Program-made: the position numbers and the translations under genes
Notes under the pieces: model-generated
Told to the model about the DNA's origin: nothing
Seen by the model: the letters and a program-made list of their open reading frames with translations, nothing else
Database searches by the model: none
Assembly (NCBI GenBank): GCA_905178155.1
Contig: CAJINV010000014.1
Span: 902,116-966,115 of the forward strand
DNA: 64,000 nucleotides
DNA from: Amoebophrya sp. A120
Taxonomy: Eukaryota > Protista > Dinoflagellata
Direction of reading: 5' to 3'
Part shown: piece after piece, positions 1-64,000 of the stretch
How the letters are laid out: every line of letters starts with the position of its first letter
How positions within the stretch are numbered: the first letter of the stretch is position 1

Positions 1-538
1 CAATGCAATGCACGGGAAAAATGCACCACCGAGATGATCTATCATGCTTCAACATACCAGGCAAACTCCAAAATCGCCCGACCACGACTCCCAAATTTCC
101 TTCAACCGGATAAATCACGCTCAGGAAGCACTGCGCCAGTCCGTAGCCCACCTCGAACAACCAGACCGAGTAAAACGAGACCAGCATCGGCGCGCCCATG
201 AGGTTATGAAAGTAGAGAAAACAGCAAGCACTGCCTGTCACCTCGCTCCTGCGTGTCTCATTTTTTCATACAGGAAATCGGGAAAGCGATCCACAAGAAA
301 AAGAATCTGGGCGCTTCTTGCAACCAAATAACATTAAGCAAAGTACTAGCTGCAGATGGTGCACAACATGCTCGTTGGCGCACTAGAACTACACGAACGG
401 GAGCTACGCAAGCCTGTTTTCCCCTCATACAGGAAGAAGAGAAACTTCACCACGTAGCCCATCTGAGTTCATAATTTTTGTTTTCGACGTTTTTCATCGT
501 GTGCAATTGATCATAAATCTTTGTCGTGCGCAGCAAAA

Positions 539-1437
539 TCACCAAGTAAAGAAAAATGTTCCGAAATAGTAAAACCACATGTAGTTATGTACCACGAAGA
601 ACAGCGCTACGGGACGGAAGGTGTAAGCGGTGTTGCGGATGTATCAAATGCAAAAATGTCTGGGTCTGGAAGAGTCATGCTGTTTTTGCATGACACAGCA
701 GGTCTGGCATGGAAGCTCTAGCATCACAGGTTTCGCGAAGCTTCCGCAATGCCTAATCCGCATGACAGATCCCCCATTTTGGGGACAGAAAGTGGGCAGC
801 TTTTGCTACCTATGCATGAGAGATTTTTCTGTGTTTTGAAATGCGCATCACAAGTTTGTCTTCTTCCAGATCCAGACATTTTTGCATTTGATAGGATGAC
901 GCCCACGGCAATTTCCTTCCACGCGGTCAGCACCCACAGCATCGAGAACTCAAAAATCAGCCCCTTTTCACCAATCGTCTGGAGTAAGCTGGATTTGCAG
1001 CTTTCCTCGACTACTTTATTGCGGTTATTTGTTCCAGCGTGTGGGTCTGCTGCAACTATACCAGTTTCCGTATTCACAGCTCTACTGCTGCTCCCCGCCG
1101 GCGCGGCCAAAGCTTGGATGCTGTTTTGTTGAAAGTTCGTTGCCCGGCCACTTTCCTCCCCGCCAGAGACTTTCGTGGTCGAGAGGTTCTTGGTCGAGAA
1201 GCACCGAGCATTCGTTCGCGAGGAAACGAAGTGCTGCAGCAGCCGCGTCTGCCGGTGCAGGAAGCTGGTCGTCGCGTTCTGGTTGGTGGACACGAGGGAA
1301 GAACCGATTGAGGACAAACTGCTCGCATTTCTTTTCAGCGTCGTTGCGGCACAACTTTTCGTGGGAGAAAACCGCGGCGCCAGCATGCGGCCCTGCTGCA
1401 AACACCGGGAGGCCGTAGCCGACAGAGGCTGAAGCAT
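539..1437 (-). CDS. Hypothetical protein with a mitochondrial-presequence-like N-terminus and hydrophobic C-terminus; 2 exons
   Basis: ATG at 1437 (MLQPLSATASR, R/S/L-rich). Removing element 642-893 plus one GGATG gives ...AVGVI|RNTAYTFRPVALFFVVHNYMWFYYFGTFFFTW*, with the stop at 539-541. Confidence 0.7.
642..893. mobile_element. Introner, family A (TIR TATCAAATGCAAAAATGTCTGGGTCTGGAAG)
   Basis: About 30-bp TIRs; perfect GGATG direct repeat at 637-641 and 894-898. Confidence 0.95.
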
Positions 1438-2179
1438 CTTTTTGTACGTAGTTCCAAACAGTGCGACAGGATGAGAGTCAATTAAGCAGTAGTTCCAGGT
1501 GACTGAATGAGTTCGCTGTCCACACAACTGCAGCCACCCTGGAGGTTGTAAAACTACCACTTATGAGTCCGGCAAGAGGCCGCTCGGGACGAGATTTTCC
1601 TCTGTCGCAGTGACCACGTTTAATAGATACGGATTCTAGCTGCACACGACAGGTGAGCGTCGTGCCAAGAAAAACCACGTCTTTCTTGAGCGTCGATGCG
1701 ACGGACTTTGTTTCACTCAAGAAAAGGGAAGACGAGACAAAAAAAACCAAAGAAACGACAACCATCGGCACTACTATGTACCACACGTCTGCAGCTGCAC
1801 CGGGTGATGAAGTAAGATGTCTAGAAAAAGACGCAAAACTAAAAGCAACTTTCACGGCAGCTGCCCCGCCAGTAGATGACGAGGCGGACAAGATATTTAT
1901 TGAACAGCAGACAACCTGCAGAGGCAAACCATATGCAGCAAAAACAAAAAGTTGTCACTGCCATCATGCCTTCAAATCTCATTGCTGGTCGAGGGGAAAA
2001 GGACATGCGTTGTAGTCGAGGGACAACTGAAAAAATCATGTTTTTCTGAATGTTACCTCTGCGAGCTCCGGCGCGGGGGAGAGCAGCTGCAGCTTTTGCA
2101 GCTTGAACAACAACTAAATGCTAAACAAAGCAGTACTTCGCATCGTCCGTAGCTCCAACACAAAAAAGAAACCATGTTT

Positions 2180-5100
2180 CTATCTCTCCAGCGAGAATTG
2201 TTTGCACGGGAAGCAATTTTTCTGCCGCAACTTCTTCTCCAACCGGAGCAGCTGATGCGTCTGCTTCGCGGCAAACCGGACCTGCTCCTGGTGCAGGGGC
2301 CGGTAGTTCCAGTTTGAATTGCTGAAGTCTTGCTCGTCCGGCGCCGAATAGCCGCCCGTGCGCCCCGCGTAGGTATCGCTTATTCCATCTAGCCCAAACC
2401 TTTTCTGCAACATCTTCACGCTCGGGTATCCTGAGTAAAACCAAAAGCCACGAGGACGGGGCCCGAGAGCCAAGATAGCGCGTACCGTTCTGTTTTCATG
2501 CGCCACACAAACCAACAAGTTCTGCGTGTTGCGCATGAAGACTTTGGGCTCGATTTGTTGTCGAGCTTCGCTGGTGTGAGAGACACATGAGAAATCGAAA
2601 AGGAGGATGTTGCGGTTCTAGCATGCCACATTCTAAACTATCACTAGAAACTGCTTCTCATGGGACTGCGTCTGAGTAACATCTAAAAACATGCAGATTT
2701 CTTGCATGACCATTCTGGGGAGGAGGGAACGTTTTTACTCAGGATATCGGAGCTGCGTTGATCAGCAGGGACTGGGTTGTGCACGGCACTATCGAACGCA
2801 AACATGTCTAGGTCTAGAAGCGATTTGTAATACAAAAGTTCCTTACAGCTCGTCCCAGACAACTCTGTAAATATAGCATGTCACGCAATGCCACTGGTCC
2901 TTCCTCATGAAAAAACGTACCGGCTTCTCTTGCGCTTTACGAACCACACGATCGTCCAAGAGTGTCTCATCCTTAGCAAGCTCCTGAAGCTACTCTTTCT
3001 CTTTGTCATGCACGCATTGGCATGACGACTCTCCAGACCCAGACATATTTGCAATGCATGGGCCCAGTAGATGCGATATTAGTTTGATGATCGGCCACAA
3101 CCGCGGTAGCAGGACGCTGAGCAGATGTCCTAGGGCCTCTACTTGCTTCCCCCTTCACAGAAAGCAAGCCTTCCTGCGTCGCTTGCAGTGCCTTTGCCGC
3201 GACCAGATCTGCCTCTTCGGAGCTTGTGCGCAGATCCCCTTCCGGAACAAAGATTCGCTGGATCCGTTGGCCCTGCAAGTCAATCACACTCGAGAACTTG
3301 TTGCGCGCAGTTGCAAATCGCGACGCAGTGGAGGACTCACCTCCACCGTCTTGGTGCAGGTCCGGAAACGACGAGGTGTAGCTGTTTCCACGACTGCTGT
3401 GCCGGAAAAAGTTCCAGCGCAGCAAGAAGTTCCCGAACCCGAAGCACACCTTGGGCAACTTACGAATGTTATCAGTTGCTCCGGTCGTCCTCGTGGCTAC
3501 GGCAGTAGCAGCCGCTCCTGTTTTGGACAAAATCGCCCCCTGCATCACGTCTTTTTCGAAAACGTGCACCACCAGATCGGCGTAGAGTTGCGACTCCTGG
3601 TGGTTCAGCATGTCGAACAGGAAGCAGTGCCGCGGCGTGGCCACGGTCAGCACCGACATCGGGGAATCAAACGATGCTTGGTAGCCGAACGCCACGATGG
3701 GGAGGTGTTCAGAAGATGCGGCGCCTTGCAGCTCTCGATCTTCACCATCGTGTCGTTCTACTGTTCTTCTCCTATCCGCAAGAACCTGCGCGTGCTTCAG
3801 CCTGTCCCTTTCCCGAAGCTCCTCCTCGATGTCGGTCTGCAAGATCCGCCGCACCTCGGCCAGCTGGCGCGTATGAGATGGCACAACTAGTACTCCCCGT
3901 CAACCGTATACACAATTGGAAGGGCATGATCAACAGCGATAGAAACCCCAGTGAATATTAAGGACAAGGAGCCTGTGCCTGGCTCGGCACGAAATCAAGT
4001 TAATACTTTTACGCCTCCGTGTGTCCACCTACTGTTTGGCCTACTTCCACCGGACGAGATGAATTGTCAAGAACACTATCTACAACTACGCCAAAGGGCA
4101 GCTGCAACTGGATATTTTAGAATATCGACTGCCAAGAACTGTTTGAGCAGGGGAAGCAGGGGGACAAGTTGTGCACTCGGATAGCGCGCGGAATCGATCC
4201 AATAGATCCGGTCGTCGGAAAGAAACGAGGTGCTTGTGCTGCTTGAAGCCGTCTTCTCGGCCGCTTCCCCAGGACGCGTTTTCTCCGCAGTCTCGCTGCT
4301 GCACAAGGTGGAAGTAGATGTCGCATAGGTTGTTTGTGCTGGTGCTGGCTTAGAACGACTCTGCGAACACAAAAAGGGCGCGGCGTTTTCCCACGGTCGT
4401 AAACCCCATAAGAGCGCCGGCGGGGTATTACTACGTTTTCCATCGGGTGAATCAAGAAACCCCGCCTCAGTCGTTCCCGGCTGGTCGTGCAACTGCTGGC
4501 CCGTGGTCACACCTACGTCCACAGCGGTCGAAAACCCGTAGGGGATCTTGATTTCGCCGTCGGCGCCGTCGAGTAGGCGGAGCGAAACTTGACGCTTCCG
4601 ATCGTACGCTTCTAGCTGCCGTCGCTCCCGTTCGCACTCGTGGGAAATGAATGTCGGCGCGGCTCCCCCACTACTTCTTCCCGGCGTTGTCCACCGTCCT
4701 TTCCTACCGCAATCATTGCTACTGCTCGCCGACAACCCGAACCCGCTCGTGTCAATTACATCTTCGTCAGCATGCTGTGGCGCAGACGCTGGAGGGCACG
4801 ACCAGGAGGAGGACGGTTGAATATAATCTTCGGAGTGGCTGCTTGCAGGCGCAGTTCTTCTTCCCCCTGATGTGCACGACGACCTAGTAGGCTCCATCTG
4901 CCTCATGTCTCCGGCCGAAGAATCCTCGCGGACGTGCGTGGACGGCCAAGAGGGCAGCTGGAACAACGATTGTTCGGGTCGTATGCATCGGAAACATGTT
5001 TGGGTCTGGATCTGTGATGCGAAAGTTGAAGGACAAGAAGATCTACTGTGATGCTCGAACACGAGCCGCCAATTTTTTGTCGTGCTGGAAGCCAGCCTTT

Positions 5101-8100
5101 CGTACGTTTTACGATTACGATTACGAATGAATCTGCTTATAAAAAAGTTCGAGAAACTTGTGATGCTGTTTAGATACCACGCAAGCAGCTCCACCTCTTC
5201 GATGCGAGCAGCTGCACGCGGCAGCACCACAACTCTATTCCAGAGCCAGACCCAATCATGTTTGCAATGCATAGGTCCTCGTGCTGGTGGGGAGAGACCG
5301 ACACCACTAGTCATCTCGTGACGCACTGCTCGTGCTCTGACCGTGTCCTCGTTGGTTCCGCCTGTGGTCGTCTTGGTCGCCGTCGTTGACGTTGTCCTGT
5401 CGACACCGTGTATTGTCTGATTTTCGAAGAGAGAACCAAAAGTCGCCTGTTCCTGCAAAGGTTCGTCGTCAGCCAAGCGCGACTTTGTACCATGGTACTC
5501 CACCGGGTTAAGTCCCCTTGTACCAGGCGCGTCAAAATGGTCGTGCCCCCACGGTTTATGTGCTCCCTGCTCGCCCGCGCCAATGATCTTTCCAATCGTC
5601 GCTTTTGCCCAGGCCACGTGCACAACGCTTCCGGCAACGCCCCCTGCAGTGGGGTAGCCCGTGACAGGGCACCTCCGCGTGACGAGCGGCGAGGGCTCAG
5701 ACGCTTCTGTGTCCGCGCAGCCGCACATTTGCAGTGCCTCGGCCAGCAACGGAGAGGTGGAGTACAACGAGGGTATAGAAGTTCTTTGTGCATCTGCCAG
5801 AGCAGCCATTTTTGCGCTGTGATCGTGCTCGTGAAGAAAATCCTCAGTCGAAGCTTTTCCATCGAAAGAAACTGCCGTGATGTCATGAAACGCCACGTCC
5901 AGTCGCGTCACCTGCAAGAGGAAGTCCTTGAGCAAAAACTCGGATTTCAACTCTAGAATCCGCTCCAGAAACGTGCGCAAGGCGAACCGACTCCGGGGCA
6001 ACAAAGGACTGGAGAGGTGAAGATTTTGCGAGGACGGCGAAAGGCTGCTCTCGTCGTGTGCCACGTTGTTTGACGGCCGCGGCGCGGGAATCGTGGTAGT
6101 ACAGTGCCAGGACAAAGAACTCACTTTGAACGCAAACTGCATCGCCTGGGCCAAATTCGTCGGCTTTTCGTGCATATGGATTTCGCAATGTGTGTGGGTC
6201 TGGAACGGAGGAACTTCTTACGCTTGATTTCCATTTTTTCTGCAAAATCTGTACTGCATCAGCAGCACACGCGACTCTTGTGTTGTAATACGTACCATGC
6301 TATGTACGAAAAATACTACACTCGATAAAAAAACTAGTGACGCTTGACAGAATAACTTGGACGCGGTTCCATCCTCCAAGGCTCAACATCACAAGTTTCC
6401 GGACGAGGACCCAGACATCATATTTGTAACGCATAGTACAGGAGCTGATACAAAATGGCGTCGACTGTCTCCGTTTTGATACAACTAGCAGATGATCTGC
6501 GGGCCGCAGAAAATCTTGCCGCATGAAGTTCTTGTGTGCGCTCTTGTTCTTGGAACAGCCCCGGGTTTACTGTGCAAAAGTTGTAGCGCAATGGTACTAG
6601 TAGTGGCTACTCTCATGCGACATGACAACTTTCTTTTGCCGTACCTGACTCTCAGTTTGTCGACAAATTTCACTTTCCAAGAACTTGATGATCAAAAACT
6701 TGTGAGGTAGATAGTACATTTATCAATTTTCACCACCACCTAGTACCATGGCTATTACTTTTGCAAAATCCCGTACCGGAAAGCGCTCCACGATTTCCAG
6801 AAAGGTTTTCGTACCCGTCACCTTCCACACCAGGTCCCGGTCAATTGAGTTCTTCTTGCAGGGCTCCTCCACTTCTGGGCTGGAAGAAAGCGCCGAGAGG
6901 CCGGTGGTGAAAGAACTGTTGTTTAACCAGAAGTACCGAGCGATCGCGAAAAACAGCATCTCCCGGACCTTTTCGCGGCGAACCTTGCGCAACTTGGCGC
7001 ACGACCGATCCAGGATCACGGGGTTGAGGCAGGCAAAAAAGTACTCGCAGTTCGGTTTCTTAGCGTGGACGGCGAACAAGGAGCTGCACAGCTGGTAAAT
7101 ATCGGAGTTGAACTTCTGCAATTTTTCCTCGTTGGGGTGGTTCAAGTAGGCGAATCCGTGCAACCGGTACATGATCCCAAACCTGTCGTAACCCGTGCCC
7201 CCATCGAAGACGTCCAAACAGTGGTAGATGAGGTTCGCAGCGATGTCGACCACCCGCCTCTCCTGGCACAGCTCGAGGATTAGCTCGGGCAAGGGAATGT
7301 TCAGTTCCTTGGGGTACATCTGCCTCTCCGAGGTTTGCAAATACCGCTCCAGCTGCTTCTGCTCGGAGAGCAGTGCTGGTGCGTAGTAGTGGTCACCGAA
7401 CGTCGGAAAGACGGGATTCGGATGCGTTCTTCGTGTGTCCGCAGTAGACGCAGACGAGGTACTGGCAACCGCACTGCAAACAACGCCACTCGATGAGGCG
7501 GAAGAACAAAACTTTCGGCTTTGCCGCTGCTGCGCGTGAGAAAGGCGATCCTTCGATGTGAAACGAGCAGGAGGAGGTCCTGTGGCAAACACGCCCAAGA
7601 AAACTGCAGCAACACCCGCTGCATCGACGTCGGAGGAAAAAAGAAAAGGCTTATCGCTCCTAATGACAACAACAGTCGCCTCTTGGGTCGTTGCTCCTGC
7701 GCTATGGTTTTTCCAGGGCCCGCGCAGCTGCCGGTGGTGCGGCCGGAGCGGGGGAATGGGCGGGGCGACCGTCGGCAAAGCTGGTGTCGGTGTCCATATT
7801 GCTGGTATAATTCCTGTGACGTTGTTTCCACCTGGAACAATACCCGCGGCCTTCGTGGACGTGCTGGGCCCACACAGCGAACACCGAGTAGTGCAAGACG
7901 AAGAAACAGAAGTGGACATCACTCGAGCGTGCATTTTCACTTTTTCGTTGTACTTACCCACTTTGAAGTGCAACTTTACGGGTTCTGTCCAATTCTTTAA
8001 AGTGCTTCTTGTTTGGCCGCGCAGATCCTCCACTTCTCCCTGCTTTAGGATCTTGTGCCATTAACCGATTATAGTGCTCGTCCTCTGTGTCTACTTATGA

Positions 8101-8345
8101 CCAACACCCCATCCGCAAGAAGCGTTGAAAAGATCGATCCGGGAGTCTGCCTTTCCCCGGCTGCTTTTAGGTGTACAGGGATGTTGGTGGAGGAGGGATC
8201 GGATCGTCGCGACCGCCTCCCAAAAGAACGCGCTGTACATTGAGTCCCGACCGCTGGAAACTTTTTGGCAAGCAACGTACTTACACAGAAAACGAGGCAG
8301 GACCACCTTGCGCTCCTCCTCCAGTGCGCGGTTGTTGTAACTCAC
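2180..8345 (-). CDS. Large multi-exon protein with a C-terminal DEDDy 3'-5' exonuclease-like (EXD3/MUT-7/RNase D-type) domain, catalytic residues absent; start uncertain
   Basis: Joins ORFs 6723-8033, 4076-6175, 3006-3884 and the 3' part of 2180-2536 through GT-AG introns (6597-6739, 3887-4089) and four introners. Motifs IVAFGYQ, VLTVATPRHCFLFD, KVCFGFG and SNWNYRPLHQEQVRFAAKQ follow the exonuclease layout. The join to the 6723-8033 ORF is less certain. Confidence 0.6.
2427..2746. mobile_element. Introner, family B (TIR TATSCTGAGTAAAAACGTYCCC)
   Basis: TATCCTGAGTAAAA...TTTTACTCAGGATA; DR TCGGG/TCGGA; removal gives AAP|SVKMLQK. Confidence 0.85.
2790..3060. mobile_element. Introner, family A (degenerate)
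   Basis: Diverged TIRs; DR GGCAC/GGCCC; removal gives STGP|CTTQSLL. Confidence 0.8.
4982..5273. mobile_element. Introner, family A (degenerate; open in the host frame)
   Basis: TATGCATCGGAAACATGTTTGGGTCTGG...CCAGACCCAATCATGTTTGCAATGCATA; DR GGTCG/GGTCC. Confidence 0.8.
6175..6435. mobile_element. Introner, family A (degenerate)
   Basis: DR GTGCA/GTACA; removal gives YQLLY|EKPTN. Confidence 0.75.
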
Positions 8346-9438
8346 TGTCGTCAGTGTATCCAGTTGTTCTTTTTCCTTTCCAAAAAAACGAGCAGGCTGT
8401 TCTTTTTGCGTCTGCTTCTTGGAACGATCATTTTCATCTTCATCTTTCCGTAATACTTACGGCTCTCGTATTCCAATTCTAAAATCGCTTTCATCTCGGT
8501 GAATTTTCTTCGGTGACTTTGTGTTTGTGTGAAATAATCAATGTGGAAACAGTAAAAACACGCCTTGTGCTAAACTTTAAAACTGTATTCTCGTCCGAAT
8601 CTGGTTACAACAGCCGCGTTGAGGTCGTTTTCAAGGATGCTGCGCTGGTGTGCGACCATCTGCTGGTTCTATCGTATATTGTCCCACGCCGACCACACTA
8701 GGCAACATCATTCCTCGGAAACATTTCAGAACAACTACGTTAGTGGCCGCTTTGTACAAAAAAAGTGCATTTTCTTCATGTTTTATTCTACAAGGCATTT
8801 TAACTGAACGATGTCCCTACTAAAGTTGTAACTGGTTGCTCGACGTCCATTTGAAAAATACACATGTTCCACCGTAGTAAGATGCCCTGCGAAAAGTTTC
8901 CGATCTTCTCGTCCTCCGTTTGCAATAGCGTCAACCCGTCGAACTTTTAGGGCGGATTCCAAATCTGCGTCCGCGGTTCCCATCTATGAAAGTACACAAC
9001 TCTCCCCCCTCCCTCAGATGAAGGGCATTTGTTTCTAGCGTCACGCACATTTTTCCAGGCTGTGAGGAAAATCACAGCGGTTTCGGCATGACAAATCCAG
9101 GCCCGGACTGTGGTGCAGTTTGGGCCTCCTGAACTTGTCACGCAAGCACAGCCTGCAGGCTCTCTTAGATAGGTGAGGCTTTGGCATTTGACATCACAAA
9201 TGAGGGAGAGGGGGAGCTATAAGCACTCTCCTACCCTCCGTTGGGCGCCCAATAGTACGCGTTCTGGTGGCACTTGCCGTCTGGACCCGCGAGCCCAGCC
9301 GCATTCAGGCCTATCGATCGCAAAAGCAGCGGTGGAAATGCTACTGTAGCGCTTATTCATTATCCGTACAGAGCAAGCGAGCTTGCTTGTACCTGTGCGG
9401 TCCTACCTTGAACTTGAAGTCGTATTAACCTATGATTT

Positions 9439-12400
9439 TTACTCTAGAAGACACTTCCTAGCTGCATCGCAAGTCTTTCTATCCAGCCATCTTCCCATGC
9501 AAAAGAACTCGCCTGTTGTCCGGCCATTGACGTAGTACGCTACTTTTGCCTTGGGTAGTGCAGTATCGATCGCAAATCCGGCTGGGTTTGGAAATTTGTA
9601 TTGCTGTACTTCCGTTGCAAACTGATCGCACGTACGGCATAACGGCATGAGAAGTTTTCCTCAGCAGCTTCTGGCGCATTCATTCCTGAATAAGTAGCAT
9701 GACAAAGTTGCGCCTTCCCGCACGACCCTATCCACGCACACAGTAGATCTGGTTATCACGACGCGAGTCTTGCATCACACACCCAAACCCAGATATGTTT
9801 GCATATGCAGTTATTTTGGCAGTTGTAGACGGAAAAGACGTCGTCAGACACCTGGTACTTGAACTATGGTATGCGGTTGGAAAAAGTATTTGTCATGCAG
9901 AGCTAGCACGGTGGAGAAGGAGAACCTGCATCGTGCGAGCTCTGCATGACAAACTCTCTTTTAAGCCCGTACCTTCGTCCTTCAACTTGTCCAGGATGAG
10001 TCCTGCGCTATAGCAAGAAAAAAACTGCGCTTGTGTGACTTTGGTTTGTGTTTGTGATGCGGGACAAATAAGCAACCCGCATGTTGCATTTGTCATGCTA
10101 GTCCTAGTGGACAACCTTGATAGTAGCTTCGCCTCATCGTCAGATGAAACTGCTTCCTGCACTAGCAGCTCCGCAAGACAAATTTAGGTTTTTTCTGTCA
10201 AGACCGGCTGAATTTGCGATGCTGTCAGTCCAAGGAATTCGAATTCACCCTAACGCAGTTTTTTCTTCTGGATATTCGTCCGAGGGCTTGTATTGCGTTA
10301 TTCGCATGTCGATGTACCTTCATTTTCATTTCGGATAAGTACTTGGACACACTTACTCGTTGCAAATAATAAATGAATCCAGCGTGAGTAATAGGTTTTT
10401 TTTCTCATGCGCGTTATCATACGATGGCCATATCGTATGCAAAAATCCTGGTAGTTTTAAACCATAACAGCACCTCTGCGTCTGCGTGGCGGCGTCTGGC
10501 ACCCTGGCACAGCCGTTCATTTTCATCTGGGGCGTCGCGTTTTCGTTGTAGGCCCCTGCGATTCCGGTCTCTATCCGCACGTTGTACCCCAGCTGGCAGA
10601 GCAACGATTGCTCCAGGTTTTTCTTCAAGTAGTAGGCTAGCCGCTCCTCGTTGCCGCACGTCACATCAGTGTACTGGTAACAGGTATGCATTGCAGATAC
10701 GTCTGGGTCTGGCAAACAAGAATTGATTGCCATGCTAATGATCCATGGATGACGAATTTTTGTGCAGTTCTGTCGTGCGTTAAGGCGCATGAGGCTGCAT
10801 AAAGGTGGAGCAGTGCTATTCCGAGACATGCGACGCAAAATTGCACTGCAGTATGGTGCAAGTTTAGCGTCACAAGTCATGCCCATATAAGAGGTCTGGA
10901 ACACAAGCAAAGCATTACAGGTTTTGCGAAGCCGAAGGCCTCTTAATGCCGACCCCGCATACAGAAAAATTCGCAATTTGTGTAGCGAAAAGCAGGCAGC
11001 ACTCTGCACTCATGCAATACAGATTTTTCATTGTTCGGTCGAGATTTCGCATCGCAAGTTGGAACTCTACTTCCAGACCCGGACATAGTTCTACAAGGCG
11101 TAACAAGTCTGAATAAACCACGTCCCCACCACCGAACCGAGTGCCGCACCCCCACCGCCGGTAGCTCCTAGGACGCCCCGCGTATCCACTGCAAATATCA
11201 TGTCTGTGTCTGGAACAAAGGTCGTTGCACTTGCAATGCTTGTCTTGCGCATGGTCGGGAAAATAAATGGGGAAAAAAATTGTCGTGCACGGCTGCAATG
11301 AGAAATACTTACTTATCTACTCAATTATGGTCCGCAAGTCGGCGTCACAGGAGGTTTCCAGACCACGTCTCGGGATTATTATATTTGCAGTGGATACTGC
11401 GACGCCCACAACGAAACCGGCAACGAAGGTAACGTCGACTCCCCCGCGTCCTGGCCGAAGCCCGAAACCGGGCACCCGCCCGTGCAGTTGTGCGTCAAGG
11501 GGAGATACCAGTCTTCGAAAACATTCACCTGCGGCCCGTTCTGGAGCTGTTTCGCGTTGTAGAAGGAATAAGACGCGCATGGAAGGAGAATAAAGAGTGT
11601 GTCTTCATCGTGTATCTTTCCAGTTTTGATTCATACTCGGCGCACAGCATTACAACACTGTTTGGCAGGAAAGCGAAATAAACGCGCCGGAGCGGCAACG
11701 GACCCTGCAACCAATACCTGATCAGCATGAATGAATTATGTAGCAACGTCCCTCGACGAGCCTCGTCAGGCAGCCGATCGCTCATCCCCCGACGTACGTC
11801 GCCAGCCTACCAGCATGATAGACGCAACTGTCTTGCATACTTCGCATCACAGACCTACAGATAGTAACACACCAGTTTCTTTCTGCATACCGTGCGCTGT
11901 CGAACGAGACCAGTAACGGACGACGCCTTTAGTTCCAGGCGCTATCGCGAGAAAAAACTGTCGCGGTATCTCTGGTGTCATGCTCGACATGCAAGAACAT
12001 CAAAAAGGGGCCTGTAATCATTATCTGTAAAAAGGACTATGTGTTTTCTCTTTTTGCTCCTGCTTGGACCATCCACTTCCTTATACAGAGAGTTTTCTCT
12101 ATCCTGCTTCGAGAATCATTTGTGTAGCTGAGTCTGCAGAGTACGCTTGAGTTTGAGACAGTTTTTTTCCCGGGATAGAGGTTTCTCTTCCTGCAGTTGC
12201 AGCGTCATCACCTGCTGCAGTAAAGACTCGGGAGTGAGAATTGCCTCGAGCTCACGGCTATGCATCGCAACCACATCAGAGTCTGGAGGGAAGGGTGGAT
12301 GAACTACTTGTGAGGTAGATGCTTGTCGTGCATTCCTGCACCGTCCCTCCTGCATCACTAGCAAAAGCGTAGCTTTAACAAATACTCCTTGTCGTGTGGT

Positions 12401-14230
12401 CATGAGCACTGTGTGTACAGGAAAACAACCTGAAAACTTCTCATGCTCAGCTGATGCACTTGGAAAAGTTTCAAATGCCTTCAGTTCACTTAGCGTTATT
12501 CCAGGATTTTCCAGACAAATGATTTATTGCATTTGATAACGGTACTGGGAATCAGAATCAAGACCGCCGAAAAAAACTGTATGCAAGAAAAATGCCGTCT
12601 CAGTGTAAGTAACTTTGTGTTGCAGACACTGCAAATCATGCTCGACATGCATCATAAGGATGCGAGTGTGTTTTCACTCATGATCCATCTGCGAAGCGCA
12701 GATATATTTGTGATGCTGTTTCTCAAAGAGGGTTACACTAAGGCACTTTTTTTCCGGCATAAACTGGCACAGATATAAACTCTCCGTCGCAGAAGTTTGG
12801 GCCTGACAAATCAATAAGTAGAATCTTAATCTTTGCGCAAGTATTCGGCATGTGATAAAAACTAAATGGTCGACCATCTTCATACATCATGTACCCTACA
12901 CTGGGGGAGGTGGGCATGCAGAGCGCCCTATCTCTCCAGTCACCTGGACCTGGCAGCGCTTTCTTTGAAGCAACACAGCGACCGTGGTTAGTTATTAACA
13001 TTCACATTTTTTGTACTCGACAACTAAACGAGGAAAATGAACTTGCTCATCACGTGTAAGTAAGTACCGACGCCAAGATCGATGTCGATCCGCTTTCCCA
13101 CGCTCGTCGCTTATTGTAAGGGAAAATTTCCCCTCCACATAATTGAAAATGTATCGATCCGGATCCGCGCGACGCAGATATGCGCGCACGAGTTACGTCC
13201 CCATTGCAAGAAGGCAAAGCCAGAGAGTGCGCCGCGTCACCCAGGCGATTGGTAATGCTGTAAGGCCTACGGGGCAGCCGACCTCTGGCATGCTAAGTGC
13301 CTACACCACAACATCCCTGCCCAGGCTTAGAATCTGCATGCCGTCCCCTGCTGCAAGACAAACCTGACTTGTGCACACAAATCTCCCATCACAGATTTCC
13401 ATTTGAATATGGGGAGAAGGAATTTTTCACTTTGATATTGTTGCCAGCAGTTTCATGGCTGCAGAATTCAGCAACTTTTCAACTTTCCCGCTCTCGCACA
13501 GGCCCAATTTCTCGCTCACGGACATGTCAGACGCACCCATGATGGTGTAGTTGTATTACAGTGAAAAATGCCCCCACCACCAACGTTGCAAAAATTTGTG
13601 ATGCGAGGTTTCCAAATGAAAACTTTTTGTCATGCATGAAAGGAGTATGTTGAATCTTTCTGATGCAGAGTCTAGGCGTGCATCGCATCGCTTGCATGAC
13701 AAGCGACGCTCTTACTGGGGTCTTTTGCAATGCAAATTTTTGCTATTCACGATTGGAAACCTGTGATGCTGATAGATGCAAGAGAGCGAATGTTTCATTT
13801 GGAAAGGTTTGCATATACAAGTGCTCCCAAGTTCGTGGGTGGGGGCATTTTTCATTGTAATAAGTTGCCCCACAGCTTCAAAACCTTCGCCTGACTGCAC
13901 CTATGCATTGCAAATACGTCTGGGTCCGTGATGCCAGAGAAATGGAAATGTGTGCGAACGAGACCTGTATTGCATGAAGAGGACTGGCCAGGCGCTTTTG
14001 CGGCCGTGGTGGAAGGCAGTTTCCTTTCTTCATGCGATTATACTAACTAGTATACGAACGAATGTGCAAGAAACCTAGGAAATGAACTTGCCACACCGTA
14101 CTGCCGTCCGAAGATACGACCACTGCGTCATGCAAGAATACTCAGCAACACAAATCCCATACACATTTGCATCTGGTAGCACCAGTCGTTCGTCAACCTT
14201 TTCGGCTTCGAGCAGCACTGCCGTGTCCTG
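9439..14230 (-). CDS. Multi-exon hypothetical gene(s); structure only partly resolved
   Basis: Removing introners yields continuous peptides such as LWASQ|GVLGATGGGGAALGSVVGTWFIQTC|YQYTDVTCGNEERLAYY, SQYR|ELEAILTPESLLQQ and NDWC|SQAKVLKLWGN|YTIMGASD. No family recognised and boundaries are approximate. Confidence 0.4.
9564..9805. mobile_element. Introner, family A (degenerate)
   Basis: Diverged TIRs; perfect TGCAG DR. Confidence 0.75.
10685..11102. mobile_element. Introner, family A (long, degenerate)
   Basis: TATGCATTGCAGATACGTCTGGGTCTGG...TTCCAGACCCGGACAT; DR ACAGG/ACAAG. Confidence 0.7.
11183..11396. mobile_element. Introner, family H (TIR TATCCACTGCAAAT)
   Basis: TATCCACTGCAAATAT...ATATTTGCAGTGGATA; DR CCGCG/CTGCG. 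Confidence 0.8.
11943..12177. mobile_element. Introner, family E-like
   Basis: TATCGCGAGAAAAAACTGTC...GACAGTTTTTTTCCCGGGATA; DR diverged. Confidence 0.65.
12259..12538. mobile_element. Introner, family A (degenerate)
   Basis: Diverged TIRs; DR ACGGC/ACGGT. Confidence 0.7.
13112..13437. mobile_element. Introner, family D (degenerate)
   Basis: TATTGTAAGGGAAAATTTCCCCTCCACATA...TATGGGGAGAAGGAATTTTTCACTTTGATA; DR TCGCT/TTGTT. Confidence 0.75.
13554..13862. mobile_element. Introner, family C (TIR TATTACAGTGAAAAATGCCCCCACC)
   Basis: Near-perfect TIRs; perfect AGTTG DR; similar along its length to 30185-30490. Confidence 0.95.
13902..14178. mobile_element. Introner, family A (degenerate)
   Basis: Perfect GCACC DR; right TIR eroded. 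Confidence 0.75.
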
Positions 14231-14759
14231 AGGAAAAACGTGCCCTCCCCAGAGCCAGACTTGTCATGAGAATCTCCATGCTTAGCAGTATCAGGATGTT
14301 TATTCTCATGCGGCTCTCAGTGAAAGGCATTTTCTAGCTAAGTTTGGGAATCTTATCACGCGCTAGCTCGGATAATAGACCAGATTTTGTGAAGATGGTG
14401 CGTCCGGACTAGCTGGCCGCGACTGTACGCTGCAAAGCCAATATTTTCGTGCGTGGGTTCCGAAATTTCTGGACTTCTCTTGCAGGATTCCCATCTTGAC
14501 TTTGGGGTCGTGGGCATGTTTTTTATTCCGGATATGCTGTTCGGTGCACTTGCTCGTTCCGAGACACTTCGTCTTTCCGTCCAGCTCTTGCGAGAACTCT
14601 GGACACTGCTTGCTAAAGTCCGCGCCGCAGGTTTTTATAGCCCGCTCAGGTTCTTTTACAGGAATTTCAAACGTCACAATGGAAGCAAGCGGAGCCCTGT
14701 GATGCAAAAAGTGCAGAATCTGGCTTACTCTCATAGGAACACGCATGACAATTTCTCGA

Positions 14760-16994
14760 CTACTTATTATTGGAAACAATGAAACGCTCTGTGTGTCTCT
14801 CATGCTGATCATGCAAGACAGAAAATCCAGAGTTGAAGCGCTTGAGATTGTAAGTACGAACACCTGGGCCGCGGGTGATACTTTTTACGTAGGACTTCTG
14901 CGCCGTCGCTGCGGCCTTGGCTTTCGCCGGAATGACAAACGTTTTGTCGGAAACTTGCACAGGCGAAGTCACCATGTCGCCGGGAACAACATTCAGGGCT
15001 GGAGACGTAGGTATGTGAAGTTGCATTCTTGATTTTAGTGCATCGTGTCTAGGTTGTGGTAGCATTGACATAGAAAACTTATGTGTAAAAATTTCATAAA
15101 TCTCCTCGTTTGAAAATCAAAATAACCTGATCGATATACGAAAAATACCATGTAGTGCCGCCGTAATCTTCCGAGCGAACTCCGGCGCTTGAAATCGTGC
15201 AAAAGATCATAATGAAAAGCGCCCCACCAGCAGAAGACCAAACGGTTGAGATTGCATACGCCCTCCCACATCACAGAAAATCTTTTGTGTTGCAAGAAAC
15301 GAATCATGCGCCGCGTTTTTATTCCGAATCCAAGCAGGCTGGGTTATGCAGCGCCAACATGACAGACGTCGCCTATACTGCGGCGGCGCGTAACGTAGAC
15401 CTTCGCTTCCCTGGCTTGAAGATTTGTCGTGCTGATACGTGCGAGGTGCCAAACGCTTTCACTGAGAACGAATGCAACACAACAACTTCCACACTCTGGG
15501 CGGGTGGAGACACTTTTCAAAATGATATGGAGGATCCGTTTACCAGTGCGTTCTTCCCACCCACGGAGACGGAAATTGCGTACCCTTCATCGTTATCCAT
15601 TACGAATATGTCTGGGTCTACCAGGATGCAGCTTGTCATGCGATAATTCCGTTCAGTATCACCAAGCCTGCACGGGCTACTATGCAACGGGTATAACATC
15701 TGTGTAGCATGAACCCCAAATAAGCTTCCGCATGTCCTGCGGGATAGGCATTGGGAAAGTTTCGCAGAATCTGTGATGCTTCTTTGTCTATTCCTGAACA
15801 TGCGCGTAGTCCTCGATGTGAACGTATGGCAAGACTTGTATTCTTCCAGACCCGGACATGTACGTTTGCAGTTGATAGTCGTAGGGTCTCTTGGTTACCT
15901 CCGCCTTGACGACCGGCGGTTTCGCTTGCTTGGGGCTGACTTTTACCAGCTCCTCCCGAAAAACTTCTTCCACGCGAGCTGTGATCACATTTTCTGCCGT
16001 CGAGGTCGGGGTAGCGGCGGCGGCCGCTGCAGCTGGTGCGGCGCTCCCAGTATGCCTTGCAAGTGTGCCGACGTCCTGCGAAGTTCATGGAACACCAAGA
16101 AGGATCTGTATCGCGAGACCGAGGTGGGTCGCGCTGTATTTATCCAGCTGCATACAGACACTTTGCCGTGCGGAATAGAGTTGGCTCTGTCGCGAGGATC
16201 TTCATGCTCTGAAAACTACTTATAAACACCGGAAGTACTGATATCCTTTTCCATCCTTGCAAACTAAGACGGCACATTTCTTGCATTTCATACCCGGGAG
16301 TGGAAGAGCCGGCTGAAGAAGCGCCCGTCGGAACAGCAGCACCACTAGTGCTCCCTCCTGCCGCTGGTGTGGCCGCCGGTTGCTTTTGCAAAAGCTCCGT
16401 CGCAGATACCATAAACTCGAACCGTTGCCTGTCAAGTGCAAAAATGTCTGGGTCTGGAAAAATGCCAGACTTGTCATGCAGGTTTTCCATGACCCATGAG
16501 GTCTCGAATGCGAGATCCAGCATGACAGATTCTTTGAGGTCTCTATCATGCCTTTCCTGCATGAGAAACTCCCTCTCAACTTGATCAAAAGCGGACAGCT
16601 TCTGGCACTCACGCAACACAGATTTTTGCATCATTCAGATTTAGCAAGGCAAGTTCTAATCTTCCAGACCCAGACATTTTTACATTTGATATTGCCTGTC
16701 ACTGGACGAGTCCTCTTGACCACCCGCATCCTCCGAGAGCGTAAGGCCTGTGCTGGTCTCCGAAGTTAGTAGTTGGATCCCGCTCACAAGACTCGGTAAA
16801 ACGCACCATCCTGCTGCTGTCCGGCCGCGGAGCCTCGTGCGTCCAGTGCTTGTGGTCGCTCCGCGCCCTTGTAGGAGGACCTCGCACGGTGAAAGACGCA
16901 CCATCCCTGTTACAGTACAGCGTCGAAGATAACAATGGCGAGATGGATTATTCGGCGAAAGAGGCGGCCTTAGCTCGCTGTCCCGCGCTACCAA
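14760..16994 (-). CDS. Multi-exon hypothetical gene (may continue into the 9439-14230 gene)
   Basis: Introner removal joins SSSDRQ|RFEFMVSATELLQK and TKRPYD|EGYAISVSVGGK; boundaries approximate. Confidence 0.4.
15594..15877. mobile_element. Introner, family A (degenerate)
   Basis: A-type TIRs; DR ATCGT/GTCGT. Confidence 0.8.
16430..16691. mobile_element. Introner, family A (subfamily shared with 51845 and 56072, opposite orientation)
   Basis: Clear TIRs; perfect TTGCC DR. Confidence 0.95.
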
Positions 16995-17299
16995 AGGTGG
17001 ATCGCGGGAAACGGTGGTCCGTCATGTGTTGATATTGCAATTGCTTACGCCGTGGCTGTATAGTACGACGGAATGTACCCGGCGAAGGCTTCAACGTCAT
17101 CATACTTACTTCTACTTATTGATTCCACTAGTTTTATTTGCACCAACTCGTACTTACACACGTGCATCGACTCCACAACGTTCCATTTTTAAGAATGGGG
17201 GAGCTCCAGTACTAGTGCGCAATAGCAATTTGTAACTCTCCTGATGTAACGCAGTTCCTTGTGGTCTTTGCTGTGGTTACACATCATACGGCTCGGATA

Positions 17300-20200
17300 C
17301 TACCTTCCTTGGTCGCACAACACACGGCGGTGTGACAGCCAATGAGGGGAGAAACAGCAGCTCGAGTGAAACAACCACGCGAAACCTTCAAGAGGTAACC
17401 ACCACGCACAGCTCCAAATTCTCACGTGTTGTTGTTCAAAGTAGAGCAAGTGAAACTGCACTGAAGGTGAAAGAAACGCTAGTATGGTAGACCGAAACTG
17501 AGGCACCAATCGCTCACGTGGGGAAACTTCAGGCATGTACACATGTTTCCTGCTATTTTCTACACTTCTGAACCGACGCCGAGGAGATGTTTGCAACCTT
17601 GGCCGTGATACAACCACAACGACGTGCTTGAGATGGTGAAGATACCAACGACACCAGACCCGAAGTGTACGGACAAATCGTGCTGCCAATCATAAATACT
17701 TTTAGATCAGATCACTGTTGTTCGAGGCAGCGCTCTGATCTACAAACGATATGGATGCACGACAGAGCCAACTAACGATTCACATTTTATCACACCGACT
17801 GTGATACCGACTTTGGCTGACGCTGGGAATGGCGACAATCAGAAGTATGCGACACAGCAAGGCAATGAGCCGTAATCCTACGTGCGGGGTGGTACGAAAA
17901 TAACACGCGGTCACCAACCGCAAAAGTTTTGTCTTCTTGTCCGCGTGCATTATGGGTTTCATACTTGGTATGAAGTGTTTCTGCTTCGGATGATCAGATT
18001 GTGCATGTGTTCGTATTGTAACAGGCATTAGAAGTTGCTATGCGAATTCTTCGAATCCGTAAAATTTCTGGTGTGGTAAAAAGTGATTATTTCTAGATAA
18101 TAGTTAAATTTGTTGTGATAAAAACTAAACGAGAATCTGTTGCTGTATTTCGCAAAAGTAACGTAAACTGACTTGATTGAAATTGTTACTGTGCATATAA
18201 TAAGGTAGTCTCCCGCAGGCAACTTCGCTTCTTCACAGTGCTTATTCTTTCGGAAACATTTTACAGTAGAAGGAGTGACAATCTTTGAAATCGAATCTGA
18301 AGCCTGTACCGGCGACAAAAAAGTCAAAGTTTTTGTGCTGAGAACCACCTCTCCGAGCAGCAATTCTCGCCTGCTGCACGAAGAAGGCGGCCCAACACTA
18401 GAAATTCTAATTCTTGTAAAGATTCATTTTTTCGAAGAAGTGCTCTACTGCGAAAGACGACGGCAAGTGTGGGAATTGGATACAGCAAATCCAGGCAATA
18501 AAACGAGTACCACTGCACCCACTACCGCTTGTTGAAACTACCTACTAGATTTGTGTTGCAAGAATGTTGTGATAAGTTGAAAATTGTATTGTTGTAGCAA
18601 ACTTTATCGTGTCTTCAAAACTGACGCAGCTGCTTCACATTCTGCTCGCTTTTATGGATCGAAAACAAACCATCTGGGCATGCTGGGAAGCTGGAATTTC
18701 TGCCAGAGCTTGAGTGTGGTGTTTAGGAAAAGGTTGGTTGGTAGAGACGCGTCTTGTTGCAAAGTATCTCGGTTTCCGTCTTTCTCTTTGCATGACGAAT
18801 TAATTCTTACTGTTTTTGCGAACAAAAAAATTCCATGCAAATAGTCACATGCAAGCCTTATTTTCCAGAAGACCAGGTCCCAGATCTCGATAATTTTCTT
18901 TACAATGCATAAAAAATGTCAAAAGGCGTGTACCTTCTGTTCGCGCCTCGACACTGTGAAACTTCTCCGTGAATGCAGCGCAAAAAGCTTCCCATCCTGT
19001 AGTCTACACTTGCAAACATTTTCGACCTCAGTCAAGTTAGCAACTCGTCTGCAACACAAGGCTAGAAGTGATAATGCACGGCGACCTGTGGAACGCAGAG
19101 CCGTCAGCATTGCGAATGACAAGCACGACGGTATACGACTAGAACTGCCGCTAATTTGAATGCTGCATGACAAGTCAGAACTACAACTGGAGGCACATTT
19201 TACGCGGGATACGCCTTGCCGTGATGTTTCTTTTCTCACAGGATCGCACCAGTGTTCTCTTTTCAGCAGCGTGACAGAGTTGTTGTCAAATCGTGGGCCG
19301 AACGACTGGCTTTTCTTGTTGACATCGTTGTTCTCGTGTTCTGCTCGTCCGCGATCCTGGTCTTGGAAATCTAGTAGTAGGCCATCTCTCCCTCGTCTTC
19401 CTCGCCCTCCTCCTGCAACAGCATGGTTCCGTTGCCGGACTTTATGCAGGTGAGAAGTGTCCCATGTCTCGGCATTTTTAATAGCACTACAGCTGAGGAC
19501 GATTGGTGGTACTTACCCCAAACGAAATTGTTGCACTCCTGACACATCAGCATCATACTTACTGAAGCATAGCACGCAGCATACTTACTGAAGCAGCACG
19601 ACTTTGCAAGGGGTCTACCCTACACGCGAGTACCAGCGGCGCTTGATTTATTTCGGAAATACTATGCATTTCTCAGTTGTCCTAAAAACTACGACGCAGC
19701 ACTTTTCACCAAGCGTAGTGGCAGTTGCGTTCCCTGCGTCCGGGGCAGCTGTAGTGGCGTTTGCATCAGCAGCAGCAGCTGGCGCCGCCGTCGTGGCTTC
19801 ATCACCTTTTTTAAGTTGTGCCATGGATGATGTTGGCACCCTTTACTTACATGAAAGCCGTCGCGCCGTAGACAGTTGTACACAAAATTTCTGCTAGAAA
19901 CCGGTCTGATGAAGTAGTACAAAAGCAGCACTACTAGACGCATCGTTCTACATGTGAAACAAAATCCTTTATACCGCTGCTCGCGACCACAATGGGCGAC
20001 ACGTTGGTGGACGCCAGTGCGGAGTTCGACTGTGGTATGCTGAGAAAATAACTCCCCGCCATCTTGTAACTTTTTGTATTCGGGCATACACCATCTCCTT
20101 TAACGCAGGTACAGCTTGTAATGCCAGGCAAGAAGATACAACACATGCTGTTTTTTCAAAATCAAAATTCCATGACCATACCAAAAGTTACAGTGACGAA

Positions 20201-23200
20201 GTTTTTTTAGTTCTCCTGGATATGCAAGGCTTTCTCCAAGTTGTCGTATCCAGCAGCAAAGCGGCCCTGCTCTCCCAGAGCTGCTGTCTGTCTCTTTCAT
20301 GCAACTGTTTTCACGTACTTTTGGATAGTACACTCAACACAGATTAGTTTTGCGACCTGCGCGATTTTCGAAGCGAAAGCATGCACATGCTTCATTTCCG
20401 CATGAAAAAAAAAATCACATTTGCATTTCGACATCGCAGATCCCCAAAGGTTTCTTTCTGCTGCAACTCTGGGAGCGGCAAGGCTTTCTTCCGTCGGGTA
20501 GGTCGCGGAGGGTGGCCATGGAGGCATCGGAGAACCTTCATTTGTTAATGCTTGTTTTTCTTCGTACCAAAAGGCTCATTCGCAAAAGCCCAAACGCATC
20601 ACAAACTGGCTTCCAATCTTCCGACAAAGAAATTGGAATTGCCAATCATTCGTAGTGATGCATTACAGATCTCACATCATCTAGAAGAACGAAGCATGTA
20701 CTTGCTCGCGTCGATGCCGAAACCGGTCACTTGCACCGTGCGTGTTATACCACGGAAAAGAGCTAGCCTGCCATCTTGCTACGTCGGTGAAGTACAGGTG
20801 TACCTCGACACACGTCCCCGTAGTACAAAACATATCCCTTCTTTTAATTTAGATGCTTTCATATCTCACGCTAAACAGAACTTTGATAACTACGCACGCT
20901 TTCGCCCTGTAGAAACTCGATCCGTCCCTTTAATAAAACCGCACTACAAAATCGAAAACTAACATCGCGTGTTGCACATTGGCTTATACACCGTGGCACG
21001 TGATGCAAGCAAAATCTCATGTCGCGAGTTTCTCACAAGAAATTCAGCGCACGCACCATCATCATCATCATCTTGCTAGCATAGGGGAGGATCGCTAGAG
21101 GTTTTGGGACGTGATTTTCTTTATGGGACGCACAAATTTTGATTTTGTTTACTGTTGCTAACCCTCTGCAAGGATGTAAAGATGACAAGCCGGCTTTTTC
21201 CCCTGGCATACACTGGTAGCCCTGTTGGTCGCCCGTCATCGGGTCACACACGACGTCGATCGTCACCCCGTTGGGCCCAAAGTGGTCGCCGAAGGTCTTC
21301 GTGATCACATCCTGTGGTAAGAGTAGTTGGAAAGCATCCGAAAAACACAAAATGAATCGCACCGCAGATCTTGTTCTTAATAATATGCGCTGCAAGTACA
21401 ATACTCCGCGCAGGCAATTGATAAAGAAAGGACTGCATTCTAAATTTGTCAAGAGTGTAGTTGTACACTGCCGCTGACGGCACCTGACTCCAAAGCCAGC
21501 CTTTTCCCCTTGCTTCAGCTGTTCCCTCCTCGAGGACGTTGTAGCACGCAGCAACAACCTCCAACCTTGCATTAGTCGGTGCTACCGAGGCACTGGAGGC
21601 CGCTCGTTTGGAGCTGCTGTCTTTGGAGCAGTCGCCTTTCCTCTTTGGCCAGATTTTCAAGACCGCTTCGCACGCGTGCCAATCGCGTCCGGCAAACGCG
21701 TAACATGGAAGGGCGCTTCTGAAACCCAAAAACGCCCACTTTCCGATTCGCAGAACAATCAGCAGCATTTTCTTTTGGGTGCAGTGTAAAGTGCAAGGAA
21801 CTATTGGGCGCCTACATAACAAGAGCCGCCCTGCGTCGGCTTGAATACAAAAGACGCGCCTGCCGTTGTCTTCCAAGCAGTAGACGCGTCTCATGCAATC
21901 TTTTAGCGGGCCCGCATTTGCGGTACGAGCAGGGCAGTGGCCCACTATGCATCACCACTGGATGATAAATATCATTCACCGTGCTCGCAGCTGCGCTTGT
22001 ACCCAAGCACGAACCGCCCCGACAGATAAACAGAACGGCAGTTCGTCGTGTTCCCGGCTATTTCTACGGAGTGCCCGTTGCAGTTGCTTCTGCACCACAA
22101 CGAAAGATTGGCTCCTAACTAGCTGGTTTATTGATATGTTGCAGATATTCGTGCCCGAAATCAAGGTAATTGTCTAAAAGACCCAAATTGACAAAAAAAA
22201 CAAATACGTTGATCAAGGTCTGGAGACTGCTGGAATCATCGCCGGCTGCTGCAGTCGTGTTACCGGCAGTCGTGCCCGTAGAATTACCGGCAGCCGTGCT
22301 GTTGGGATCTTGAAACGCGGACAAGTCGGTCTCGGCGTCTTCCTGCAACAGCGCGGCCTCGGTGTCCTCGTCGGACGCTGCCTCCTCGTCCTTTATTGTA
22401 TGTAAAAACGTCCCAATCCGATAGTCACGATGAGGAATCGGCTACACAAATCCACGCACAAGCCTTGGCTGTTTGGCATGACAAATTTGGACTCGTAGTG
22501 TAGTGCTGTTTGAGGTAGTTCAGCAGCATCACAGATCTAGTAAGTCATGCTATTTGGAGCATGACAAATTCCAAAACACGACTAGAAAATGCTTCTCGTG
22601 CGGCGCCGTATGAGAAACATTTTCAGCATGCTGATTTGCATTACAACTATAAGGTGGGGACATTCTTAAATACGATATCCTTTTCTGCGTCCTTGTGATC
22701 CACCTTGAACTTCTTGTCATCTCGCTGCAGCAACGCAATCGCCCTGAAAATCATTCATTTTCAGTTCTGATTCACTATCCTCGCCTCCGGTTACAATCAT
22801 AACATATGCTCGTGTATTCAAATCACATTTCGCACAGGTAGATCTCCATTTTTGCCTACAATAAACAAAAGATCTTCATATCACTCGTCTAGGTGGGGCG
22901 TGCAAGGTTCTGCTTCAGATTCACAACAGAAATTGAAAGAAGTAAGTACTTTTTGATGTCGCCGGTGGGTGATTTGCGGGCGTTCACGTGCAACGACAGC
23001 TGCACAGACTGCAGCGGACCGGAACCTGGTAAAGAAAATTTTAGTACAGCTAGTAATTGATTCACATTGCGGAACCAAGAAGATGCTTGATCATCAAGCA
23101 GGAAAGCTAAATGAAAAAGTTCCTGTGACTTAAAATGAGGTAACAATACAAATTTCATCAGTATACCTTCGATTCCGCTGACCCGCTGGTTCTGGATTTT

Positions 23201-23300
23201 GAAGGCCTCGATCGAGGAGAGTCGGTATCGGGAGAAAAAACTGCTTTACTTACACAGCGCAGTAGAAGATCATGCAACATACACGACTGCTTGATCAACA
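17300..23300 (-). CDS. One or more fragmented hypothetical genes with acidic, Thr/Ala-rich and Cys-rich segments (possibly secreted)
   Basis: Exon-like peptides ALLQRDDKKFKVDHKDAEKD|EEAASDEDTEAALLQEDAETD, NSTAAGNSTGTTAGNTT, DVVCDPMTGDQQGYQCMPG and ATTAAPAAAADANATTAAP. Exon structure unresolved. Confidence 0.3.
22394..22677. mobile_element. Introner, family B-like
   Basis: TATTGTATGTAAAAACGTCCC...GGGGACATTCTTAAATACGATA; perfect TCCTT DR; frame restored. Confidence 0.8.
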
Positions 23301-24251
23301 TGCAACACACAGGATTCTTGTCCGCTGCAAGAAATCTTCGTGGAAGTGAAGCCGCTTTTGTATTTCTCGTCGGATAACAGGGTGGAGGCGACCAGTATCG
23401 ACTTCATTTTTGGGTAAATGCTTGTTTGTAATGCAAAAAATTGCAATACGAGGTGTTCTCGGTAATGCAGCAGGGTGCAATGCGCTGAAACCTGCAGACC
23501 CTCTCGCTCGGATCTTGAATCTTTCTCAGATTTTTGTTCCTCTCAGGAAAAAGCTAAACCAAAGATGTTTTTAATTTGATTTGTGCGTTAGGATGAAGTA
23601 TTCCAAAGCTACTGACAAAGTTGTGGCATGATTCATCTGGCAGCTGCATGCGAGCGGAAGTCTCTAACCAGTATGTTCGGGTTCTGATTTAGCCAGTAAG
23701 AAGAGGGTCGCGTGAAGGGACCGACGACATGGACGAGTGATGTCAGCTTTCTAGAAGGACTGGACACGGGGAAGCGGCAGAAGTAATCTTACTCACGTAC
23801 TAGTATCCTTCGCTAGAACTCACAGCGTATTCCCACTTCCGTAACCCGTATTGGACGCGGCAAAAAACCCTCGCTCTCCTCCAAGACCTCTTGACGTGTT
23901 ACATGCGCTCCGTATAGACAGGTTGTATCACATATTTCCCTCCGCAGAGAGCAGAGCTAGCAGTGCATTTAAATTTCCGTAAAAATGTAATAGATTTCCA
24001 ACGTTCGCATAATCGCGATGTACAAGACGGATGAAACCAAACGCGCTTCAAGCTACAGAAGATACTTCGAACTCTATCCTGGGAACATACCCGAGAGCTA
24101 AGCCTGCTTTGTGCAGCAAAAGCTGGATCTCGATCATTTTTCTTTTTCGTGTGTCCTCACTGTCCACTAATGATCCGGGCTCCAATCCGGATCACCTGAC
24201 TGACTGCGGCGTTGGCAAAGCACTTCCGGAAAAAAATCAGAAAGGTTTACC

Positions 24252-25850
24252 CTAGTACCCATCCGTACACCTCAACATTGACGTAGCCCTACTCATCCAC
24301 CGGTCCTCGCCGTCGCACCACTTCGTGTACCTCTCCCACGCACCTTTCGCCTCCGTCGCGCCAATCTGACCGGTGCGGATCCACCAGAGGTGCTGCTGCC
24401 GAGTAACTGAGGTGTACTTCTCCCGCCAAGCCGGGTACCCGCTAGCGAAGTTTCCTCGCAAGTGCTCTTTGTCCGCGGCGACCAGATCGTTGACGACCGT
24501 TTCAGAGTGCGATGGAGAGCACAGGTTGCACGACGAGCACGAGAAAAGACTTCCCGGCTCGTATGCGTCCCCTTCTATCGAGACGGGATCGTCCGAACCA
24601 CCTCCAGGCTCAGGTATGGAGGAACGCCCATGACTTTTGTTAAGTACCCATCTCCCGCACGTAGCTTTGGGATTAGCTATCAAGCTTTTGGGATAAACTT
24701 CCCAAAAAGCATTATAAGAGTAGAGAGCAGATAGCTTTGATCACTTATCAAAACTTTTGCCAAAACTTGTTGCTCGCTTATCGAAACTTTAAAGAGATTT
24801 CTGTTCCAAAAAGCTTGATCACTTATCAAGCTTTTATTAGAGTGAGGTATCTATCTCAAAGTTCAAGCTGTGCGAAACGGATACGTAATAAAAGTATGGG
24901 CCCTTCCCTCATACGTGGGGGCCGTGTAGCGATGAAAGACGAGGCCGCCGGAGAGGACGTCTTGGTGGCGTCGCAGAACTTTTTCGCATCTTCGTCTCCC
25001 AACAGACGCAGTTGGTGTTTCTTGAGTATGCACTCCATGGCACAAGCTTCCTGGAATAAGTATATAATTTGAATCGATGCTGCCAATCTGCCGGCAATTT
25101 ATCATCATCATCATTTATAATCATTTGTCTTGCCACCTATCTAACGAAGATGGACCACAGCACTAAGCACGAAAGTGTCGAAGCAAAAAGATGGATTACG
25201 CTAAGTAGGGCCAAAGCAGGAAAGTAGGGAAGTACCTCTTGCGTCTTGATGACCAATTTGTCCAGCATGTCCGAAAACGCCTGCACTGTTGGAGACTTGT
25301 ACGCGGCTCCTATTCTGTGCAAAACCGTCGTCGGTCCATCACTACAACGGAAAATCTATCACGCAGATCAGAATGCTCGAGTGCGAGCCATTTTCGGTCC
25401 AAAGCTTGGCTTTAAATGACTTAAACCCCCATGCGCTTCCCGGCTCGGGCGTGACACTTTTCCAGCAATGGCTTAAAATGGCTTCAGCGAAGCAGGGGCG
25501 AGACGTCAGACAAACACCTCGAGCGCATGCAAAGCCAACATCTCCTGGTGGATATGTACTTACGAAGTATTTTCGCACAGGATAACGCGCAGCCAGCTAG
25601 GCGCTCCGCCGGCACACGGGCCCTTTGTCGTGGTGACCGTGTCCGTCGCGGTGTCCGTGGCGGTGTCCGTGACCGTGTCCGTCGCGGTATTCGTCGCGGT
25701 GTCCACGGCGATGTTCGCCGCGGTGTCCGTGCTCTCTTGCTTGGGGACGTCCACAAAGGACAACGGTGTGGCGGGGGGCACCTTTGGCGCCTCGCCCTCA
25801 AACTCAGAGTATGCTGTGGAACCACGTCCCCATCCAAAATAGCCAAGCAA
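24252..25850 (-). CDS. Possible multi-exon hypothetical gene with a DTAT-repeat region
   Basis: GC3-rich minus-strand segments at 24252-24630, 24900-25050 and 25560-25850; junctions not established. Confidence 0.3.
24675..24836. repeat. Cluster of TATCRARCTTT(T)-like motifs with a perfect hairpin
   Basis: Four direct copies near 24677, 24746, 24778 and 24823; stem AAAAGCTTGAT-cactt-ATCAAGCTTTT at 24809-24835. Confidence 0.7.
25632..25731 (-). repeat. 12-bp coding tandem repeat (DTAT/NTAT/DTVT)
   Basis: About 8 imperfect GTGTCCGTSGCG units. Confidence 0.85.
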
Positions 25851-27808
25851 CGAACTTTGCTATAAATAAAAATCATCAAGGTTCGGCTGTTGCGCATTTC
25901 GAGCAGCAGCGCAGTACTTAATGGTTAACAAGTGCAGCCACGTCATCCCAATTCAATCGCTTTATCCTGCTTACTTACCAGCCTGACGATAGTCTAAGCA
26001 TAAAACGAGTTCCAGAAAACCATTAGAAACCGCACCTCATGGGGCTGCGCATAAGAAGCAGTCTGGACATGCAGACGCACAAGGCGAATCCGTGGTGGGG
26101 AAGTTTTCAATCCGGATACGAAGTCGGCCGTATTTACATCCGCCATTGTCGCCTCATCAGCAGCAACAAGAAGCACAGTGCTGCCGGCACCGCCTAGGCG
26201 CAAGAAAGCAGAAATAGGACGCCGCATCTTTTGTCTGTTTGTTTTAGTTCTACCACATAATTTGGCTCTACCCGCAGCGCGAAACGCCACGAGTTCCTAC
26301 CGTACGTGGAAAAAAGCTTGGCGATAGAGTTGCTCTTAACTTCATTCACAGTGTCAGACGCCAAAATTATGTCGAGTGAAAGGAAAAATGAAAATCTCGT
26401 TTTGATGTGCAAACTTTTCAGCCGCACAGACCACTCAGATCGTCCGCACAGACCACTCAGAACTAGCCTACTCCGAGCGTCCGAACACTTCTACTCAGAG
26501 ACTCGTCCCCATTGCCACGTGCCAAACCGCACCTTTTTGCAAAGCTCGTTGATCCCGAGTTTGTTTCCAATCATAATACATGCTTGACAAACTATCTTTT
26601 GTCAGCTCCAGTACTTCTAGTGCCCTCTCTGGTTGAAGTTCTTTATCTTTGAAGGTTTAGATTGTAGGCATGAGATGCAGAGGCGAAGTATTCTCGCCGA
26701 CCGCAGGATTGTTGCATCACTACGCCGGTCGAGGCTGCAACCAGTGCAATGGCTCAGGCTGATCAGAATCAGTGCCTCCTCGTCTACTAAACGCGTTCTC
26801 AAACGTCAGTACGGAGGGGCGGCACTTGTAATAAATTGAAATTGAATACTAGTGGGGCTACTTAGCAAAGCAGGGAACTGAAATTGAAATTCAGAACGCG
26901 GGAATTGAACCAGATAGAAAGGGGAGGACAGCGATGCACTTCAGTTCTAATTCCTATACGGCTCTGCTGCCCACAGATCCCATAGCTCATCTTCTTTGTC
27001 TGCTGACAGCAAATGCCTGTCCGTTTGTGTCGTGACTGTCGTTTGTGGTGTGACACTCTTTTCCTCCTCTTCCGTTTTCCGGTACTTGTTTCCACTACCA
27101 CTGTGCAGTCGCGCGGCCGGAACGAAGAGGCAGCACGGTGAAATGAAGCCTTGTACTTGTAAACGAAAGGAGAAGTTCTGGCTTTCAGAGAAAGTTCTGG
27201 CGGAGCTGTTGTTCGACGTGTGGTTCCGGACGTTCTTGTGCAAGTAGTTCAGGTTGTCAGAAACGACGGAGTTCACGTTGTCAGAAAAAACTCTTTTATC
27301 CGATGCTCCTCAAGCCTCCTCTTGTTCTCTGGTCCTCGTCTTCGGGGTCGTGAAGCAGGTGGGTGCACCAGCAGGGCGAGCGGTGTCGAAATTCTGAGGC
27401 GGCTGCGGGGTTCGGGCGTAGCAGGGGAGACGGGTAGATAGTGTACTAGGGAACAAGGGGGTAGGGATTACTAGTGTAGTTCTTTTTTTTCTTCTTGTTG
27501 ATCCGCGCGTTACTAGTCCAGCCGCAGCATCCAGTCGGTTGTGTTGTCCATGAACCGCGCGTGGTCGACGTTTCTGTTTCGTTTTTTGTAATTTCGTAAG
27601 CACCTTAAGAACATCTAATCCCGCATCAATCATGTGTGAACCAGACACGAGCACGACCAGCCGTTTGCATGACAAGCTGCACACTGCTATTGTATGTTTC
27701 GTACCGCCCACAAGTTAGTAAGAACCGTATCTAGTATTCGTAAGTACGTATTCAGCCCGTGATTCCTCCACATCCCCGCCGCGCCGAGGTTCTGCGAAAA
27801 CCGGTTAC

Positions 27809-29049
27809 TCAGTCCGTGTCTCCCCCCCTGCAACACTTCCGGGGCCTTGCTCCCATATTTGCTGTTGCTTCGCTTGTAGAGATATGGATTGTAAATATTT
27901 CTGGGTCTGCAGAGTTGAAAAAATCTTCAATCTAGGTTGTGAATAACGAACACTCTCCTGTTCTGCACAGCCATGCACGACAAATATTTGCGGGGCCGCG
28001 TGTAGTTACGCGCTCCGCATGACAGACTGCGTGCTTGCCTCAGAAGAAAGGGAAAGATGTCTCTTCGTGAACACACGCATCGCAGACTCTAGACTCATGT
28101 CTTCAGACCGGCATGATAAGTCGTGCAACTATCTTCAAGACCCAGACATATTTCCAAGGCATACGAAGCACGCAGAGTACTCCGGTCCCGCAGTCGGCGC
28201 GTCCACCTTAAGCGGCGGCAGGCCGGATCGCTTTCTATGCTGAGTAAAAACGTCTCCATCATGAGGCGGTCATGCGGACTTCCATCTACAGAGGGGACAT
28301 TTGGAATCCGAATCGATCCCCATCGTGAGAGGCATTCTACTCAGTCTTGTTTTGGCCTTTGCAATTATGCTTTGAACCAACAGGACGACAAGCAGATGCC
28401 TTTCTGATGCGACTGCCGTTGCTAGCCTGCACAGCACTACCGCAGAAAACCTGTCATGCGTGACTCCCAGCAAACCTGCTGGATTGATTCGCATTGCAGA
28501 GGTCGCAAGTTTGCTATGACTATGAGGTGGGAACGTTTTTACTCAGGTGGATACTTCCGCTCGAGTGCATAAGCCTTCTTTGTAAAGCGGAAAAAGCTCC
28601 TCCCCTTCTCAAGTTAAGTACCTTGCAAGACAGAAAGCTCTCCAGCAGGACGAGCGCTCACGAACCTTACTGGATGATGATCGCTAAAAATTCATTTTAT
28701 GGTCTTGTTTTTACAAAATTAGTAGACGACGTGCCTTTTTCATCTGTCGAATCACGCTGAGCCTACTCTCGCTGCTCAGCACTGCAGCGGTCGACTACTA
28801 CACGCTTTTATCTCTTTTGAAACCTGAAGACCACTGCATAACCACTTCACTCGTTTGTTTCTGGGCTGGGGGATCCTTTTTCCTGTTCATATCTTTCTCC
28901 GCTTCCTCCGCCGCCGTTTTTTTCACCTGAGTGAGAAACAGTGCGAAAATTTTCGACATGCAGAAAGGCGGCAAGTGGAGCGCTGCATATACAAATCGAA
29001 ATATTAACCGCTGTGAAAATAACGTAATGCTGCGATTGTTGAGCCACAA
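27809..29049 (-). CDS. Small multi-exon hypothetical protein; start uncertain
   Basis: Introner removal gives YALERK|RSGLPPLKVDAPTAGPEYSACF|DKRSNSKYG...GDTD*; the upstream exon probably lies in ORF 28798-29049. Confidence 0.4.
27883..28163. mobile_element. Introner, family A (degenerate)
   Basis: A-type TIRs; DR strongly diverged. Confidence 0.65.
28236..28553. mobile_element. Introner, family B
   Basis: TATGCTGAGTAAAAACGT...ACGTTTTTACTCAGGTGGATA; DR CTTTC/CTTCC. Confidence 0.85.
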
Positions 29050-30124
29050 GCCTTCTAACGCTATACCTCAACTGGCACTGCTGCCTCGAAAACCTGATCG
29101 ACTGTCAGCTCCTGCTTGAGATTTGGCTGCGCCATTTTTATTTCAACCGCAGCAGAGCTTTTTTAACCTTAAGTAGATACGACTTGTATTTTCTGGCACG
29201 AGATCTCTGCTCCCCCACAATAAGCAACTACCTCAAAGATCAAAGTCCCAAAAGTCTGTTAAGTATCCCGGCTCCGTTTTTCTCTAGAGCGCCGTGAAAA
29301 AAAGATCTACTGTTGCCTGGAAATGGTTGACGACAAAGGAATTAGATCTACTGCTCTGAAATACAGAAGTAACAAAAATCAAATTCCTCAAGTGGAAGGA
29401 TAGTATTTGTGCCACAGGAGGGATCCTGTACGTCAGATGAACAGCTTGTGGTCAACTACAAGAGTAAAAAATGTGACATGGCCTAAAGCTGTACTTAGTC
29501 TATACAGTGGTAGAAACTCGATGGTAGAGGAATTCCACGAACCGAGACGAGAGAAACAGAGCCCGCGGACAGAAGTGTTTTGTGTTGTGCTCGCGACTCT
29601 TTTCGCTTTCCCGCAATTGCGTGCCGATACGATTTTACACAAGCCTTTTTTTATCGACTTTGTTCAACTGTCCCCTCACTATTGTACAAGTATTCTTCAG
29701 TAAAGTGCAGTAAACTCTTCTTCATCCGATCGATCCCGACCCTTGACGGTACTCTTTTTGCACTACTAAGCACCTGCGACGAACGTTGCTCGAGCTACAC
29801 GTTTTGGTCGTGATTTTTTCTTACCGACACGAGTGACGAGGTAGGCGAAGAACGCATGTGAATGCCCTCAGCAGAAGTGGCGGAGTCGCCGTGGTACGAT
29901 CATACCTCTCACGACCTCTTCTCGAGCTCCTCCTGCTGTGTTTCTTTCTGATTCTGTTTCATACGACAGTATCATGGTCACAAGAGTGAAAAGCGAGAGG
30001 GGAGGTTCCGTACTGAGAGCGGTGGCCAGAGGGTGCTACACCCCACTGACCGATAACTTCTGTTGCATCTGTTGTACTTCCCATTTCAAGGCAGAGGCTG
30101 AGGCAGAGGCACTTTGTTCTACTA

Positions 30125-33100
30125 CTATTTCGCTGGCCCTTGTTTGTGCGCCAAAGACAAATACTCGCTCTTCATTACGTAATATATTACAGTGAAAAGT
30201 GCCCCCCACCCCCAAAGTTGCAAAATTTTGTGATGCGAAGTTTCCAAATAAAACCTTTTTGTCATGCATGAAAGGAATATGAATCTTTCTGATGCAGATT
30301 CTAGTGTTGTTTCGCATCGCTTGTATGACAAGCACCGCTCTTACTGGGATCTTTTGCAATACAAATTTTTGCTATTCACGATCGGAAATCTGTGATGCTG
30401 GTACATGCAAGAGGGCGAATGTTTCATTTGGAAAGGATTGCAATACAAATGCTTTCAAGTTCGGGGGTGGGGGCATTTTTCATTGTAATATAATAGCTGT
30501 GCTGTTCTCGCCATATCGGGTACACCTCCTCATTGTCCTTCCACCGCAGATATCAAATGTAAAAATGTCTGGGTCTGGAAGAATGCAACTTGTGATGCTG
30601 AATTTGGATTCCAAAAAAATCTGTATTGCATGAGCAGCAAAGGGAGTGTAATTTTTGCTACGCGGGGGGCATTTGTCATGCGGAATAGGCATCGCGAGGC
30701 CCTCAAAAAATCTGTGATGCTAGGGCATGCATCACAGACATCATGGCCCAGGCAAAACATGCATGACAAGTCTCAGAATCTTCCAGACCCAGACATTTTT
30801 ACAGTTGATAGCAAAAAAAGTGGCAGCGAGAAGTCGTCACTCCGCAGCGGTTCCTCGATCTTCTTGTCTCCCAACACCACGTGCCACATAAACTCTGTTC
30901 TGTGAAAAAACGTCCCCACGACCCCAGAGCAGGCAAGATGGGGTTGATGTGGCTACACCAATCAACAAGCTTAGCTTTGTCTTCTGTGTCGCGCATGACA
31001 AGTTTGTGTTGTAATCCTGCGTAGCTAGCGCAGCCGCATCAGAAATCGTCCTCCATCCACTTAAATATCCAGACTTTAGCATGACAGCCTCCCAAGCAGC
31101 ATTGGACATACTCTACTCGTCATGTGACTGCGCATGCAAAAGCGAAACATTTCGGCATGCGAATTTGCATGACAGCCCTGGGATGAGGACGACATTTTTC
31201 CACCGGATAAACTCCAACGAGTAGCAGTAGCTCAGCCTCTGCCCCTTGTACTTCTCGTAGGTGGGACCAATCCGCTGGCAGAGGTCTGGGATCGAACCGT
31301 CAACGATCTGCTGCAGCCGCTCCATCCGAGCTTGCGGAATGTTGTGAATCAGTTTCCTTATGCATTGCAAATGTGTTTGGGTCTGAAAAGGTTCCGCCTG
31401 TATAATTCCGCGTCTCGCATTTCTGACAAATCTGTATTGCATAAGAAACAAATAAAGCGCCACCCCTTCGCCATGCAAAGTCGCACTTTCTTTGTAGTGA
31501 CGCACACTACGCATGCGAAAGCGTTTGAAAAGAAATTTGCCATGCGTCCCTAGACAACTTGAAGGCGCACTCAATCGTTTTGACAACTGAACAGTACTAC
31601 GACAGGTTTCCCGACCCCGACATGTTTGCAGTTGCACTCCATATGCTTCTTACTGATCATAAACTGCGCACAGCAGTAGGTCTCGAGCAGTTGCCGTCTC
31701 GTTTTCTCGACGGTAAGAGACTCGCCCATGATATAGTTGAAAACCTGGTCCTGGCATGGTGTGGACACCTATCCCAGAAAAAAACGCAGGCAGGGCAGAT
31801 TTGTAATGCATGTAATGCAAAAATAAGTTTACGGAGAAAAATCTGCCATGGGCGAGCTCATATAGCATGCTCTTTGGGATATTCTTTTTTTGCGTTTGCG
31901 TACTCATTTTTGCATAACAAATTGCCCCGCCTGCTTTTTCCCGGGTGATAACACCGCGACCAGACGGGGGGTGGAGAGATGCAGGAAGTTGACTTATGCT
32001 GAGTAAAAACGTCCCCACCTCAGACTTCTTATGCAGGTTTCGCTGTCTACCGGCACATGTGTAATGCGCATGCCCATGAAAGTCGTTTCTCATCGTGTTT
32101 TGGCATTTGTATCGATAATGCGGTAAACAGGATAAGCAGATGGATTTGTGCTGTGGCTGCCCTAGCTAATTACCTGCACCACTTACACTACGCACTGCAA
32201 CTTGTCACGCGCGGCGACTCCCAAAACTAGGTTCTTTGTGTTGCCAGGTGCCCGACTTAGCTCTGGACAGGGAACGTTTTTTCCCCAGGATATGACTTCC
32301 TCGTTGTTTATGTTTTCCCCCAGCCGCCCGGACTCCATGCTGGCCAGGATTAAGTTTAAGTAATGGTACTGGAACTGCCCCCAGTGGGAGATCGGGTCGG
32401 CGTGCAAAAAAAACGTGAAGTCACCGATGGGTCCTGTAGTTGCAGCATCCGGTGCTCCTGCTGGCGCTTCAGTAGCAGAAGAAGCACCGCCGCTATTGCT
32501 TCCGCCAGAACCACGTCGGTCAGACCCGGTATAATTCGCGACTCCTTCCAAGGAGGTGGGAGTTCCATCACTCGCGCTCCTGGCGGCTGCTGCAGCGACG
32601 GCGTTCGCAACGTCCGGCCCAGCCGATTGTCCGTTCGTTTCGATAAACCGATCGATCGACTGTTTATCTGTGATGCCCAGTTCCTCCAAATTTTGTTGCT
32701 GTGCGAACCGGAGAGTCTTATGCAGTGCAAAAGTAGTGTCGTAGCTGCATAGCAGTTGCAGTAACATTGAAAATTGCAATTCATCTGTCTCCGCAGTACG
32801 ACAAAACATCTCTAGCGCTCGTGGTTACGGTATGGAGACGGGTAGTGATCTACAAAGATGCCTATACTCATTTTTATGCTGCAACTAGAGCGAGTATAGC
32901 AGTCCGACATTATTTGCACTTTGCGTAAATGTCCTCGTGGAGCAGGTGCTTATTCTCCCAGAGGTATTTCTGCCGTTCGTAGGCACTGGTTTTCTCGGTT
33001 GTTTTATCAAATGCAAAAATGTCTGGGTCTGGAAGATTTCTAGATTTGTCATGCATATTTTCCATGACCCGTGATGTCTGTGATGCATGCCGTAGCATAA

Positions 33101-36072
33101 CAGATTCTTAGAGCGCTTCCTCATGCCTATTCCGCATGACAAATGCCATCTCCGCGGAACACAAAATCTACTCCTCTTACTGGTCACGCAATACAAATAT
33201 TTCTGGAATCCAGAGACAGCATCACTAGTTTAGAATCTTCCAGACCCAGACATTTTTGCATTTGATATGTTTTCACCCCGGACAGCCTCCGCACGCCCAG
33301 CACATGTGCCGTGTACGCCGAACATTCGTCTCTCCGGGTCTGCTTTTGGATCACTTGGTCGGCTTATGGGAGTGCCCACCTCCCACCTCCCGCTCCATTA
33401 CCATTTCATATCATGGAAAAAAGCATAATCCGCTCCTTGCCTTCTCCTACCACATCTTCACATTGCGTGTCACACTCTTTTTGAAAATCACGACCTAAGC
33501 GGTACTGCGTACATTCCAGGAAGAGATGTATTTGCAAAACCTGCATTGTAGTGGCTGGCGCGGCTCAAGGTGCTGCTGTTGCAGAGCTGCTAGAGAGAAC
33601 GTCGCTACAAATACATTCATTATGCGGGGAATGGCGACGGGTCGTGCACTTTCATAAGTCTTCGTCTGCGATGTTGATCACGTGCAGTTCTTGCAGGTTC
33701 TCCGTAAAGAAGTTCACCATGGCGGCTTCCGCGTTTAGCTCCTGTTGTTCCCCCGTCGCTTTATCTTCCTCCTGCGGCACACCCTGCACTGTCGTTTCTC
33801 CCTGCACGACATGCCCTTCCACCGTCGTTGCAGCCGTTGTCGCAACTCCTTGCAGATGAGATGTTGACAAAGGAACAGCACGACCTATTGCCGTGTCTGT
33901 GATGTTGTAGTGCTTGGCGAGGATTTGTTTTATGTCTAATCTCGTGCCAGAAGTTCCGGTCTTCGTGAACATGTGCGTCCTTATTTCTCCTTCGACCACT
34001 GCAGCTTCTCCCGCCTCCCCTTTAACACCTCCACTCACATCCCGTCTTTCGCCACTAGGGCCGGGACCTGATGATCCGGCCAACGGTGTTTCATCATGAG
34101 GTAGTTGAAGTTCATCACCGTTGAGTTCTTGCAACAGCTTCTTATTTCCGTTGTAAAAACTCCCCACCGCATCCGCGTTGGCGCCGCACTTTTCGTAGAT
34201 GAACAGGCGCGTTTTCCGCAGTACGTTCAGTGGCCAGGAAACCTTCTTTGGCAGCCACGAAAGATCGAACTCGCGGCAGTGCACGATAACAAAATCAGCG
34301 GATTGGGCGATGGTGGAAGAAGGAGGACGAGACGTGTGCTCGTCTAAGACATTTTCTTCCACTGCCGGTTTCCTTGTGACCGCGTCAAATTGGTCCCGAA
34401 CGCTGATGAAGTAATCGTGCGCCTCGTGAACGGGCCAGCTGTCCAGGGCGACCTGCTGGTGGACGTCGGTCAGTTTGTTGGACAGCATGTCCAGAGCCAC
34501 CGTGAAGTACATGCTTGCCCGGTCGGGGTTGGTGTACAGGCTCGTGGTCGCGATCAGAAACGCCGCGACCACCATCCCCCCCGGGCAGCTGAAAATCAGC
34601 TCGTCCCGGTACTCCGCGGGGAGACCGAGCAAAAACCAGGCCTGCTTCAAGGGCGGCCGCGCGGTCTTCTGGCGGTAGAAGCTCCAGGCGCGCAGCTGGA
34701 AATGCGGGCAGGAAAAGAGGTTGGTATGGAAGCGTCAGGTTTGAAATCGACAAAGTTGAAATGAATTGTCATGCAGAAAATGGATGAAAGTTGCAACCCA
34801 GTTGCCAAGTGGCGCATCACAAATTCGGGTAGAGCCGAAATCCAGTGTGTCATGCTGTTTGGGTAAGGAAGACGCCTTTTGTCATGCTACTCTAGCAGCT
34901 CTATTTCTACCCCGAAACAGGCTTACAATCTGCCCCTTTTGCCTACTCTGCAAGACAGACACTTTCTGCGTTGCATTTTATGCATGACAAACTATCTCAA
35001 CTTTGACGATTTCAAACCTGACAGTTCCATAGTTGGTGTGGCAAACGTTGTCCGGTGTGCAGTACTATCAAGTGTAAAAATGTCTGGGTATGGAAGAATC
35101 CAAATTGTGATGCTGCATTTGGATTCCAAAAAAATCTGTATTGCATGAGTACCAAAGGGAATAGAATTCTTGCTACGCGGAGAGGGCATTTGTCACGCAG
35201 AACAGGCATCAAGAAGCTCTCAAAAAATCTGTGCTGCTCGGGCATGCATCACAGACATCAGGGCTCATCCAAAACGTGCATGACAAGTGTCAGAATCTTC
35301 CAGACCCAGACATTTTTACATTTGATAAGTACTCCAGTTTGAATTCCGAGGGGTACGTCGCCTGCGCGGACGCAAACAGGAGGTTCCTCTTTCTGGTGCG
35401 CGGCTTTGCTGTAGTAGTTCTACTACTTGGAGGTTTTGGCACGACCACGCTCTGTAATTGTTCCCCTTCTTTCGGAAGTTCGTGTCGCGTCGTGCAGGTA
35501 GTTTGCGTCTGCTCCCTCTTCGCGAGTGCTGGTGGCGGAGCAGCTTGGCCATCATCTGGTAGTTCCACCACCATCTCGCGACGTAGTTCATCAACATGTG
35601 CTCGCGGCGCAGCAGTGGTAGTACAGGAACTCTCTGGCAGTGGTGTAGCGCCAGTAGCCGCGGAAGTTGCAAAAACACGTCGATCTCTGGTGTTATACTT
35701 CGTCCAACCCCACGGCAAGACCTGTTGGCGCACGGCAGGTCGTCTTGTGTTGCTGCACACGGTGGCTCGAGTAACCCCTCCAGAGTGTCGACCATCGGAG
35801 GTCGGGTAGAAATTGATGTCCAGGTTAGGAACATTCGGTTTCCGCTCCACGAGCAGCTCCTGGGTCTTCAAGAGCAGGGAAGAATGCCAAAAAACCGTGG
35901 CTGCTGTTCTCTTACGGCATCCTAATCCAAATGCTGTTTCTGTGGTTTCTGAAACACACAAAGAAGAAGAAAAGAAATTCGTGTCAGACAAAAAAACGCT
36001 GGAAAAATCATAAAAAAGTAATTCCGCTATTGCGAATAGCAACAGTGAGTAGCGAGGAGGTTGCGCGAACAT
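30125..36072 (-). CDS. DUF3431-like protein with an N-terminal signal/anchor; at least 11 introns (9 introners)
   Basis: Spliced motifs VIVHCREFDLSWL, LFIYEKCG, RRDECSAY, FTFFLHADP, YCCAQFMISK and SLEF|MWHVVLG follow the DUF3431 pattern. ATG at 36072, stop at 30125. Confidence 0.75.
30185..30490. mobile_element. Introner, family C
   Basis: Perfect TAATA DR; removal gives HSYY|VMKSEY. Confidence 0.95.
30551..30810. mobile_element. Introner, family A
   Basis: DR GCAGA/GCAAA; removal gives PLFL|RWKDNEE. Confidence 0.95.
30896..31209. mobile_element. Introner, family B-like
   Basis: Perfect AACTC DR; removal gives SLEF|MWHV. Confidence 0.85.
31359..31643. mobile_element. Introner, family A (degenerate)
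   Basis: DR TTCCT/TGCTT; frame restored. Confidence 0.8.
31770..31950. mobile_element. Introner, family E-like
   Basis: TATCCCAGAAAAAAACGCAGGC...GCCTGCTTTTTCCCGGGTGATA; perfect ACACC DR. Confidence 0.85.
31995..32292. mobile_element. Introner, family B
   Basis: Perfect TGACT DR; removal gives EEV|NFLHLS. Confidence 0.9.
33005..33267. mobile_element. Introner, family A (inverted relative to 30551 and 35066)
   Basis: Perfect TIRs of about 30 bp; perfect TGTTT DR. Confidence 0.95.
34725..35031. mobile_element. Introner, family G (TIR TATGGAA..GTCAGGTTTGAAATCG.CAAAGTTGA)
   Basis: About 35-bp TIR; perfect GTTGG DR; removal gives CHTN|LFSCP. Confidence 0.9.
35066..35327. mobile_element. Introner, family A
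   Basis: Perfect AGTAC DR; removal gives LEY|CTPDN. Confidence 0.95.
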
Positions 36073-36462
36073 AATGACTGTTGGACTGTTAAAAGCAAAA
36101 CGAAAAAAAGACGTCGTGCATACGCACCAATAGCATAAACTAAAGTAAGTATGTTTTCCGTGACACACAACTAAACCAGTCTCGTCTACTAGTAGTTATA
36201 CACAAAAGGCACAGTCAGCTTTTTCAACAGAGAAGATGGGACGGGCAACATCGAAATCCGACAGAAAAAGCAAAAGCAACAAATACAACAAAAGTGAAGA
36301 GCGACGCACAAAAGAAATCTTATTCAATGTAGCAAGCATAGGGCCCACCTTGACCTTGGAAGGACGGATGTGTAAATCAATGCCGCACGGCATCAAACAA
36401 ACTTCCGTTTGTCTACTATACACGGGACTGAATCTTCCGAAAAGGGTGCCACGACTTGCACT

Positions 36463-36530
36463 TGGAATTGGATCCACCAAAATCCGAAAATGGAATTGGA
36501 TCTTCCGAAAATGGAATTGGACCCACCACA
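36463..36530. repeat. Short intergenic tandem repeat (CCGAAAA)TGGAATTGGA x3
   Basis: Three TGGAATTGGA copies, two preceded by TCCGAAAA. Confidence 0.75.
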
Positions 36531-36752
36531 ATCGAAAATAGAACGACGCTACCATGCCTGCACAAGAAGGATGCACTAGGGCCTGGCCGCTGGTTGCGAA
36601 AAACACTGGCTAGTTGTGGCAGTCGAAACGCGTGCAGCTCATCGGCACTTTCTAGATTCGTTCAGATTGATGTTTGTCGCTGTGTCTGATGAAGTTCGTA
36701 ACTGAATTTTGATGGTAATCATGAGGATCGACCGATCTTCACAACTGTCTGC

Positions 36753-39700
36753 TTAATTGCCATCAAATGTTCTATGGCCATAGTTCGTTCCACCGCCACC
36801 TCTGTTCCCATAGCGATTCCCCCCACCACCACCCTTGTGCCCGCCGTAGCCTCCTCCTTTGAAGTTGTTCCCACGGTGATTGTTGTTTTTGTTCCTTGGG
36901 TAATTGTTTTGATGCCCGCCATTCCCGCCGGGACCCCGGTCGTAGTTGCGATTGTGTCCTCCGCCCCGGGGAGGAGGAGGACCACCACCTCCGTGCATAT
37001 TCATCCTGTCCTGCCGCAAGCTCGCATCCCAATCGGAGGGCGGCGCCACAAACCTATCGTCTGTTGGAGGTAGTCCACCGCCACCTCGGGAGGACGATGG
37101 TCCGGATCCTCCCATATTACCAGCGTAGTTGTTTCTTTCTGCATGTGAAGACGGTGGTCCTCTTGAATTGTAGCTGTTTCGCCCCTCGCCGTAGTTGCTC
37201 TGGTTCATCAGAAATTCTCCTCTGCCACCGCCATAGGTTCCCTGGTGGTGGTCGCCACCACGATGGTGGTGGTCCCCCTTGTGAGAAGAGGCAGAAGGAC
37301 CACCGCCGCCACCGGAAAAACGGTTGTTTCGGTTCATGTTCATCGGAGGCGGCGGTGGTCCACCAGGGCCGCCACCCGTAGCACCCATCATCGCGCCGGA
37401 TGAAGAACTGCTTCCCGCTCCCATCGGCGGGGGTGGACCGGCCATGCCCATGGGCGGCCCGGCCGGGGGCATCACGGGGGGCGGCATAGCGGCCGGCGGC
37501 ATCTTTTTCTCCAGCGGCTTGGGCGCGCCCCAGAGCCGCTTCGGCGCCGTGGAGGGAGGTTCAACATCCGGAGCAGCAGGTGGTTGCTCGCTCTTCTTTG
37601 GTGGAATTCCGGACACAGCTGCTGCTGTTTTCTTGTTCGTCTCCAACTCCGGACTGGAACCGGACGACGCGGTTTGGGAATTCTCCCGCTTCAGTGCGGC
37701 CCACGGCGCGGAGTCGAACGAGGGAGCCGCTGGTGCACTGGGCTTCGTACTAGTACTCGCCTGCTCTTTATTGGTCGCAGCAGCGGCGGTGACAGATGGA
37801 CCAGGGGCAGTTAGTGGCGCGGAAGTTGTCGTAGAGGCTCCTCCTACCCCTGCTGGTGGAGCCTTTGGTTGCAACGGAGCGGCAGCGACCGGTGCTGATG
37901 TCGATACAGGGGGTGCTGATACTACTACACCACCTGCAGCTGCTACACTTGAGGAGGATGTTGAAGGTGCCCCCGCATTCACAATTCCACCTCCTGCTGA
38001 TGCGCCGGAGGAAGGAAAGGATGGGAAAGTAGACGTTGACGTGGTCGAAGAAGGCATGCCGGGCTTCGGAACGGCGGTTGGCAGCGTCGACGACGTCGCA
38101 CCAGCTCCACTGCTGCCGAGTTGGGAAGTAGATTGCACTGGGACTCCAACACCGGGCTGGGAAGCGGTTGCACCGGCTGTCGTCTTCACACTGCCTCCCG
38201 CGGTAATGGTCGTGATGTTCGATCCGGCAGGGAAAGGAGTCGACGTGGCGCCGCTCGACGACAACATCGCGGCTTTCGCCTTCGCCTGTTCCTGCTCCCG
38301 CTTCAAAAAAGCCGCATTCGCCTGGTTGTTCCCAGCCGCGAGGACCTGCTCCACCGGCTGGCTCGGGGAAGAAGCAGCAGCAGCGCCCGCTGCACTTCCA
38401 GCGTTTTTCGGTGGCTGGTCGCTTTGCAGCTGCGCAGTTGCACCACCACCTTTCGGGCCCGCGAGGAAATTGTTCTCCTTATCGCCTGTAGGTGGCGCGG
38501 TTGATGGTTTTCCGGGATAAAAGTCTTTTCCGTGATGGAAATGCTCCTTGCCGTCCTTCTTTCCGAAAAACTTTCCAAAGTCTTTCATACCCGCTTTGTC
38601 TTTGCCGAAGTTTTCTTTTTGAAATGGATCAAAACCGTGCTTCTTCCCATACCCGCCCTTATAGCCACCGTATCCGTACTTTCCCTTCATCTCCTGATAC
38701 GGACCAGAAGCACCGCCTTTGTGATGCGCAGCCCCGTACTGGTCGTGATACTTTCCCCCGCCAGGATCCTTCCCATAGTATTCGCCATGCGGATAAGGTT
38801 GACCCTTTTCGCCCTTCATCTGCTGCTGCTGTTCGCGGTGGGCGCGCTCCCGCATCGCGCTGTACTCCTCTTCATCGGAATCCGCTTCCCCCATGTTGAA
38901 AAAGCTTCCCGCCTTCGACACTGCCGGCATCGGTTTTTTCTTTTTCTTCTCCTCCTCGACGGAGGTGGTAGAGGATGTCGGTTTAGCTGGACCATCTCCG
39001 GGTGGATGTTGCGATGGACGAGAAGGACCATCAGCAGCAGCACTAGCAGCTGCTTCGTCTCCCGTGGCAGGAGCTGCAGCTCCTGCGGCATTTGTTGCTG
39101 CAGCAGGTGTAAGTCCCGCTCCTGGCTGTACAGTTCCCGCCTTTGCCGGTACGGGCTTGTGCTGCGTCTCAGTCGCGTGGCTGTTCATCCCGGGAAAACT
39201 GGAAGAGCTTGCAGCTAGTACCTCCCCTGCAGGTGCGGACGTTGAACTGGCGAGGACTACATTACTGGCCTGATCAGCAACTCTCGTCGCGCCACCGTCC
39301 GCAACTCCCTCTGGATGTTGACCTCCGCCGGTAGTTGGTCTTGTGCTTACCCCCGCCGCCGCCGCCGGCGCGCTGCTCGAGGCCATCCCCAGCGCTTGTC
39401 CAATCGTCGCTGCAGCTCCAACCGGAGGTGGAGGTTTTGTGTAGTGGTCCATCGTGCTACTTCCAGCACTGTCCGCCACGACGAGATTGCCGCTCAACAA
39501 AGCAGCAGCACCACCGGCCCCCGCGGGTAGAAGGAGTCCGTCGGAGGTACCAGCAGAAGTTCCTGTTCCCTCGTGGTCCAAGAGGAGCTTTTCCTGCTTC
39601 AGAATCATTTCTTCCAGATTGTCCGGCAGATTCTGGTCGGTATCGTTCTTGTCGATAAATTGGTCCCCCTGCTCGCCCGCGTCCTCGGGAAGCATACGCT

Positions 39701-42700
39701 CCTCCATGTCCTCGTCCGCCCGGTTTGTCTGCTGGTTTCCAAACTCGTCTTTCCGCTCCTCTTCCCGCAGAACCCGCTGCATCTCGTATCAAATGCAAAA
39801 GTGTCTGGGACTGGAAGGATGCAACTTGTGATGCTGCATTTGGATTCCAAAAAAATCTGTATTGCAGCAGCAGCGAAGGGAGTGCAATTTTTGCTACGCA
39901 GAGAGGGCATTTGTCATGCGGAATAGGCATCAAGAAGCACTCAAAAAATCTGTGACGCTAGGGCATGCATCACAAACGTCATGGCTCATGCAAAAGGGGC
40001 ATGACAGGCAGACACTTTTGCAATTGATATCTCGCGCTCGCGCTCGACGGACTTCGGCCGCAGAATCTCGATCACCGGGTCGGACCCAAGTAGCTTGCCG
40101 CCACTGATCAGGTTTATTTGAAGTAGATGGGGAGTTGTTCATGAATACTATCTGTCATGGGGGCTTCTTGAGAAAAAGAGATCAAGACACAGGCTCTAAG
40201 CATGGCCTTTACTTGTCGCACACTATAATGGATGTCAAACTGCTGGTGAATCTTCAATCTAGTACTTGGAACCAAACATGTACATCAAAAAAAATTTGTT
40301 CTCCATACCGAAAATTCCTCCGTTTCGGCCAAACGTCTTCCCGGTCATTGCCCTCGAAGTAGCTCGCGTACGTTTTCGGTGCCCACGTGGACGTGGTGAT
40401 CGCGTTGCCGAGGGTGACCCACCCGTCCCGGAGGTTGTTGTCGGTGCCGAAGAGCTCCAGTCTTCTCCTCCCAAGGCAAAAGTGCTCAATGATTTCGTAC
40501 AGTTCGTGCGGCTTCTCAGTACTCCCAAACAGCTCCGGCTCTTCCGCAATAATCACGTCCGTGTCAATGTTCGCATGGATAAAATTCGTGTCCACCGAAC
40601 GCCGGACGGTACCTACAAAAACGTTATTCTGTCGTACACGTAAGTAACTTGCGCGTCACGACACCACCGACCAATGGGGCGGCGCTTCGCTCTGGATCAA
40701 AATAACCATATCTGAACCATCAAAATCTGTAGGCTGCTATACCTTTGATTCCCATCAAACAGTGTTCCTTCGTGCGGAACAGGTAACTGTCGTTTATCCA
40801 AGAAAAAAACATTGTAGGTGTAACTTTTTTGATTTTGGAGGAACAGCATTACAAATTTGTCTGGCATGACAGCAAAAACCTGTCATGCGCAGATAGTACA
40901 TGAAAACGCCCTTTAATGGGCCCTACGATGCATGCCAAGCATGACAGACGCAATCATCTTGCATGTTGCACATCACAAATTTACACTAACAACGTTTTTT
41001 TCTTGGATATCGTTGTCCAAGAAGTTCGTGTTCCGCCTGTCCACGTACTCCTCGGGGTTCATGTCCCGCCAGGTGCGGTTGGTTTTGATCCAACACAGAT
41101 CCTCGATCCGGCGCAGCCCCCACTTGTTGAACAGCGCCCGCCCCTCCTCGAGGTGCGTTTCGCCGACCCAGAGAAACACAAACGACCGGTCGGACAGCAC
41201 TTCGTCGAGTTTCAGGCTCGCGATCTCCGAAAAGGTCCAGGGCGTGAGGTCCTCGCCAAACACGTCCAAACCCCCGGTGCGATAGTTGTACTCGGACCAC
41301 GGTTATTGCCTGCAAATATCGATCTGGGTCTGGAAGTTGTAGTCATGATTGGCAGAGTTTATTTTTGTCTTGCAGATAATCTTAGTACATGTTGACCCGC
41401 GATGTCATTGACGCATGCTGTAGCGTCAACGAGGTTCTTTCGCGAAATGGGCTTGAAATTCAAATTCTTGACGCGGCTATTCATGCAAAAATACAGGTTT
41501 ACTTTTGTTTGATGGAAATTTAGCGTCACATCCAGTTCCATTCTTATTCTTCCCAGACCCAGACATTACATTTGCAACGCATCATAACGGCGGATCGATG
41601 ATAACCGTGTCGAACTTCACGTCCAGGGACTTCAAGGAAAACTCCTTCAAATCACACTTGAGGGCCATGGCGGGCGTCGCGCGGTACTTGATGATCTGGT
41701 CCTTCAACTTGACCACCCTTTCCAGCTTCCGGTAGTCCTCGTACCGGGAAGAGAGATCCATGTCGTGAATGAAATTCTGGGGTCGCAACCCCGTGTCCAC
41801 GAAGACTTGGCAGTAGTCGTTCCGCAGAACCTCCTCGGTGACGTTTCCCGGGTCGATTTTTGGGGACTGGAGCGGGGGCGGGTTGGACTGCGGGGGCAGT
41901 TGCTGTTGTTGTCCAACAGGAGGTGCACCGGGGTTCATGTAGGTCTGCGGTGGCGGATTCGCTTGACCAGCACCACCACCTGGCTGCGCCGTTGTATTTG
42001 CGGAAGCTGTCGTGGCACTAGTACCGTTAGTAGTGTTATGTGGAAGCAAAACCGGAAAGGTCGACGTCGCAGTGCTAGGCTGGTGGTGCGCGAACCCCAC
42101 TACAGCACCCTCGGGTTGCAGCGTAGAACCAGCGGGGCCAGGCGGACCCCCCGCGCCGAAAACAAGCGGTGGGGACGAGCCGGCGTTTTCTCCGGACGGG
42201 GGCAGAATGAGGTTTGGGGAGCTGTATTGGAGGTTCCTATTTTTGTGCTGCCGACTCGACGAAACATCTGCCCCCGGGTGGGTTTGCGATTTGGATGGGT
42301 AGGTCTTACTTTTTTCTTTACGGTGGCTGGCATGCTTGTCTCGGTCAGCATTGTTCCTCCGCTCCGACCGCTGCCGGTGATCGCCACGCTCTGTTGTATT
42401 TTCAGTATGTGTCTTTGTGCGTACGGAACATGATGATGCAATATAGGAGAATGAGAATGAAGCAGACTTCTGAAAGACCGACAGTAGAGCCGGTGTTGAT
42501 CAAGAATTTGCTCTGCATACAAAGAAAAACGAGCTCACTGCTGTTGTTGTTCTCAGCCAATGTTCAATTAGAAGATTTCTACTGTTGGAACGTCAACTTT
42601 GGAGGATCACACGAACAAAGTGAACCACCAAATGGGGACTTCCGCGATCAGTGTACCACGAGTTTCCCGCGTTACCTCGCACAAAAGATAGCAAGAAACG

Positions 42701-43711
42701 TAGTTTGCAAGTGGATAGAACTTTGATTTTCAACACCAGGAGGCTCAGTGTAGTTCGGAAAGGAAATACTAGCAGTGCTAATATCGCAGTACCTTTATTC
42801 CTCTCCCCTCCTCGGAGGTCCCCGCCATTTTGGTCGCGTTTCAACATTTTGCTCACATGGTCTCCGTCCCGTTTTTTTTTCTGCGGTTTTGCATCTTTCC
42901 CTTCGGCAAAATTTTCCGGAGCATCGCTGCTATCCTTCTCTCTTTCTCTGTCTCTTCCTCGCTCTTTCACCTTCACTTCTCCCCTGTGTCTCTCCCGATG
43001 TCCTTCTCCTCGTGTTTGTTCCTTCTCCCGGTCTCTTCGCCTGCCGCTGCTGTCCCCGAGAAAATGCTCCTTCGCCGATACCGCCGAGGATTCCTTCGAG
43101 GAATGCTTCGAGGAAACCGCCGCCCCGTAGTAATTGCTGCTGTCGTCCCGCGACGCCTCGCCACGGGAAGACGTCGCTGCACCGTGATTATGGGAGACTA
43201 CATTCACCGAGCCGTCTTGGGAGGAAAGCGCGTGCGGCTTGGAGGATTTTTCCCTCTCGACATTCCTAGTACCAGGAAGATCTTCGCTGCTGTGTTCCCT
43301 CGAAGCCGTCCGCTTGGCGGGTTTTAGCTCGATGGACTTCTTCCGCGTGCTGACCTTGGTTGTAGTGCCAGCATTCATTTCGCTCATCTCCGGCCTCGAG
43401 CCTCTGCTCCTGTGCTGGTCCCTCTCAACGACCCTGCGGTGGTCCTTACCACTACCATGATCTTCTCGCGGCTCTGCTCTGGAGTGGTCAGAGTCTACTT
43501 CATGATGTTCAATATTTTCCGATGTCAAGACGCTAGTTTTGATGTGTTTGTCGGCATGTCTCCCCGAACCGGAAGTCGCACGTTTCTCATCTTTGTCTTT
43601 GTCTTTGCGGCGACTGCGGTCTTTCTCTTTCTGGTTGTCTTTCTGCTCTTTCTCCCGGTCGCGGTCCCGGGACCGCTTTGCGCGCTCCTGACTGGGCCGA
43701 CGCCGGATCAT
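36753..43711 (-). CDS. METTL14: METTL14/MTB-like m6A methyltransferase subunit (MT-A70 family) with long low-complexity N- and C-terminal extensions
   Basis: [28 protein letters not shown]|[40 protein letters not shown]|[39 protein letters not shown] and LRPKS. Introns: introners 39787, 40795 and 41304; GT-AG 40104-40308, 40613-40742 and about 42392-42792. Confidence 0.92.
39787..40029. mobile_element. Introner, family A (right TIR partly deleted)
   Basis: Perfect TCTCG DR; removal gives ERERE|MQRVL. Confidence 0.92.
40795..41009. mobile_element. Introner, family E (TIR TATCCAAGAAAAAAAC)
   Basis: Perfect TCGTT DR; removal gives LDND|[10 protein letters not shown]. Confidence 0.92.
41304..41586. 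mobile_element. Introner, family A (degenerate), at the DPPW Trp codon
   Basis: DR ACGGT/ACGGC; removal gives GAT CCG CCG T|GG. Confidence 0.88.
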
Positions 43712-44637
43712 GATAACGATCTCGGGCTCGGGGGCGGGCGGACTACAATGGTGTTGATCTTCCGGGGAGGTCCTCGCGGGCGGGTTCAAGATTGTTCGCT
43801 GATTTAGGCTGCCTCTTTACCACAAAACTCGCGACTTGTTTCATCTTGGATGAAAGGTTGTTGTGAGAGGTTCTTCCGTGCGCACGCCACCGCGAGCGGC
43901 CTGCGGGGTCATAAATAAAGTTAATCTTAATCTGTTGATACTTCGTGTATGTGTTTTTTTCCTACTGCGGCCGTGCCGACGGGGGATAACAATACAACAC
44001 TTACATCTACTTACAAGGGGGGTGCGTGATTGCTGCGTGTTGCTCCGTGGGGTAGAGCGTTCGTCTTAGTAGGTCTCACCAAATAATGACTTGATCTTCA
44101 GGGATAAAGCGACTTTCTCACTGCCCGGGGGAAATTACGAAACACAAACATCAAAGAAAAGCTCCCCGTGTTTGTGAGCTTAATAGTACGGTCAAATTTC
44201 CAAACATAAGTTGGTTTGTGTAGCTACTTCTGATTTAAGGCTAAAAAGTCATCTCTTTCGGTAGGACTTTTGAAAACTGGAGCTTGACAAGATCATCGCG
44301 GGCTACAGGACAAGACGTGCAGATCTGACAAGAAGAAAAGGCCAAGATCATGAAAGCCCGTTAGATCGCAACGCCTCTGTCATCATTCTCGAGGATCGTG
44401 AGGACTTGGGGCGATGAACACGCTATGTCTAATTTACAACCACCTTGCGCAGAACCACCTGAGGAGGCATAGCACATCACTTGTACTGAAAATCAATTCG
44501 AATTTTTTTCTTTTTTGTAATGTAAACAACGTTTGAAGCATTGCAAGGATAACCTGTGGAGCGAAATCGTATACGTTGGTACGGATTTTTTCGATGCCGG
44601 CACCAGGTGCAAGATTACTTTTCGCACAGCATCTACG

Positions 44638-47411
44638 TCACGAGAAGAACAGATCTGCCATGGTTGCGTCCACTCCCGCTGACTTCGCCAAGGCTAGCGC
44701 GGTCGTGTCCTTCTGCGCTGTTGCCACTGTAGTTCTACTGCTGCTCTCTTCTACTGCGACCATGGCGGAACTTCTACATGGCTTCTGCTCCTCTCTCGCT
44801 GCCAGTTCGGCGCCGGAAGATGGTCGTGGTTGGCCTGAGAATTCCATCTTCGGCGAACGACCTACACGGGCGGAAACATCTTCAGTACTGCGCAAGTTGT
44901 TACCGTCAGTATGAAGATTATCTGCCCCACCACCAACCGCCGCTCCGCCGCTGCGACAGAGGGAAACGAGAGAGCGCAGCCGTTGGGAAGACGATTGCTT
45001 GTTCTCTCGAAACACGGGCTTTTCCAACTTTCCGAGCCGCACCGCTTCGGTAAGGGAGAGGGAAAATTCCTGATATTTATGTTGTAGTATTTTAAGAAAT
45101 GGTTTTTGTAAATAAAACAGAAAGCACATGCCTTCAAAATGCATCCATATCGCACCAAGTAAGTAGAACAAGACCAACGCATTCCGTAGTACCTGCAACC
45201 GTTGCGAGCTGACCAGCGTGACGCTGTCGTGTGCACGGAGACGTTTAACCGTGTCATTATCAAATGCAAAAATGTCTGGGTCTGGAATGTTGCAGGGTTT
45301 GTCATGCATATTTTGCACGACCCAGGATTGTGTGTGATGCACGACCTAGTAACATCACAGATTTTTAGAGGGCTTCCTGATGCCTACTCCGTATCACAAA
45401 TGCCCTCCCCGCGTAGCACAAACTAGATTCCTCTTGCTGGTCATGCAATACAGATGTTTTTAGAGTACAAAGTTAGCATCACAAGTTCCAACCTTCCAGA
45501 GGACCCAGACATTTTTACATTTGATAGTCATCCCGATACAGCAACTCATCGTCCAAGTCGGCTTGCGTGCGCTCAATCGCCTTCATCAAGTGCTTGTACT
45601 CTTCCGTCAGTGCCTCTTTCACACTCGTGGCCAGCTGCAAAAGCTGCTTTTTGTTGAACTTCTGAGCCTGGGCGGGTTGTTCCTGCTCAGAAGTTTTTGT
45701 GTTGCTGGAGGACTCTACTGCTGTGGGTGTAGTTGTTCCGCCATCGACATGATCCTCGGTTTGCATTTTATTCCCCCCTTGTGTAGTCGCCGTGGTCCCC
45801 GCTGGTGTTCTGGAAGCAGTAGATTTATCTTCGTCCTTGTGAGAAATTTCTCTCGCAGGAGACGCGGAACTACTATCGGCAAGGTTCAACATCTCCGCTT
45901 CCGTCGTTGGGGAACTGGAGGAGGACGAGGTCGCTGAATTCGCGTTGCTCTCCGTGCCGGAACTCTGCCCCCCTTCGGCCGTACTGCAAGACGCTCCTGA
46001 CGTGGAACTGCAACTAGCGCTAGATGATGCTGAACTGCCACCGCCTGTTCTTGTCTGGAATGTCGATTTATTCTCCGCGACTCCGGCTGGAGGACGAAGA
46101 TTTTTGTGCACAACAGTACTACACGACGAGCCAGTTGTGTGATGATGTTGCATCATCTCGATCGGGTTTTTTCCCGTACTCGGTCGGGTCGACCCGGCAG
46201 ACCGGGCTGTGGACAGTGGCGTTCCGACGTTCAATAACCTGCCAGAAGTTTCTCCGTCGTCGGCCCCCGCAGGTTGCACTTCCACACCCTCCTCGTCAAC
46301 ATTCCCGCCGAATAAACTGGTACTCCCCGCAAGCCGGCTGCTGGGTCGCGCGGAGCAGCTACTGCTCGCGCGGGCCGTGGACGGCCGGGAGCTGGTCTTG
46401 TCGAAGTCCGAATAGTTGAGCAAAAAAGTCAGCACCGCGGAATCCGTTTGCGGTAACACCGTTTGCAGGGGAACGCTGTGTTTCCGGGAAATCTCGCGCA
46501 GGGACTCGATCAGCGAGAGACACCTTAAAACATTTTGGAAATTGTAAAAGCGCCGTTGTCTACTTCACGAGGGCTGCACTGCCAGAAGATGCTCTTTTTG
46601 ATGTTGCAATCGCGAGGATGCGACATATTTTTACACTGCACAACACGTCGAAGTTAGTATGGAACATCAGCAACGAAGACTCCTGCAGAGAAACTTCAAA
46701 AACAAAAAGAAACCCAATTCCGTAGCATCAATACTTCTGAATCAGTAGGTCCCGTTGCGGCGTCTGCAGCAGTGTCTCTCTCTCCCGCGCTTCGTTTTCC
46801 CTTTTCTCCAGCAGATCGTCGTTCTGCGCCCGGAAATCGTGCAGGATTTCCCGTAAGCAGTGGAGCTCGCGTAGCAATTGCTTGTTCCGCCAGGAAATTT
46901 TCTCCCCGAACCCGTACAAGTGATTCAGCTTCACCTTCAACTCAAACAGCTCCACGGGCAGAAGCGACTGCGCCACGGTGCTCCACACCAGCTGGGATTC
47001 GGCGAAGTAAAAACCCGGGTGGTTGTCGGAGAAGGGGTTCTTATGGTCCTTTTCCACGGCTACTACCGGAGGTTCTGACGTTTCATCCAGGTAATCCTGG
47101 TCGTGGTGGTCGACTTTCATAACAGATGATGTTGAAAAGGAAGATACAGCTGTGGATGAACTAGAAGGTGCTTGAGCTTGTCCTCCTCCTGCTCCTGAAT
47201 TTGTACTTGCATCACTCGGGGGAGGAACAAATTTGCTAGAGGAGGAGCTGGAACTCGGGGTGCGCGGCGTCGTCCTCTTCGCTACAGACATCGCCGTTGC
47301 CCTGTAGCTCGCTGGTGTTCCTGTAGTGACTGGCCCCGTCGTGCTGGTCGCCGCCGCTTCCTTCAGGTTCAGGGCCGGAACGACCGGCATTGATGCTGGG
47401 GACTTCTGCAT
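44638..47411 (-). CDS. CCDC24-like coiled-coil protein
   Basis: LVWSTVAQSLLPVELFELK...LLRELHCLREIL, DLLIQK|CLSLIESLRE and VKEALTEEYKHLMKAIERTQADLDDE resemble CCDC24 blocks. GT-AG intron 46524-46734, introner 45258 and a further GT-AG intron near 45070-45192. Confidence 0.6.
45258..45526. mobile_element. Introner, family A (inverted orientation)
   Basis: Perfect GTCAT DR; removal gives YRDD|TVKRL. Confidence 0.95.
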
Positions 47412-48240
47412 GGTCCTCGTATTCTTGCCACACCTCCGGGGTACTAGTTGTAGTGCCAGTAAGAAACAACGTCCCGCGCCCGCCTCCGAACGTGGTTAGC
47501 AGCAGCTCCTGCTGCTTCTGCACAGATCGAAGTTCATTATATCGGGTAAGTACTTAGCAGATAACGTCGAGTCAGCGATCAAGTAAGCAGCAGCAGTCCC
47601 TCGTGCAGGAGCTCGAGTAGATGGACGATACCGGGCATGGTTCTTGGTTTTGCGAATATCAAATCAGAAGTCCCCGACCACACAGGCGGCTGGATTTAAG
47701 TTTACTGATACGAAACCACGGACAAAGAAGATTCGAAACCATAACAAGCCATCCTCCTTTCATCTCGAATCATACTCCAATCGCTTGCTCGTCAACCGAT
47801 TTTTGACTTTCGTACTTAGAAGCACGATATCATCAAAGTTCGATACCAATTCTCACGATCCCTCGTACCAAAACTACCAGTGTTGTGACTCGACGATTAT
47901 TCGTTATCATCGATTTTACAAGTGACGATTAGCCAAATAAGTCGTGGCAGCAATCAGTGAGTGTCTCTCTACTTAGAGGCACGATTGATAATTCGCCCCG
48001 ACACAATTCCAGTGAAAACGGAGAGCGAACCACGTGGGTGCATTCGGAAGGCGGGAGAATTTTGCGCCAGAGCATTTTACTTCGGAATGCACATCAGCCA
48101 GGCGACCATACGCAGCCTCATCAAGCATTTCTTGCATTTGATCCGAGTCTCGACGGGATAGGGAAGATAGCTACTGCTACATTACATCAGGGGATAACAT
48201 GTCACAAGTGGATACAACTTATTTTCAAGCGTTATTTCAT

Positions 48241-51200
48241 CTACAGAAACTCATCCGGGTCCTGTTCGTCATCGTCGCTCGAAATAGCCAAGTTCGAGCC
48301 CACCTTCCCTCCGCCACCCCTTCCCATTCTCCCCCTGCTTCCGCGGTCATGGAAATCGCGATTTCGCAGTATCCGCGCATTCCCCGGCGTGCGGCCCGCA
48401 ATCACACCCCCAGATGTTGATGTTGAAGATGATCCGTTATAATTTGCCGTCCCCGTGGTCGTACCAACCCGCGTCGGCAACTGCAAAGGTCGGATCGGCG
48501 GAGAAGTTGGATTGTTCACCGCTGCCTCCACCTTCTTATTCTTGCTACTGTTCACCTGCAACGGTCCTCGGGAGTTCGCTTGTGGGCTGGTGTGCTCGAA
48601 TGATCTCCGGGAGGTGGAACTTTGTTTGTTTGTTCCGCGCGGCTGTTGTTCCTGGGTACAACTAGTAGTGCCAGATGCTCCTGGACTTGTTGTTCTTACA
48701 CCGTCGCCAGCTGCACCTCCTGCGGTCGGGGACTTTTGCAGCTGCGTCAAGTTGTACAGACCTTGAAAGGGCAACGCGGTAAAGTCCTCCTCGTTTATTT
48801 GCTCGGTGTCGGTGTGTTGCGTCGCGGTCGAGGAGGAATCGGAGCGGGCGGGGAGATCGTGGTGATGTCCACCGGACGACGAGACCGGATTTGATATTCT
48901 TGGAAATGATGTTGCATAATTGCCGGCTGTACTAGAATTGTTCTCAGTTCTTGCGCTTGGTCTTCTACTTCCTGCCACGACCCCTCCTCGCCCTCGCCTC
49001 GTGGCAGTTTCTCGATGTACCTGCTCCGGACAGTCTTCGGAAGAGGGGTCGATGTTCGTCCTCGGACTGTCCATGGTGTTGAGGCCCTGAAGATCTTGGT
49101 CCAGAACCAGCACATTGACGTCGCCGTTCGGACCCCTAGTTCCATTTGCCAGCAGCACTTCTGCGCTTGCATTCCCCGCTGGAGAAGAAGAAGTGGCAAG
49201 AATTCTCCTGCCACTGTTCCTCCTTCGCTCACCAGGACTCTCGTCAAGAACATCGGTGGCGGTGTAATTCTGCAGCGCTTTCGTCCTTTCTATGACCGCC
49301 ACGATGTCGTGTCGCATGTCGTTGTTCACCACGCCCGCAAACCAACTGCTCATCAACAAATCTCCGACTTCCGCCCGGTGTTTGGGGTTCAACTTTATGC
49401 AGGCCGCGACCAGAGAGTCGTCGTCGAAGGGCTTCTTTTCCAGGTACTGGTTCGGCGGCGCGGGGATATCTATCGTAAGGAAAAATCCCCCCTCCCCATA
49501 TTGAAAAGGTATGTTTCCGAAGATTTGCGTTGCTGATTTGAGGCCACGGATCGCATTTGTCTTGCAAGAAGACAAGGGCAGAAGCTTCCGCCCCATTATG
49601 GAAGCGGCTTGCCATGCTGTTGGGCCTAAAGAGGAGCCGTTTGCCATGCTGAACAACTAGACCCATACGCCCCTACCTTGCCTGGGGATCTGGCCGCAGT
49701 GCCTCTCTGCAATACAAAGCTGCTTTGTGTATACAAATCCAGCATCAGAAATTCCGTTTTGATATGGGGAGGGGGGATTTTTCCTTTCGATAATATCGAT
49801 AAACTGGATTTTCCCGTAGTCCGGAAGCGCTCTCACCTCAGGCCAGTCGGCGTGCTTCACCGTGCCCAGGCAGTGGAAGATTTTCCCGAGCTGCTGAATA
49901 TCGCAGTCGCCGTCGAATAGGACCTTATTCGTTTGTACAGCTTCTCGGGCCGATGCAATAAAGTCTTCTCGTTCATCGCCGTCGAAATCGAACATCAAAG
50001 CCGTCGTTGCGGGATTGGAAATCGTGGGCGCAAGTAGAACCGGCTTCATCTCGTCGGTCGGTGGTTGTGGTCCGCTGCTTGGCTGTTGCGGTGGTGCGTT
50101 CTGTTCGCCGTGGGAGGTAGTTGTTCCTGCTCCCGGTGCTTGGCTTGGACTTCGGGCAGTGGGAGTAGGAACGGCATGATCTTCGCTCGTCGAGTGAGGA
50201 GAACTATTGGTCTTCAAATGTTGCATCAGTTCGTAGATGATGCACCCCACCGCCCAAATGTCGATTTTCTCGTCGTAGGTGTAGGACCCGTAGAGCAGCT
50301 CTGGCGACTTGTACCACCGCGTGCAGATCTCCCGCGTCAAAGCGTTGGCTGCTTATGCAAGGAAAAAAGTGTTTATTCACAGTAACACATTTGTTGGCGG
50401 CTAATCAGCAACACAAACTGGATGTGGTCCTGCATGATGACAGAGGAAGCTTAGCTTCAAACTTTTATGCAGAGATCTACTTCACAAGGGAACATTAAAA
50501 CACGTATGATACTAACCTCCTCCTGAGTACTAAATTTATCCGGCATGACAGACCTTCTCTGTCTTGCTTGCTCTACTGTGCCATAATGTATCACTGCAAC
50601 AGCACTTTTTTCTTTGCATACCGCTGCGCCAGTAGACACTATCGAGGACTTGTGGTTTTGGTTTTGCTTCATTCCTGGTCGATTCACCATTTTCGAGGAA
50701 TCCGGAGCGGCAGTAGCTGCGACGACATGTCCTTCCTTGTTGGTACTAGCTGCAGATGCTGCACCTGCTGCAGCTCCCAGCAGGTTCTCGAGCGCATCCG
50801 GTGCGGTTCCCAGTAATGGGTGCGGGCGCTTGGTGGCTCTCGTCGGCGAGGAACTGCTATTATTTTCCGAGCGGTTCTCTACGCCAGGAGAACGAGGGTC
50901 GGGGAGATCTGATGTAGAGCTCGCAATTGTGGAGGTTCTTTTTGCTCCATCTTTATTGATTTTCGAATTTATAGCACCAGCAACATCAGCAGTGTTTGGG
51001 AGAAGGTTCCGGTCCTGGTCGCTGGGGACATTGGCTTCTTCAGTCGGATTTCCTTGTTCACTCGTCGCCTGAGTACTTCTAGAGTTGACCGTCGCGCCGC
51101 AACTAGCAGCAGTCGTGGTACTTCTCGCCCCTGCACTGGAGGAACTGGCTCTCGCTCCACACGTGGCAGCAAGTGGCTTGGTATCGACTGCAGCTGGTTC

Positions 51201-53719
51201 CTTTTTCGACACCGCGCGAATTGGTTTCTCCGGAATCAGGCACGCGGACCCGAAATCCGCGATTTTTAGCAGGCCGTCCTTGTGTAGCAGTAAATTTGAG
51301 GGCTTCAAATCCCTGTGCATCACCTTCCGATTCACGTGCAGCTCTTGCAGTCCATTCAACAGTTGGAACGTCAAGCGTTTCACTTGGGATTCGGACAGTT
51401 TGACACCTTCCGGGGTCCTTGTCGGGTGCATTGGTGGTGATGTACAAGTTATGCATTGCAAAAGTATCGCAGTAGTAGTATCAATCGCATCACAAAAGAA
51501 GCTCATCTCAGAAGAAACAATAGAATTTGCAAAAATGCTGACTTACGACCTAAGGCTAAGATCACAATTTTGCCATGCATAACTGCAAGATGAATTCAAG
51601 TACTCAGTAGGGGTAGTACAACGACACTTTATTTGCACAGGATACTACAACTCCCCAAGTTGCTGAAGATTTCCCCCGGCGCGTTCAGGACCTGGTAGAG
51701 ATCCATTTCGCAGAATTCGTACACGAGGTAGTAGCACGGCTGCTGCGGACTGCGGAAATGCGACAACATTTTCACGATATTGGGGTGCTGATTCATCTCT
51801 CCTTCCACGTGTTTCAGCATGGGATTCAAGTTGCTGCCGAAGATTATGGATTGTAAAAATGTCTGGGTCTGGAAGATTGCAACTTGTCATGCTAAATCCG
51901 AATCATGCGGAAATCTGTGTTGCATGAGTGCCAAAAGCTGTACCCTTTTGACCAAGTTGAGAGGGAGTTTCTCACGCAGGAAAGGCATGATAGAGACCTC
52001 AAAGAATCTGTCATGCTGGGTCTCGTATTCCAGACCTCATGGGTCATGGAAAAGCTGCATGACAAATCGCGCATTCTTCCAGACCCAGACATTTTTACAC
52101 TTGATAAAGATCTGGCTCGTGCAATCCAACACGTTGTGGATGAACATATCCTCCTCGTTATCATTTGCAAAAACGTCCCCACCCCGTAGTTGTAATGCAA
52201 TTCTGCATGCTGAAGATGTTTCTCATGCGGAGTTCCATGCGAAGCATTTTCTAGCTGTGTTTCGGAATTTGTCATGCTCCAATCAGCATGATGTGCTGGA
52301 TCTGTGATGCTCGTAAAGTAGCTAAATACGATTACACTACGAGACCAAATCTCTCATGCGCAACAGCCAAGCCCTGTGGATTTGTCTAGCAGATTGCCCA
52401 TCTTGACTATGGGGTGGGGACGTTTTTTTACACAGGATACTCATTGTTCCCACGACCAGTTGCACCACCCCCACCCAAGGGGCTGCACTGCGGTACCATG
52501 ATAGCGCCGGCGCCCAGGTACTCTTCCAGTGTCAGATTCAGATTTTCCAACTCCATCCGTGCGCCTTCATACACGACCTGCTGCGTTCTGGCGTTGAAGA
52601 AACTCGCGTCGGCGCTGGCGCCGCAGAAAAACTGCCGCTGCTCGTTGTCCGCGACGGCGAGCTGGCTTCTTCTGGATGAAGATGACGACAACTCCGGGTT
52701 GTAGTTCTTGGCACCAGAAGTACTATTTCTGTAAGACCCGCTGCCATTGTTTCGCGAGGAAGATGGGCTGCTGTTTTTTTCGCCCGACGGATTTTTATGC
52801 TGATCTCTGTGGTCACCAGAATGAAGACTCTCAGTTGTACTACTGGAGGAGCTCGAGTTCCGCTGGCTACCGCTTGTGCAATACAAATTTGCCGTACACA
52901 AAATAGACAAGCCTCCAACGCGTTTACAAGTAACAAACTCCGTCAACCTAAATAATTCGATATGGCTGCGAGAAGTTTCTTTTTGTCGTGCAGCGATTGC
53001 ATATGCATTTGTAGTTGTGCATGGTCGTGTACGGCAACAGATTTGCAGTGGATACCGTTTGCGGTGGTGCTCGAAGCTGTCGAACTGTCACCCGTCACGC
53101 CCGAAGATGATCCCACGACCCCGAATAGCAACTCGTCCGCGTTTGTTTGCGATTTCACCGCTGCGGGGTCGTAGAACTCTAGCTCACGGAGAATCGATTT
53201 CGTCCAGGCGTCCGTGGCTTCCAGCACAATTCGACCCGTCACTGGGCAGAGTATGAATGGCAAAAAATGATCTCGGTCTCGTCTCGTTCATGCGAAACTT
53301 GTAGTAGGTGTAGAGCCAGATCTACTGTGAAGATGCATTTTTGCCACCAGCTTTTTTGTCGTGCTCAAGTCAAAAAATGCGACCTTTTCATCAATCAGTA
53401 CGAATGGAGATGAACCTGCAACTGCACACAAATAAGCCCTCCCATGCTGCTACTTAGTTCTAGGCCGTACAATAAATAACGCTCTACTACTAGCATTGTG
53501 CAACAATCAGACCAGCAAGTCTTGCTGGTCTGATTGTTGCAATCGACCTTTCATCCAGACTGAGATCATTTTTTTGCATTTGATACACACGCGCCGCGCG
53601 CAATCCCGGTAGTACACTTCCTTGATGGCCACGTAATCCTGCGTGTCCTTCGTAACCGCCTTCGACACCGAGCCGAACCGGCCCTCGCTGATGTGACCGA
53701 CGTGCTCGTAACGATGCAT
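48241..53719 (-). CDS. CDK-family Ser/Thr kinase, CDK20/CCRK-like, with large insertions; 7 introner introns
   Basis: [65 protein letters not shown] and [15 protein letters not shown]. All 7 junctions are in frame. Confidence 0.88.
49471..49792. mobile_element. Introner, family D (TIR TATCGWAAGGAAAAATCCCCCCTCCCCATAT)
   Basis: Perfect ATATC DR; removal gives QFIDI|PAPP. Confidence 0.95.
50354..50620. mobile_element. Introner, family E-like
   Basis: TATGCAAGGAAAAAAGTG...CACTTTTTTCTTTGCATA; DR CTGCT/CCGCT. Confidence 0.88.
51450..51647. mobile_element. Introner, family F (degenerate)
   Basis: Left TIR TATGCATTGCAAAAGTATCG; DR CAAGT/CAACT; removal gives LGSC|TSPP. Confidence 0.7.
51845..52106. 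mobile_element. Introner, family A
   Basis: Perfect AAGAT DR. Confidence 0.95.
52159..52439. mobile_element. Introner, family B
   Basis: AAAAACGTCCCCACCCC...GGGGTGGGGACGTTTTT; DR CTCGT/CTCAT. Confidence 0.88.
52875..53054. mobile_element. Introner, family H-like
   Basis: TTGCCGTACAC/GTGTACGGCAA inverted pair; DR CCGCT/CCGTT. Confidence 0.8.
53252..53585. mobile_element. Introner, family A (degenerate)
   Basis: DR CAGAG/CACAC; removal gives RRVC|PVTG. Confidence 0.75.
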
Positions 53720-54611
53720 CTTGTTCACCAGGATATCGATTTCATTTCTAAGGAAAAAAAGTACAACATGTTCGTGCTTTAGAGTAGAGTTTTTCGCTTT
53801 TGGCACAAATTATACCCTGAAGCAAAAGTTGAGGGCGTGCTGCGACTATGGTTTTTAGTACACACAAGTTTCATAATCGCGAAAGCATCGCAACCATGAC
53901 GAACAGGACGCGCGCAACTACTTGCGTTCTTGTTTCTAATTCATATTCACCAGTAAAATTTATGCGTCGAGGACCACTATTTATCTACTCAGTATAACAA
54001 AACCAGTTAGCGAAACTCTGCACTAATGAGCCACTGCGTGGTCGAAGTCGTGTGAATACAAACTTCTTGCGAAGTATAGTTGTACTAATTTTCACTCAAG
54101 TTTCATATTGCCACTCAATTCCTGTCTGCAGGTTTTCGAGTTCCTTCCTTTGACATCAACACACACAACTTCCTTTGATATCAACTGTCTCCACGTCATC
54201 TTCGAGCAGCTGCGTCGCTCTATAATCTCGCTCACACTGTTGTTGAATCGGAACAACTTTTTCGCAACACAGGAGAATAGCATTGTGCAATCGATCTCTA
54301 GGCCTGGTTCGGACCTAGGAGATGAGCAGGAACGACGACGGGTGGAACGTGTAAATCTTTCGTACATTCTGATTTTCATCCTCGGAAAAGAAAACTTACT
54401 GTCTTGTAGCGTAGTTACTGTACTAGTGCTCTCATTATATGAACATGTCCGGAGATGTTGACAGTGGCAACAAATTGGCGCGGGAAAAAAGTCAAAGTCA
54501 CATGGTTTTTTCCTAGTTCCGCTGTTACAGTCCTTCTCCCGTGGACGCCCTTCAAACGACCGAGAGGTCGTGGTGGAACAAGCATATTTATTATACCAAA
54601 ATTAGTACAAT

Positions 54612-57600
54612 TCAGCTGCCCTGGCCCTGCAGCGAGTGTTTCACCTGAAACAAGAAGTCAATCTCGTGCTGTTTCAGCACTTGGTTCTGGTCAAACGCGG
54701 CCACCAGTGGCGCACATCGCTCGTTCGTGGATTTTTTGTACTGGAGCGCCGTTTCCTCGGCAGTCATGGCCTCGTCTCGCGTGTTTGTCAACTCCAACAC
54801 CGTCGCGTTGATTGCGTTGGACTCGGTCACGAGCGATACTTTCTGCTTCTCGATCGCAAATTTCTGGTTCGACAGTTGCTCCTTCTCCTTCCGGTAGTTC
54901 GTTTTCACGTCGTTCAGCCTGTCTAATCCGTCCGACACGCTCGCTTCCACTTCGGACAGCATGGTCTGCAGCAAGACCACAATGCTGCCCCCGGACTCGT
55001 GCTTCTCGTACGGATTTGCCTTCTCGGGTCGCTCCACCTTCGGCAACCCACTAGGGTACGTTTCGTTCCTCGCCGACAAGGAGGAAAGGGATTTTTGTAA
55101 GAACAGCACCGGAACGCTCATCCCGTAGAACCGCTGCAGTTGGTCGATGGCGGACTGAATCACCTGTAAATGCAGTTGTTTCCGTCTGGAAACCTGCAAA
55201 AATTGAAATGCACGCTTCCCCATGAGATACTACGCACTTCAATTTCAATTTCAATACCCCTCCAGGCATGACAAATCTTAATCTTTTGTGAAGGGTGCAC
55301 TTTCGCTTTTCGAAGTCCGCAATACAAGCTTGCATTATTCCAGAAGACCGAGACAAATTTGCAGGTGATAGATTGGATAAACTTGCTCGACTCTTGGTCG
55401 TCTTTGATTTTCGCCTTCACCGTTTCGATCTCCTCGACCTTCGCCTGCTCCAAGTTCGCAAATTCAAATATATCAATGCCAAACATGTAGTAGTCTGCGC
55501 ATCATGGAGGTGTAATGTTCGTCTCTTGAAACGAACTTCAGTAGCACAACTTAATACCCAAGCACGACAATGTTTTTGAAGGCGGGTACTGCATCATGCG
55601 TAAACAGTTTTGAGAAGTAGGAATCGCCCCCCTTGTCTTGCATGACACTACTAAGCCAACATACGGCACTCCTGACGCACTTCATGCATCACAGATTTTG
55701 GCTCGTCCATGCGAAATATTCATCTTCCACACGACCCAGACTGAAAAATATGTTTGCAGTTGATAGACCTCCAGCTCGTGCAACTCGACGTCTGCGTTCA
55801 GGATTTTCTCGGGGAAGGTGATCGCGACACCGGATTGCAAGTCCAATTCGCCCTGGACGGTGTCGTACTCATGACTCTTCTCGGTCAGTTGCAAACTGGC
55901 CTCCTGCTGCTCCTTCAGGCACTCGTCTTTCTGTTCCACTTCCTCCTGTTTTTCCTTTTTCATCTCCGCGATCCTTCCGTCGATTTTGTCCAAAATGAGA
56001 CTGGTTGCGGCGGCAAGCTCCGGCGACTGTTTTGACGTGATCAGTTGCTTCAATTGGACCATTGCCTTCATTATCAAATGTGAAAGTGTCTGGGTCTGGA
56101 AGATTGGAACTTGTCATGCTAAATCTGAATCATGTAAAAATCTGTGTTGCGTCATTACCAAAAGCTGTCCACTAATCGAGAGGCAGTGTCTCATGCAGAA
56201 TAGGCATGATAGAACTCTCACAGCATCTGTCATGCTATGTCCTACATGGCAGACCTCATGGGTCATGGAAAACCTGCATGACAAGGACAACGCTTGCATT
56301 CATCCAGACCCAGACATTTTTGCATTTGATATTCATCGTGTTGACTTTTCGCCGGATCACTTTGTTCAGGACGGATTTCGGGGACGTGAGCAGCTCCAGT
56401 TTAAAATTGTTGTTCTCTCGGCGGTTATGCTGAGGAACCGTCGGGCGAAAACTCCTTCCAGCGTTCTTCTCCTTCTGCTTCCTGTTTTTCATCTTCTCTT
56501 GCTCCATCATGGCGTCTATGTATTGCAAAAGTGTCTGGGTCTGGAAAGTTGGAACTTGTTATTGCAAGGAAAAATCCCCCCTCCGCATATCAAAACGGAA
56601 ATCTGTGATGCAGATTTGTTGTCACAAATCAGCTTTGTCATGCTACACGGGAAAAGATGCGGACTGTAGTGCTGGGTGGCGTGGGGGAGCCTTGCATCTT
56701 CAGCATGATAGGAGGCAGCTGAGAGTGGGAAACAGCATGACAAATTGCCTGCAAACGAGACCACGACTGCGGCTCTTGGCCTTCTAGTATGGCAAGTCGA
56801 TTTGGTGCCTCAAATTCTGCATCACAGATTTCCATTTCGATATGGGGAGGGGGGATTTTTCCGTTTGATACTTGTGATGCTACCTTTGGAACCCGGAACC
56901 TTTGGACTCTACATAAAATCTGTATTGCATGAAAAGCATAAGAGAGGCAATTTGTGCTACGCGGAGAGGGCTTTTCTCATGCGGTATGAGCATCGTGAAG
57001 CCCTCGCAGAGTCTCTGATGCTAGGGCATGCATCACAGACCTCATGGGTCATGGAAAATCTGCATGACAAACTTCTGCACTCTTCCAGACCCAGACATAT
57101 TTGCATTTGATAGCGTCCAACGAATTCGCGTCTTCGTCGTCCGAAAATTTCAAACTTTTCAACTTCAAAATCGGAGAAGCTAGGGACGACTTCTTGGCGG
57201 ATGCTTCTGTTCTTGAAGTACTAGTAGATCCACTAATAGGAGACGCCGCTCGCCCGCCTTTCGTTGTCGCTAAACCAGCCGCGCCCGCTTCCTCTACTGT
57301 TCCACTACCCGCCTTCGCCGCAGCCCGTGCTCGTCCACGACCAGCTGCATCCTCTTCAACCGGAACGGGAACGGAAGTACTAGCACCGGTTGTTCTTTGA
57401 AAAATTTTCCGCTTTTTATCCACAAGCTGGCTTGATGTTTTTCGCCGTTTGAACAACGATTCTCCAGCACGACGAGCTGCAGAAGCTTTGGTCATCTGCG
57501 ACGCTCTTGTCGAGGTCGCGGACCCGTCGTGCTTCGACGCAAACAGCGTGAACGCGCTGCTACTTCCTGTTGGTACAACGGTTGTAGTGTTGGTCCCGCT

Positions 57601-60600
57601 GCTCCCGCCCATTAACCGTTCCAAAGTGGCGTCCAACGCCGCAACTTCCTGCTCCCGTGCCGTGACCCGCGTGTCGTACTCTTCGCTCTGGAGTTGACAG
57701 GTCACCTCTAGCTCGTGCAACGTCTTCTTCGCCTCTTCCAACACATCGCCGGACTTTCCCAGCTGATTTTCCACCTGCAACAGCTGCAAACTGTTGGTCG
57801 ACAGTTCCTGCTTCTTCTGGGAAATAGAGTCGTCGGTGGCGGAGATTTCTTCCGTTTTCTTCTCCTTCAACGACGAAAATTCCGTTTTCTTGTGCGTCAA
57901 ATCGGCCCTGGTTTTTTCCAAGTCTTTGGTAAAAGTCTCCTGCATGGAGGACAGGATCCCGAACACCTTCTGGGTTCCGGCAGATTGGAATTCCGTGCGG
58001 GATGTCGGCGGCGCGGGGATCTGGTGGTCCTTCAAAATCTGCAGCAGTTGCGGCTTCATTGATAACGATGTTGGAGGACCGGCTTGATTTTGCATGATCT
58101 GCTCTTTGTCTTTACCTTGTGGAACAAGCGTGTTTGTAATTTTCGTGTCGGAAATAACGCCTGCTGGAATCGTTCTTACAGATGAAGTCGGAGAAGTTCC
58201 AAACAGAAACTGCTGCAGAACGTCGAACACCCTCGACAAGGTCAGACTGCGCACGTCACTCGCCGGTAAAACCACCCCCTCGTCGATGAAAGAAGAAGTT
58301 GTTGCACTCCCACTGTTATCAAATGTAAAACTGTCTGGGTCTGGAAACTTGTAATGCTGAGATGTGAGTAGTAAGTGCTCTGTAGTGCACAACCAAGCAT
58401 GAGAAATATTTGCGGGGCTACAGTGTTGCGCTTTTCGCATAACAAACTGCGTTTTTGCATGACAAGCAAAGGGGTCTCTTCTTGGACACGCATTACAGAC
58501 TTTTCAGTCATGCTAGACAAGCATGACAAACCTTGCATCCTTCCAGACCCAGACATTTTTGCAATCCATAACTGTGCTTTCCCAGAATCACCAAAGCGCC
58601 ATTTAGCGCGCCGATCGACTCGACGAGGTCCTTATCGAATGCAAATATGTCTGGGTCTGCGAGGTTGCATCAACTTGCGATGCTGTCTTTGGAAGGTAAA
58701 AAAAATCTGTATTGCATGACCAACAAGAGGAGTTCAGTTTGTGCTACGCGGAGTGTGCATAATTTCTCATGCGGAATACGCATCAGAAGGACCTTCAAAA
58801 ATCTGTGATGCTAGGACATGCATTTCAGGCATCATGGGTTATGCAAAATGTGCATGAAAAACCTGGCAATCTTCCAGATCCGGACATGTTTGCAATGCAT
58901 AGTCCTGCTCCAGCTCCTGCTTTTCCGCCAGTTCCTTCTCGCATCCTGTGCAAAAGTATCGCACTCGTACAAATGCAAGTCTTGCATTACAAATCTTGTT
59001 TCCAAGGCAAACCTGCGTTACAAATTCGATTTCTCATGCTGGGGAAATTTATAATGCATTTATACGAGTACGATACTTTTGCAATGCATATCTCGAAAAC
59101 CTCCACCAATTGCTTCAAGGAGGCTTGCATCTCCGCCGAATCCGCGGTCAAATTTTCGATGTCCATTTCCAAAGCCGCGATGGTCCCGGTGAGCCCAGCT
59201 TTTTCCTCTAACAATTTCTCCTTGTCGGAATTCTCGATCTGAAACTTGGCTTCGTTCTTCTCCGTTTCGCAGTAGTTCTGGAATTTCGCGAACCAGTCAG
59301 CGTCGTTATCCACGTCTTGCTCCACCTCCTGCCTGACTTTCTCCAGTAACGTGATGACCTTCGCGATCGGCTCGGCCGGCGGGTCTTGGACTGCGACTTG
59401 ACTCGCGGTTCCTTCCGTTTTCTTCTGGTAAACGAAAAATTGGTTCCTCTTTTGCAGCTGCCGCAAGAAGACTTCCTGTTCCGCAAGGGACGTAGTACCT
59501 TGTTGGAACAGAGATTTTTTTACCTTCCTTTTCATCTTCGGAGCGAGTCCCCGAGCACGGCTGGTAGAGGATGAAGTAGAAATGAATTCCTTGCCACTTT
59601 TGACCTTCTCCGTCACGACTTGAATTTGCCGTTTCCGCTCCCGTTCAAACTCGTCCGCGAGGTCGTCGTCGTGGAAATCGCTAGAAGTTGTAATAGCTCT
59701 CTGGTCTTTGCTTGTTTCGCTGGTTTGTTCCTTTATTTCCGCATGTTGCAACCTGTTCGACAAGCGGCCGTTCTTCGAATTACTATTTCCCGTCTGCACC
59801 AACGTCGCTGCTGTAGCACTATTGCTGCCCATCGTCGCCGCCTGGGAGCTGGCCAGTTGCAACGCGCTCTTCAAGGATTCCAGCAACTGATCCCGCTTCA
59901 ACTTCCGTGCCTCGTAGGACTCCGCCACGTTGCACATACGCGTGCTGTTGGTCAACTTGTTTTCCGCGGCCGTGACCTTCTGCGCCGCCCACGGCTCGTG
60001 GTGGTCTTCGTTGATCTTCAGCAAAGTTCCGCTCGCCCACATGGTTTCGTTCTTCAAAATAATCTCCTGCTGCATCGCCGTCTTGGTCGCCAGCTCGTTC
60101 GCGTGCAGTTCCCCGTAGTTTTTCAAGTCCAGTTGCAGCTGGTTTTCCGTGTTGGTCACCGTGTTGCTCATGTCGGTTTCCACCACTTCCAGCATGGCGA
60201 TCGCGTTCTGGATGGCGGAATTTTGCGCCAGTTCCGGGCGGTCCAGTTCCAAAAGCGCGGACTCCAGAATCGGGATCGCCTCCTGCGCCTCCGCCAACTG
60301 CTTCTCGTTCAAAATGTTGGACTCTACGAAAGTTTGGTTGTGCTTGTCCATGCTGGCCTGGACCTTCGCCAAATCCACTTTCTCGTCCTCGATGTCCTGC
60401 CACATCTCCGCCACCTCTCCGTGCAACTTCTGGTTCGTGGTCTGGTACCACTTCAGAATGCCCGCGGCGGAGTGCAGCGTTTGCGCGTCGGATTTCAGCA
60501 TCTGGTCGCACATCTGCTGTGCCTTCATGTCCTCGATGTTCTCCTGTTTCAGTTTCAAGATGAGGTTTTTCACCAAGTTCACGACTTTCAGCATGGAAGT

Positions 60601-62626
60601 GGAAACGTAGGAGCTCGTGCTGTCCTGATCAGGATTCTGCTTCAATTGTTCTGTCGAAGCCGTAGAAGATGATCTGCTGCTTCTAAACAGCTGCTTCCTC
60701 GCTTCCCGTAGTTGCTCAGAAATCATAAACGTAGTCGACTTGATGTTCATCCTCTGGGTCGTGGAAGCGGCTGCGCTAGAACTACTTTGCGCATCGGTGG
60801 TCATTTGATGTTCCCCAGATATCGACGCCGTCGCCAACCGCATCGCCTGCGTTTGCGCGTGCTCCAAAACCCGTTTCAAGGAATCGCCGTGTTCTGCTCC
60901 TTCTTGCAAACTATGCATTGCAAAAGCATCGACGCACTTGGACCACGTACAAATCTAAATCATTTGTTGTGAAAAAGATAAAAATTCTGAAGCAATCTGC
61001 ACCGCTGATTCAGATACTTAATCACAACGAGTTCTACACGATAGACCTCAAGATGAGCTTTTGCCGTTGATACAAGAACATCATCGCAGCTGTTGCCATC
61101 GCACTGCTTTTCAGCACGTTCACCGCGGACGCACAGGCGGAAATCTGCATTTTCAAGTCCTTTTCCAGCTCCAGGAATTCCTTCTTCTTCGCGTCAATCT
61201 CATTCCCCAGAGAAACGATAAGCGACCCGGACGAGTCGGAGTACTCTTGTGCCGTCTTGATCGCGTCCGTTTTCTCGGTGACAATCGCCGCCTTTTCCGA
61301 TTTCTCCTCGTCTATCTTCGTCAGCCGCGTGTATCAACTGCAAAAATGTCTGGGTCTGGAAACTTGTGATGCAAGTCAGGGAAAAATGCGCATACTGTAA
61401 TGCACTGCCAAGCATGACAAGTTTTTCCGTGGTTCAGAGTTGAATACTCTGCATGAGAAACTGCGTTTTCGCATGACAGGCAAGAGAAGCCCTTTGCGGC
61501 CATGCAATTCAGAGCTCAAAGTCATGCCGGACTAGCATGACAAATCCCGGAATCTTCCAGACCCAGACATTTTTGCATTTGATAGCGTGTCACACCGGTC
61601 AATCTCGGACTGGAGCAGTGATTGTTTCTCGTCGTAGGTCGTAACCGCGGTCTTCTCCTCGGTATTGAGCTCCTCGAGTTCCTGCATGGCCTGCGTTTCC
61701 AGCTCCTCGATCATTTGCTTCAAATCCTCGACACTGCTGGCTTTCGTTAGCGATTTTTTGGAGGATTTCTTCTCGGATAGACCTCCGCGAGTTGATGTTG
61801 TTGTTTCCAAAATCATCTCCACCGCTGCGCTGTGCTGCTTGGCTTCTTCTGTGCTGGAAGTATAAGTCCTCGTGTCTGTCTGCAAAAAGGACACCGCATT
61901 GCTGCTCATCGCCGTCCCGCTTTCCTGCAATTTCATCGCTAACACGTCAAATTGGTCCAACGCGGTCCTCACCGCCTTCGAAAACTCCTCGTTTTTTGTG
62001 AGCACCTCGCGGTATTCACCGTGCTCCTTCTTCCGCTCCGCTTCGTTCTCCGCGTGGATCTTCTTGCTCTCCCGCAGCTCCGTTTGCAGCAGGCTGTCCT
62101 CTTCCGCCAACTTCTCCAGATCGTTCTCCGCGGTCGCCTTCTCTGCCGAGGCAGTCACCAAAGTGGTTTCCGCGTCCGTGTAAATCTGGTTCTGTTCCGA
62201 CAACGACGTCCCCAGGGTCTGCTGCTCCTGCCGGTGAAATGTGGTCCGTTCGGTGAGGTCCGCGGCGGCTTTTTTCCCGATGCCGTCCAGAATCTCGATC
62301 ACCTTCTGGACCATGGCGTTCTTCTGGAGCACAACAAGACCACCTCCGTGCTGCTGCTGCTGCTGCTGCTGCCGCTGCCGAACAGCGGTCGTCGAACTGC
62401 TGCTGCGGGAAGATTCGTCTGCATTTAGAAGTTGATGCAGTTGCAGTTTATGTTCCGCAGCTTCCATGCGCCCTTGCCTTTTCTCCACTACCAGGACAGC
62501 GGTTGCCGGCACTATTACAGCATTGAAGTCCAGCAGTATAGTAGCCGTCGAAAAGATCGCTGCAAGAACTACCCTTGCTGCCAATGGGCAGCGAAGGGAG
62601 GAGAATCGTAAAACGGAAAGCCACAT
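54612..62626 (-). CDS. Large repetitive coiled-coil protein with a putative signal peptide; 9 introner introns
   Basis: Hydrophobic N-terminus, then repeated units beginning MVQKVIEIL / MLKVVNLV / PIAKVITLL with FLQ-like motifs. All introner junctions are in frame. ATG at 62626, stop at 54612. Confidence 0.8.
55158..55370. mobile_element. Introner, H/A-like (degenerate)
   Basis: ATCACCTGTAAAT...ATTTGCAGGTGATA; DR GACTG/GATTG; removal gives KFIQS|AIDQ. Confidence 0.75.
55471..55765. mobile_element. Introner, family A (degenerate; DR lost)
   Basis: Removing the element plus 5 bp gives HELEV|EFANLEQ. Confidence 0.65.
56072..56331. mobile_element. Introner, family A
   Basis: Perfect TTCAT DR. 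Confidence 0.95.
56517..57112. mobile_element. Introner, family A, hosting a nested family D element
   Basis: Perfect GCGTC DR; removal gives SLDA|MMEQ. Confidence 0.93.
56560..56870. mobile_element. Nested introner, family D
   Basis: D-type TIRs; perfect CTTGT DR inside the family A sequence. Confidence 0.93.
58317..58570. mobile_element. Introner, family A
   Basis: Perfect ACTGT DR. Confidence 0.95.
58633..58901. mobile_element. Introner, family A
   Basis: Perfect GTCCT DR. Confidence 0.93.
58942..59090. mobile_element. Introner, family F (TIR ..TGCAAAAGTATCGYACTCGTA)
   Basis: Perfect TCTCG DR; 149 bp. Confidence 0.9.
60912..61072. mobile_element. Introner, family F (degenerate)
   Basis: DR CAAAC/CAAGA; removal gives MMFL|QEGA. 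Confidence 0.72.
61332..61584. mobile_element. Introner, family A
   Basis: Perfect GCGTG DR; removal gives CDT|RLTKI. Confidence 0.95.
62349..62371 (-). repeat. (CAG)7 coding microsatellite (polyQ)
   Basis: Tandem CTG on the + strand. Confidence 0.9.
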
Positions 62627-63273
62627 CTTGGGTCCTCGTATCCGGCAGAATGCTAAGCACTTAGCTCGTGCGCACAAGAAGAACTTGTACGACTTTCTGC
62701 ACAAGTGCTGCTACGCGCAGCAGGTGCGGTCTTGCGACCGGGACGCGGCCGCGAGCGTGTGTCGCGAGGAACCTTGGCGAATCTCACATCATTTAAAGAG
62801 AAATTGGACGGCGGTCTGCTAGATTTGGACCGAGACGTTGACCTTTCTGGTAGCTGTTCTTTTGGAGATCACGAGTTCGTTGTGCATGCTGTGCCATGCG
62901 TAGTTGATTCAGTAGAAAAAGCACGAAAGTGAAACCACGACAAGGACTGCAGGGTAGATGAGACCGATGGAAAACTTGATTTTTTCAATCACGGATCTGG
63001 TTCACCATTTTCATAGCCTGCGAGCAAAAACCCATACTAGAATCGCTTTGTAGAAACATAGCGGCTCCCTCACAGTTTTCACCACTCTGTCTCTCCTAGA
63101 AAAATCACCAGAAATGCCACCACAGAACAGGCTCCGAAAAAGGATCAAAGATCGTGCATATACGTGCAATGTGGCAACTACAGTTCATCTGCTGGTACAG
63201 ATTAGTAGAAGAGAAATCAGCACAGCAATTTCACAGCGCCACCACTTCGTCATTTTCATTTGTTATAGTGCGT

Positions 63274-64000
63274 CTAGTTCGCGTTTCCAGCCAACAAAGT
63301 GGAAGACACCTGTTTCTGGTCCTTTTCCATCTGAAAGTGAATCTCCGCGCCGCCAACGTGCCTCGCAAAGTCGCTGTCAAACGCGACGCAGTACAGACAA
63401 AACTCCTTCCCGTCTGGGTGCCCGCCTTTTTCCAGCCCCGTGCGCAACACCGCCGCGTGGGGCCCCTGGTCGATTGCCTTCGCGGTCAGACAGACGGCGA
63501 CCCGGCCGGCGTGCTTGCCGATCCAGTTTACCAACTTGTGTCTCACCTCGGTGACTTGCTTGTGCACTCGGCTGGCCGCGCGAACACATCTCTCGCAGCC
63601 CGTGGTAAACTCCACCTCCCCCAGGTACCGGCTGAAGTTGTGCACGAGGGCGTCGTAGAGCACAAACACTTTCGCCGCCCCGCAAACGGCGCGTCGCCAC
63701 GTGCCCCTATTTCCGTTCGCATCCAGCGCGACCGTTACGAGCCGCTGCATCGCGAGGCGGGCGCGCTCGGCCGTCTGCTCCTTCGTCCGCTGCTCCTTCA
63801 TCGCGTTCTTTCGGAACACGCGCTCGGGCGCGGGAATGGCCGGGGGTTCGATCACGAGCAGCGCGCCCTCCTGGTCTGCGGTGGACACGCCCGAAGCGAG
63901 ACCGGCGATGATGGGCCTTGTTCTGTCCTCGGCTTGTTCTTCCATACTCAGCGCGCCACCAACGAAGGGGCGCGCGATTCTTTCCAAAATGTCCGCCGGA
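63274..64000 (-). CDS. Hypothetical protein, 5' end probably beyond the window
   Basis: GC3-rich open frame of at least 237 aa with the stop at 63274; no family recognised. Confidence 0.6.
   Translation of the reverse strand, partial: PADILERIARPFVGGALSMEEQAEDRTRPIIAGLASGVSTADQEGALLVIEPPAIPAPERVFRKNAMKEQRTKEQTAERARLAMQRLVTVALDANGNRGTWRRAVCGAAKVFVLYDALVHNFSRYLGEVEFTTGCERCVRAASRVHKQVTEVRHKLVNWIGKHAGRVAVCLTAKAIDQGPHAAVLRTGLEKGGHPDGKEFCLYCVAFDSDFARHVGGAEIHFQMEKDQKQVSSTLLAGNAN

What the first reader, a model, noticed from the sequence alone, without database searches (positions are those of the whole stretch)
637..61589. Multi-family system of TIR elements acting as non-GT-AG introns (TAT...ATA ends, 5-bp direct repeat)
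Seen: at least 48 elements, roughly a fifth of the window, in about 8 TIR families. Nearly all start with TAT and end with ATA. 25 have a perfect 5-bp flanking repeat, with no obvious target consensus. Deleting an element plus one repeat restores the frame, including conserved METTL14, kinase and DUF3431 motifs. The boundaries have no GT-AG, while ordinary GT-AG introns occur in the same genes. Established: introner elements with inverted and direct repeats were described in Amoebophrya (Farhat et al. 2021); as far as I know the excision mechanism is unresolved. Inference: different TIR families share one end rule, which suggests a single transposase lineage and a structure-guided splicing route in which TIR pairing juxtaposes the exons.
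Basis: partly seen in the sequence, partly recalled or inferred. Interest (0 to 1): 0.9.

Follow-up and report, generated by a model that had tools for sequence, protein, structure and literature searches.

The report
Hairpin introns cut at fixed offset
In the marine parasite Amoebophrya, dozens of small jumping-gene insertions interrupt genes and are missing from assembled transcripts at one fixed offset although they lack the normal intron end signals; the elements were already described, and the apparently unreported offset likely points to a relaxed form of the ordinary splicing machine.

Summary
The window is Amoebophrya sp. A120 (two proteins 100% identical), and these are the introner elements of Farhat et al. 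2021, who already reported TAT starts, direct repeats and a hairpin model. Transcript contigs skip element+5 nt at 10 of 10 element joints shown, none at GT-AG. Not found in print: one cut register fits all 10 joints (1 nt before TAT, 4 nt after ATA, in transcript direction; p about 7e-5) and all 18 junctions in two annotated proteins. Removal stays exact where the direct repeat has decayed (0/5 match) and behind a stop codon. The register makes the donor N-U-A-Y, matching the GUAY donors of 7 of 7 confirmed ordinary introns. U+2/A+3 are better kept than their mirror bases (3 vs 19 changes in 388 elements); +1, -2 and -1 are unconstrained. Best reading (0.55): a hairpin-guided U2-type spliceosome blind to G+1 and AG. 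Rival (0.35): Euglena-like non-spliceosomal excision. No transposase was found. The scan noted similar introns earlier in other dinoflagellate DNA.

The parts
642..61584 (-). Whole system: 69 TIR elements (TAT...ATA, 5-bp flanking repeat) in a run of minus-strand genes; intron = 1 nt + element + 4 nt in transcript direction
18653..18911 (-). Element behind the stop codon (19371-19373) of a 236-aa frame; repeat 0/5; joint pinned exactly at 1 nt up / 4 nt down
18972..19211 (-). Element behind the same stop codon; repeat 1/5; ends ATT; register 0 or 1 (left end was set with help of the joint)
19443..19717 (-). Element, donor C-TAC, repeat 1/5; register 0 or 1
20036..20222 (-). Element, repeat 2/5; register 0-2; 20-nt exon to the next element
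20247..20500 (-). Element, donor C-TAC, repeat 4/5; register 1-5
20746..21210 (-). Element (465 nt), repeat 1/5; register 0 or 1
22394..22677 (-). Element, perfect repeat; skip = L+5, register not resolvable
24615..24913 (-). Element, repeat 2/5; joint pinned exactly at 1 up / 4 down (G-TAT donor, non-AG end)
25311..25584 (-). Element, repeat 2/5; register 1 or 2
25810..26118 (-). Element, repeat 3/5; register 0 or 1
19806..25235 (-). Five ordinary GT-AG introns in the same transcripts: 19806-19974, 20536-20701, 21312-22207, 22744-22949, 25051-25235; donors GTATA, GTACA, GTATT, GTACT, GTACT
55158..59090 (-). Seven elements (55158-55370, 55471-55765, 56072-56331, 56517-57112, 58317-58570, 58633-58901, 58942-59090) absent from one 2912-nt transcript contig; gaps 518, 866 and 687 nt equal the sums of L+5
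56560..56870 (-). Element nested in 56517-57112 with its own perfect 5-bp repeat; removed together with its host
30128..36072 (-). Gene of annotated A120 protein P0121 (971 aa) with 11 elements: 30185-30490, 30551-30810, 30896-31209, 31359-31643, 31770-31950, 31995-32292, 32719-32927, 33005-33267, 33365-33656, 34725-35031, 35066-35327; all match L+5; 31359 and 32719 allow register 0-1, 33365 allows 1-2
48244..53719 (-). Kinase gene (annotated A120 protein P0124, 1200 aa) with 7 elements: 49471-49792, 50354-50620, 51450-51644, 51845-52106, 52159-52439, 52875-53054, 53252-53585; all match L+5; 51450 allows register 0-1
36756..41983 (-). METTL14-like gene with elements 39787-40029, 40795-41009, 41304-41586 and two GT-AG introns starting GTATA and GTATG
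642..6435 (-). Elements 642-893, 2427-2746, 2790-3060, 3872-4183, 4982-5273, 6175-6435 (frame restoration only)
8985..16691 (-). Elements 8985-9233, 9312-9557, 9564-9805 (uncertain), 9870-9971 (uncertain), 10009-10274, 10685-11102, 11183-11396, 11943-12177, 12259-12538, 12580-12761, 13112-13437, 13554-13862, 13902-14178, 14224-14534, 15205-15527, 15594-15877, 16051-16292, 16430-16691 (sequence and frame only)
27883..28891 (-). Elements 27883-28163, 28236-28553, 28581-28891 (left end uncertain)
45258..45526 (-). Element of the largest family, perfect repeat, in a 550-aa frame
60912..61584 (-). Elements 60912-61072 and 61332-61584 in the 1867-aa frame

Best explanation
These are non-coding, MITE-like DNA elements with a 5-bp flanking repeat that are missing from the transcripts as element plus 5 nt, cut 1 nt before the TAT and 4 nt after the ATA in transcript direction, and they are likely removed by the cell's U2-type spliceosome with the terminal hairpin standing in for normal splice-site pairing. 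Shown: exact removal, the fixed register, independence from the direct repeat, and free bases at +1, -2 and -1. Inferred: a transposase made the 5-bp duplication; the paired inverted repeats bring the two ends together (U1 snRNA was not detected in this organism); the 5' cut is set by reading U+2 A+3 Y+4 as a GUAY donor that lacks only its G; the 3' cut is set by distance, possibly from a branch A at -7. Because 1+4 equals the duplication length, every new insertion restores the exon exactly, in either orientation, so such elements can accumulate in coding sequence.
For: Register: only '1 up / 4 down' fits all 10 element joints shown; 2 pin it exactly; chance under independent cuts about 7e-5; 9 of the 10 ends were called from sequence beforehand. 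All 18 junctions in two annotated A120 proteins match L+5, none L+2 or L+8, and all allow register 1; three allow only 0-1 and one only 1-2. Donor likeness: 7 of 7 confirmed ordinary donors begin GTAY (5 by transcript joints, 2 by homology). The commonest 5'-end variant is TAC (6 in the window, 10 in other loci), mirroring GTAC. Direction-dependent conservation: window 7 vs 0 changes at +4/-7 and 1 vs 8 at +2,+3/-5,-6 (n=64, Fisher p=0.0014); replicated in 324 oriented elements from another assembly (12 vs 4 and 2 vs 11, p=0.0025); pooled 3 vs 19. Farhat Table S4: all 18 commonest non-canonical sites have T at +2 (A120 NT-, A25 TT-), and A25 repeats start TTA, so U+2 A+3 would hold in both species while the hairpin offset differs (my inference). 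Farhat found a near-complete spliceosome with snRNP27 undetected, and loss of SNRNP27K goes with +4 U donors in yeasts (PMC10581693 abstract). Precedent: the U2 spliceosome handles TIR-derived non-GT-AG introns in Fritillaria.
Against: G+1, A-2 and G-1, the core spliceosomal signals, show no selection: G+1 in 99 of 324, GT-AG in register 6 of 324 vs 6.7 expected. No branch-site consensus or pyrimidine tract was shown, and A-7 is not invariant (4 changes in 388). The donor bases are predicted to be paired in the stem in about 10 of 16 folds and would need unwinding. My argument that terminal changes avoid G-U wobble held in the window (1 vs 11) but failed in the other loci (9 vs 11, p=1.0). The canonical-donor sample is small (7), and a strand-asymmetry count was only weakly consistent (GTATG 158 vs 106, GTAAG 132 vs 132, GTACT 287 vs 370). 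Related copies are not independent, so the p-values are too small. Table S4 may carry aligner bias. Euglena shows that fixed spacers around a paired motif also occur in introns excised as circles. No lariat or inhibitor data were available.
Confidence: 0.55

Rival explanations
1. A separate, non-spliceosomal cut-and-ligate route, as proposed for euglenid nonconventional introns: a protein recognises the terminal stem and its U-A bases, cuts at fixed spacers (1 and 4 nt) and ligates the exons, releasing a circle.
For: No constraint on terminal dinucleotides. All 16 element introns keep end pairing, against 1 of 4 ordinary introns. Euglena's code is likewise a paired motif with fixed unequal spacers (N3CDG...CH'G N5-6) and circular products. 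U1 snRNA not detected.
Against: The register places TAY exactly on the +2..+4 positions of the host's GUAY donors (1 of 6 possible registers), and the tolerated variant TAC mirrors GTAC. The hairpin offset appears to differ between A25 and A120 while U+2 A+3 is kept. No candidate enzyme is known.
Confidence: 0.35
2. The joints are artefacts of reverse-transcriptase template switching across stable hairpins with direct repeats, or the elements are excised at DNA level.
For: Hairpin plus direct repeat is the classic substrate for template switching (own knowledge). X3 and X4 are contigs whose RNA status is the tool's guess, from one sample.
Against: Exact joints occur with 0/5 and 2/5 repeat match and no slide room. 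The same contigs lack GT-AG introns too. Unspliced frames would break (element lengths fall in all three frame classes). The DNA run X1 runs continuously into the element ends in all 8 pieces shown.
Confidence: 0.04
3. The elements are spliced at hidden GT-AG or GC-AG sites near the ends (for example G|TAT...ATA|G, adding one codon), as in Micromonas or Aureococcus introners.
For: L+2 removal would also keep the frame, and Gozashti's automated calls list 'co-opt' mechanisms for A120 families.
Against: 0 of 10 joints fit GT/GC-AG on the sense strand; skip is L+5 in 10 of 10 and in 18 of 18 protein junctions.
Confidence: 0.02

Closest known systems
Amoebophrya A120 introner elements / non-canonical introns (Farhat et al. 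2021, PMC7789003)
   Same: Same organism (P0121 and P0124 100% identical), TAT + 7 nt + AAA repeat start, 3-5 nt direct repeats, about 240 nt, hairpin model, mixed with GT-AG introns, no transposase found.
   Different: [quoted passage not shown] Here one register fits all joints, the direct repeat is dispensable and the donor reads N-U-A-Y. The paper does note a 4-nt repeat upstream of the 5' end, which fits this register.
Euglenid nonconventional introns (PMC12501133; review PMC11282704)
   Same: Probably MITE-derived, terminal pairing, fixed unequal spacers, sliding direct repeats, coexist with GT-AG introns.
   Different: Motif CDG/CH'G at +4..+6 with spacers 3 and 5-6, purine at exon start, circular products reported. 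Here TAY at +2..+4, spacers 1 and 4, no purine rule seen (t5 near uniform), product unknown.
Fritillaria borealis TIR-derived non-canonical introns (PMC11282704; bioRxiv 10.1101/2025.08.15.670264)
   Same: Non-autonomous TIR elements turned into most introns; U2-type spliceosome reported to remove them.
   Different: Fritillaria keeps preferred ends (AG-AC, AG-AT). Here +1, -2 and -1 are free.
Micromonas / Aureococcus / Symbiodinium introners (PMC9860276)
   Same: TIR and target-site duplication; length-neutral removal.
   Different: They carry or co-opt GT/GC and AG; these elements do not.

Membership tests
Amoebophrya A120 introner elements | Host is Amoebophrya A120 | tested here: met
   100% identity to two annotated A120 proteins; A25 orthologues 81-84%
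Amoebophrya A120 introner elements | Inverted repeats starting TAT, seven variable bases, then AAA | tested here: met
   End matrix; A at positions 11-13 in 300-315 of 324 ends
Amoebophrya A120 introner elements | 3-5 nt direct repeats at the borders | tested here: met
   46 of 69 with at least 4 of 5 matching
Amoebophrya A120 introner elements | Removed from transcripts without GT-AG | tested here: met
   10 of 10 joints shown; 7 more by gap sums
Amoebophrya A120 introner elements | Repeated families | tested here: met
   12-member family in both orientations; 84-97% identical copies in another assembly
MITE / non-autonomous TIR DNA transposon | TIRs, constant-length target duplication, short, non-coding | tested here: met
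   nested copy with its own 5-bp repeat
MITE / non-autonomous TIR DNA transposon | Cognate autonomous element encoding a transposase | tested here: inconclusive
   None among long TIR pairs in the window and 80 loci or among 73 of 74 long ORFs scanned; whole genome not held
MITE / non-autonomous TIR DNA transposon | Empty-site allele proving the duplication | tested here: inconclusive
   A25 orthologue proteins are colinear across METTL14 and P0121 junctions; no empty DNA site was obtained
U2-type spliceosomal intron | GT/GC at the 5' end and AG at the 3' end | tested here: not met
   0 of 10 joints; 6 of 324 in register, as chance
U2-type spliceosomal intron | Donor +2..+4 like the host's ordinary donors | tested here: met
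   N-TAY vs GTAY in 7 of 7 confirmed ordinary introns
U2-type spliceosomal intron | Branch adenosine and lariat | not testable with these tools
   A-7 kept in 384 of 388 elements and present in 4 of 5 ordinary introns: a hint only
Euglenid nonconventional intron | Terminal base pairing with fixed spacers | tested here: met
Euglenid nonconventional intron | N3CDG...CH'G N5-6 | purine code | tested here: not met
   Ends are N-TAY...HYA-type with spacers 1 and 4; exon start base near uniform
Euglenid nonconventional intron | Excision as full-length circles | not testable with these tools
   Only contigs covered the exons; no raw RNA reads did

The most novel reading that the evidence does not exclude
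Amoebophrya runs a U2-type spliceosome that ignores G+1 and the 3' AG altogether: the transposon hairpin replaces U1/U2AF, the 5' cut is read from U+2 A+3 Y+4, and the 3' cut is measured from a branch A at -7 inside the inverted repeat. Spacers of 1+4 equal the 5-bp duplication, so any insertion of the element is born as a perfect intron in either orientation.
Probability: 0.4. Interest if true: 0.85.

Novelty: already known. Interest (0 to 1): 0.55.

Why it matters
The element class is published for this organism, so the finding as posed is a rediscovery. Its splicing mechanism has been open since 2021, and the original paper left the borders undefined. A fixed 1/4 register with an N-U-A-Y donor turns that into concrete tests: where to look for a branch, which bases to mutate, and how to place tens of thousands of sliding junctions. 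If the spliceosome does this, it would be removing introns with no terminal-dinucleotide rule. If it does not, there is a second, independently evolved Euglena-like RNA excision system to find.

Tried and rejected
No whole genome was held, so no genome-wide clustering or transposase search was possible. No listed holder is on record as RNA; X3 and X4 are guessed RNA contigs of one sample. Raw RNA runs X9 and X10 laid only 45 and 3 reads, on element fragments, and none on exons, so they say nothing on strand, level or minor isoforms. Including the DNA run X1 flooded the joint table (660 rows not shown), so that region is read from contig pieces only. L+2 and L+8 removal and nearby GT-AG sites were rejected. 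10431-10634 looked like an element but is coding and was dropped. The 'terminal changes avoid wobble' argument did not replicate and is dropped. A general T-to-C strand bias as cause of the end asymmetry is not supported inside the arms (60 G-U vs 46 A-C pairs). Long TIR pairs (L042 972 nt, L027 631 nt, L033 1549 nt) held no long transposase-like frame, and no transposase family was hit in 73 long ORFs. DUF3431 not confirmed. Rfam: 0 hits in the window. The k-mer strand test for donor consensus was inconclusive. Roy et al. 2023 is not held. X1 depth at TIR bins (5,600-72,700 vs about 28) fits many copies but is not a copy number.
Full report
1. Observation. Inverted-repeat scans and curation give 69 elements between 642 and 61584, median 269 nt, 28.9% of the window; three have uncertain ends (9564, 9870, 28581). 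51 of 69 have TAT and ATA at both ends; 27 have a perfect 5-bp flanking repeat and 19 have 4 of 5. A strict detector recovered 38 elements, all in the curated set, and none in 3 shuffles. All host frames are on the minus strand. Removing element+5 nt gives frames of 1867, 1230, 981 and 360 aa across 9, 7, 5 and 8 elements. MT-A70 and kinase domains are confirmed; DUF3431 is not.

2. Identity. The METTL14 exon's best hit is Amoebophrya sp. A25 at 84%; two other exons match annotated Amoebophrya sp. A120 proteins at 100%. Farhat et al. 2021 (PMC7789003; I read the abstract, passages, sections 10, 11, 12 and 16, and supplement text for Tables S4 and S7 and legends S19-S25; figures were not visible) describe exactly these elements: A120 repeats start with TAT, seven variable bases and AAA, 3-5 nt direct repeats, 1954 families, 17% of the genome, hairpin model, U1 snRNA and snRNP27 undetected, no transposase in A120. 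They state that no clear splicing signature was found and that border positions remain unknown. The class is therefore known. Their Fig. 3 and S19-S25 images, which I could not see, may show part of the register described below.

3. Transcript evidence. The run search listed 11 runs. Contigs of X3 and X4 are guessed RNA from one sample; they lack both GT-AG introns and elements, while the 8 pieces shown for DNA run X1 run into the element ends. In one search, 15 of 40 joints were shown: 5 GT-AG introns and 10 elements. All 10 skip element+5 nt and none fits GT/GC-AG on the sense strand. In one search, one 2912-nt contig lacks 7 elements; its three gaps (518, 866, 687 nt) equal the sums of L+5, including a host with its nested element. 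Two annotated proteins give 18 further junctions: all match L+5, none L+2 or L+8. These gene models are transcript-based and may not be independent of the runs, but the junctions are different ones. Minor isoforms cannot be excluded: contigs drop rare variants, and some X3/X4 loose ends show element sequence joined to other flanks.

4. The register. Where the repeat has decayed, the cut can be placed. Allowed offsets upstream of TAT were {1}, {0,1}, {0,1}, {0,1,2}, {1-5}, {0,1}, {0-5}, {1}, {1,2}, {0,1}; the intersection is {1}, with chance about 7e-5 under independent uniform cuts. Nine of the ten ends were called from sequence before the lay; the left end of 18972 was adjusted afterwards. 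Protein junctions add {0,1} three times, {1,2} once, {0-3} and {0-4}. The intron is therefore N-TAT...ATA-NNNN. Removal is exact at 0/5 repeat match (18653), and two joints lie behind the stop codon of a 236-aa frame. So neither the repeat nor frame selection sets the length. Copies of the largest family lie in both orientations in minus-strand genes (5 vs 7); the three of them covered by the transcript contig share one orientation, so orientation independence rests on frames and on annotated junctions (33005 vs 30551 and 35066).

5. What is read. In this register the 5' end is N-U-A-Y. All 7 confirmed ordinary donors begin GTAY. In 64 window elements (3 uncertain dropped, nested and 33365 not included) changes at +4 vs its mirror -7 were 7 vs 0, and at +2/+3 vs -5/-6 were 1 vs 8. 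A scan of metagenome contigs returned 134 loci from one assembly; the 80 of at least 1500 nt held 364 unique elements with at least 4/5 repeat match, of which 324 could be oriented by a codon model (63 of 64 calls right in the window on which it was trained, 3 uncalled; 40 elements dropped). They gave 12 vs 4 and 2 vs 11 (p=0.0025). Pooled: 3 vs 19 and 19 vs 4; related copies inflate significance. Positions +1, -2, -1 show no preference (GT-AG in register 6 of 324, expected 6.7). The wobble argument failed to replicate. All 18 commonest non-canonical sites in Farhat's Table S4 have T at +2. All 16 folded element introns keep 10-22 expected end pairs; 1 of 4 ordinary introns does.

6. Mechanism. 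Best reading (0.55): insertion with a 5-bp duplication, then removal by a U2-type spliceosome in which the hairpin pairs the ends, U+2 A+3 Y+4 is read as a donor without its G, and the 3' cut is set by distance, perhaps from A-7. Steps after 'fixed register' are inferred. Support from print: Fritillaria's U2 spliceosome removes TIR-derived introns (passages); loss of SNRNP27K goes with +4 U donors (PMC10581693, abstract and passages). Rival (0.35): a Euglena-like non-spliceosomal route with fixed spacers and circles (PMC12501133, abstract, passages and Discussion). Template switching and hidden GT-AG sites are largely excluded.

7. Transposase. The shared 5-bp repeat and the symmetric G9/A11-13 motif fit one mobiliser, but the shared TAT could equally be a splicing filter. 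No autonomous copy was found. Gozashti 2025 (PMC12130899; passages and 21 of 58 A120 rows of one dataset; supplement files 13-14 not searched) lists most of those families as TIR DNA of unknown superfamily with mixed automated calls, and one TIR family with LTR-like homology. A 5-bp duplication and occasional TGT ends would fit an integrase-like enzyme (recalled, not tested).

8. Novelty. Paper searches and passages of PMC11282704, PMC11453091 and PMC9860276 showed no statement of the fixed register or the N-U-A-Y donor; Roy et al. 2023 was not held, and subscription papers are mostly not searched. Verdict: known system, confirmed here at transcript level, with an apparently new boundary rule that makes the open mechanism testable. 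Interest 0.55.

Noticed in passing
window 9558-9563: Only 6 nt separate elements 9312-9557 and 9564-9805; under the register this leaves a 1-nt exon, which would need ordered removal.
   Followed up: no
window 20223-20242: A 20-nt exon between two elements is retained exactly in transcript contigs of both runs.
   Followed up: yes
window 17950-19370: About 900 nt of transcript behind the stop codon of a 236-aa frame, still carrying two precisely removed elements; likely a long 3' UTR.
   Followed up: partly
window 20536-20701: This GT-AG intron folds with 13.6 expected end pairs (z -3.5), unlike three other ordinary introns; it may be an old element-derived intron.
   Followed up: no
window 19806-25235: Four of five transcript-confirmed GT-AG introns have A at -7, three as CTTA; possibly a short fixed branch distance shared with the elements.
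   Followed up: partly
L042 6001-6972: A 972-nt copy of the main family carries an A-rich-ended insert flanked by a repeat of about 15 bp, like a small retro-insertion.
   Followed up: no
window 56088-56152: 42-45 raw reads of run X9 match this element fragment and continue into other sequence, while no exon is covered; a related element is transcribed in that sample.
   Followed up: no
window 24615-24913: This element has an atypical end (no AAA at 11-13) and internal repeated words, yet is removed at the same register.
   Followed up: partly
window 1-64000 and loci L001-L102: All genes with elements in the window are on one strand; 40 of 46 loci with at least 3 oriented elements are unidirectional, as Farhat reported.
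   Followed up: partly
L010 591-2090, L042 2117-3301, L031 3663-6176: Neighbouring genes include a C-5 cytosine DNA methylase, RNA polymerase Rpb1-type subunit and TRIP4/ASCH protein; elements lie in the same loci as such core genes.
   Followed up: no

Follow-up and report, generated by a model that had tools for sequence, protein, structure and literature searches.

Dozens of transposon-like introns, from families that otherwise have little sequence in common, share one 9-base near-palindrome, set at constant distances inside both termini, in a 64,000-nt stretch of the Amoebophrya sp. A120 genome (the window; contig CAJINV010000014.1, positions 902,116 to 966,115), and this is likely to be a DNA site for copying rather than a splicing signal. 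Sequence comparison suggests that a single mobilising machinery, shared by the families, probably binds the motif in double-stranded DNA; this machinery would most probably be a Ginger- or integrase-like transposase acting in trans. The original prediction, made from the letters of the window, had offered a common protein-binding site, belonging either to a transposase or to a dedicated splicing factor, or else short internal stems. Fixed end geometry, conservation and constraint on shared variants support a putative transposase-subterminal site.

Elements that carry the motif

The motif-bearing elements have TAT...ATA ends and 5-bp target-site duplications (TSDs). They are 120–330 bp long and non-coding, and have the features of MITEs: they are short and multicopy, with terminal inverted repeats (TIRs), a fixed TSD and no coding capacity. 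Calls made by TIR symmetry give an end logo of T.94, A.96 and T.97, with A at.73–.92 at positions 11–15. The window elements carry the introner inverted-repeat (IR) signature of TAT, seven variable nucleotides and at least three A; the full A-run is missing in four families. Starts are TAT in 437 of 459 elements and TGT in four, with a calling profile that favours TAT. Among 40 window elements, the 5-bp TSD is exact in 23 and has at most one mismatch in 31, while other lengths are exact in 0–1 (6 bp in none); 327 of 459 elements overall have a 5-bp TSD. There are 24 families of 3–67 copies each, with median lengths of 149–322 nt, and 11 of them can be aligned to each other. The consensus set holds 28 families in 15 groups, drawn from the window and 138 related loci. 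No orthologous non-element stretch joins these loci to the window: the longest match is 637 nt, and all matches lie over elements. Summed DNA contig depth reaches 1.6e5 over elements, compared with about 27 elsewhere. CpG is depleted in the elements (0.77), and TG and CA are enriched (1.36 and 1.34). Searches of viral contigs with the TIR pattern and of the window against Rfam gave no matches.

A-type elements include a copy of family F5 at 642..893 (TSD GGATG) and an older one at 4982..5273 (TSD 4/5; three exact sites in a single orientation). The A1 subtype is found at 30551..30810 (F0), 33005..33267 (reverse orientation, TSD TGTTT), 35066..35327 (AGTAC), 39787..40029 (TCTCG; a segment of the right TIR is deleted), 45258..45526 (reverse orientation, GTCAT; adjoining a GT-AG intron) and 58633..58901 (GTCCT). 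A further A1 copy, at 56517..57112 (GCGTC), is split at its first site by a nested C-type element of family F15 (56560..56870, TSD CTTGT). Subtype A2 lies at 16430..16691 (F1; left end TGT, TSD TTGCC), 51845..52106 (F1; AAGAT) and 56072..56331 (TTCAT), and A3 at 58317..58570 (F16; ACTGT) and 61332..61584 (F9; GCGTG). The B family is represented by 13554..13862 (F18; AGTTG, four exact sites) and 30185..30490 (TAATA), and the C family by 49471..49792 (F3; ATATC), which has degenerate sites only. The D-family element at 34725..35031 (GTTGG) has no A-run. E-family copies of F7 lie at 22394..22677 (TCCTT, three exact sites) and 52159..52439, an E-like element with a TGT left end at 30896..31209 (AACTC; exact sites in a single orientation), and an E-type element of F4 at 31995..32292 (TGACT), with four profile sites of which none is exact. 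G-type elements occupy 10009..10274 (TSD 3/5, two exact sites) and 40795..41009 (F8; TCGTT, four exact sites). The H-type element at 58942..59090 (F2; TCTCG) is 149 nt long and has TGTAATGC-type sites.

Identity and enrichment of the motif

TGTCATG occurs 63 times in the window and TGTGATG 47 times, where a second-order Markov model predicts 8.2 and 8.0, and the pair rank within the top four enriched 7-mers. Strand-wise counts of TGTCATG, TGTGATG, CATGACA and CATCACA are 26, 26, 37 and 21. The enrichment is real. Thirty-nine elements, called by TIR symmetry alone with no use of the motif, cover 17% of the window and contain 83 of its 110 exact sites (7.6/kb, versus 0.5/kb outside; p 3e-41); a wider set of 59 elements contains 95. 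Recurrence was as described in the five elements singled out originally, which have five (30551..30810), three (30185..30490), five (34725..35031), four (56560..56870) and three (30896..31209) exact sites. Both orientations are used, as had been noted, and without strand bias (44 versus 51 of the 95). TGTSATGC reaches 9.5/kb in the 459 called elements but only 0.12/kb in a long-ORF exon proxy, with four matches in 24.6 kb behind GTRAGT donors. Outside masked elements 143 TGTSATGC sites are left (0.33/kb), and these count against a mobiliser site; 73 of them are clustered at most 150 nt apart, as uncalled elements would be. The predicted form TGT(C/G)ATG is enriched but too narrow, since its fourth position accepts A, C or G and almost never T. 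The full motif is a 9-bp pseudo-palindrome, T-G-Y-N-W-N-R-C-A, a symmetric consensus obtained by EM with which inward logos agree.

Site geometry relative to the ends

A first site is present at all 56 ends of the 28 family consensuses. Its centre lies 37–38 nt (18 ends), 45–51 nt (35) or 58–60 nt (three) from the terminus, and at no end 39–44 or 52–57 nt away. These distances give R=0.81 at a period of 10.5; helical phasing is no more than suggestive, given the 7-nt span of the middle cluster and a possible remote common origin of the families. Counted over 24 families, the first site falls within 36–52 nt at 47 of 48 ends, and a second lies 31–33 nt further inward at 31. With one family per non-alignable group (22 ends), the figures are 21.5 versus 6.2 for the first site and 12 versus 2.1 for the second. 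Four extra families, found without the end profile or the motif, have first sites at 38/38, 47/47, 48/47 and 58/59 nt.

Individual elements illustrate this arrangement. In 642..893 (site centres 691, 724, 749, 763, 817 and 848), first sites lie 50 and 46 nt from the ends and second sites at +33 and +31. Sites are 49 and 81 nt from both ends of 56560..56870; in 34725..35031 the first sites are 47 nt from both ends and the second at 79; in 30185..30490 the first sites are at 49 and 48 nt and the second at 80, and in 61332..61584 the first sites are at 38 and 47 nt. Site centres of 30551..30810 are 30595, 30626, 30660, 30678, 30717, 30732 and 30764. Its left first site (30591..30599, + strand, TGTGATGCT) is centred 45 nt from the end, and its free position varies (G>C) between copies in the genome. 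The left second site (30622..30630, + strand, TGTATTGCA type) lies 31 nt inward, and its first eight letters are identical in all seven of seven A1 copies. The right first site (30760..30768, − strand, TGTCATGCA read inward) is centred 47 nt from the end.

The spacing originally given as about 30 bp proves to be 31–33 bp, with 31 such pairs against 7.7 expected in 60 window elements, and 10 against 2.9 with one copy per family; the 33 window singletons have only 2 against 1.6. The sites do not form a regular 32-nt lattice, there being no excess at 62–66 or 94–98, and spacings between all pairs of sites have no 10.5-nt periodicity. Steps of 14, 18 and 36 nt occur too. Left and right distances are often unequal within an element (37 versus 49). 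Exact near-end sites in the window point inward in 36 of 40 cases; strict inward polarity was rejected, as one end points outward in G- and H-type families.

Conservation and decay

Core site columns diverge 2–4 times less than their neighbours. Column conservation, proposed as a check on the motif, is clear in 245 perfect-TSD copies, where divergence is 0.033 at first-site GY/RC, 0.067 at inner sites and 0.131 in the rest of the interior. Site G/C columns change in 6.2% of cases, and non-CpG G/C columns elsewhere in 19.3%. Variants common to several copies bear most of the constraint: singleton and shared alleles number 92:36 at sites versus 746:696 elsewhere (odds ratio 2.4, p 1e-5), and shared alleles per column 0.08 versus 0.63. 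At first-site GY/RC, private changes run at 0.014 against a background of 0.035, about 2.4-fold lower, so some constraint after insertion is possible. Among genome copies the GY/RC columns carry one of 40 variants against 4.5 expected, a weak deficit (p 0.05).

Sites are lost as the duplications erode. Window ends with a site fall from 39 of 52 at perfect TSD to 8 of 36 at TSD ≤3, and orphan ends from 77 of 92 to 12 of 40, where shuffled sequence gives 2–3%. Sites in old orphans are still at about 10 times the shuffled level. The claim that motifs persist in eroded copies is thus upheld against shuffled sequence, but not as full retention. Divergence binned by TSD is too noisy for dating this loss, since the TSD ≤3 bin also takes in misaligned ends.

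Proposed mechanism

The following steps would explain these features. (i) A dimeric DNA-binding domain would read the half-sites TGY and RCA. (ii) Steps of about 10–11 nt would hold this domain on one helix face relative to the TAT cut. (iii) The site at +31–33 would bring in a cooperative second dimer. (iv) Only copies that keep their sites would multiply, the sites being free to erode after insertion. (v) Excision from RNA of the element and one copy of the 5-nt duplication would rely on a terminal hairpin and the TAT...ATA ends, and not on the sites.

Alternative explanations

A host DNA-binding or chromatin protein might bind the site instead, either as a cofactor of transposition or as a protecting or silencing mark. 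This is unlikely, but it would accommodate the recurrence of one site in 15 groups with TIRs that have hardly more than TAT in common, the residual sites outside called elements, the reduced private changes at first sites and, in the available part of the genome paper, the report of no A120 transposase (Farhat et al. 2021, PMC7789003). It sits poorly with site densities close to background both in the exon proxy and downstream of canonical donors, with the element-like clustering of 73 of the 143 residual sites, and with a fixed distance to the cut end, which a transposition complex would be expected to need.

Removal from RNA bears on whether a dedicated non-canonical splicing factor reads the motif in pre-mRNA, in either insertion orientation. 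The evidence comes from contigs of one sample that are RNA-like, their RNA status being a guess, and covers elements up to position 46900. By length arithmetic on these contigs, four elements (32719..32927, 33005..33267, 33365..33656 and 45258..45526), which lack GT-AG ends, are removed with exactly 5 nt each. RNA-like contigs also start at 32293, next to 31995..32292, and one piece ends at 35328, next to 35066..35327. Reading frame is restored on the minus strand at 44 of 55 element junctions, versus 26–32 in other frames. Two of the removed elements are old: 32719..32927 has a TSD of 3/5, and 33365..33656 a degraded TSD and no A-run. Neither has a site of at least 7 bits (best scores 6.8 and 6.7), yet both are removed exactly (165=165 nt). 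These two, with the lack of strand bias, tell against the splicing factor entertained in the original prediction, as do the threefold drop in site content, as TSDs decay, among elements that break up reading frames and the bias of constraint towards shared variants. A pseudo-palindrome would be readable on both strands, U1 is reported as not found in Amoebophrya, and the lower singleton rate at first sites and the excess of sites in old orphans would also fit such a factor, which we consider somewhat less likely than a host DNA-binding protein.

It is improbable that the repeats act by pairing with each other to form a compact hairpin, whether in the intron RNA or in a single-stranded DNA intermediate. 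Folding predictions are compatible with such pairing in part: site bases are more paired than neighbours (0.73 versus 0.59), site–site pairs account for 0.60 of all pairing by sites, at 0.23 of the length, the left first site pairs with the right one at >0.5 in 18 of 48 strand-consensuses, and folding of the interiors is stronger than that of dinucleotide shuffles (z −3.7). An earlier z of −7.7 was discarded as inflated by TIR bases, and interior-only controls were used instead. With sites held fixed the interiors still beat shuffles (z −2.7), so the extra folding is not caused by the sites. Covariation, the proposed check on internal stems, weighs against them, with three compensatory and 130 breaking cells in 212 site–site pairs, compared with 137 compensatory cells in 505 TIR pairs. 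Only 8 of 24 families, roughly what chance would give, have the same base at the free position of the left and the right first site; end distances are often unequal, and several elements have all their exact sites in a single orientation.

That the motif is a functionless relic inherited from a single ancestor, or a stable product left behind by CpG decay, is largely refuted and very improbable: the alignability of 11 of 24 families and the CpG and TG/CA composition of the elements would suit it, but site G/C columns change far less than other non-CpG G/C columns, shared alleles are scarce at sites, and the sites hold their position in 15 groups that were found separately or have flanks that do not align.

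Relation to known introners and transposons

The window elements appear to match published A120-type introners. Those described by Farhat et al. 2021 (PMC7789003) have an IR of TAT, seven variable nucleotides and an A-run, a mean length of 240 nt, direct repeats of 3–5 nt, non-GT-AG ends and many families. Family lengths of 149, 209, 252, 262, 279, 305 and 322 nt match A120 families in supplement 8 of Gozashti et al. 2025 (PMC12130899), in a comparison covering rows 1–41 of its 58 A120 rows. The available part of PMC7789003 describes inverted and direct repeats only; the present elements have a sharply defined 5-bp duplication and, in every family, even those without the A-run, an internal site of fixed geometry. 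That paper argues against transposase-mediated mobilisation, set aside because no A120 transposase was found, and treats both the mobility of these introners and their splicing in the absence of U1 and GT-AG ends as open questions.

A120 family 38 is classed as Ginger with '5-bp TSD, TA/TA Termini' (PMC12130899, supplement 8). It shares with the elements here a TIR-type DNA structure, the 5-bp TSD and TA termini; it differs in being 808–810 bp long with an ORF homologous to part of an integrase-type transposase, where these are short and non-coding. TDD-4/5 (Ginger2/TDD) make 5-bp TSDs, GingerRoot and IS3EU end in TA..TA or sometimes TG..CA, and IS481EU ends in TNT..AYA (PMC2836005, PMC6839031, PMC10045372). 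The present ends are TAT..ATA, rarely TGT. No superfamily listed in the available parts of these sources combines TAT ends with a 5-bp TSD. Ginger2/TDD agree in their 4- or 5-bp TSD and differ in their TGTNR termini; IS3EU and GingerRoot agree in TA..TA termini and differ in a 6-bp TSD (0/40 here).

Short repeated motifs inside the ends, bound cooperatively besides the termini, are known from the Emigrant MITE and its Lemi1 transposase (PMC1636448) and from the end arrays of Tn7, Tn5053 and Tn552 (PMC8649781). The present motif is likewise repeated, conserved and fixed in place inside both ends. As described in the available parts of those sources, each such motif is specific to a single element family, with Tn7-type repeats of about 20 bp. 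The 9-bp pseudo-palindrome, a putative binding site, instead recurs in at least 15 groups that differ in their TIR bodies, and the elements that carry it serve as introns as well. The literature searched contained no report of subterminal binding arrays for these introners.

A Pfam search covering 29 window ORFs and 110 of the 144 long locus ORFs gave no integrase or transposase match, which counts against the proposed transposase. No autonomous long element was found among the 12 long TIR pairs listed; five of these, set beside the consensuses, proved to be ordinary elements carrying inserts. A cognate autonomous element was likewise absent from the window and 581 kb of loci, a small part of the ~115-Mb genome.

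Implications

Present in every family at defined distances from the termini, the site offers a bait for the mobiliser and a signature by which to recognise the autonomous element. With the copying signal separable from the splicing signal, splicing studies can be directed at the TAT ends and terminal hairpin. More tentatively, the thousands of A120-type introner families might all belong to one mobile system with a two-part code, one part for copying and the other for removal from RNA; we hold this broader idea as possible but somewhat doubtful. A universal TAT end and a helically phased TGY-NWN-RCA would license any sequence for a single integrase-like enzyme, and a freely co-evolving terminal hairpin would make the element removable from RNA. 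If so, differences in TIR body between families would not reflect different transposases, and a fragment of any kind would become a self-propagating, self-removing intron once it had gained both signals.

Shared site inside the introners

The heptamers TGTCATG and TGTGATG, with their complements, occur 110 times in the window. Counting both strands, there are 63 copies of TGTCATG (8.2 expected) and 47 of TGTGATG (8.0 expected), and these words and their versions shifted by one base head the 7-mer ranking. Window elements were called by terminal symmetry only, independently of the motif; 39 of them, covering 17% of the window, contain 83 of the 110 sites (p = 3e-41), and an expanded set of 59 contains 95. 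The five elements quoted in the original prediction (30185-30490, 30551-30810, 30896-31209, 34725-35031 and 56560-56870) were all verified. EM on 60 window element interiors yields a symmetric consensus, G(.88) Y N W N R C(.86) with T and A flanks, whose commonest form is TGT(C/G)ATG. Read inward, first sites (those nearest a terminus) are T(.92) G(.96) Y (A/C/G) W T R C(.97); before them stand an A-rich stretch and a pair of pyrimidines. The motif is real. TGTSATGC reaches 9.5 per kb in called elements, against 0.12 per kb (14 in 121 kb) in a long-ORF exon proxy and four copies in 24.6 kb behind GTRAGT donors. Further masking leaves 143 sites over 438 kb, with 73 in clusters, and these sites may belong to uncalled elements. 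A small inverted repeat at 9881-9961 (36-nt arms, 9-nt loop) surrounds two TGTCATGC sites and has no called TAT..ATA partner.

The introners themselves are already known, and their family lengths agree with those of A120 families in supplement 8 of PMC12130899, making Amoebophrya the probable host. They start with TAT and end with ATA, most with an A-run at positions 11–15. Exact 5-bp flanking duplications (TSDs) occur at 23 of 40 window elements; other lengths from 2 to 9 account for at most one each. On the minus strand, 44 of 55 junctions have an open frame running 40 codons or more to either side once the element and 5 nt are taken out, compared with 26–32 in the other two minus-strand frames and 21–30 on the plus strand. 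Elements are skipped in contigs of runs X3 and X4, which derive from one sample and whose RNA status is a guess. From the end of one set of pieces at 32713 to the start of the next at 33658, these contigs contain 165 nt, the exact remainder once 32719-32927, 33005-33267 and 33365-33656, each together with 5 nt, are removed; a second gap agrees (61 = 61) on removal of 45258-45526 plus a GT-AG intron. The DNA run X1, possibly the source of the window, extends into elements, over which its summed depth reaches 1.6e5. CpG is depleted within elements (0.77), not outside (1.07).

A protein kinase domain (49660-51542, minus strand; Pkinase 73-151 and 154-195) is divided between exons by element 50354-50620 and further sequence. 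An exon of a C5 cytosine DNA methylase and exons of RNA polymerase Rpb1 occur amid elements at loci outside the window (L011:2-1090, L054:1117-5080). The C-type element 56560-56870 (TSD CTTGT) sits in the first site of the A1 element 56517-57112, an intron within an intron whose insertion duplicated the first letters of that site. In another A1 element, L054:5001-5972, an insert of roughly 690 nt resembles a non-LTR retro-insertion: it has an A-rich tract at its end and a long flanking duplication that spans the first site.

Position relative to the element ends

In a metagenome collection, one pattern for the terminal inverted repeat (TIR) matched at least 138 loci of a public assembly, 581 kb in all; its A-type seed skews the sample toward loci with young A copies. 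Calling independent of motif and TSD gave 459 elements (null, 0), 327 with a perfect 5-bp TSD, including 24 families of 3–67 copies. In the 24 consensuses the first site is centred 36–52 nt from the terminus at 47 of 48 ends, and a further site follows 31–33 nt inward at 31. Masking of sites and ends leaves 11 groups of families that do not align with one another, though they may be remotely related. Taking one family per group, first sites occupy 21.5 of 22 ends (6.2 expected) and second sites 12 (2.1 expected). A profile-free search added 33 elements (two duplicates), 32 with a site; 29 of them form four families that differ in TIR body and have first sites at 38/38, 47/47, 48/47 and 58/59.

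Across 56 ends, distances fall at 37–38 (18 ends), 45–51 (35) and 58–60 nt (three), with none at 39–44 or 52–57. Their resultant at period 10.5 is 0.81, equalled in none of 5000 uniform draws. Three clusters constrain the period loosely, and the middle cluster spans 7 nt. All-pair site spacing has no periodicity, with peaks at 14, 18, 31–32 and 36. The sole invariant of all consensus ends is TAT. In seven families (F2, F8, F11, F12, F14, F19 and F20) the 31–33-nt pair is replaced at one end by an outward-pointing series in 18-nt steps (e.g. 49, 67, 85), which suggests left/right asymmetry. The sequence TATGCATTGCAAA recurs at many ends across different families, frequently in older copies (in the window, for example, 10685, 13902, 31359, 51450, 58901, 59090 and 60912). 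Their terminus positions 3–11 match TGY-NWN-RCA, so the end itself may be a degenerate site.

Conservation and age

Site columns are conserved. In leave-one-out comparisons of window families, private changes number 56 of 627 at site columns and 346 of 1961 at other non-CpG columns (p = 4e-8); at G/C columns alone the rates are 6.2% and 19.3%. A second set comprised 334 copies chosen by interior homology with sites masked. Among the 245 with a perfect TSD, the core GY/RC columns of first sites diverge from consensus by 0.033, compared with 0.067 for inner sites and 0.131 for the remaining columns. In eight families of 16–34 copies, singleton to shared alleles number 92:36 at GY/RC and 746:696 elsewhere (OR 2.4, p = 1e-5). 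At first sites shared alleles are reduced about 8-fold and singletons about 2-fold, as would be seen if copies had to keep the site in order to multiply; the residual singleton reduction could stem from unsampled lineage history or host constraint. In orphan elements with a perfect TSD, a first site is retained at 77 of 92 ends; the count is 25 of 44 with TSD 4 and 12 of 40 with TSD of 3 or less (shuffled level, 2–3%), a loss with age broadly inside the simulated neutral-decay range. The corresponding window counts are 39/52, 17/30 and 8/36.

A putative landing site

The site is probably the landing site of a shared mobiliser. A dimeric protein would bind it on double-stranded DNA in register with the cut end, and a second dimer would bind three turns further inward. 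TA/TG ends and 4–6-bp TSDs point to integrase-like transposases; PMC12130899 classes A120 family 38 as Ginger, '5-bp TSD, TA/TA Termini', with integrase-related homology. Transposase-bound subterminal arrays have been described in the Emigrant MITE (PMC1636448) and in Tn7-like elements (PMC8649781). The predicted protein-binding role is favoured by conserved sites at fixed distances from the ends, but Pfam searches of 29 window ORFs and 110 of 144 long locus ORFs detected no integrase or transposase. That the bound protein is instead a host DNA-binding factor is unlikely.

Reading of the site in RNA by a splicing factor, also predicted, is slightly less likely still. RNA-like contigs include element removal without a site: two of four exactly removed elements lack both an exact motif and any site scoring above 7 bits. 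Removal occurs for copies of both orientations, and within elements the exact sites favour neither strand (44 versus 51). The proposal that sites pair with one another as stems is improbable. Predicted pairing is higher at sites than at their neighbours, often site with site, as would follow from repeats of a near-palindrome; but in consensus folds of 12 families, both strands, 212 site–site pairs give three compensatory and 130 breaking cells, against 137 compensatory cells in 505 TIR pairs. Only 8 of 24 families have the same base at the free position (the variable A/C/G base) of left and right first sites, close to the chance level estimated from the logo. Interior folding remains stronger than in shuffles that preserve the sites (z = -2.7), for which long imperfect inverted repeats are the only account offered. 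A relic is very improbable, and the contrast at non-CpG and G/C-only columns shows that CpG decay does not account for the conservation.

An internal motif is not mentioned for these introners in the literature covered: section 16, the supplement text and further passages of the genome paper (PMC7789003, Farhat et al. 2021); passages of PMC12130899 together with 12 of its 14 supplementary files; and passages of the review PMC11282704.

The co-evolving part of the elements is the TIR. Within families left and right TIRs change together (137 two-sided changes), even though positions 4–10 vary more than any other part of the element. Such co-evolution is consistent with a terminal hairpin or with symmetric recognition of the ends, and bears on the splicing signal of these introns.

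Follow-up and report, generated by a model that had tools for sequence, protein, structure and literature searches.

How can copies of one mobile element, lying in both orientations within a single gene, all be removed so that the reading frame survives? This question is raised by a stretch of 64,000 nucleotides from Amoebophrya sp. A120 (contig CAJINV010000014.1, positions 902,116 to 966,115; hereafter the window). An initial annotation, made from the letters alone, proposed that excision of the element is independent of orientation and must therefore depend on symmetric features, such as its terminal inverted repeats (TIRs) and two-way motifs, rather than on a strand-specific branch point or polypyrimidine tract in its interior. 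Taken alone, the occurrence of two orientations is ordinary, because both the class of element and introners that work in either orientation are already in print; what is new and testable is the rule by which the elements are cut out. The matter bears on a published open question, namely how Amoebophrya removes the more than 60% of its introns that lack GT-AG borders, the published view being that these borders vary.

Results

Three inverted-repeat copies interrupt a single gene as introns

The inversion seen in the initial annotation was confirmed with exact boundaries. The interiors of the copies at 30551-30810 and 35066-35327 lie on the strand opposite to that of the copy at 33005-33267: after the TIRs were trimmed, the 33005 interior matched the opposite strand of the 30551 copy at 80% identity over 194 nt (E 1e-45) and that of the 35066 copy at 79% over 180 nt. 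A second pair, 16430-16691 and 51845-52106, is likewise mutually inverted, with interiors matching on opposite strands (90% over 201 nt, E 2e-74). A scan with a 30-bp end motif detected 41 ends in the 64-kb window and placed a 30-bp TIR at both bounds of all five copies (30551/30810, 33005/33267, 35066/35327, 16430/16691 and 51845/52106). A profile of the end scored no hits when the window was shuffled. From each of the five, stop codons enter the incoming reading frame. Their hosts, the genes for proteins P0001, P0003 and P0004, are all on the minus strand, as had been annotated.

P0001 (A120, 971 aa), which has a weak, below-cut-off match to DUF3431, maps to the minus strand as 12 exons (36072..30128; gene at 30125..36072), and exon 33655-34722 matches part of it with 100% identity. 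Because these exons are arranged around the three copies, the copies are introns of one gene, and the homologue P0002 covers the flanking exons on both sides of each of them. Their sizes, target-site duplications (TSDs; identity given per five positions) and predicted introns are as follows: 30551..30810 is a 260-bp main-family element in orientation A (TSD 4/5, intron 30547-30811), 33005..33267 a 263-bp inverted one with a perfect 30-bp TIR (TSD 5/5, intron 33001-33268), and 35066..35327 a 262-bp one in orientation A (TSD 5/5, intron 35062-35328). All 11 introns of the gene are in fact elements, bounded by TAT...ATA-type ends and flanked by a 5-bp direct repeat, and the remaining eight share the build of the three named copies, most of them belonging to other TIR families; neither these eight nor the 5-bp duplication had been noted in the initial annotation. 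Five have a TSD of 5/5: 34725..35031, an other-family element separated from the 35066 copy by a 10-codon exon; 31995..32292; 31770..31950; 30896..31209; and 30185..30490, which has a 90% identical copy at 13554-13862. The other three have a TSD of 3/5, namely two older elements at 33365..33656 and 32719..32927 and a decayed main-family element in orientation A at 31359..31643.

Similar architectures were found in the other hosts. The gene for P0003 (8950..16904, minus strand; 23 mapped exons) contains 18 single elements, three GT-AG introns and one tandem pair, and its first intron is the inverted main-family element at 16430..16691, where an extended direct repeat also permits a GC-AG reading that leaves the mRNA unchanged. 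The main-family element at 51845..52106, in orientation A, is an intron of the CDK-like protein kinase gene encoding P0004. The gene for P0005 (54615..62626, minus strand; protein 100% identical to the window) has nine introns, all of them elements, with both main-family orientations represented. Together, the four deposited proteins define 49 annotated introns, comprising 45 single elements, three GT-AG introns and one tandem pair. A METTL14-like gene at 36756-42430 (minus strand) is interrupted by three elements and by two GT-AG introns; when its decayed element at 41304-41586 is taken out exactly, a conserved motif is restored, with W where human METTL14 has L. Elsewhere in the window, a 12-nt tandem repeat lies within a Thr/Asp/Ala-rich coding stretch (25627-25742), and a search of the 64 kb against Rfam gave no match.

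Element anatomy and families

The TIR begins with TAT, seven variable nucleotides and AAA, and the exon/intron border falls within the 5-bp direct repeat. Since the three copies constitute three of the 11 introns of a gene whose deposited protein is from A120, they are published A120 introner elements. To extend the sample we used a related metagenome assembly (contigs JACKZZ01...), in which at least 136 stretches match the end motif; the 135 loci examined (490 kb) carry at least 349 similarly built elements, the best matches to the window copies being 83-97% identical, and none of these loci is orthologous to the window. Among the matches listed, and together with the window, 168 distinct main-family elements were recovered at unrelated sites, as a rule with non-GT-AG borders.

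In these 168 elements the flanking repeat is 5 bp long, with 90-96% match at each position and only background at lengths of 3, 4, 6, 7 and 8; it is perfect in 139. Target sites in the window and the metagenome loci are random in composition, and selection for AG|G targets was accordingly rejected. In Tc1/mariner MITEs and TA-bounded ciliate IES, the target duplication is the TA dinucleotide. This type of duplication was also rejected for the present elements, in which TA lies within the TIR and the duplication consists of five random bases outside it. In being short, non-coding and numerous, with TIRs, a TSD of fixed length and insertion in either orientation, the elements have the features of MITEs.

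Host strand was called in the metagenome loci from codon usage, by two measures that agreed in 102 of 106 cases and that called 13 of 14 cases in the window, all correctly as minus. A tally of orientation against host strand, which the initial annotation had proposed, gave 49:55 for the main family among the matches listed (p 0.62), that is, no bias; the ratio in the window is 8:7. Another family, F1, showed 7:17 among the listed matches in the metagenome loci. The two-way motif of the initial annotation, TGT(C/G)ATGC, is real, as 217 elements contain it 268 times in sense and 241 times in antisense, against two copies in 19.6 kb of exons, but both forms occur together in only 92 of the 217. 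It reaches 9.5 copies per kb in the elements, points inward from both ends and is nearly absent from exons and intergenic DNA, making it a candidate site for a transposase or a splicing factor.

Within the window and the 490 kb of loci, TIR pairs spaced 420-7500 bp from each other yielded no autonomous partner or transposase; the one candidate, of 2.5 kb (in locus L068), contains a 415-aa low-complexity frame that resembles a host exon. The end motif had no match in viral contigs.

A single cut register

Removal of the 11 elements of the P0001 gene, each together with 5 nt, yields a 971-aa protein, which is identical to P0001 only when four bases of the upstream TSD copy remain in the exons along with the final base of the downstream one. 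In this register, which we call register 4, the intron begins 1 nt ahead of the 5′ TIR and extends 4 nt past the 3′ TIR, read in the direction of the host gene. Across the four proteins, 19 of the 45 single-element junctions are informative, most of them supplied by the P0003 gene, and none excludes register 4; registers 0, 1, 2, 3 and 5 are excluded at 18, 15, 11, 6 and 5 of them, respectively. Under a null model of uniform register this outcome has a probability of about 4e-6, corrected for six registers. The first three proteins provided 36 junctions (the tandem pair being left out), of which 17 are informative and all 17 compatible with register 4. P0005, fetched after the first three proteins as a held-out test, added two informative junctions out of nine, and both were compatible with it. 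These counts refer to deposited gene models built from transcript alignments, with all informative hosts on one strand of one contig; only three junctions were checked residue by residue against a homologue, P0002 carrying the three diagnostic residues D613, I667 and Q861.

The three elements of the P0001 gene with a TSD of 3/5 each restrict the register: 33365..33656 permits registers 3-4 only, and 32719..32927 and 31359..31643 permit registers 4-5 only. Five junctions at which the TSD has decayed to 1-2/5 also keep the register-4 spacing. Opposite-orientation members of the same family allowed the direction of the cut to be determined: for the copies at 10274 and 11889 the register follows host direction and its mirror image does not fit, and the same holds for those at 33656 and 9233, although the family assignment of the 33656 element is weak (E 4e-4). 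This dependence on host direction points to removal from RNA. Excision is thus not symmetric as such, since the cut tracks the direction of the host gene.

It follows from register 4 that each intron consists of one base, the element and four further bases, and reads NT...NN. The 5′ dinucleotides of the 45 annotated introns are TT in 12, GT in 12, AT in 11 and CT in 10 cases, and only two end in AG, which departs from the GT/GC donor and AG acceptor of U2-type introns; among 99 elements, GT-AG occurs at register 4 in two and GY-AG is available at any register in eight. Thus, no particular base is required at +1, −1 or −2. We tentatively suggest that one splicing rule, with the first and last intron base free, could serve tens of thousands of A120 introns. 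In the portions of the deposited A120 family tables covered here, about 30% of introns have a 3′ AG (166/547 in fam16), compared with 2/45 in our set; the excess, which speaks against our reading, may stem from borders displaced within that repeat.

Several loci showed composite structures. At 56517-57112, a main-family element has a second element nested inside it (56560-56870, flanked by a perfect 5-bp duplication of its own), and the deposited model takes out both as one intron. At 9312-9805, the younger of two tandem elements is inserted into the upstream duplication of the older one, which implies a 1-nt exon unless the two are removed in sequence. On inspection by eye, register 4 suits the annotated residue at the older element (this junction is outside the 19 counted). 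A 418-bp composite element at 10685-11102 appears to be a degenerate nested pair. The 107-nt intron at 9866-9972 starts with GT, does not end with AG, has a TSD of 1/5 and still fits register 4, and possibly represents a late stage of element decay. The element at 2790-3060 is the only one with C instead of T at +2, a change tolerated in GC-AG introns; once excised, it leaves a 981-codon frame.

Mechanism of removal

We consider it about an even bet (probability roughly 0.5) that A120 introner elements are spread by a transposase acting in trans and removed from RNA at a fixed register; the machinery would probably be a U2-type spliceosome with relaxed requirements that recognizes the TIR itself. 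The TIRs, the fixed duplication and the random orientation suggest trans-acting transposase insertion: a DNA transposase would insert a non-coding TIR element into an exon in either orientation, duplicating 5 bp, and a later cut would remove the element with 5 nt, restoring the original exon. As the ends are mirror copies, either orientation would offer the same N-U-A-U start, U-tract and A at −7/−5. U(+2) would then play the part it has in a GU donor, a branch A within the 3′ TIR copy would set the distance to the 3′ cut, and neither G(+1) nor AG would still be needed.

The conservation of the ends is consistent with such a role for U(+2). T(+2) is kept in all 45 annotated introns and in all 217 metagenome elements, the element at 2790-3060 being an exception outside both sets, whereas its mirror position, A(−5), was lost nine times (sign test, p 0.02 including the one exception). 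A51 of U6 is the pairing partner of U(+2) in the yeast P complex, where G(+1) pairs with G(−1) (10.1101/212811), so that the two signals lost in A120 would be partners of each other. A(+3) and A(−7) are invariant in the window (45/45 each). Directional conservation of this pair was not borne out in the metagenome sample, where four and four deviations were counted in 217 elements (Fisher p 0.22); several of these exceptions resemble misplaced borders but were retained in the count. Because the window signal at A(−7) failed to replicate there, the branch A is a candidate only. In favour of a spliceosome, A120 is reported to retain U2, U4, U5 and U6 (PMC7789003), and the introns of Polarella class 12 and of Fritillaria, taken up in the Discussion, point the same way; against it, U1 went undetected in A120.

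These considerations modify the view that removal relies on symmetric ends and not on a strand-specific interior. Orientation-independent removal is supported to the extent that both orientations, which occur without bias in the main family, sit in coding frames that require the element to be taken out, and a strand-specific signal in the interior is indeed unneeded. Spliceosomal signals are nevertheless not excluded by this but relocated, because the inverted ends of 30-50 nt span the zone of the branch point and the U-tract.

A possible but somewhat doubtful alternative accepts the same elements and the same register and invokes spliceosome-independent, hairpin-guided cleavage and ligation, like that of euglenid nonconventional introns. 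The TIR stem would bring the exons together, and an enzyme would cut 1 nt before and 4 nt after the base of the stem. Young copies do form long stems in both orientations (−113.5 and −101.5 kcal/mol, z −9.8 and −7.8), and such a mechanism would agree with the freedom of the bases at +1, −1 and −2. The fixed stem offset, longer on the 3′ side, resembles that of Euglena, where the sections covered describe a motif at +3..+7 pairing with −9..−6 (PMC11170887), and U1 is reported as undetected in A120 (PMC7789003). A stem maintained by selection on RNA is, however, hard to reconcile with the balance of G-U and A-C pairs, 189 and 191 in the sense RNA at TIR positions 1-24 of 217 elements, which shows no G-U excess. 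Furthermore, the terminal TAT:ATA pairing has a probability below 0.1 in 12 of 35 annotated introns, including informative register-4 junctions, and constraint is stronger at T(+2) than at the base with which it would pair.

A further reading, which we regard as quite unlikely, is that the junctions are reverse-transcriptase template switches across the hairpin, or that the inverted copy uses a nearby GT-AG. A hairpin between direct repeats is a classic substrate for template switching. The flanking exons of the 33005 copy are both conserved, in different frames, and a frame-keeping 283-nt GT-AG intron is conceivable there, dropping five residues where P0002 cannot be aligned; this option is excluded only by the deposited model, and the 16430 copy can, as noted above, be read as GC-AG. 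At other sites, homologues require the exact junction: P0002 does so at 30551 and 35066, and P0006 is gap-free across 61584 and 58901, a pair of elements in opposite orientations whose interiors come from different subfamilies. In the METTL14-like gene, no GT/GC-AG choice within 22 nt preserves the conserved motif. Template switching is also difficult to reconcile with the register being kept where the TSD has largely decayed, and GT-AG use with the scarcity of GY-AG options. Excision from DNA, IES-like or by precise transposase action, would suit the TA-containing ends, TIRs, direct repeats and scarless removal and would make orientation independence natural, but it is highly improbable, since a symmetric cut predicts an element-tied register or a mixture of registers 1 and 4, whereas 15 of the 19 informative junctions exclude register 1 and family members in opposite orientations track host direction; moreover, we know of no second nuclear genome in Amoebophrya.

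Discussion

A single register makes exact predictions for donor, acceptor and branch positions, and allows decayed duplications to place intron borders genome-wide. It argues for an RNA-level process and against explanations at the level of DNA or of template switching, and it accounts for the invasion of exons by many unrelated TIR families at no coding cost. If true, any transposon with these ends that duplicates 5 bp would, wherever and whichever way round it inserts, become an intron that leaves no scar, and the host machinery, be it a spliceosome freed of G(+1) and AG or a new ruler enzyme, would be a universal transposon eraser.

The elements described here belong to the same genome as the introners of Farhat et al. 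2021 (PMC7789003), P0001, P0003 and P0004 being named A120, and they share the inverted-repeat motif TAT + 7 nt + AAA. The sections of that paper covered here give a mean length of 240 nt and direct repeats of 3-5 nt, with one example of a 5-bp repeat. In their account the position of the splice sites with respect to the hairpin varies (1-5 nt) and the border is unknown, whereas we find a single register; one sentence, placing 4 nt of the repeat upstream of the 5′ end, partly anticipates it. Those sections make no mention of element orientation or of a single register, and the text and supplementary passages covered from the Amoebophrya literature contained no statement of a single register or analysis of element orientation. 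Likewise, the 22 of 58 A120 rows considered from Gozashti et al. 2025 (PMC12130899) are mostly families labelled 'TIR DNA, unknown' of 150-340 bp, and the 5′ dinucleotides of the large families (about 27% GT, 14-20% AT and 45% other) are as NT starts predict. In that study, automated calling assigned TSDs of 2-5 nt and three different splice-site mechanisms, in contrast to the 5 bp and one register found here throughout.

In the portions covered of the study by Roy et al. (10.1101/2020.10.14.339549) on the introners of Polarella glacialis and Aureococcus, several classes make introns in either orientation, as in A120. Polarella class 12 uses the same register with a 5-nt TSD at NNAGG targets, the donor being formed by the last TSD base and the first element base. 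By contrast with A120, where targets are random and orientation unbiased, those introners need G and AG in the target and are biased in orientation. Euglenid nonconventional introns, as described in the parts of PMC11170887 and PMC11282704 covered, share ends other than GT-AG, pairing of the termini at a fixed offset, repeats resembling TSDs and a probable MITE origin; they differ in having a CAG/CTG motif and in the circles reported for them, and the TIRs of A120 lack a G-U excess. The TIR introners of Fritillaria borealis (10.1101/2025.08.15.670264) are also non-autonomous TIR transposons, and in the sections covered they form the majority intron class and need the U2-type spliceosome. Their splice dinucleotides lie within the TIR (AG-AC/AT), whereas in A120 the terminal bases of the intron are drawn from a random target.

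Follow-up and report, generated by a model that had tools for sequence, protein, structure and literature searches.

An intron-like element that lies inside another of its kind raises two questions, namely how it came to lie there and how the pair is removed from RNA. We addressed both for a protein-coding gene of Amoebophrya sp. A120, in which one introner element (here D) interrupts a second (here A), within a window of 64,000 nucleotides of genomic sequence. Introners that are DNA transposons were reportedly first described in an earlier study. Those of A120 number 29,850 copies, or 17% of the assembly, and are characterized by inverted repeats composed of TAT, seven variable bases and a run of A, by direct repeats of 3-5 nt and by hairpins (PMC7789003); some have been attributed to TIR DNA transposons (PMC12130899). 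According to the text of the genome report, neither a U1 snRNA nor a transposase was found in A120, and how tens of thousands of non-GT-AG introns are removed with no detected U1 snRNA is an open question (PMC7789003).

On balance, we consider it reasonably probable that D, acting as a small DNA transposon of the non-autonomous kind, inserted into A and that the pair is removed in one step from the intact ends of A, with removal of D beforehand being possible and probably not required.

The nested elements

Element A occupies positions 56517..57112 and measures 596 nt with D and 280 nt without it (no strand is assigned to the elements or to their target copies). It has TAT..ATA ends in which 25 of the 30 terminal bases are complementary, and it is flanked by copies of GCGTC at 56512..56516 and 57113..57117. 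The left terminal inverted repeat, which supplies the 3′ end of the transcribed intron, lies at 56517..56546 (+), and D does not reach into it. The right one, corresponding to the 5′ end of the intron, lies at 57083..57112 (-) and is evident from sequence, from folding and from DNA contig X1 record 5, which starts at 57088, covers 25 bases of A and then runs on into the exon. Element D (56560..56870, 311 nt) likewise has TAT..ATA ends and equals A in its terminal complementarity (25 of 30 bases); its inverted repeat extends over ~86 nt, with complementarity at 67 of 76 aligned positions. Copies of CTTGT flank it at 56555..56559 (positions 39-43 of A) and 56871..56875, and D together with one of these copies amounts to 316 nt. 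The element is located 43 nt from the left end of A, target copy included, and 242 nt from the other end. The initial annotation had described a 311-bp D with a perfect CTTGT repeat sitting 43 bp inside an A with a perfect GCGTC repeat, and all of these features are present in the sequence.

Both elements have the hallmarks of the A120 introner class. All four of their ends consist of TAT, ~7 variable bases and a run of A, and both GCGTC and CTTGT correspond to border direct repeats of 3-5 nt. Each belongs to a repeated family, with 11 other copies of A aligned and two other copies of D in the window that are homologous to it along its length, at 49471-49792 (73% identity) and 13112-13437 (72%), whose interiors give alignment scores far above those of shuffles. 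Being short and non-coding, with terminal inverted repeats and with perfect 5-bp repeats at most TAT..ATA elements, they also conform to MITEs, or non-autonomous TIR elements. A perfect 5-mer at exactly the ends of D would be expected by chance in about 1 of 1000 cases. With a permissive score threshold of 15, 26 TAT..ATA pairs bordered by perfect 5-bp repeats were detected in the real window versus 2, 3 and 9 in three shuffled windows, with A and D scoring 45 each.

When D is taken out, the remaining 280-nt A can be aligned with 11 other A copies (58-79% identity), none of the 11 requiring a gap at the junction, and the bases flanking the junction are those of uninterrupted copies, which bears out the earlier proposal that removal of D regenerates a family A sequence. 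Judged by these sequence features, the nest is a genuine pair of known A120 introner elements.

Two further observations concern family A. The host copy carries a small duplication at 56882..56906 (+), a 9-nt repeat of period 16, that appears as an insertion of ~17 columns absent from the other A copies aligned, and is thus private to this A. It begins at a distance of 6 nt from the right-hand CTTGT and could be either a scar of repair or the product of slippage that has nothing to do with D. In addition, A copies are found in both orientations (33005-33267 and 45258-45526 versus 56072-56331 and 56517-57112) in genes that are apparently on the (-) strand, the gene strand for the first two having been read from reading frames only; this arrangement suggests that splicing is independent of element orientation.

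Splicing of the host gene

The nest resides in a gene at 54612..62626 (-) that we modeled with nine introner-type introns on the basis of spliced contigs and a public protein. An 1839-aa protein of Amoebophrya sp. A120 (NCBI, P0001) matches the exon at 57115-58311 with 100% identity and was the sole hit among 7997 candidates, and this identity assigns the nest to the A120 genome. A Pfam scan of four exons of the host gene gave no family over the cut-off; from its composition, we take the protein to be probably a coiled-coil protein.

In the gene model, each of the nine elements is taken out together with one target copy. The result agrees with spliced contig X4 record 13 at nine of the nine positions checked, and its translation equals the public protein at 1839 of 1839 residues for cut registers 3-5 (see below). 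The exon upstream of the nest in transcript sense, 57113..58311 (-), comes from the spliced contig table (X3 record 10, X4 record 13). The 180-nt exon downstream of it, 56332..56511 (-), is not listed as a piece of its own and was deduced from positions 1223-1402 of X4 record 13; it is reproduced by the gene model, and X3 record 10 has the same total of 576 nt between the flanking pieces. The 601-nt joint that removes the nest was also read from the coordinates of contig records and not from the joint list, in which cross-matches between repeats predominate. Contig sets X3 and X4 were assumed to be RNA and behave as spliced RNA. Both derive from one sample, and the public gene model may share related data, so the spliced contigs and the public protein are not independent of each other.

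According to the contig coordinates, A is absent from the mRNA of this one sample. Translation of the model is broken if the nest is kept or if D alone is removed. Removal of 601 nt in one cut restores NSLDA|MMEQ and the 1839-aa frame, which is a test of sequence and not of kinetics; the junction SLDA|MMEQ that had been anticipated for removal of both elements is the one found in the public protein. The corresponding predicted intron spans 56513..57113 (-), with CT...CG ends; its length is observed, and the exact cut within the perfect repeat is the one expected from the register proposed below.

Spliced mRNA says nothing about the presence of D, because the same mRNA would result if the DNA had no D. 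More can be learned from the exonic D copy at 49471-49792, which splicing removes, along with one target copy, in both X3 and X4; the D family is therefore splice-competent. By analogy with this copy, the nested D can probably leave alone, although the two are in opposite orientation, each relative to its own transcript. The predicted inner intron would span 56556..56871 (-), 316 nt in length, with GT...AA ends under the same register.

A raw RNA run that carries the same species label was uninformative with regard to the nest, since its 193 matching reads are partial and none is at least 99% alike. About 190 reads match 80 nt of the A copy at 56072-56152 with ~93% identity and then continue into other sequence; this A-like piece seems to have been kept in a transcript of what seems another strain.

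A proposed fixed cut register

Where the two target copies of an element differ, the ends of the spliced-contig pieces restrict where the cuts can fall. We define the register as the number of bases of the transcript-upstream target copy that are retained in the mRNA. Registers of 3-5 are allowed for the element at 55158-55370, 3-4 for 55471-55765, 2-5 for 60912-61072, 4-5 for 50354-50620 and 2-5 for 52159-52439, and register 4 is the sole value compatible with all five. This comparison suggests a fixed register, with a single nucleotide between the 5′ cut and the TAT that follows and four nucleotides between ATA and the 3′ cut, a choice that hangs on two elements, on single contigs and on the placement of joints by software; a sixth element (~51450) gave no resolution.

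With cuts at these positions, introns should start with NT and have free bases at their 3′ ends. Under register 4, A would be a CT..CG intron and D a GT..AA intron. The nine predominant non-canonical pairs of intron ends in Table S4 of the A120 genome report all begin with GT, CT, AT or TT (PMC7789003), as the register predicts. That report leaves the cut position open (PMC7789003), whereas a fixed register is put forward here, and such a register is possibly absent from print. It is arguably more useful than the nest itself, given that it would explain the NT-xx ends of the published table.

Some elements depart from the standard form. At 55471-55765, the target copies agree at one of five bases, yet exactly the element plus 5 nt is removed, and the precision of removal thus appears independent of the repeat. 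The elements at 55158-55370 and 58942-59090 lack ATA at the transcript 3′ end (their left ends are AAT and CAT) and have an intact 5′ TAT; they are still removed at the same length.

One step or two

We propose the following course of events. A would have inserted into coding sequence and duplicated GCGTC, the repeat that is now seen at its borders. D would have arrived later, at a distance of 43 nt from one end of A and with duplication of CTTGT, an order that is suggested by the nesting. This second insertion was likely near-neutral, because it is located in RNA that gets discarded. In the transcript, the terminal stem of A is predicted to form as before, with the long hairpin of D stacked on top, and the splicing machinery would cut 1 nt before the TAT of A and 4 nt after its ATA. 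Because D carries ends like those of A and its transcription is completed 43 nt sooner, some molecules would lose D first. Both the one-step and the D-first routes would lead to the same mRNA.

Folding predictions are consistent with this course. The expected number of pairs in the terminal 30x30 stem of A is 23.4 both with and without D, and all 15 shuffled inserts gave values of 23.4-23.8; the stem of D itself has ~46 expected pairs. Since the predicted terminal stem of A is unchanged by D, the outer end should look alike to any machinery that reads hairpins. On the strength of this modeling, we favor one-step removal as sufficient and D-first removal as optional. The initial annotation had envisaged either sequential excision or a single 601-nt step, which is correct and yet spans both options; it is the folding that leans toward a single step being enough.

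The most serious alternative, which we nonetheless regard as unlikely, is an obligatory two-step twintron, wherein D must leave first because it displaces a needed signal of A by 316 nt or makes A too long. The signal in this case would be GCAT[CG]ACA, located ~45 nt from the 3′ end and a possible branch site. The motif TGT[GC]ATGC is present in 81 copies inside elements (6.4 per kb) versus 16 outside (0.31 per kb), is common to different element families with several internal copies each, and is a candidate transposase-binding or splicing signal. In both A and D, one copy lies 41-45 nt from each end, and D splits the copy closest to the 3′ end of A, at A position 41, as obligatory removal in two steps would have it. 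The same reading gains from the GT with which D begins under the proposed register, GT-AA being one of the most frequent end pairs of A120 introns (Table S4, PMC7789003), and from the precedent of fungal stwintrons, which are removed in two steps despite their terminal symmetry (PMC9024468). Moreover, the 596 nt of A with D far exceed the lengths of all other catalogued elements (149-334 nt, median 268), and a limit on intron length could therefore make two steps necessary.

Against these points, the motif is an internal repeat of many copies, and a role in transposase binding would fit it equally well. Furthermore, the end of D and the target copy together provide a near-copy at an equal distance from the end of A, and this look-alike is predicted to pair in place of the motif: with D present, the inner-helix segment of A has 11.9 expected pairs with the left target copy and the D end versus 1.1 with the recreated motif. 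The terminal stem of A is unaffected in the folding predictions, and A120 introns of up to 1000 bp have been analyzed with RNA support (Farhat 2021, PMC7789003).

The recreated motif had itself drawn attention in the initial annotation, in which D was noted to interrupt a TGTGATG that the duplicated target then restores. This is true (the right CTTGT copy recreates TGTGATG at 56873-56879) but trivial. Because the motif is cut after its third nucleotide, the 5-bp duplication must restore it, which happens on one side of D only, the inner one; we rejected a special meaning for the restored copy because the motif is common inside elements.

If two steps were obligatory, Amoebophrya would possess obligatory twintrons made from transposons, which would combine a hairpin-end ruler (an N|TAT donor and a cut 4 nt past ATA, irrespective of the bases there) with the GCAT[CG]ACA signal and from which D must leave first, a scenario to which we likewise assign a low probability. 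Nests throughout the genome would then chart which signals this splicing reaction uses, and they would be tolerated only in places that leave A removable.

Origin of the nest

We return to the reading in which D transposed as DNA into a resident A. The nesting and the intact duplicated target indicate that D is younger than the lineage of its host. The initial annotation had taken D to be younger than the host copy, and this holds with respect to the host lineage only, in view of a decidedly doubtful alternative in which D entered an earlier copy of A and the 596-nt unit subsequently transposed by means of the ends of A, which would make D older than the present insertion site. Joint movement of this kind would be compatible with the equal perfection of the GCGTC and CTTGT duplications, with the intact ends of A, which could render the unit mobile, and with the private duplication beside D, which fits a distinct sub-lineage. 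However, no second A|D junction is present within the 64-kb window, and none is among the contig joints listed, a small part of the total. Identity to the other copies in the window (72-73% for D, 58-79% for A) was uninformative as to the relative ages of D and A.

A route through RNA, in which D reverse-spliced into unspliced RNA containing A and the product was reverse transcribed, seems very improbable to us. Such an event was inferred once from nested introners of Micromonas (PMC3879977), and it would accord with the failure to find a transposase in A120 as stated in the genome report (PMC7789003). Nevertheless, the constant 5-bp duplication, the TAT..ATA ends and the occurrence in both transcript orientations fit staggered cutting of DNA, and the introners of Micromonas have since come to be classed as MITE-like DNA transposons (review PMC11282704).

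Finally, it is hardly credible that the nest is an assembly artefact in which one repeat was pasted into another, for although the published assembly retains Illumina scaffolds with closed gaps (PMC7789003) and short-read DNA contigs end at every element with no read bridging the nest, those scaffolds were checked with Nanopore reads for chimeric junctions (PMC7789003), and a mis-join would be unlikely to set a complete TAT..ATA element between an exact 5-base duplicate of the host (~1 in 1000) and to leave the host gap-free.

At positions 56788 and 56807, inside D, all of the DNA-contig depth counted in X1 carries another letter, and the same applies to 58756, 61503 and 61509 in other elements, these counts being incomplete. 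DNA depth reaches ~11,000 at 56788 versus ~50 in unique sequence; as a summed depth and not a copy number, this suggests that the nested D has many close relatives.

Comparison with known nested elements

Nested MITEs, in which one short element with inverted repeats and a target duplication of its own lies inside another, resemble the arrangement of A and D. The difference is that A and D both belong, in addition, to a class of element that splicing takes out of the RNA. Relative to the A120 introners described by Farhat 2021 (PMC7789003), the two elements share the organism, the hairpin, the non-GT-AG ends and lengths near the reported mean of 240 nt. An introner within an introner has also been described for Micromonas, where nested or merged examples are known (Verhelst 2013, PMC3879977), but Micromonas introners have 3-bp targets and GT/GC..AG splice sites (PMC11282704), whereas A and D have 5-bp targets and no fixed acceptor. 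Nesting of introners is already published for Micromonas (PMC3879977), as is the A120 element class (PMC7789003).

The nest was originally called twintron-like, and as far as tested this name applies only in a loose sense, because D lies outside the donor, the acceptor and the terminal repeat of A. An intron within an intron and terminal symmetry are features that it has in common with fungal stwintrons and the twintrons of Euglena plastids (PMC9024468), and a 'sensu lato' class of twintrons requires no disrupted signal (PMC9024468). In strict twintrons, by contrast, the outer intron has its donor, branch point or acceptor interrupted by the inner one, and removal in one step fails (PMC9024468); in the A/D nest, the terminal repeat is not hit, and one-step removal gives the correct mRNA frame. 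Similarly, one-step removal shifts the frame in fungal stwintrons (PMC9024468) and causes no shift here.

In the nonconventional introns of Euglena, too, the ends pair and lie at a set distance from the cuts, with variable bases at the borders (PMC12501133), and a MITE origin is suspected for them as it is here (review PMC11282704). Their signature, N3CDG..CHG N5-6|R (PMC12501133), differs from the N|TAT..ATA N4 proposed for A120, and the two lineages are unrelated.

Frequency and use of nests

Introners account for ~20-21% of the window, in which we catalogued 50 host elements, four of them with approximate ends. At this density, a crude uniform-insertion model predicts 2.5-5.4 nests, and the one found is thus unsurprising and likely an ordinary by-product of an element-crowded genome. 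The probability of at most one nest under this crude model is 0.28 to 0.03, which hints that nests are slightly scarce, whether through mild selection against nesting, avoidance of element DNA as a target, or nests that were missed.

Other candidates in the window were set aside. A second one was rejected: located at 32719-33656, it has a perfect AGTCT repeat, but its removal as a single unit breaks the frame, which can be kept by three separate elements with coding sequence between them; those at 16949-17751 and 50970-51522 score at chance level. A full-text literature search, together with the text of PMC7789003 and its supplement, PMC12130899 and PMC11282704, gave no report of nested introners in Amoebophrya; the word 'nested' is not used in the text or text supplement of PMC7789003, and 'twintron' is not used in its main text.

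Nests can be regarded as natural insertion mutants, in that the sites at which insertions survive within their hosts show which parts of the host are needed for splicing, and which family lies inside which gives the order of family activity. The present nest indicates that A can accommodate an additional 316 bases at a distance of 43 nt from its 3′ end. A single case changes little, but it would be a handy natural probe for the splicing of introns that lack normal splice signals.

Two other regions of the window deserve mention. The spliced D copy at 49471 is one of several introners in a (-) strand protein kinase gene at 48500-53800 (Pkinase, E 2.8e-16 in one exon), whose product is presumably CDK-like judging by its motifs. 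At 25627-25742 there is a 12-bp tandem repeat that is probably coding.
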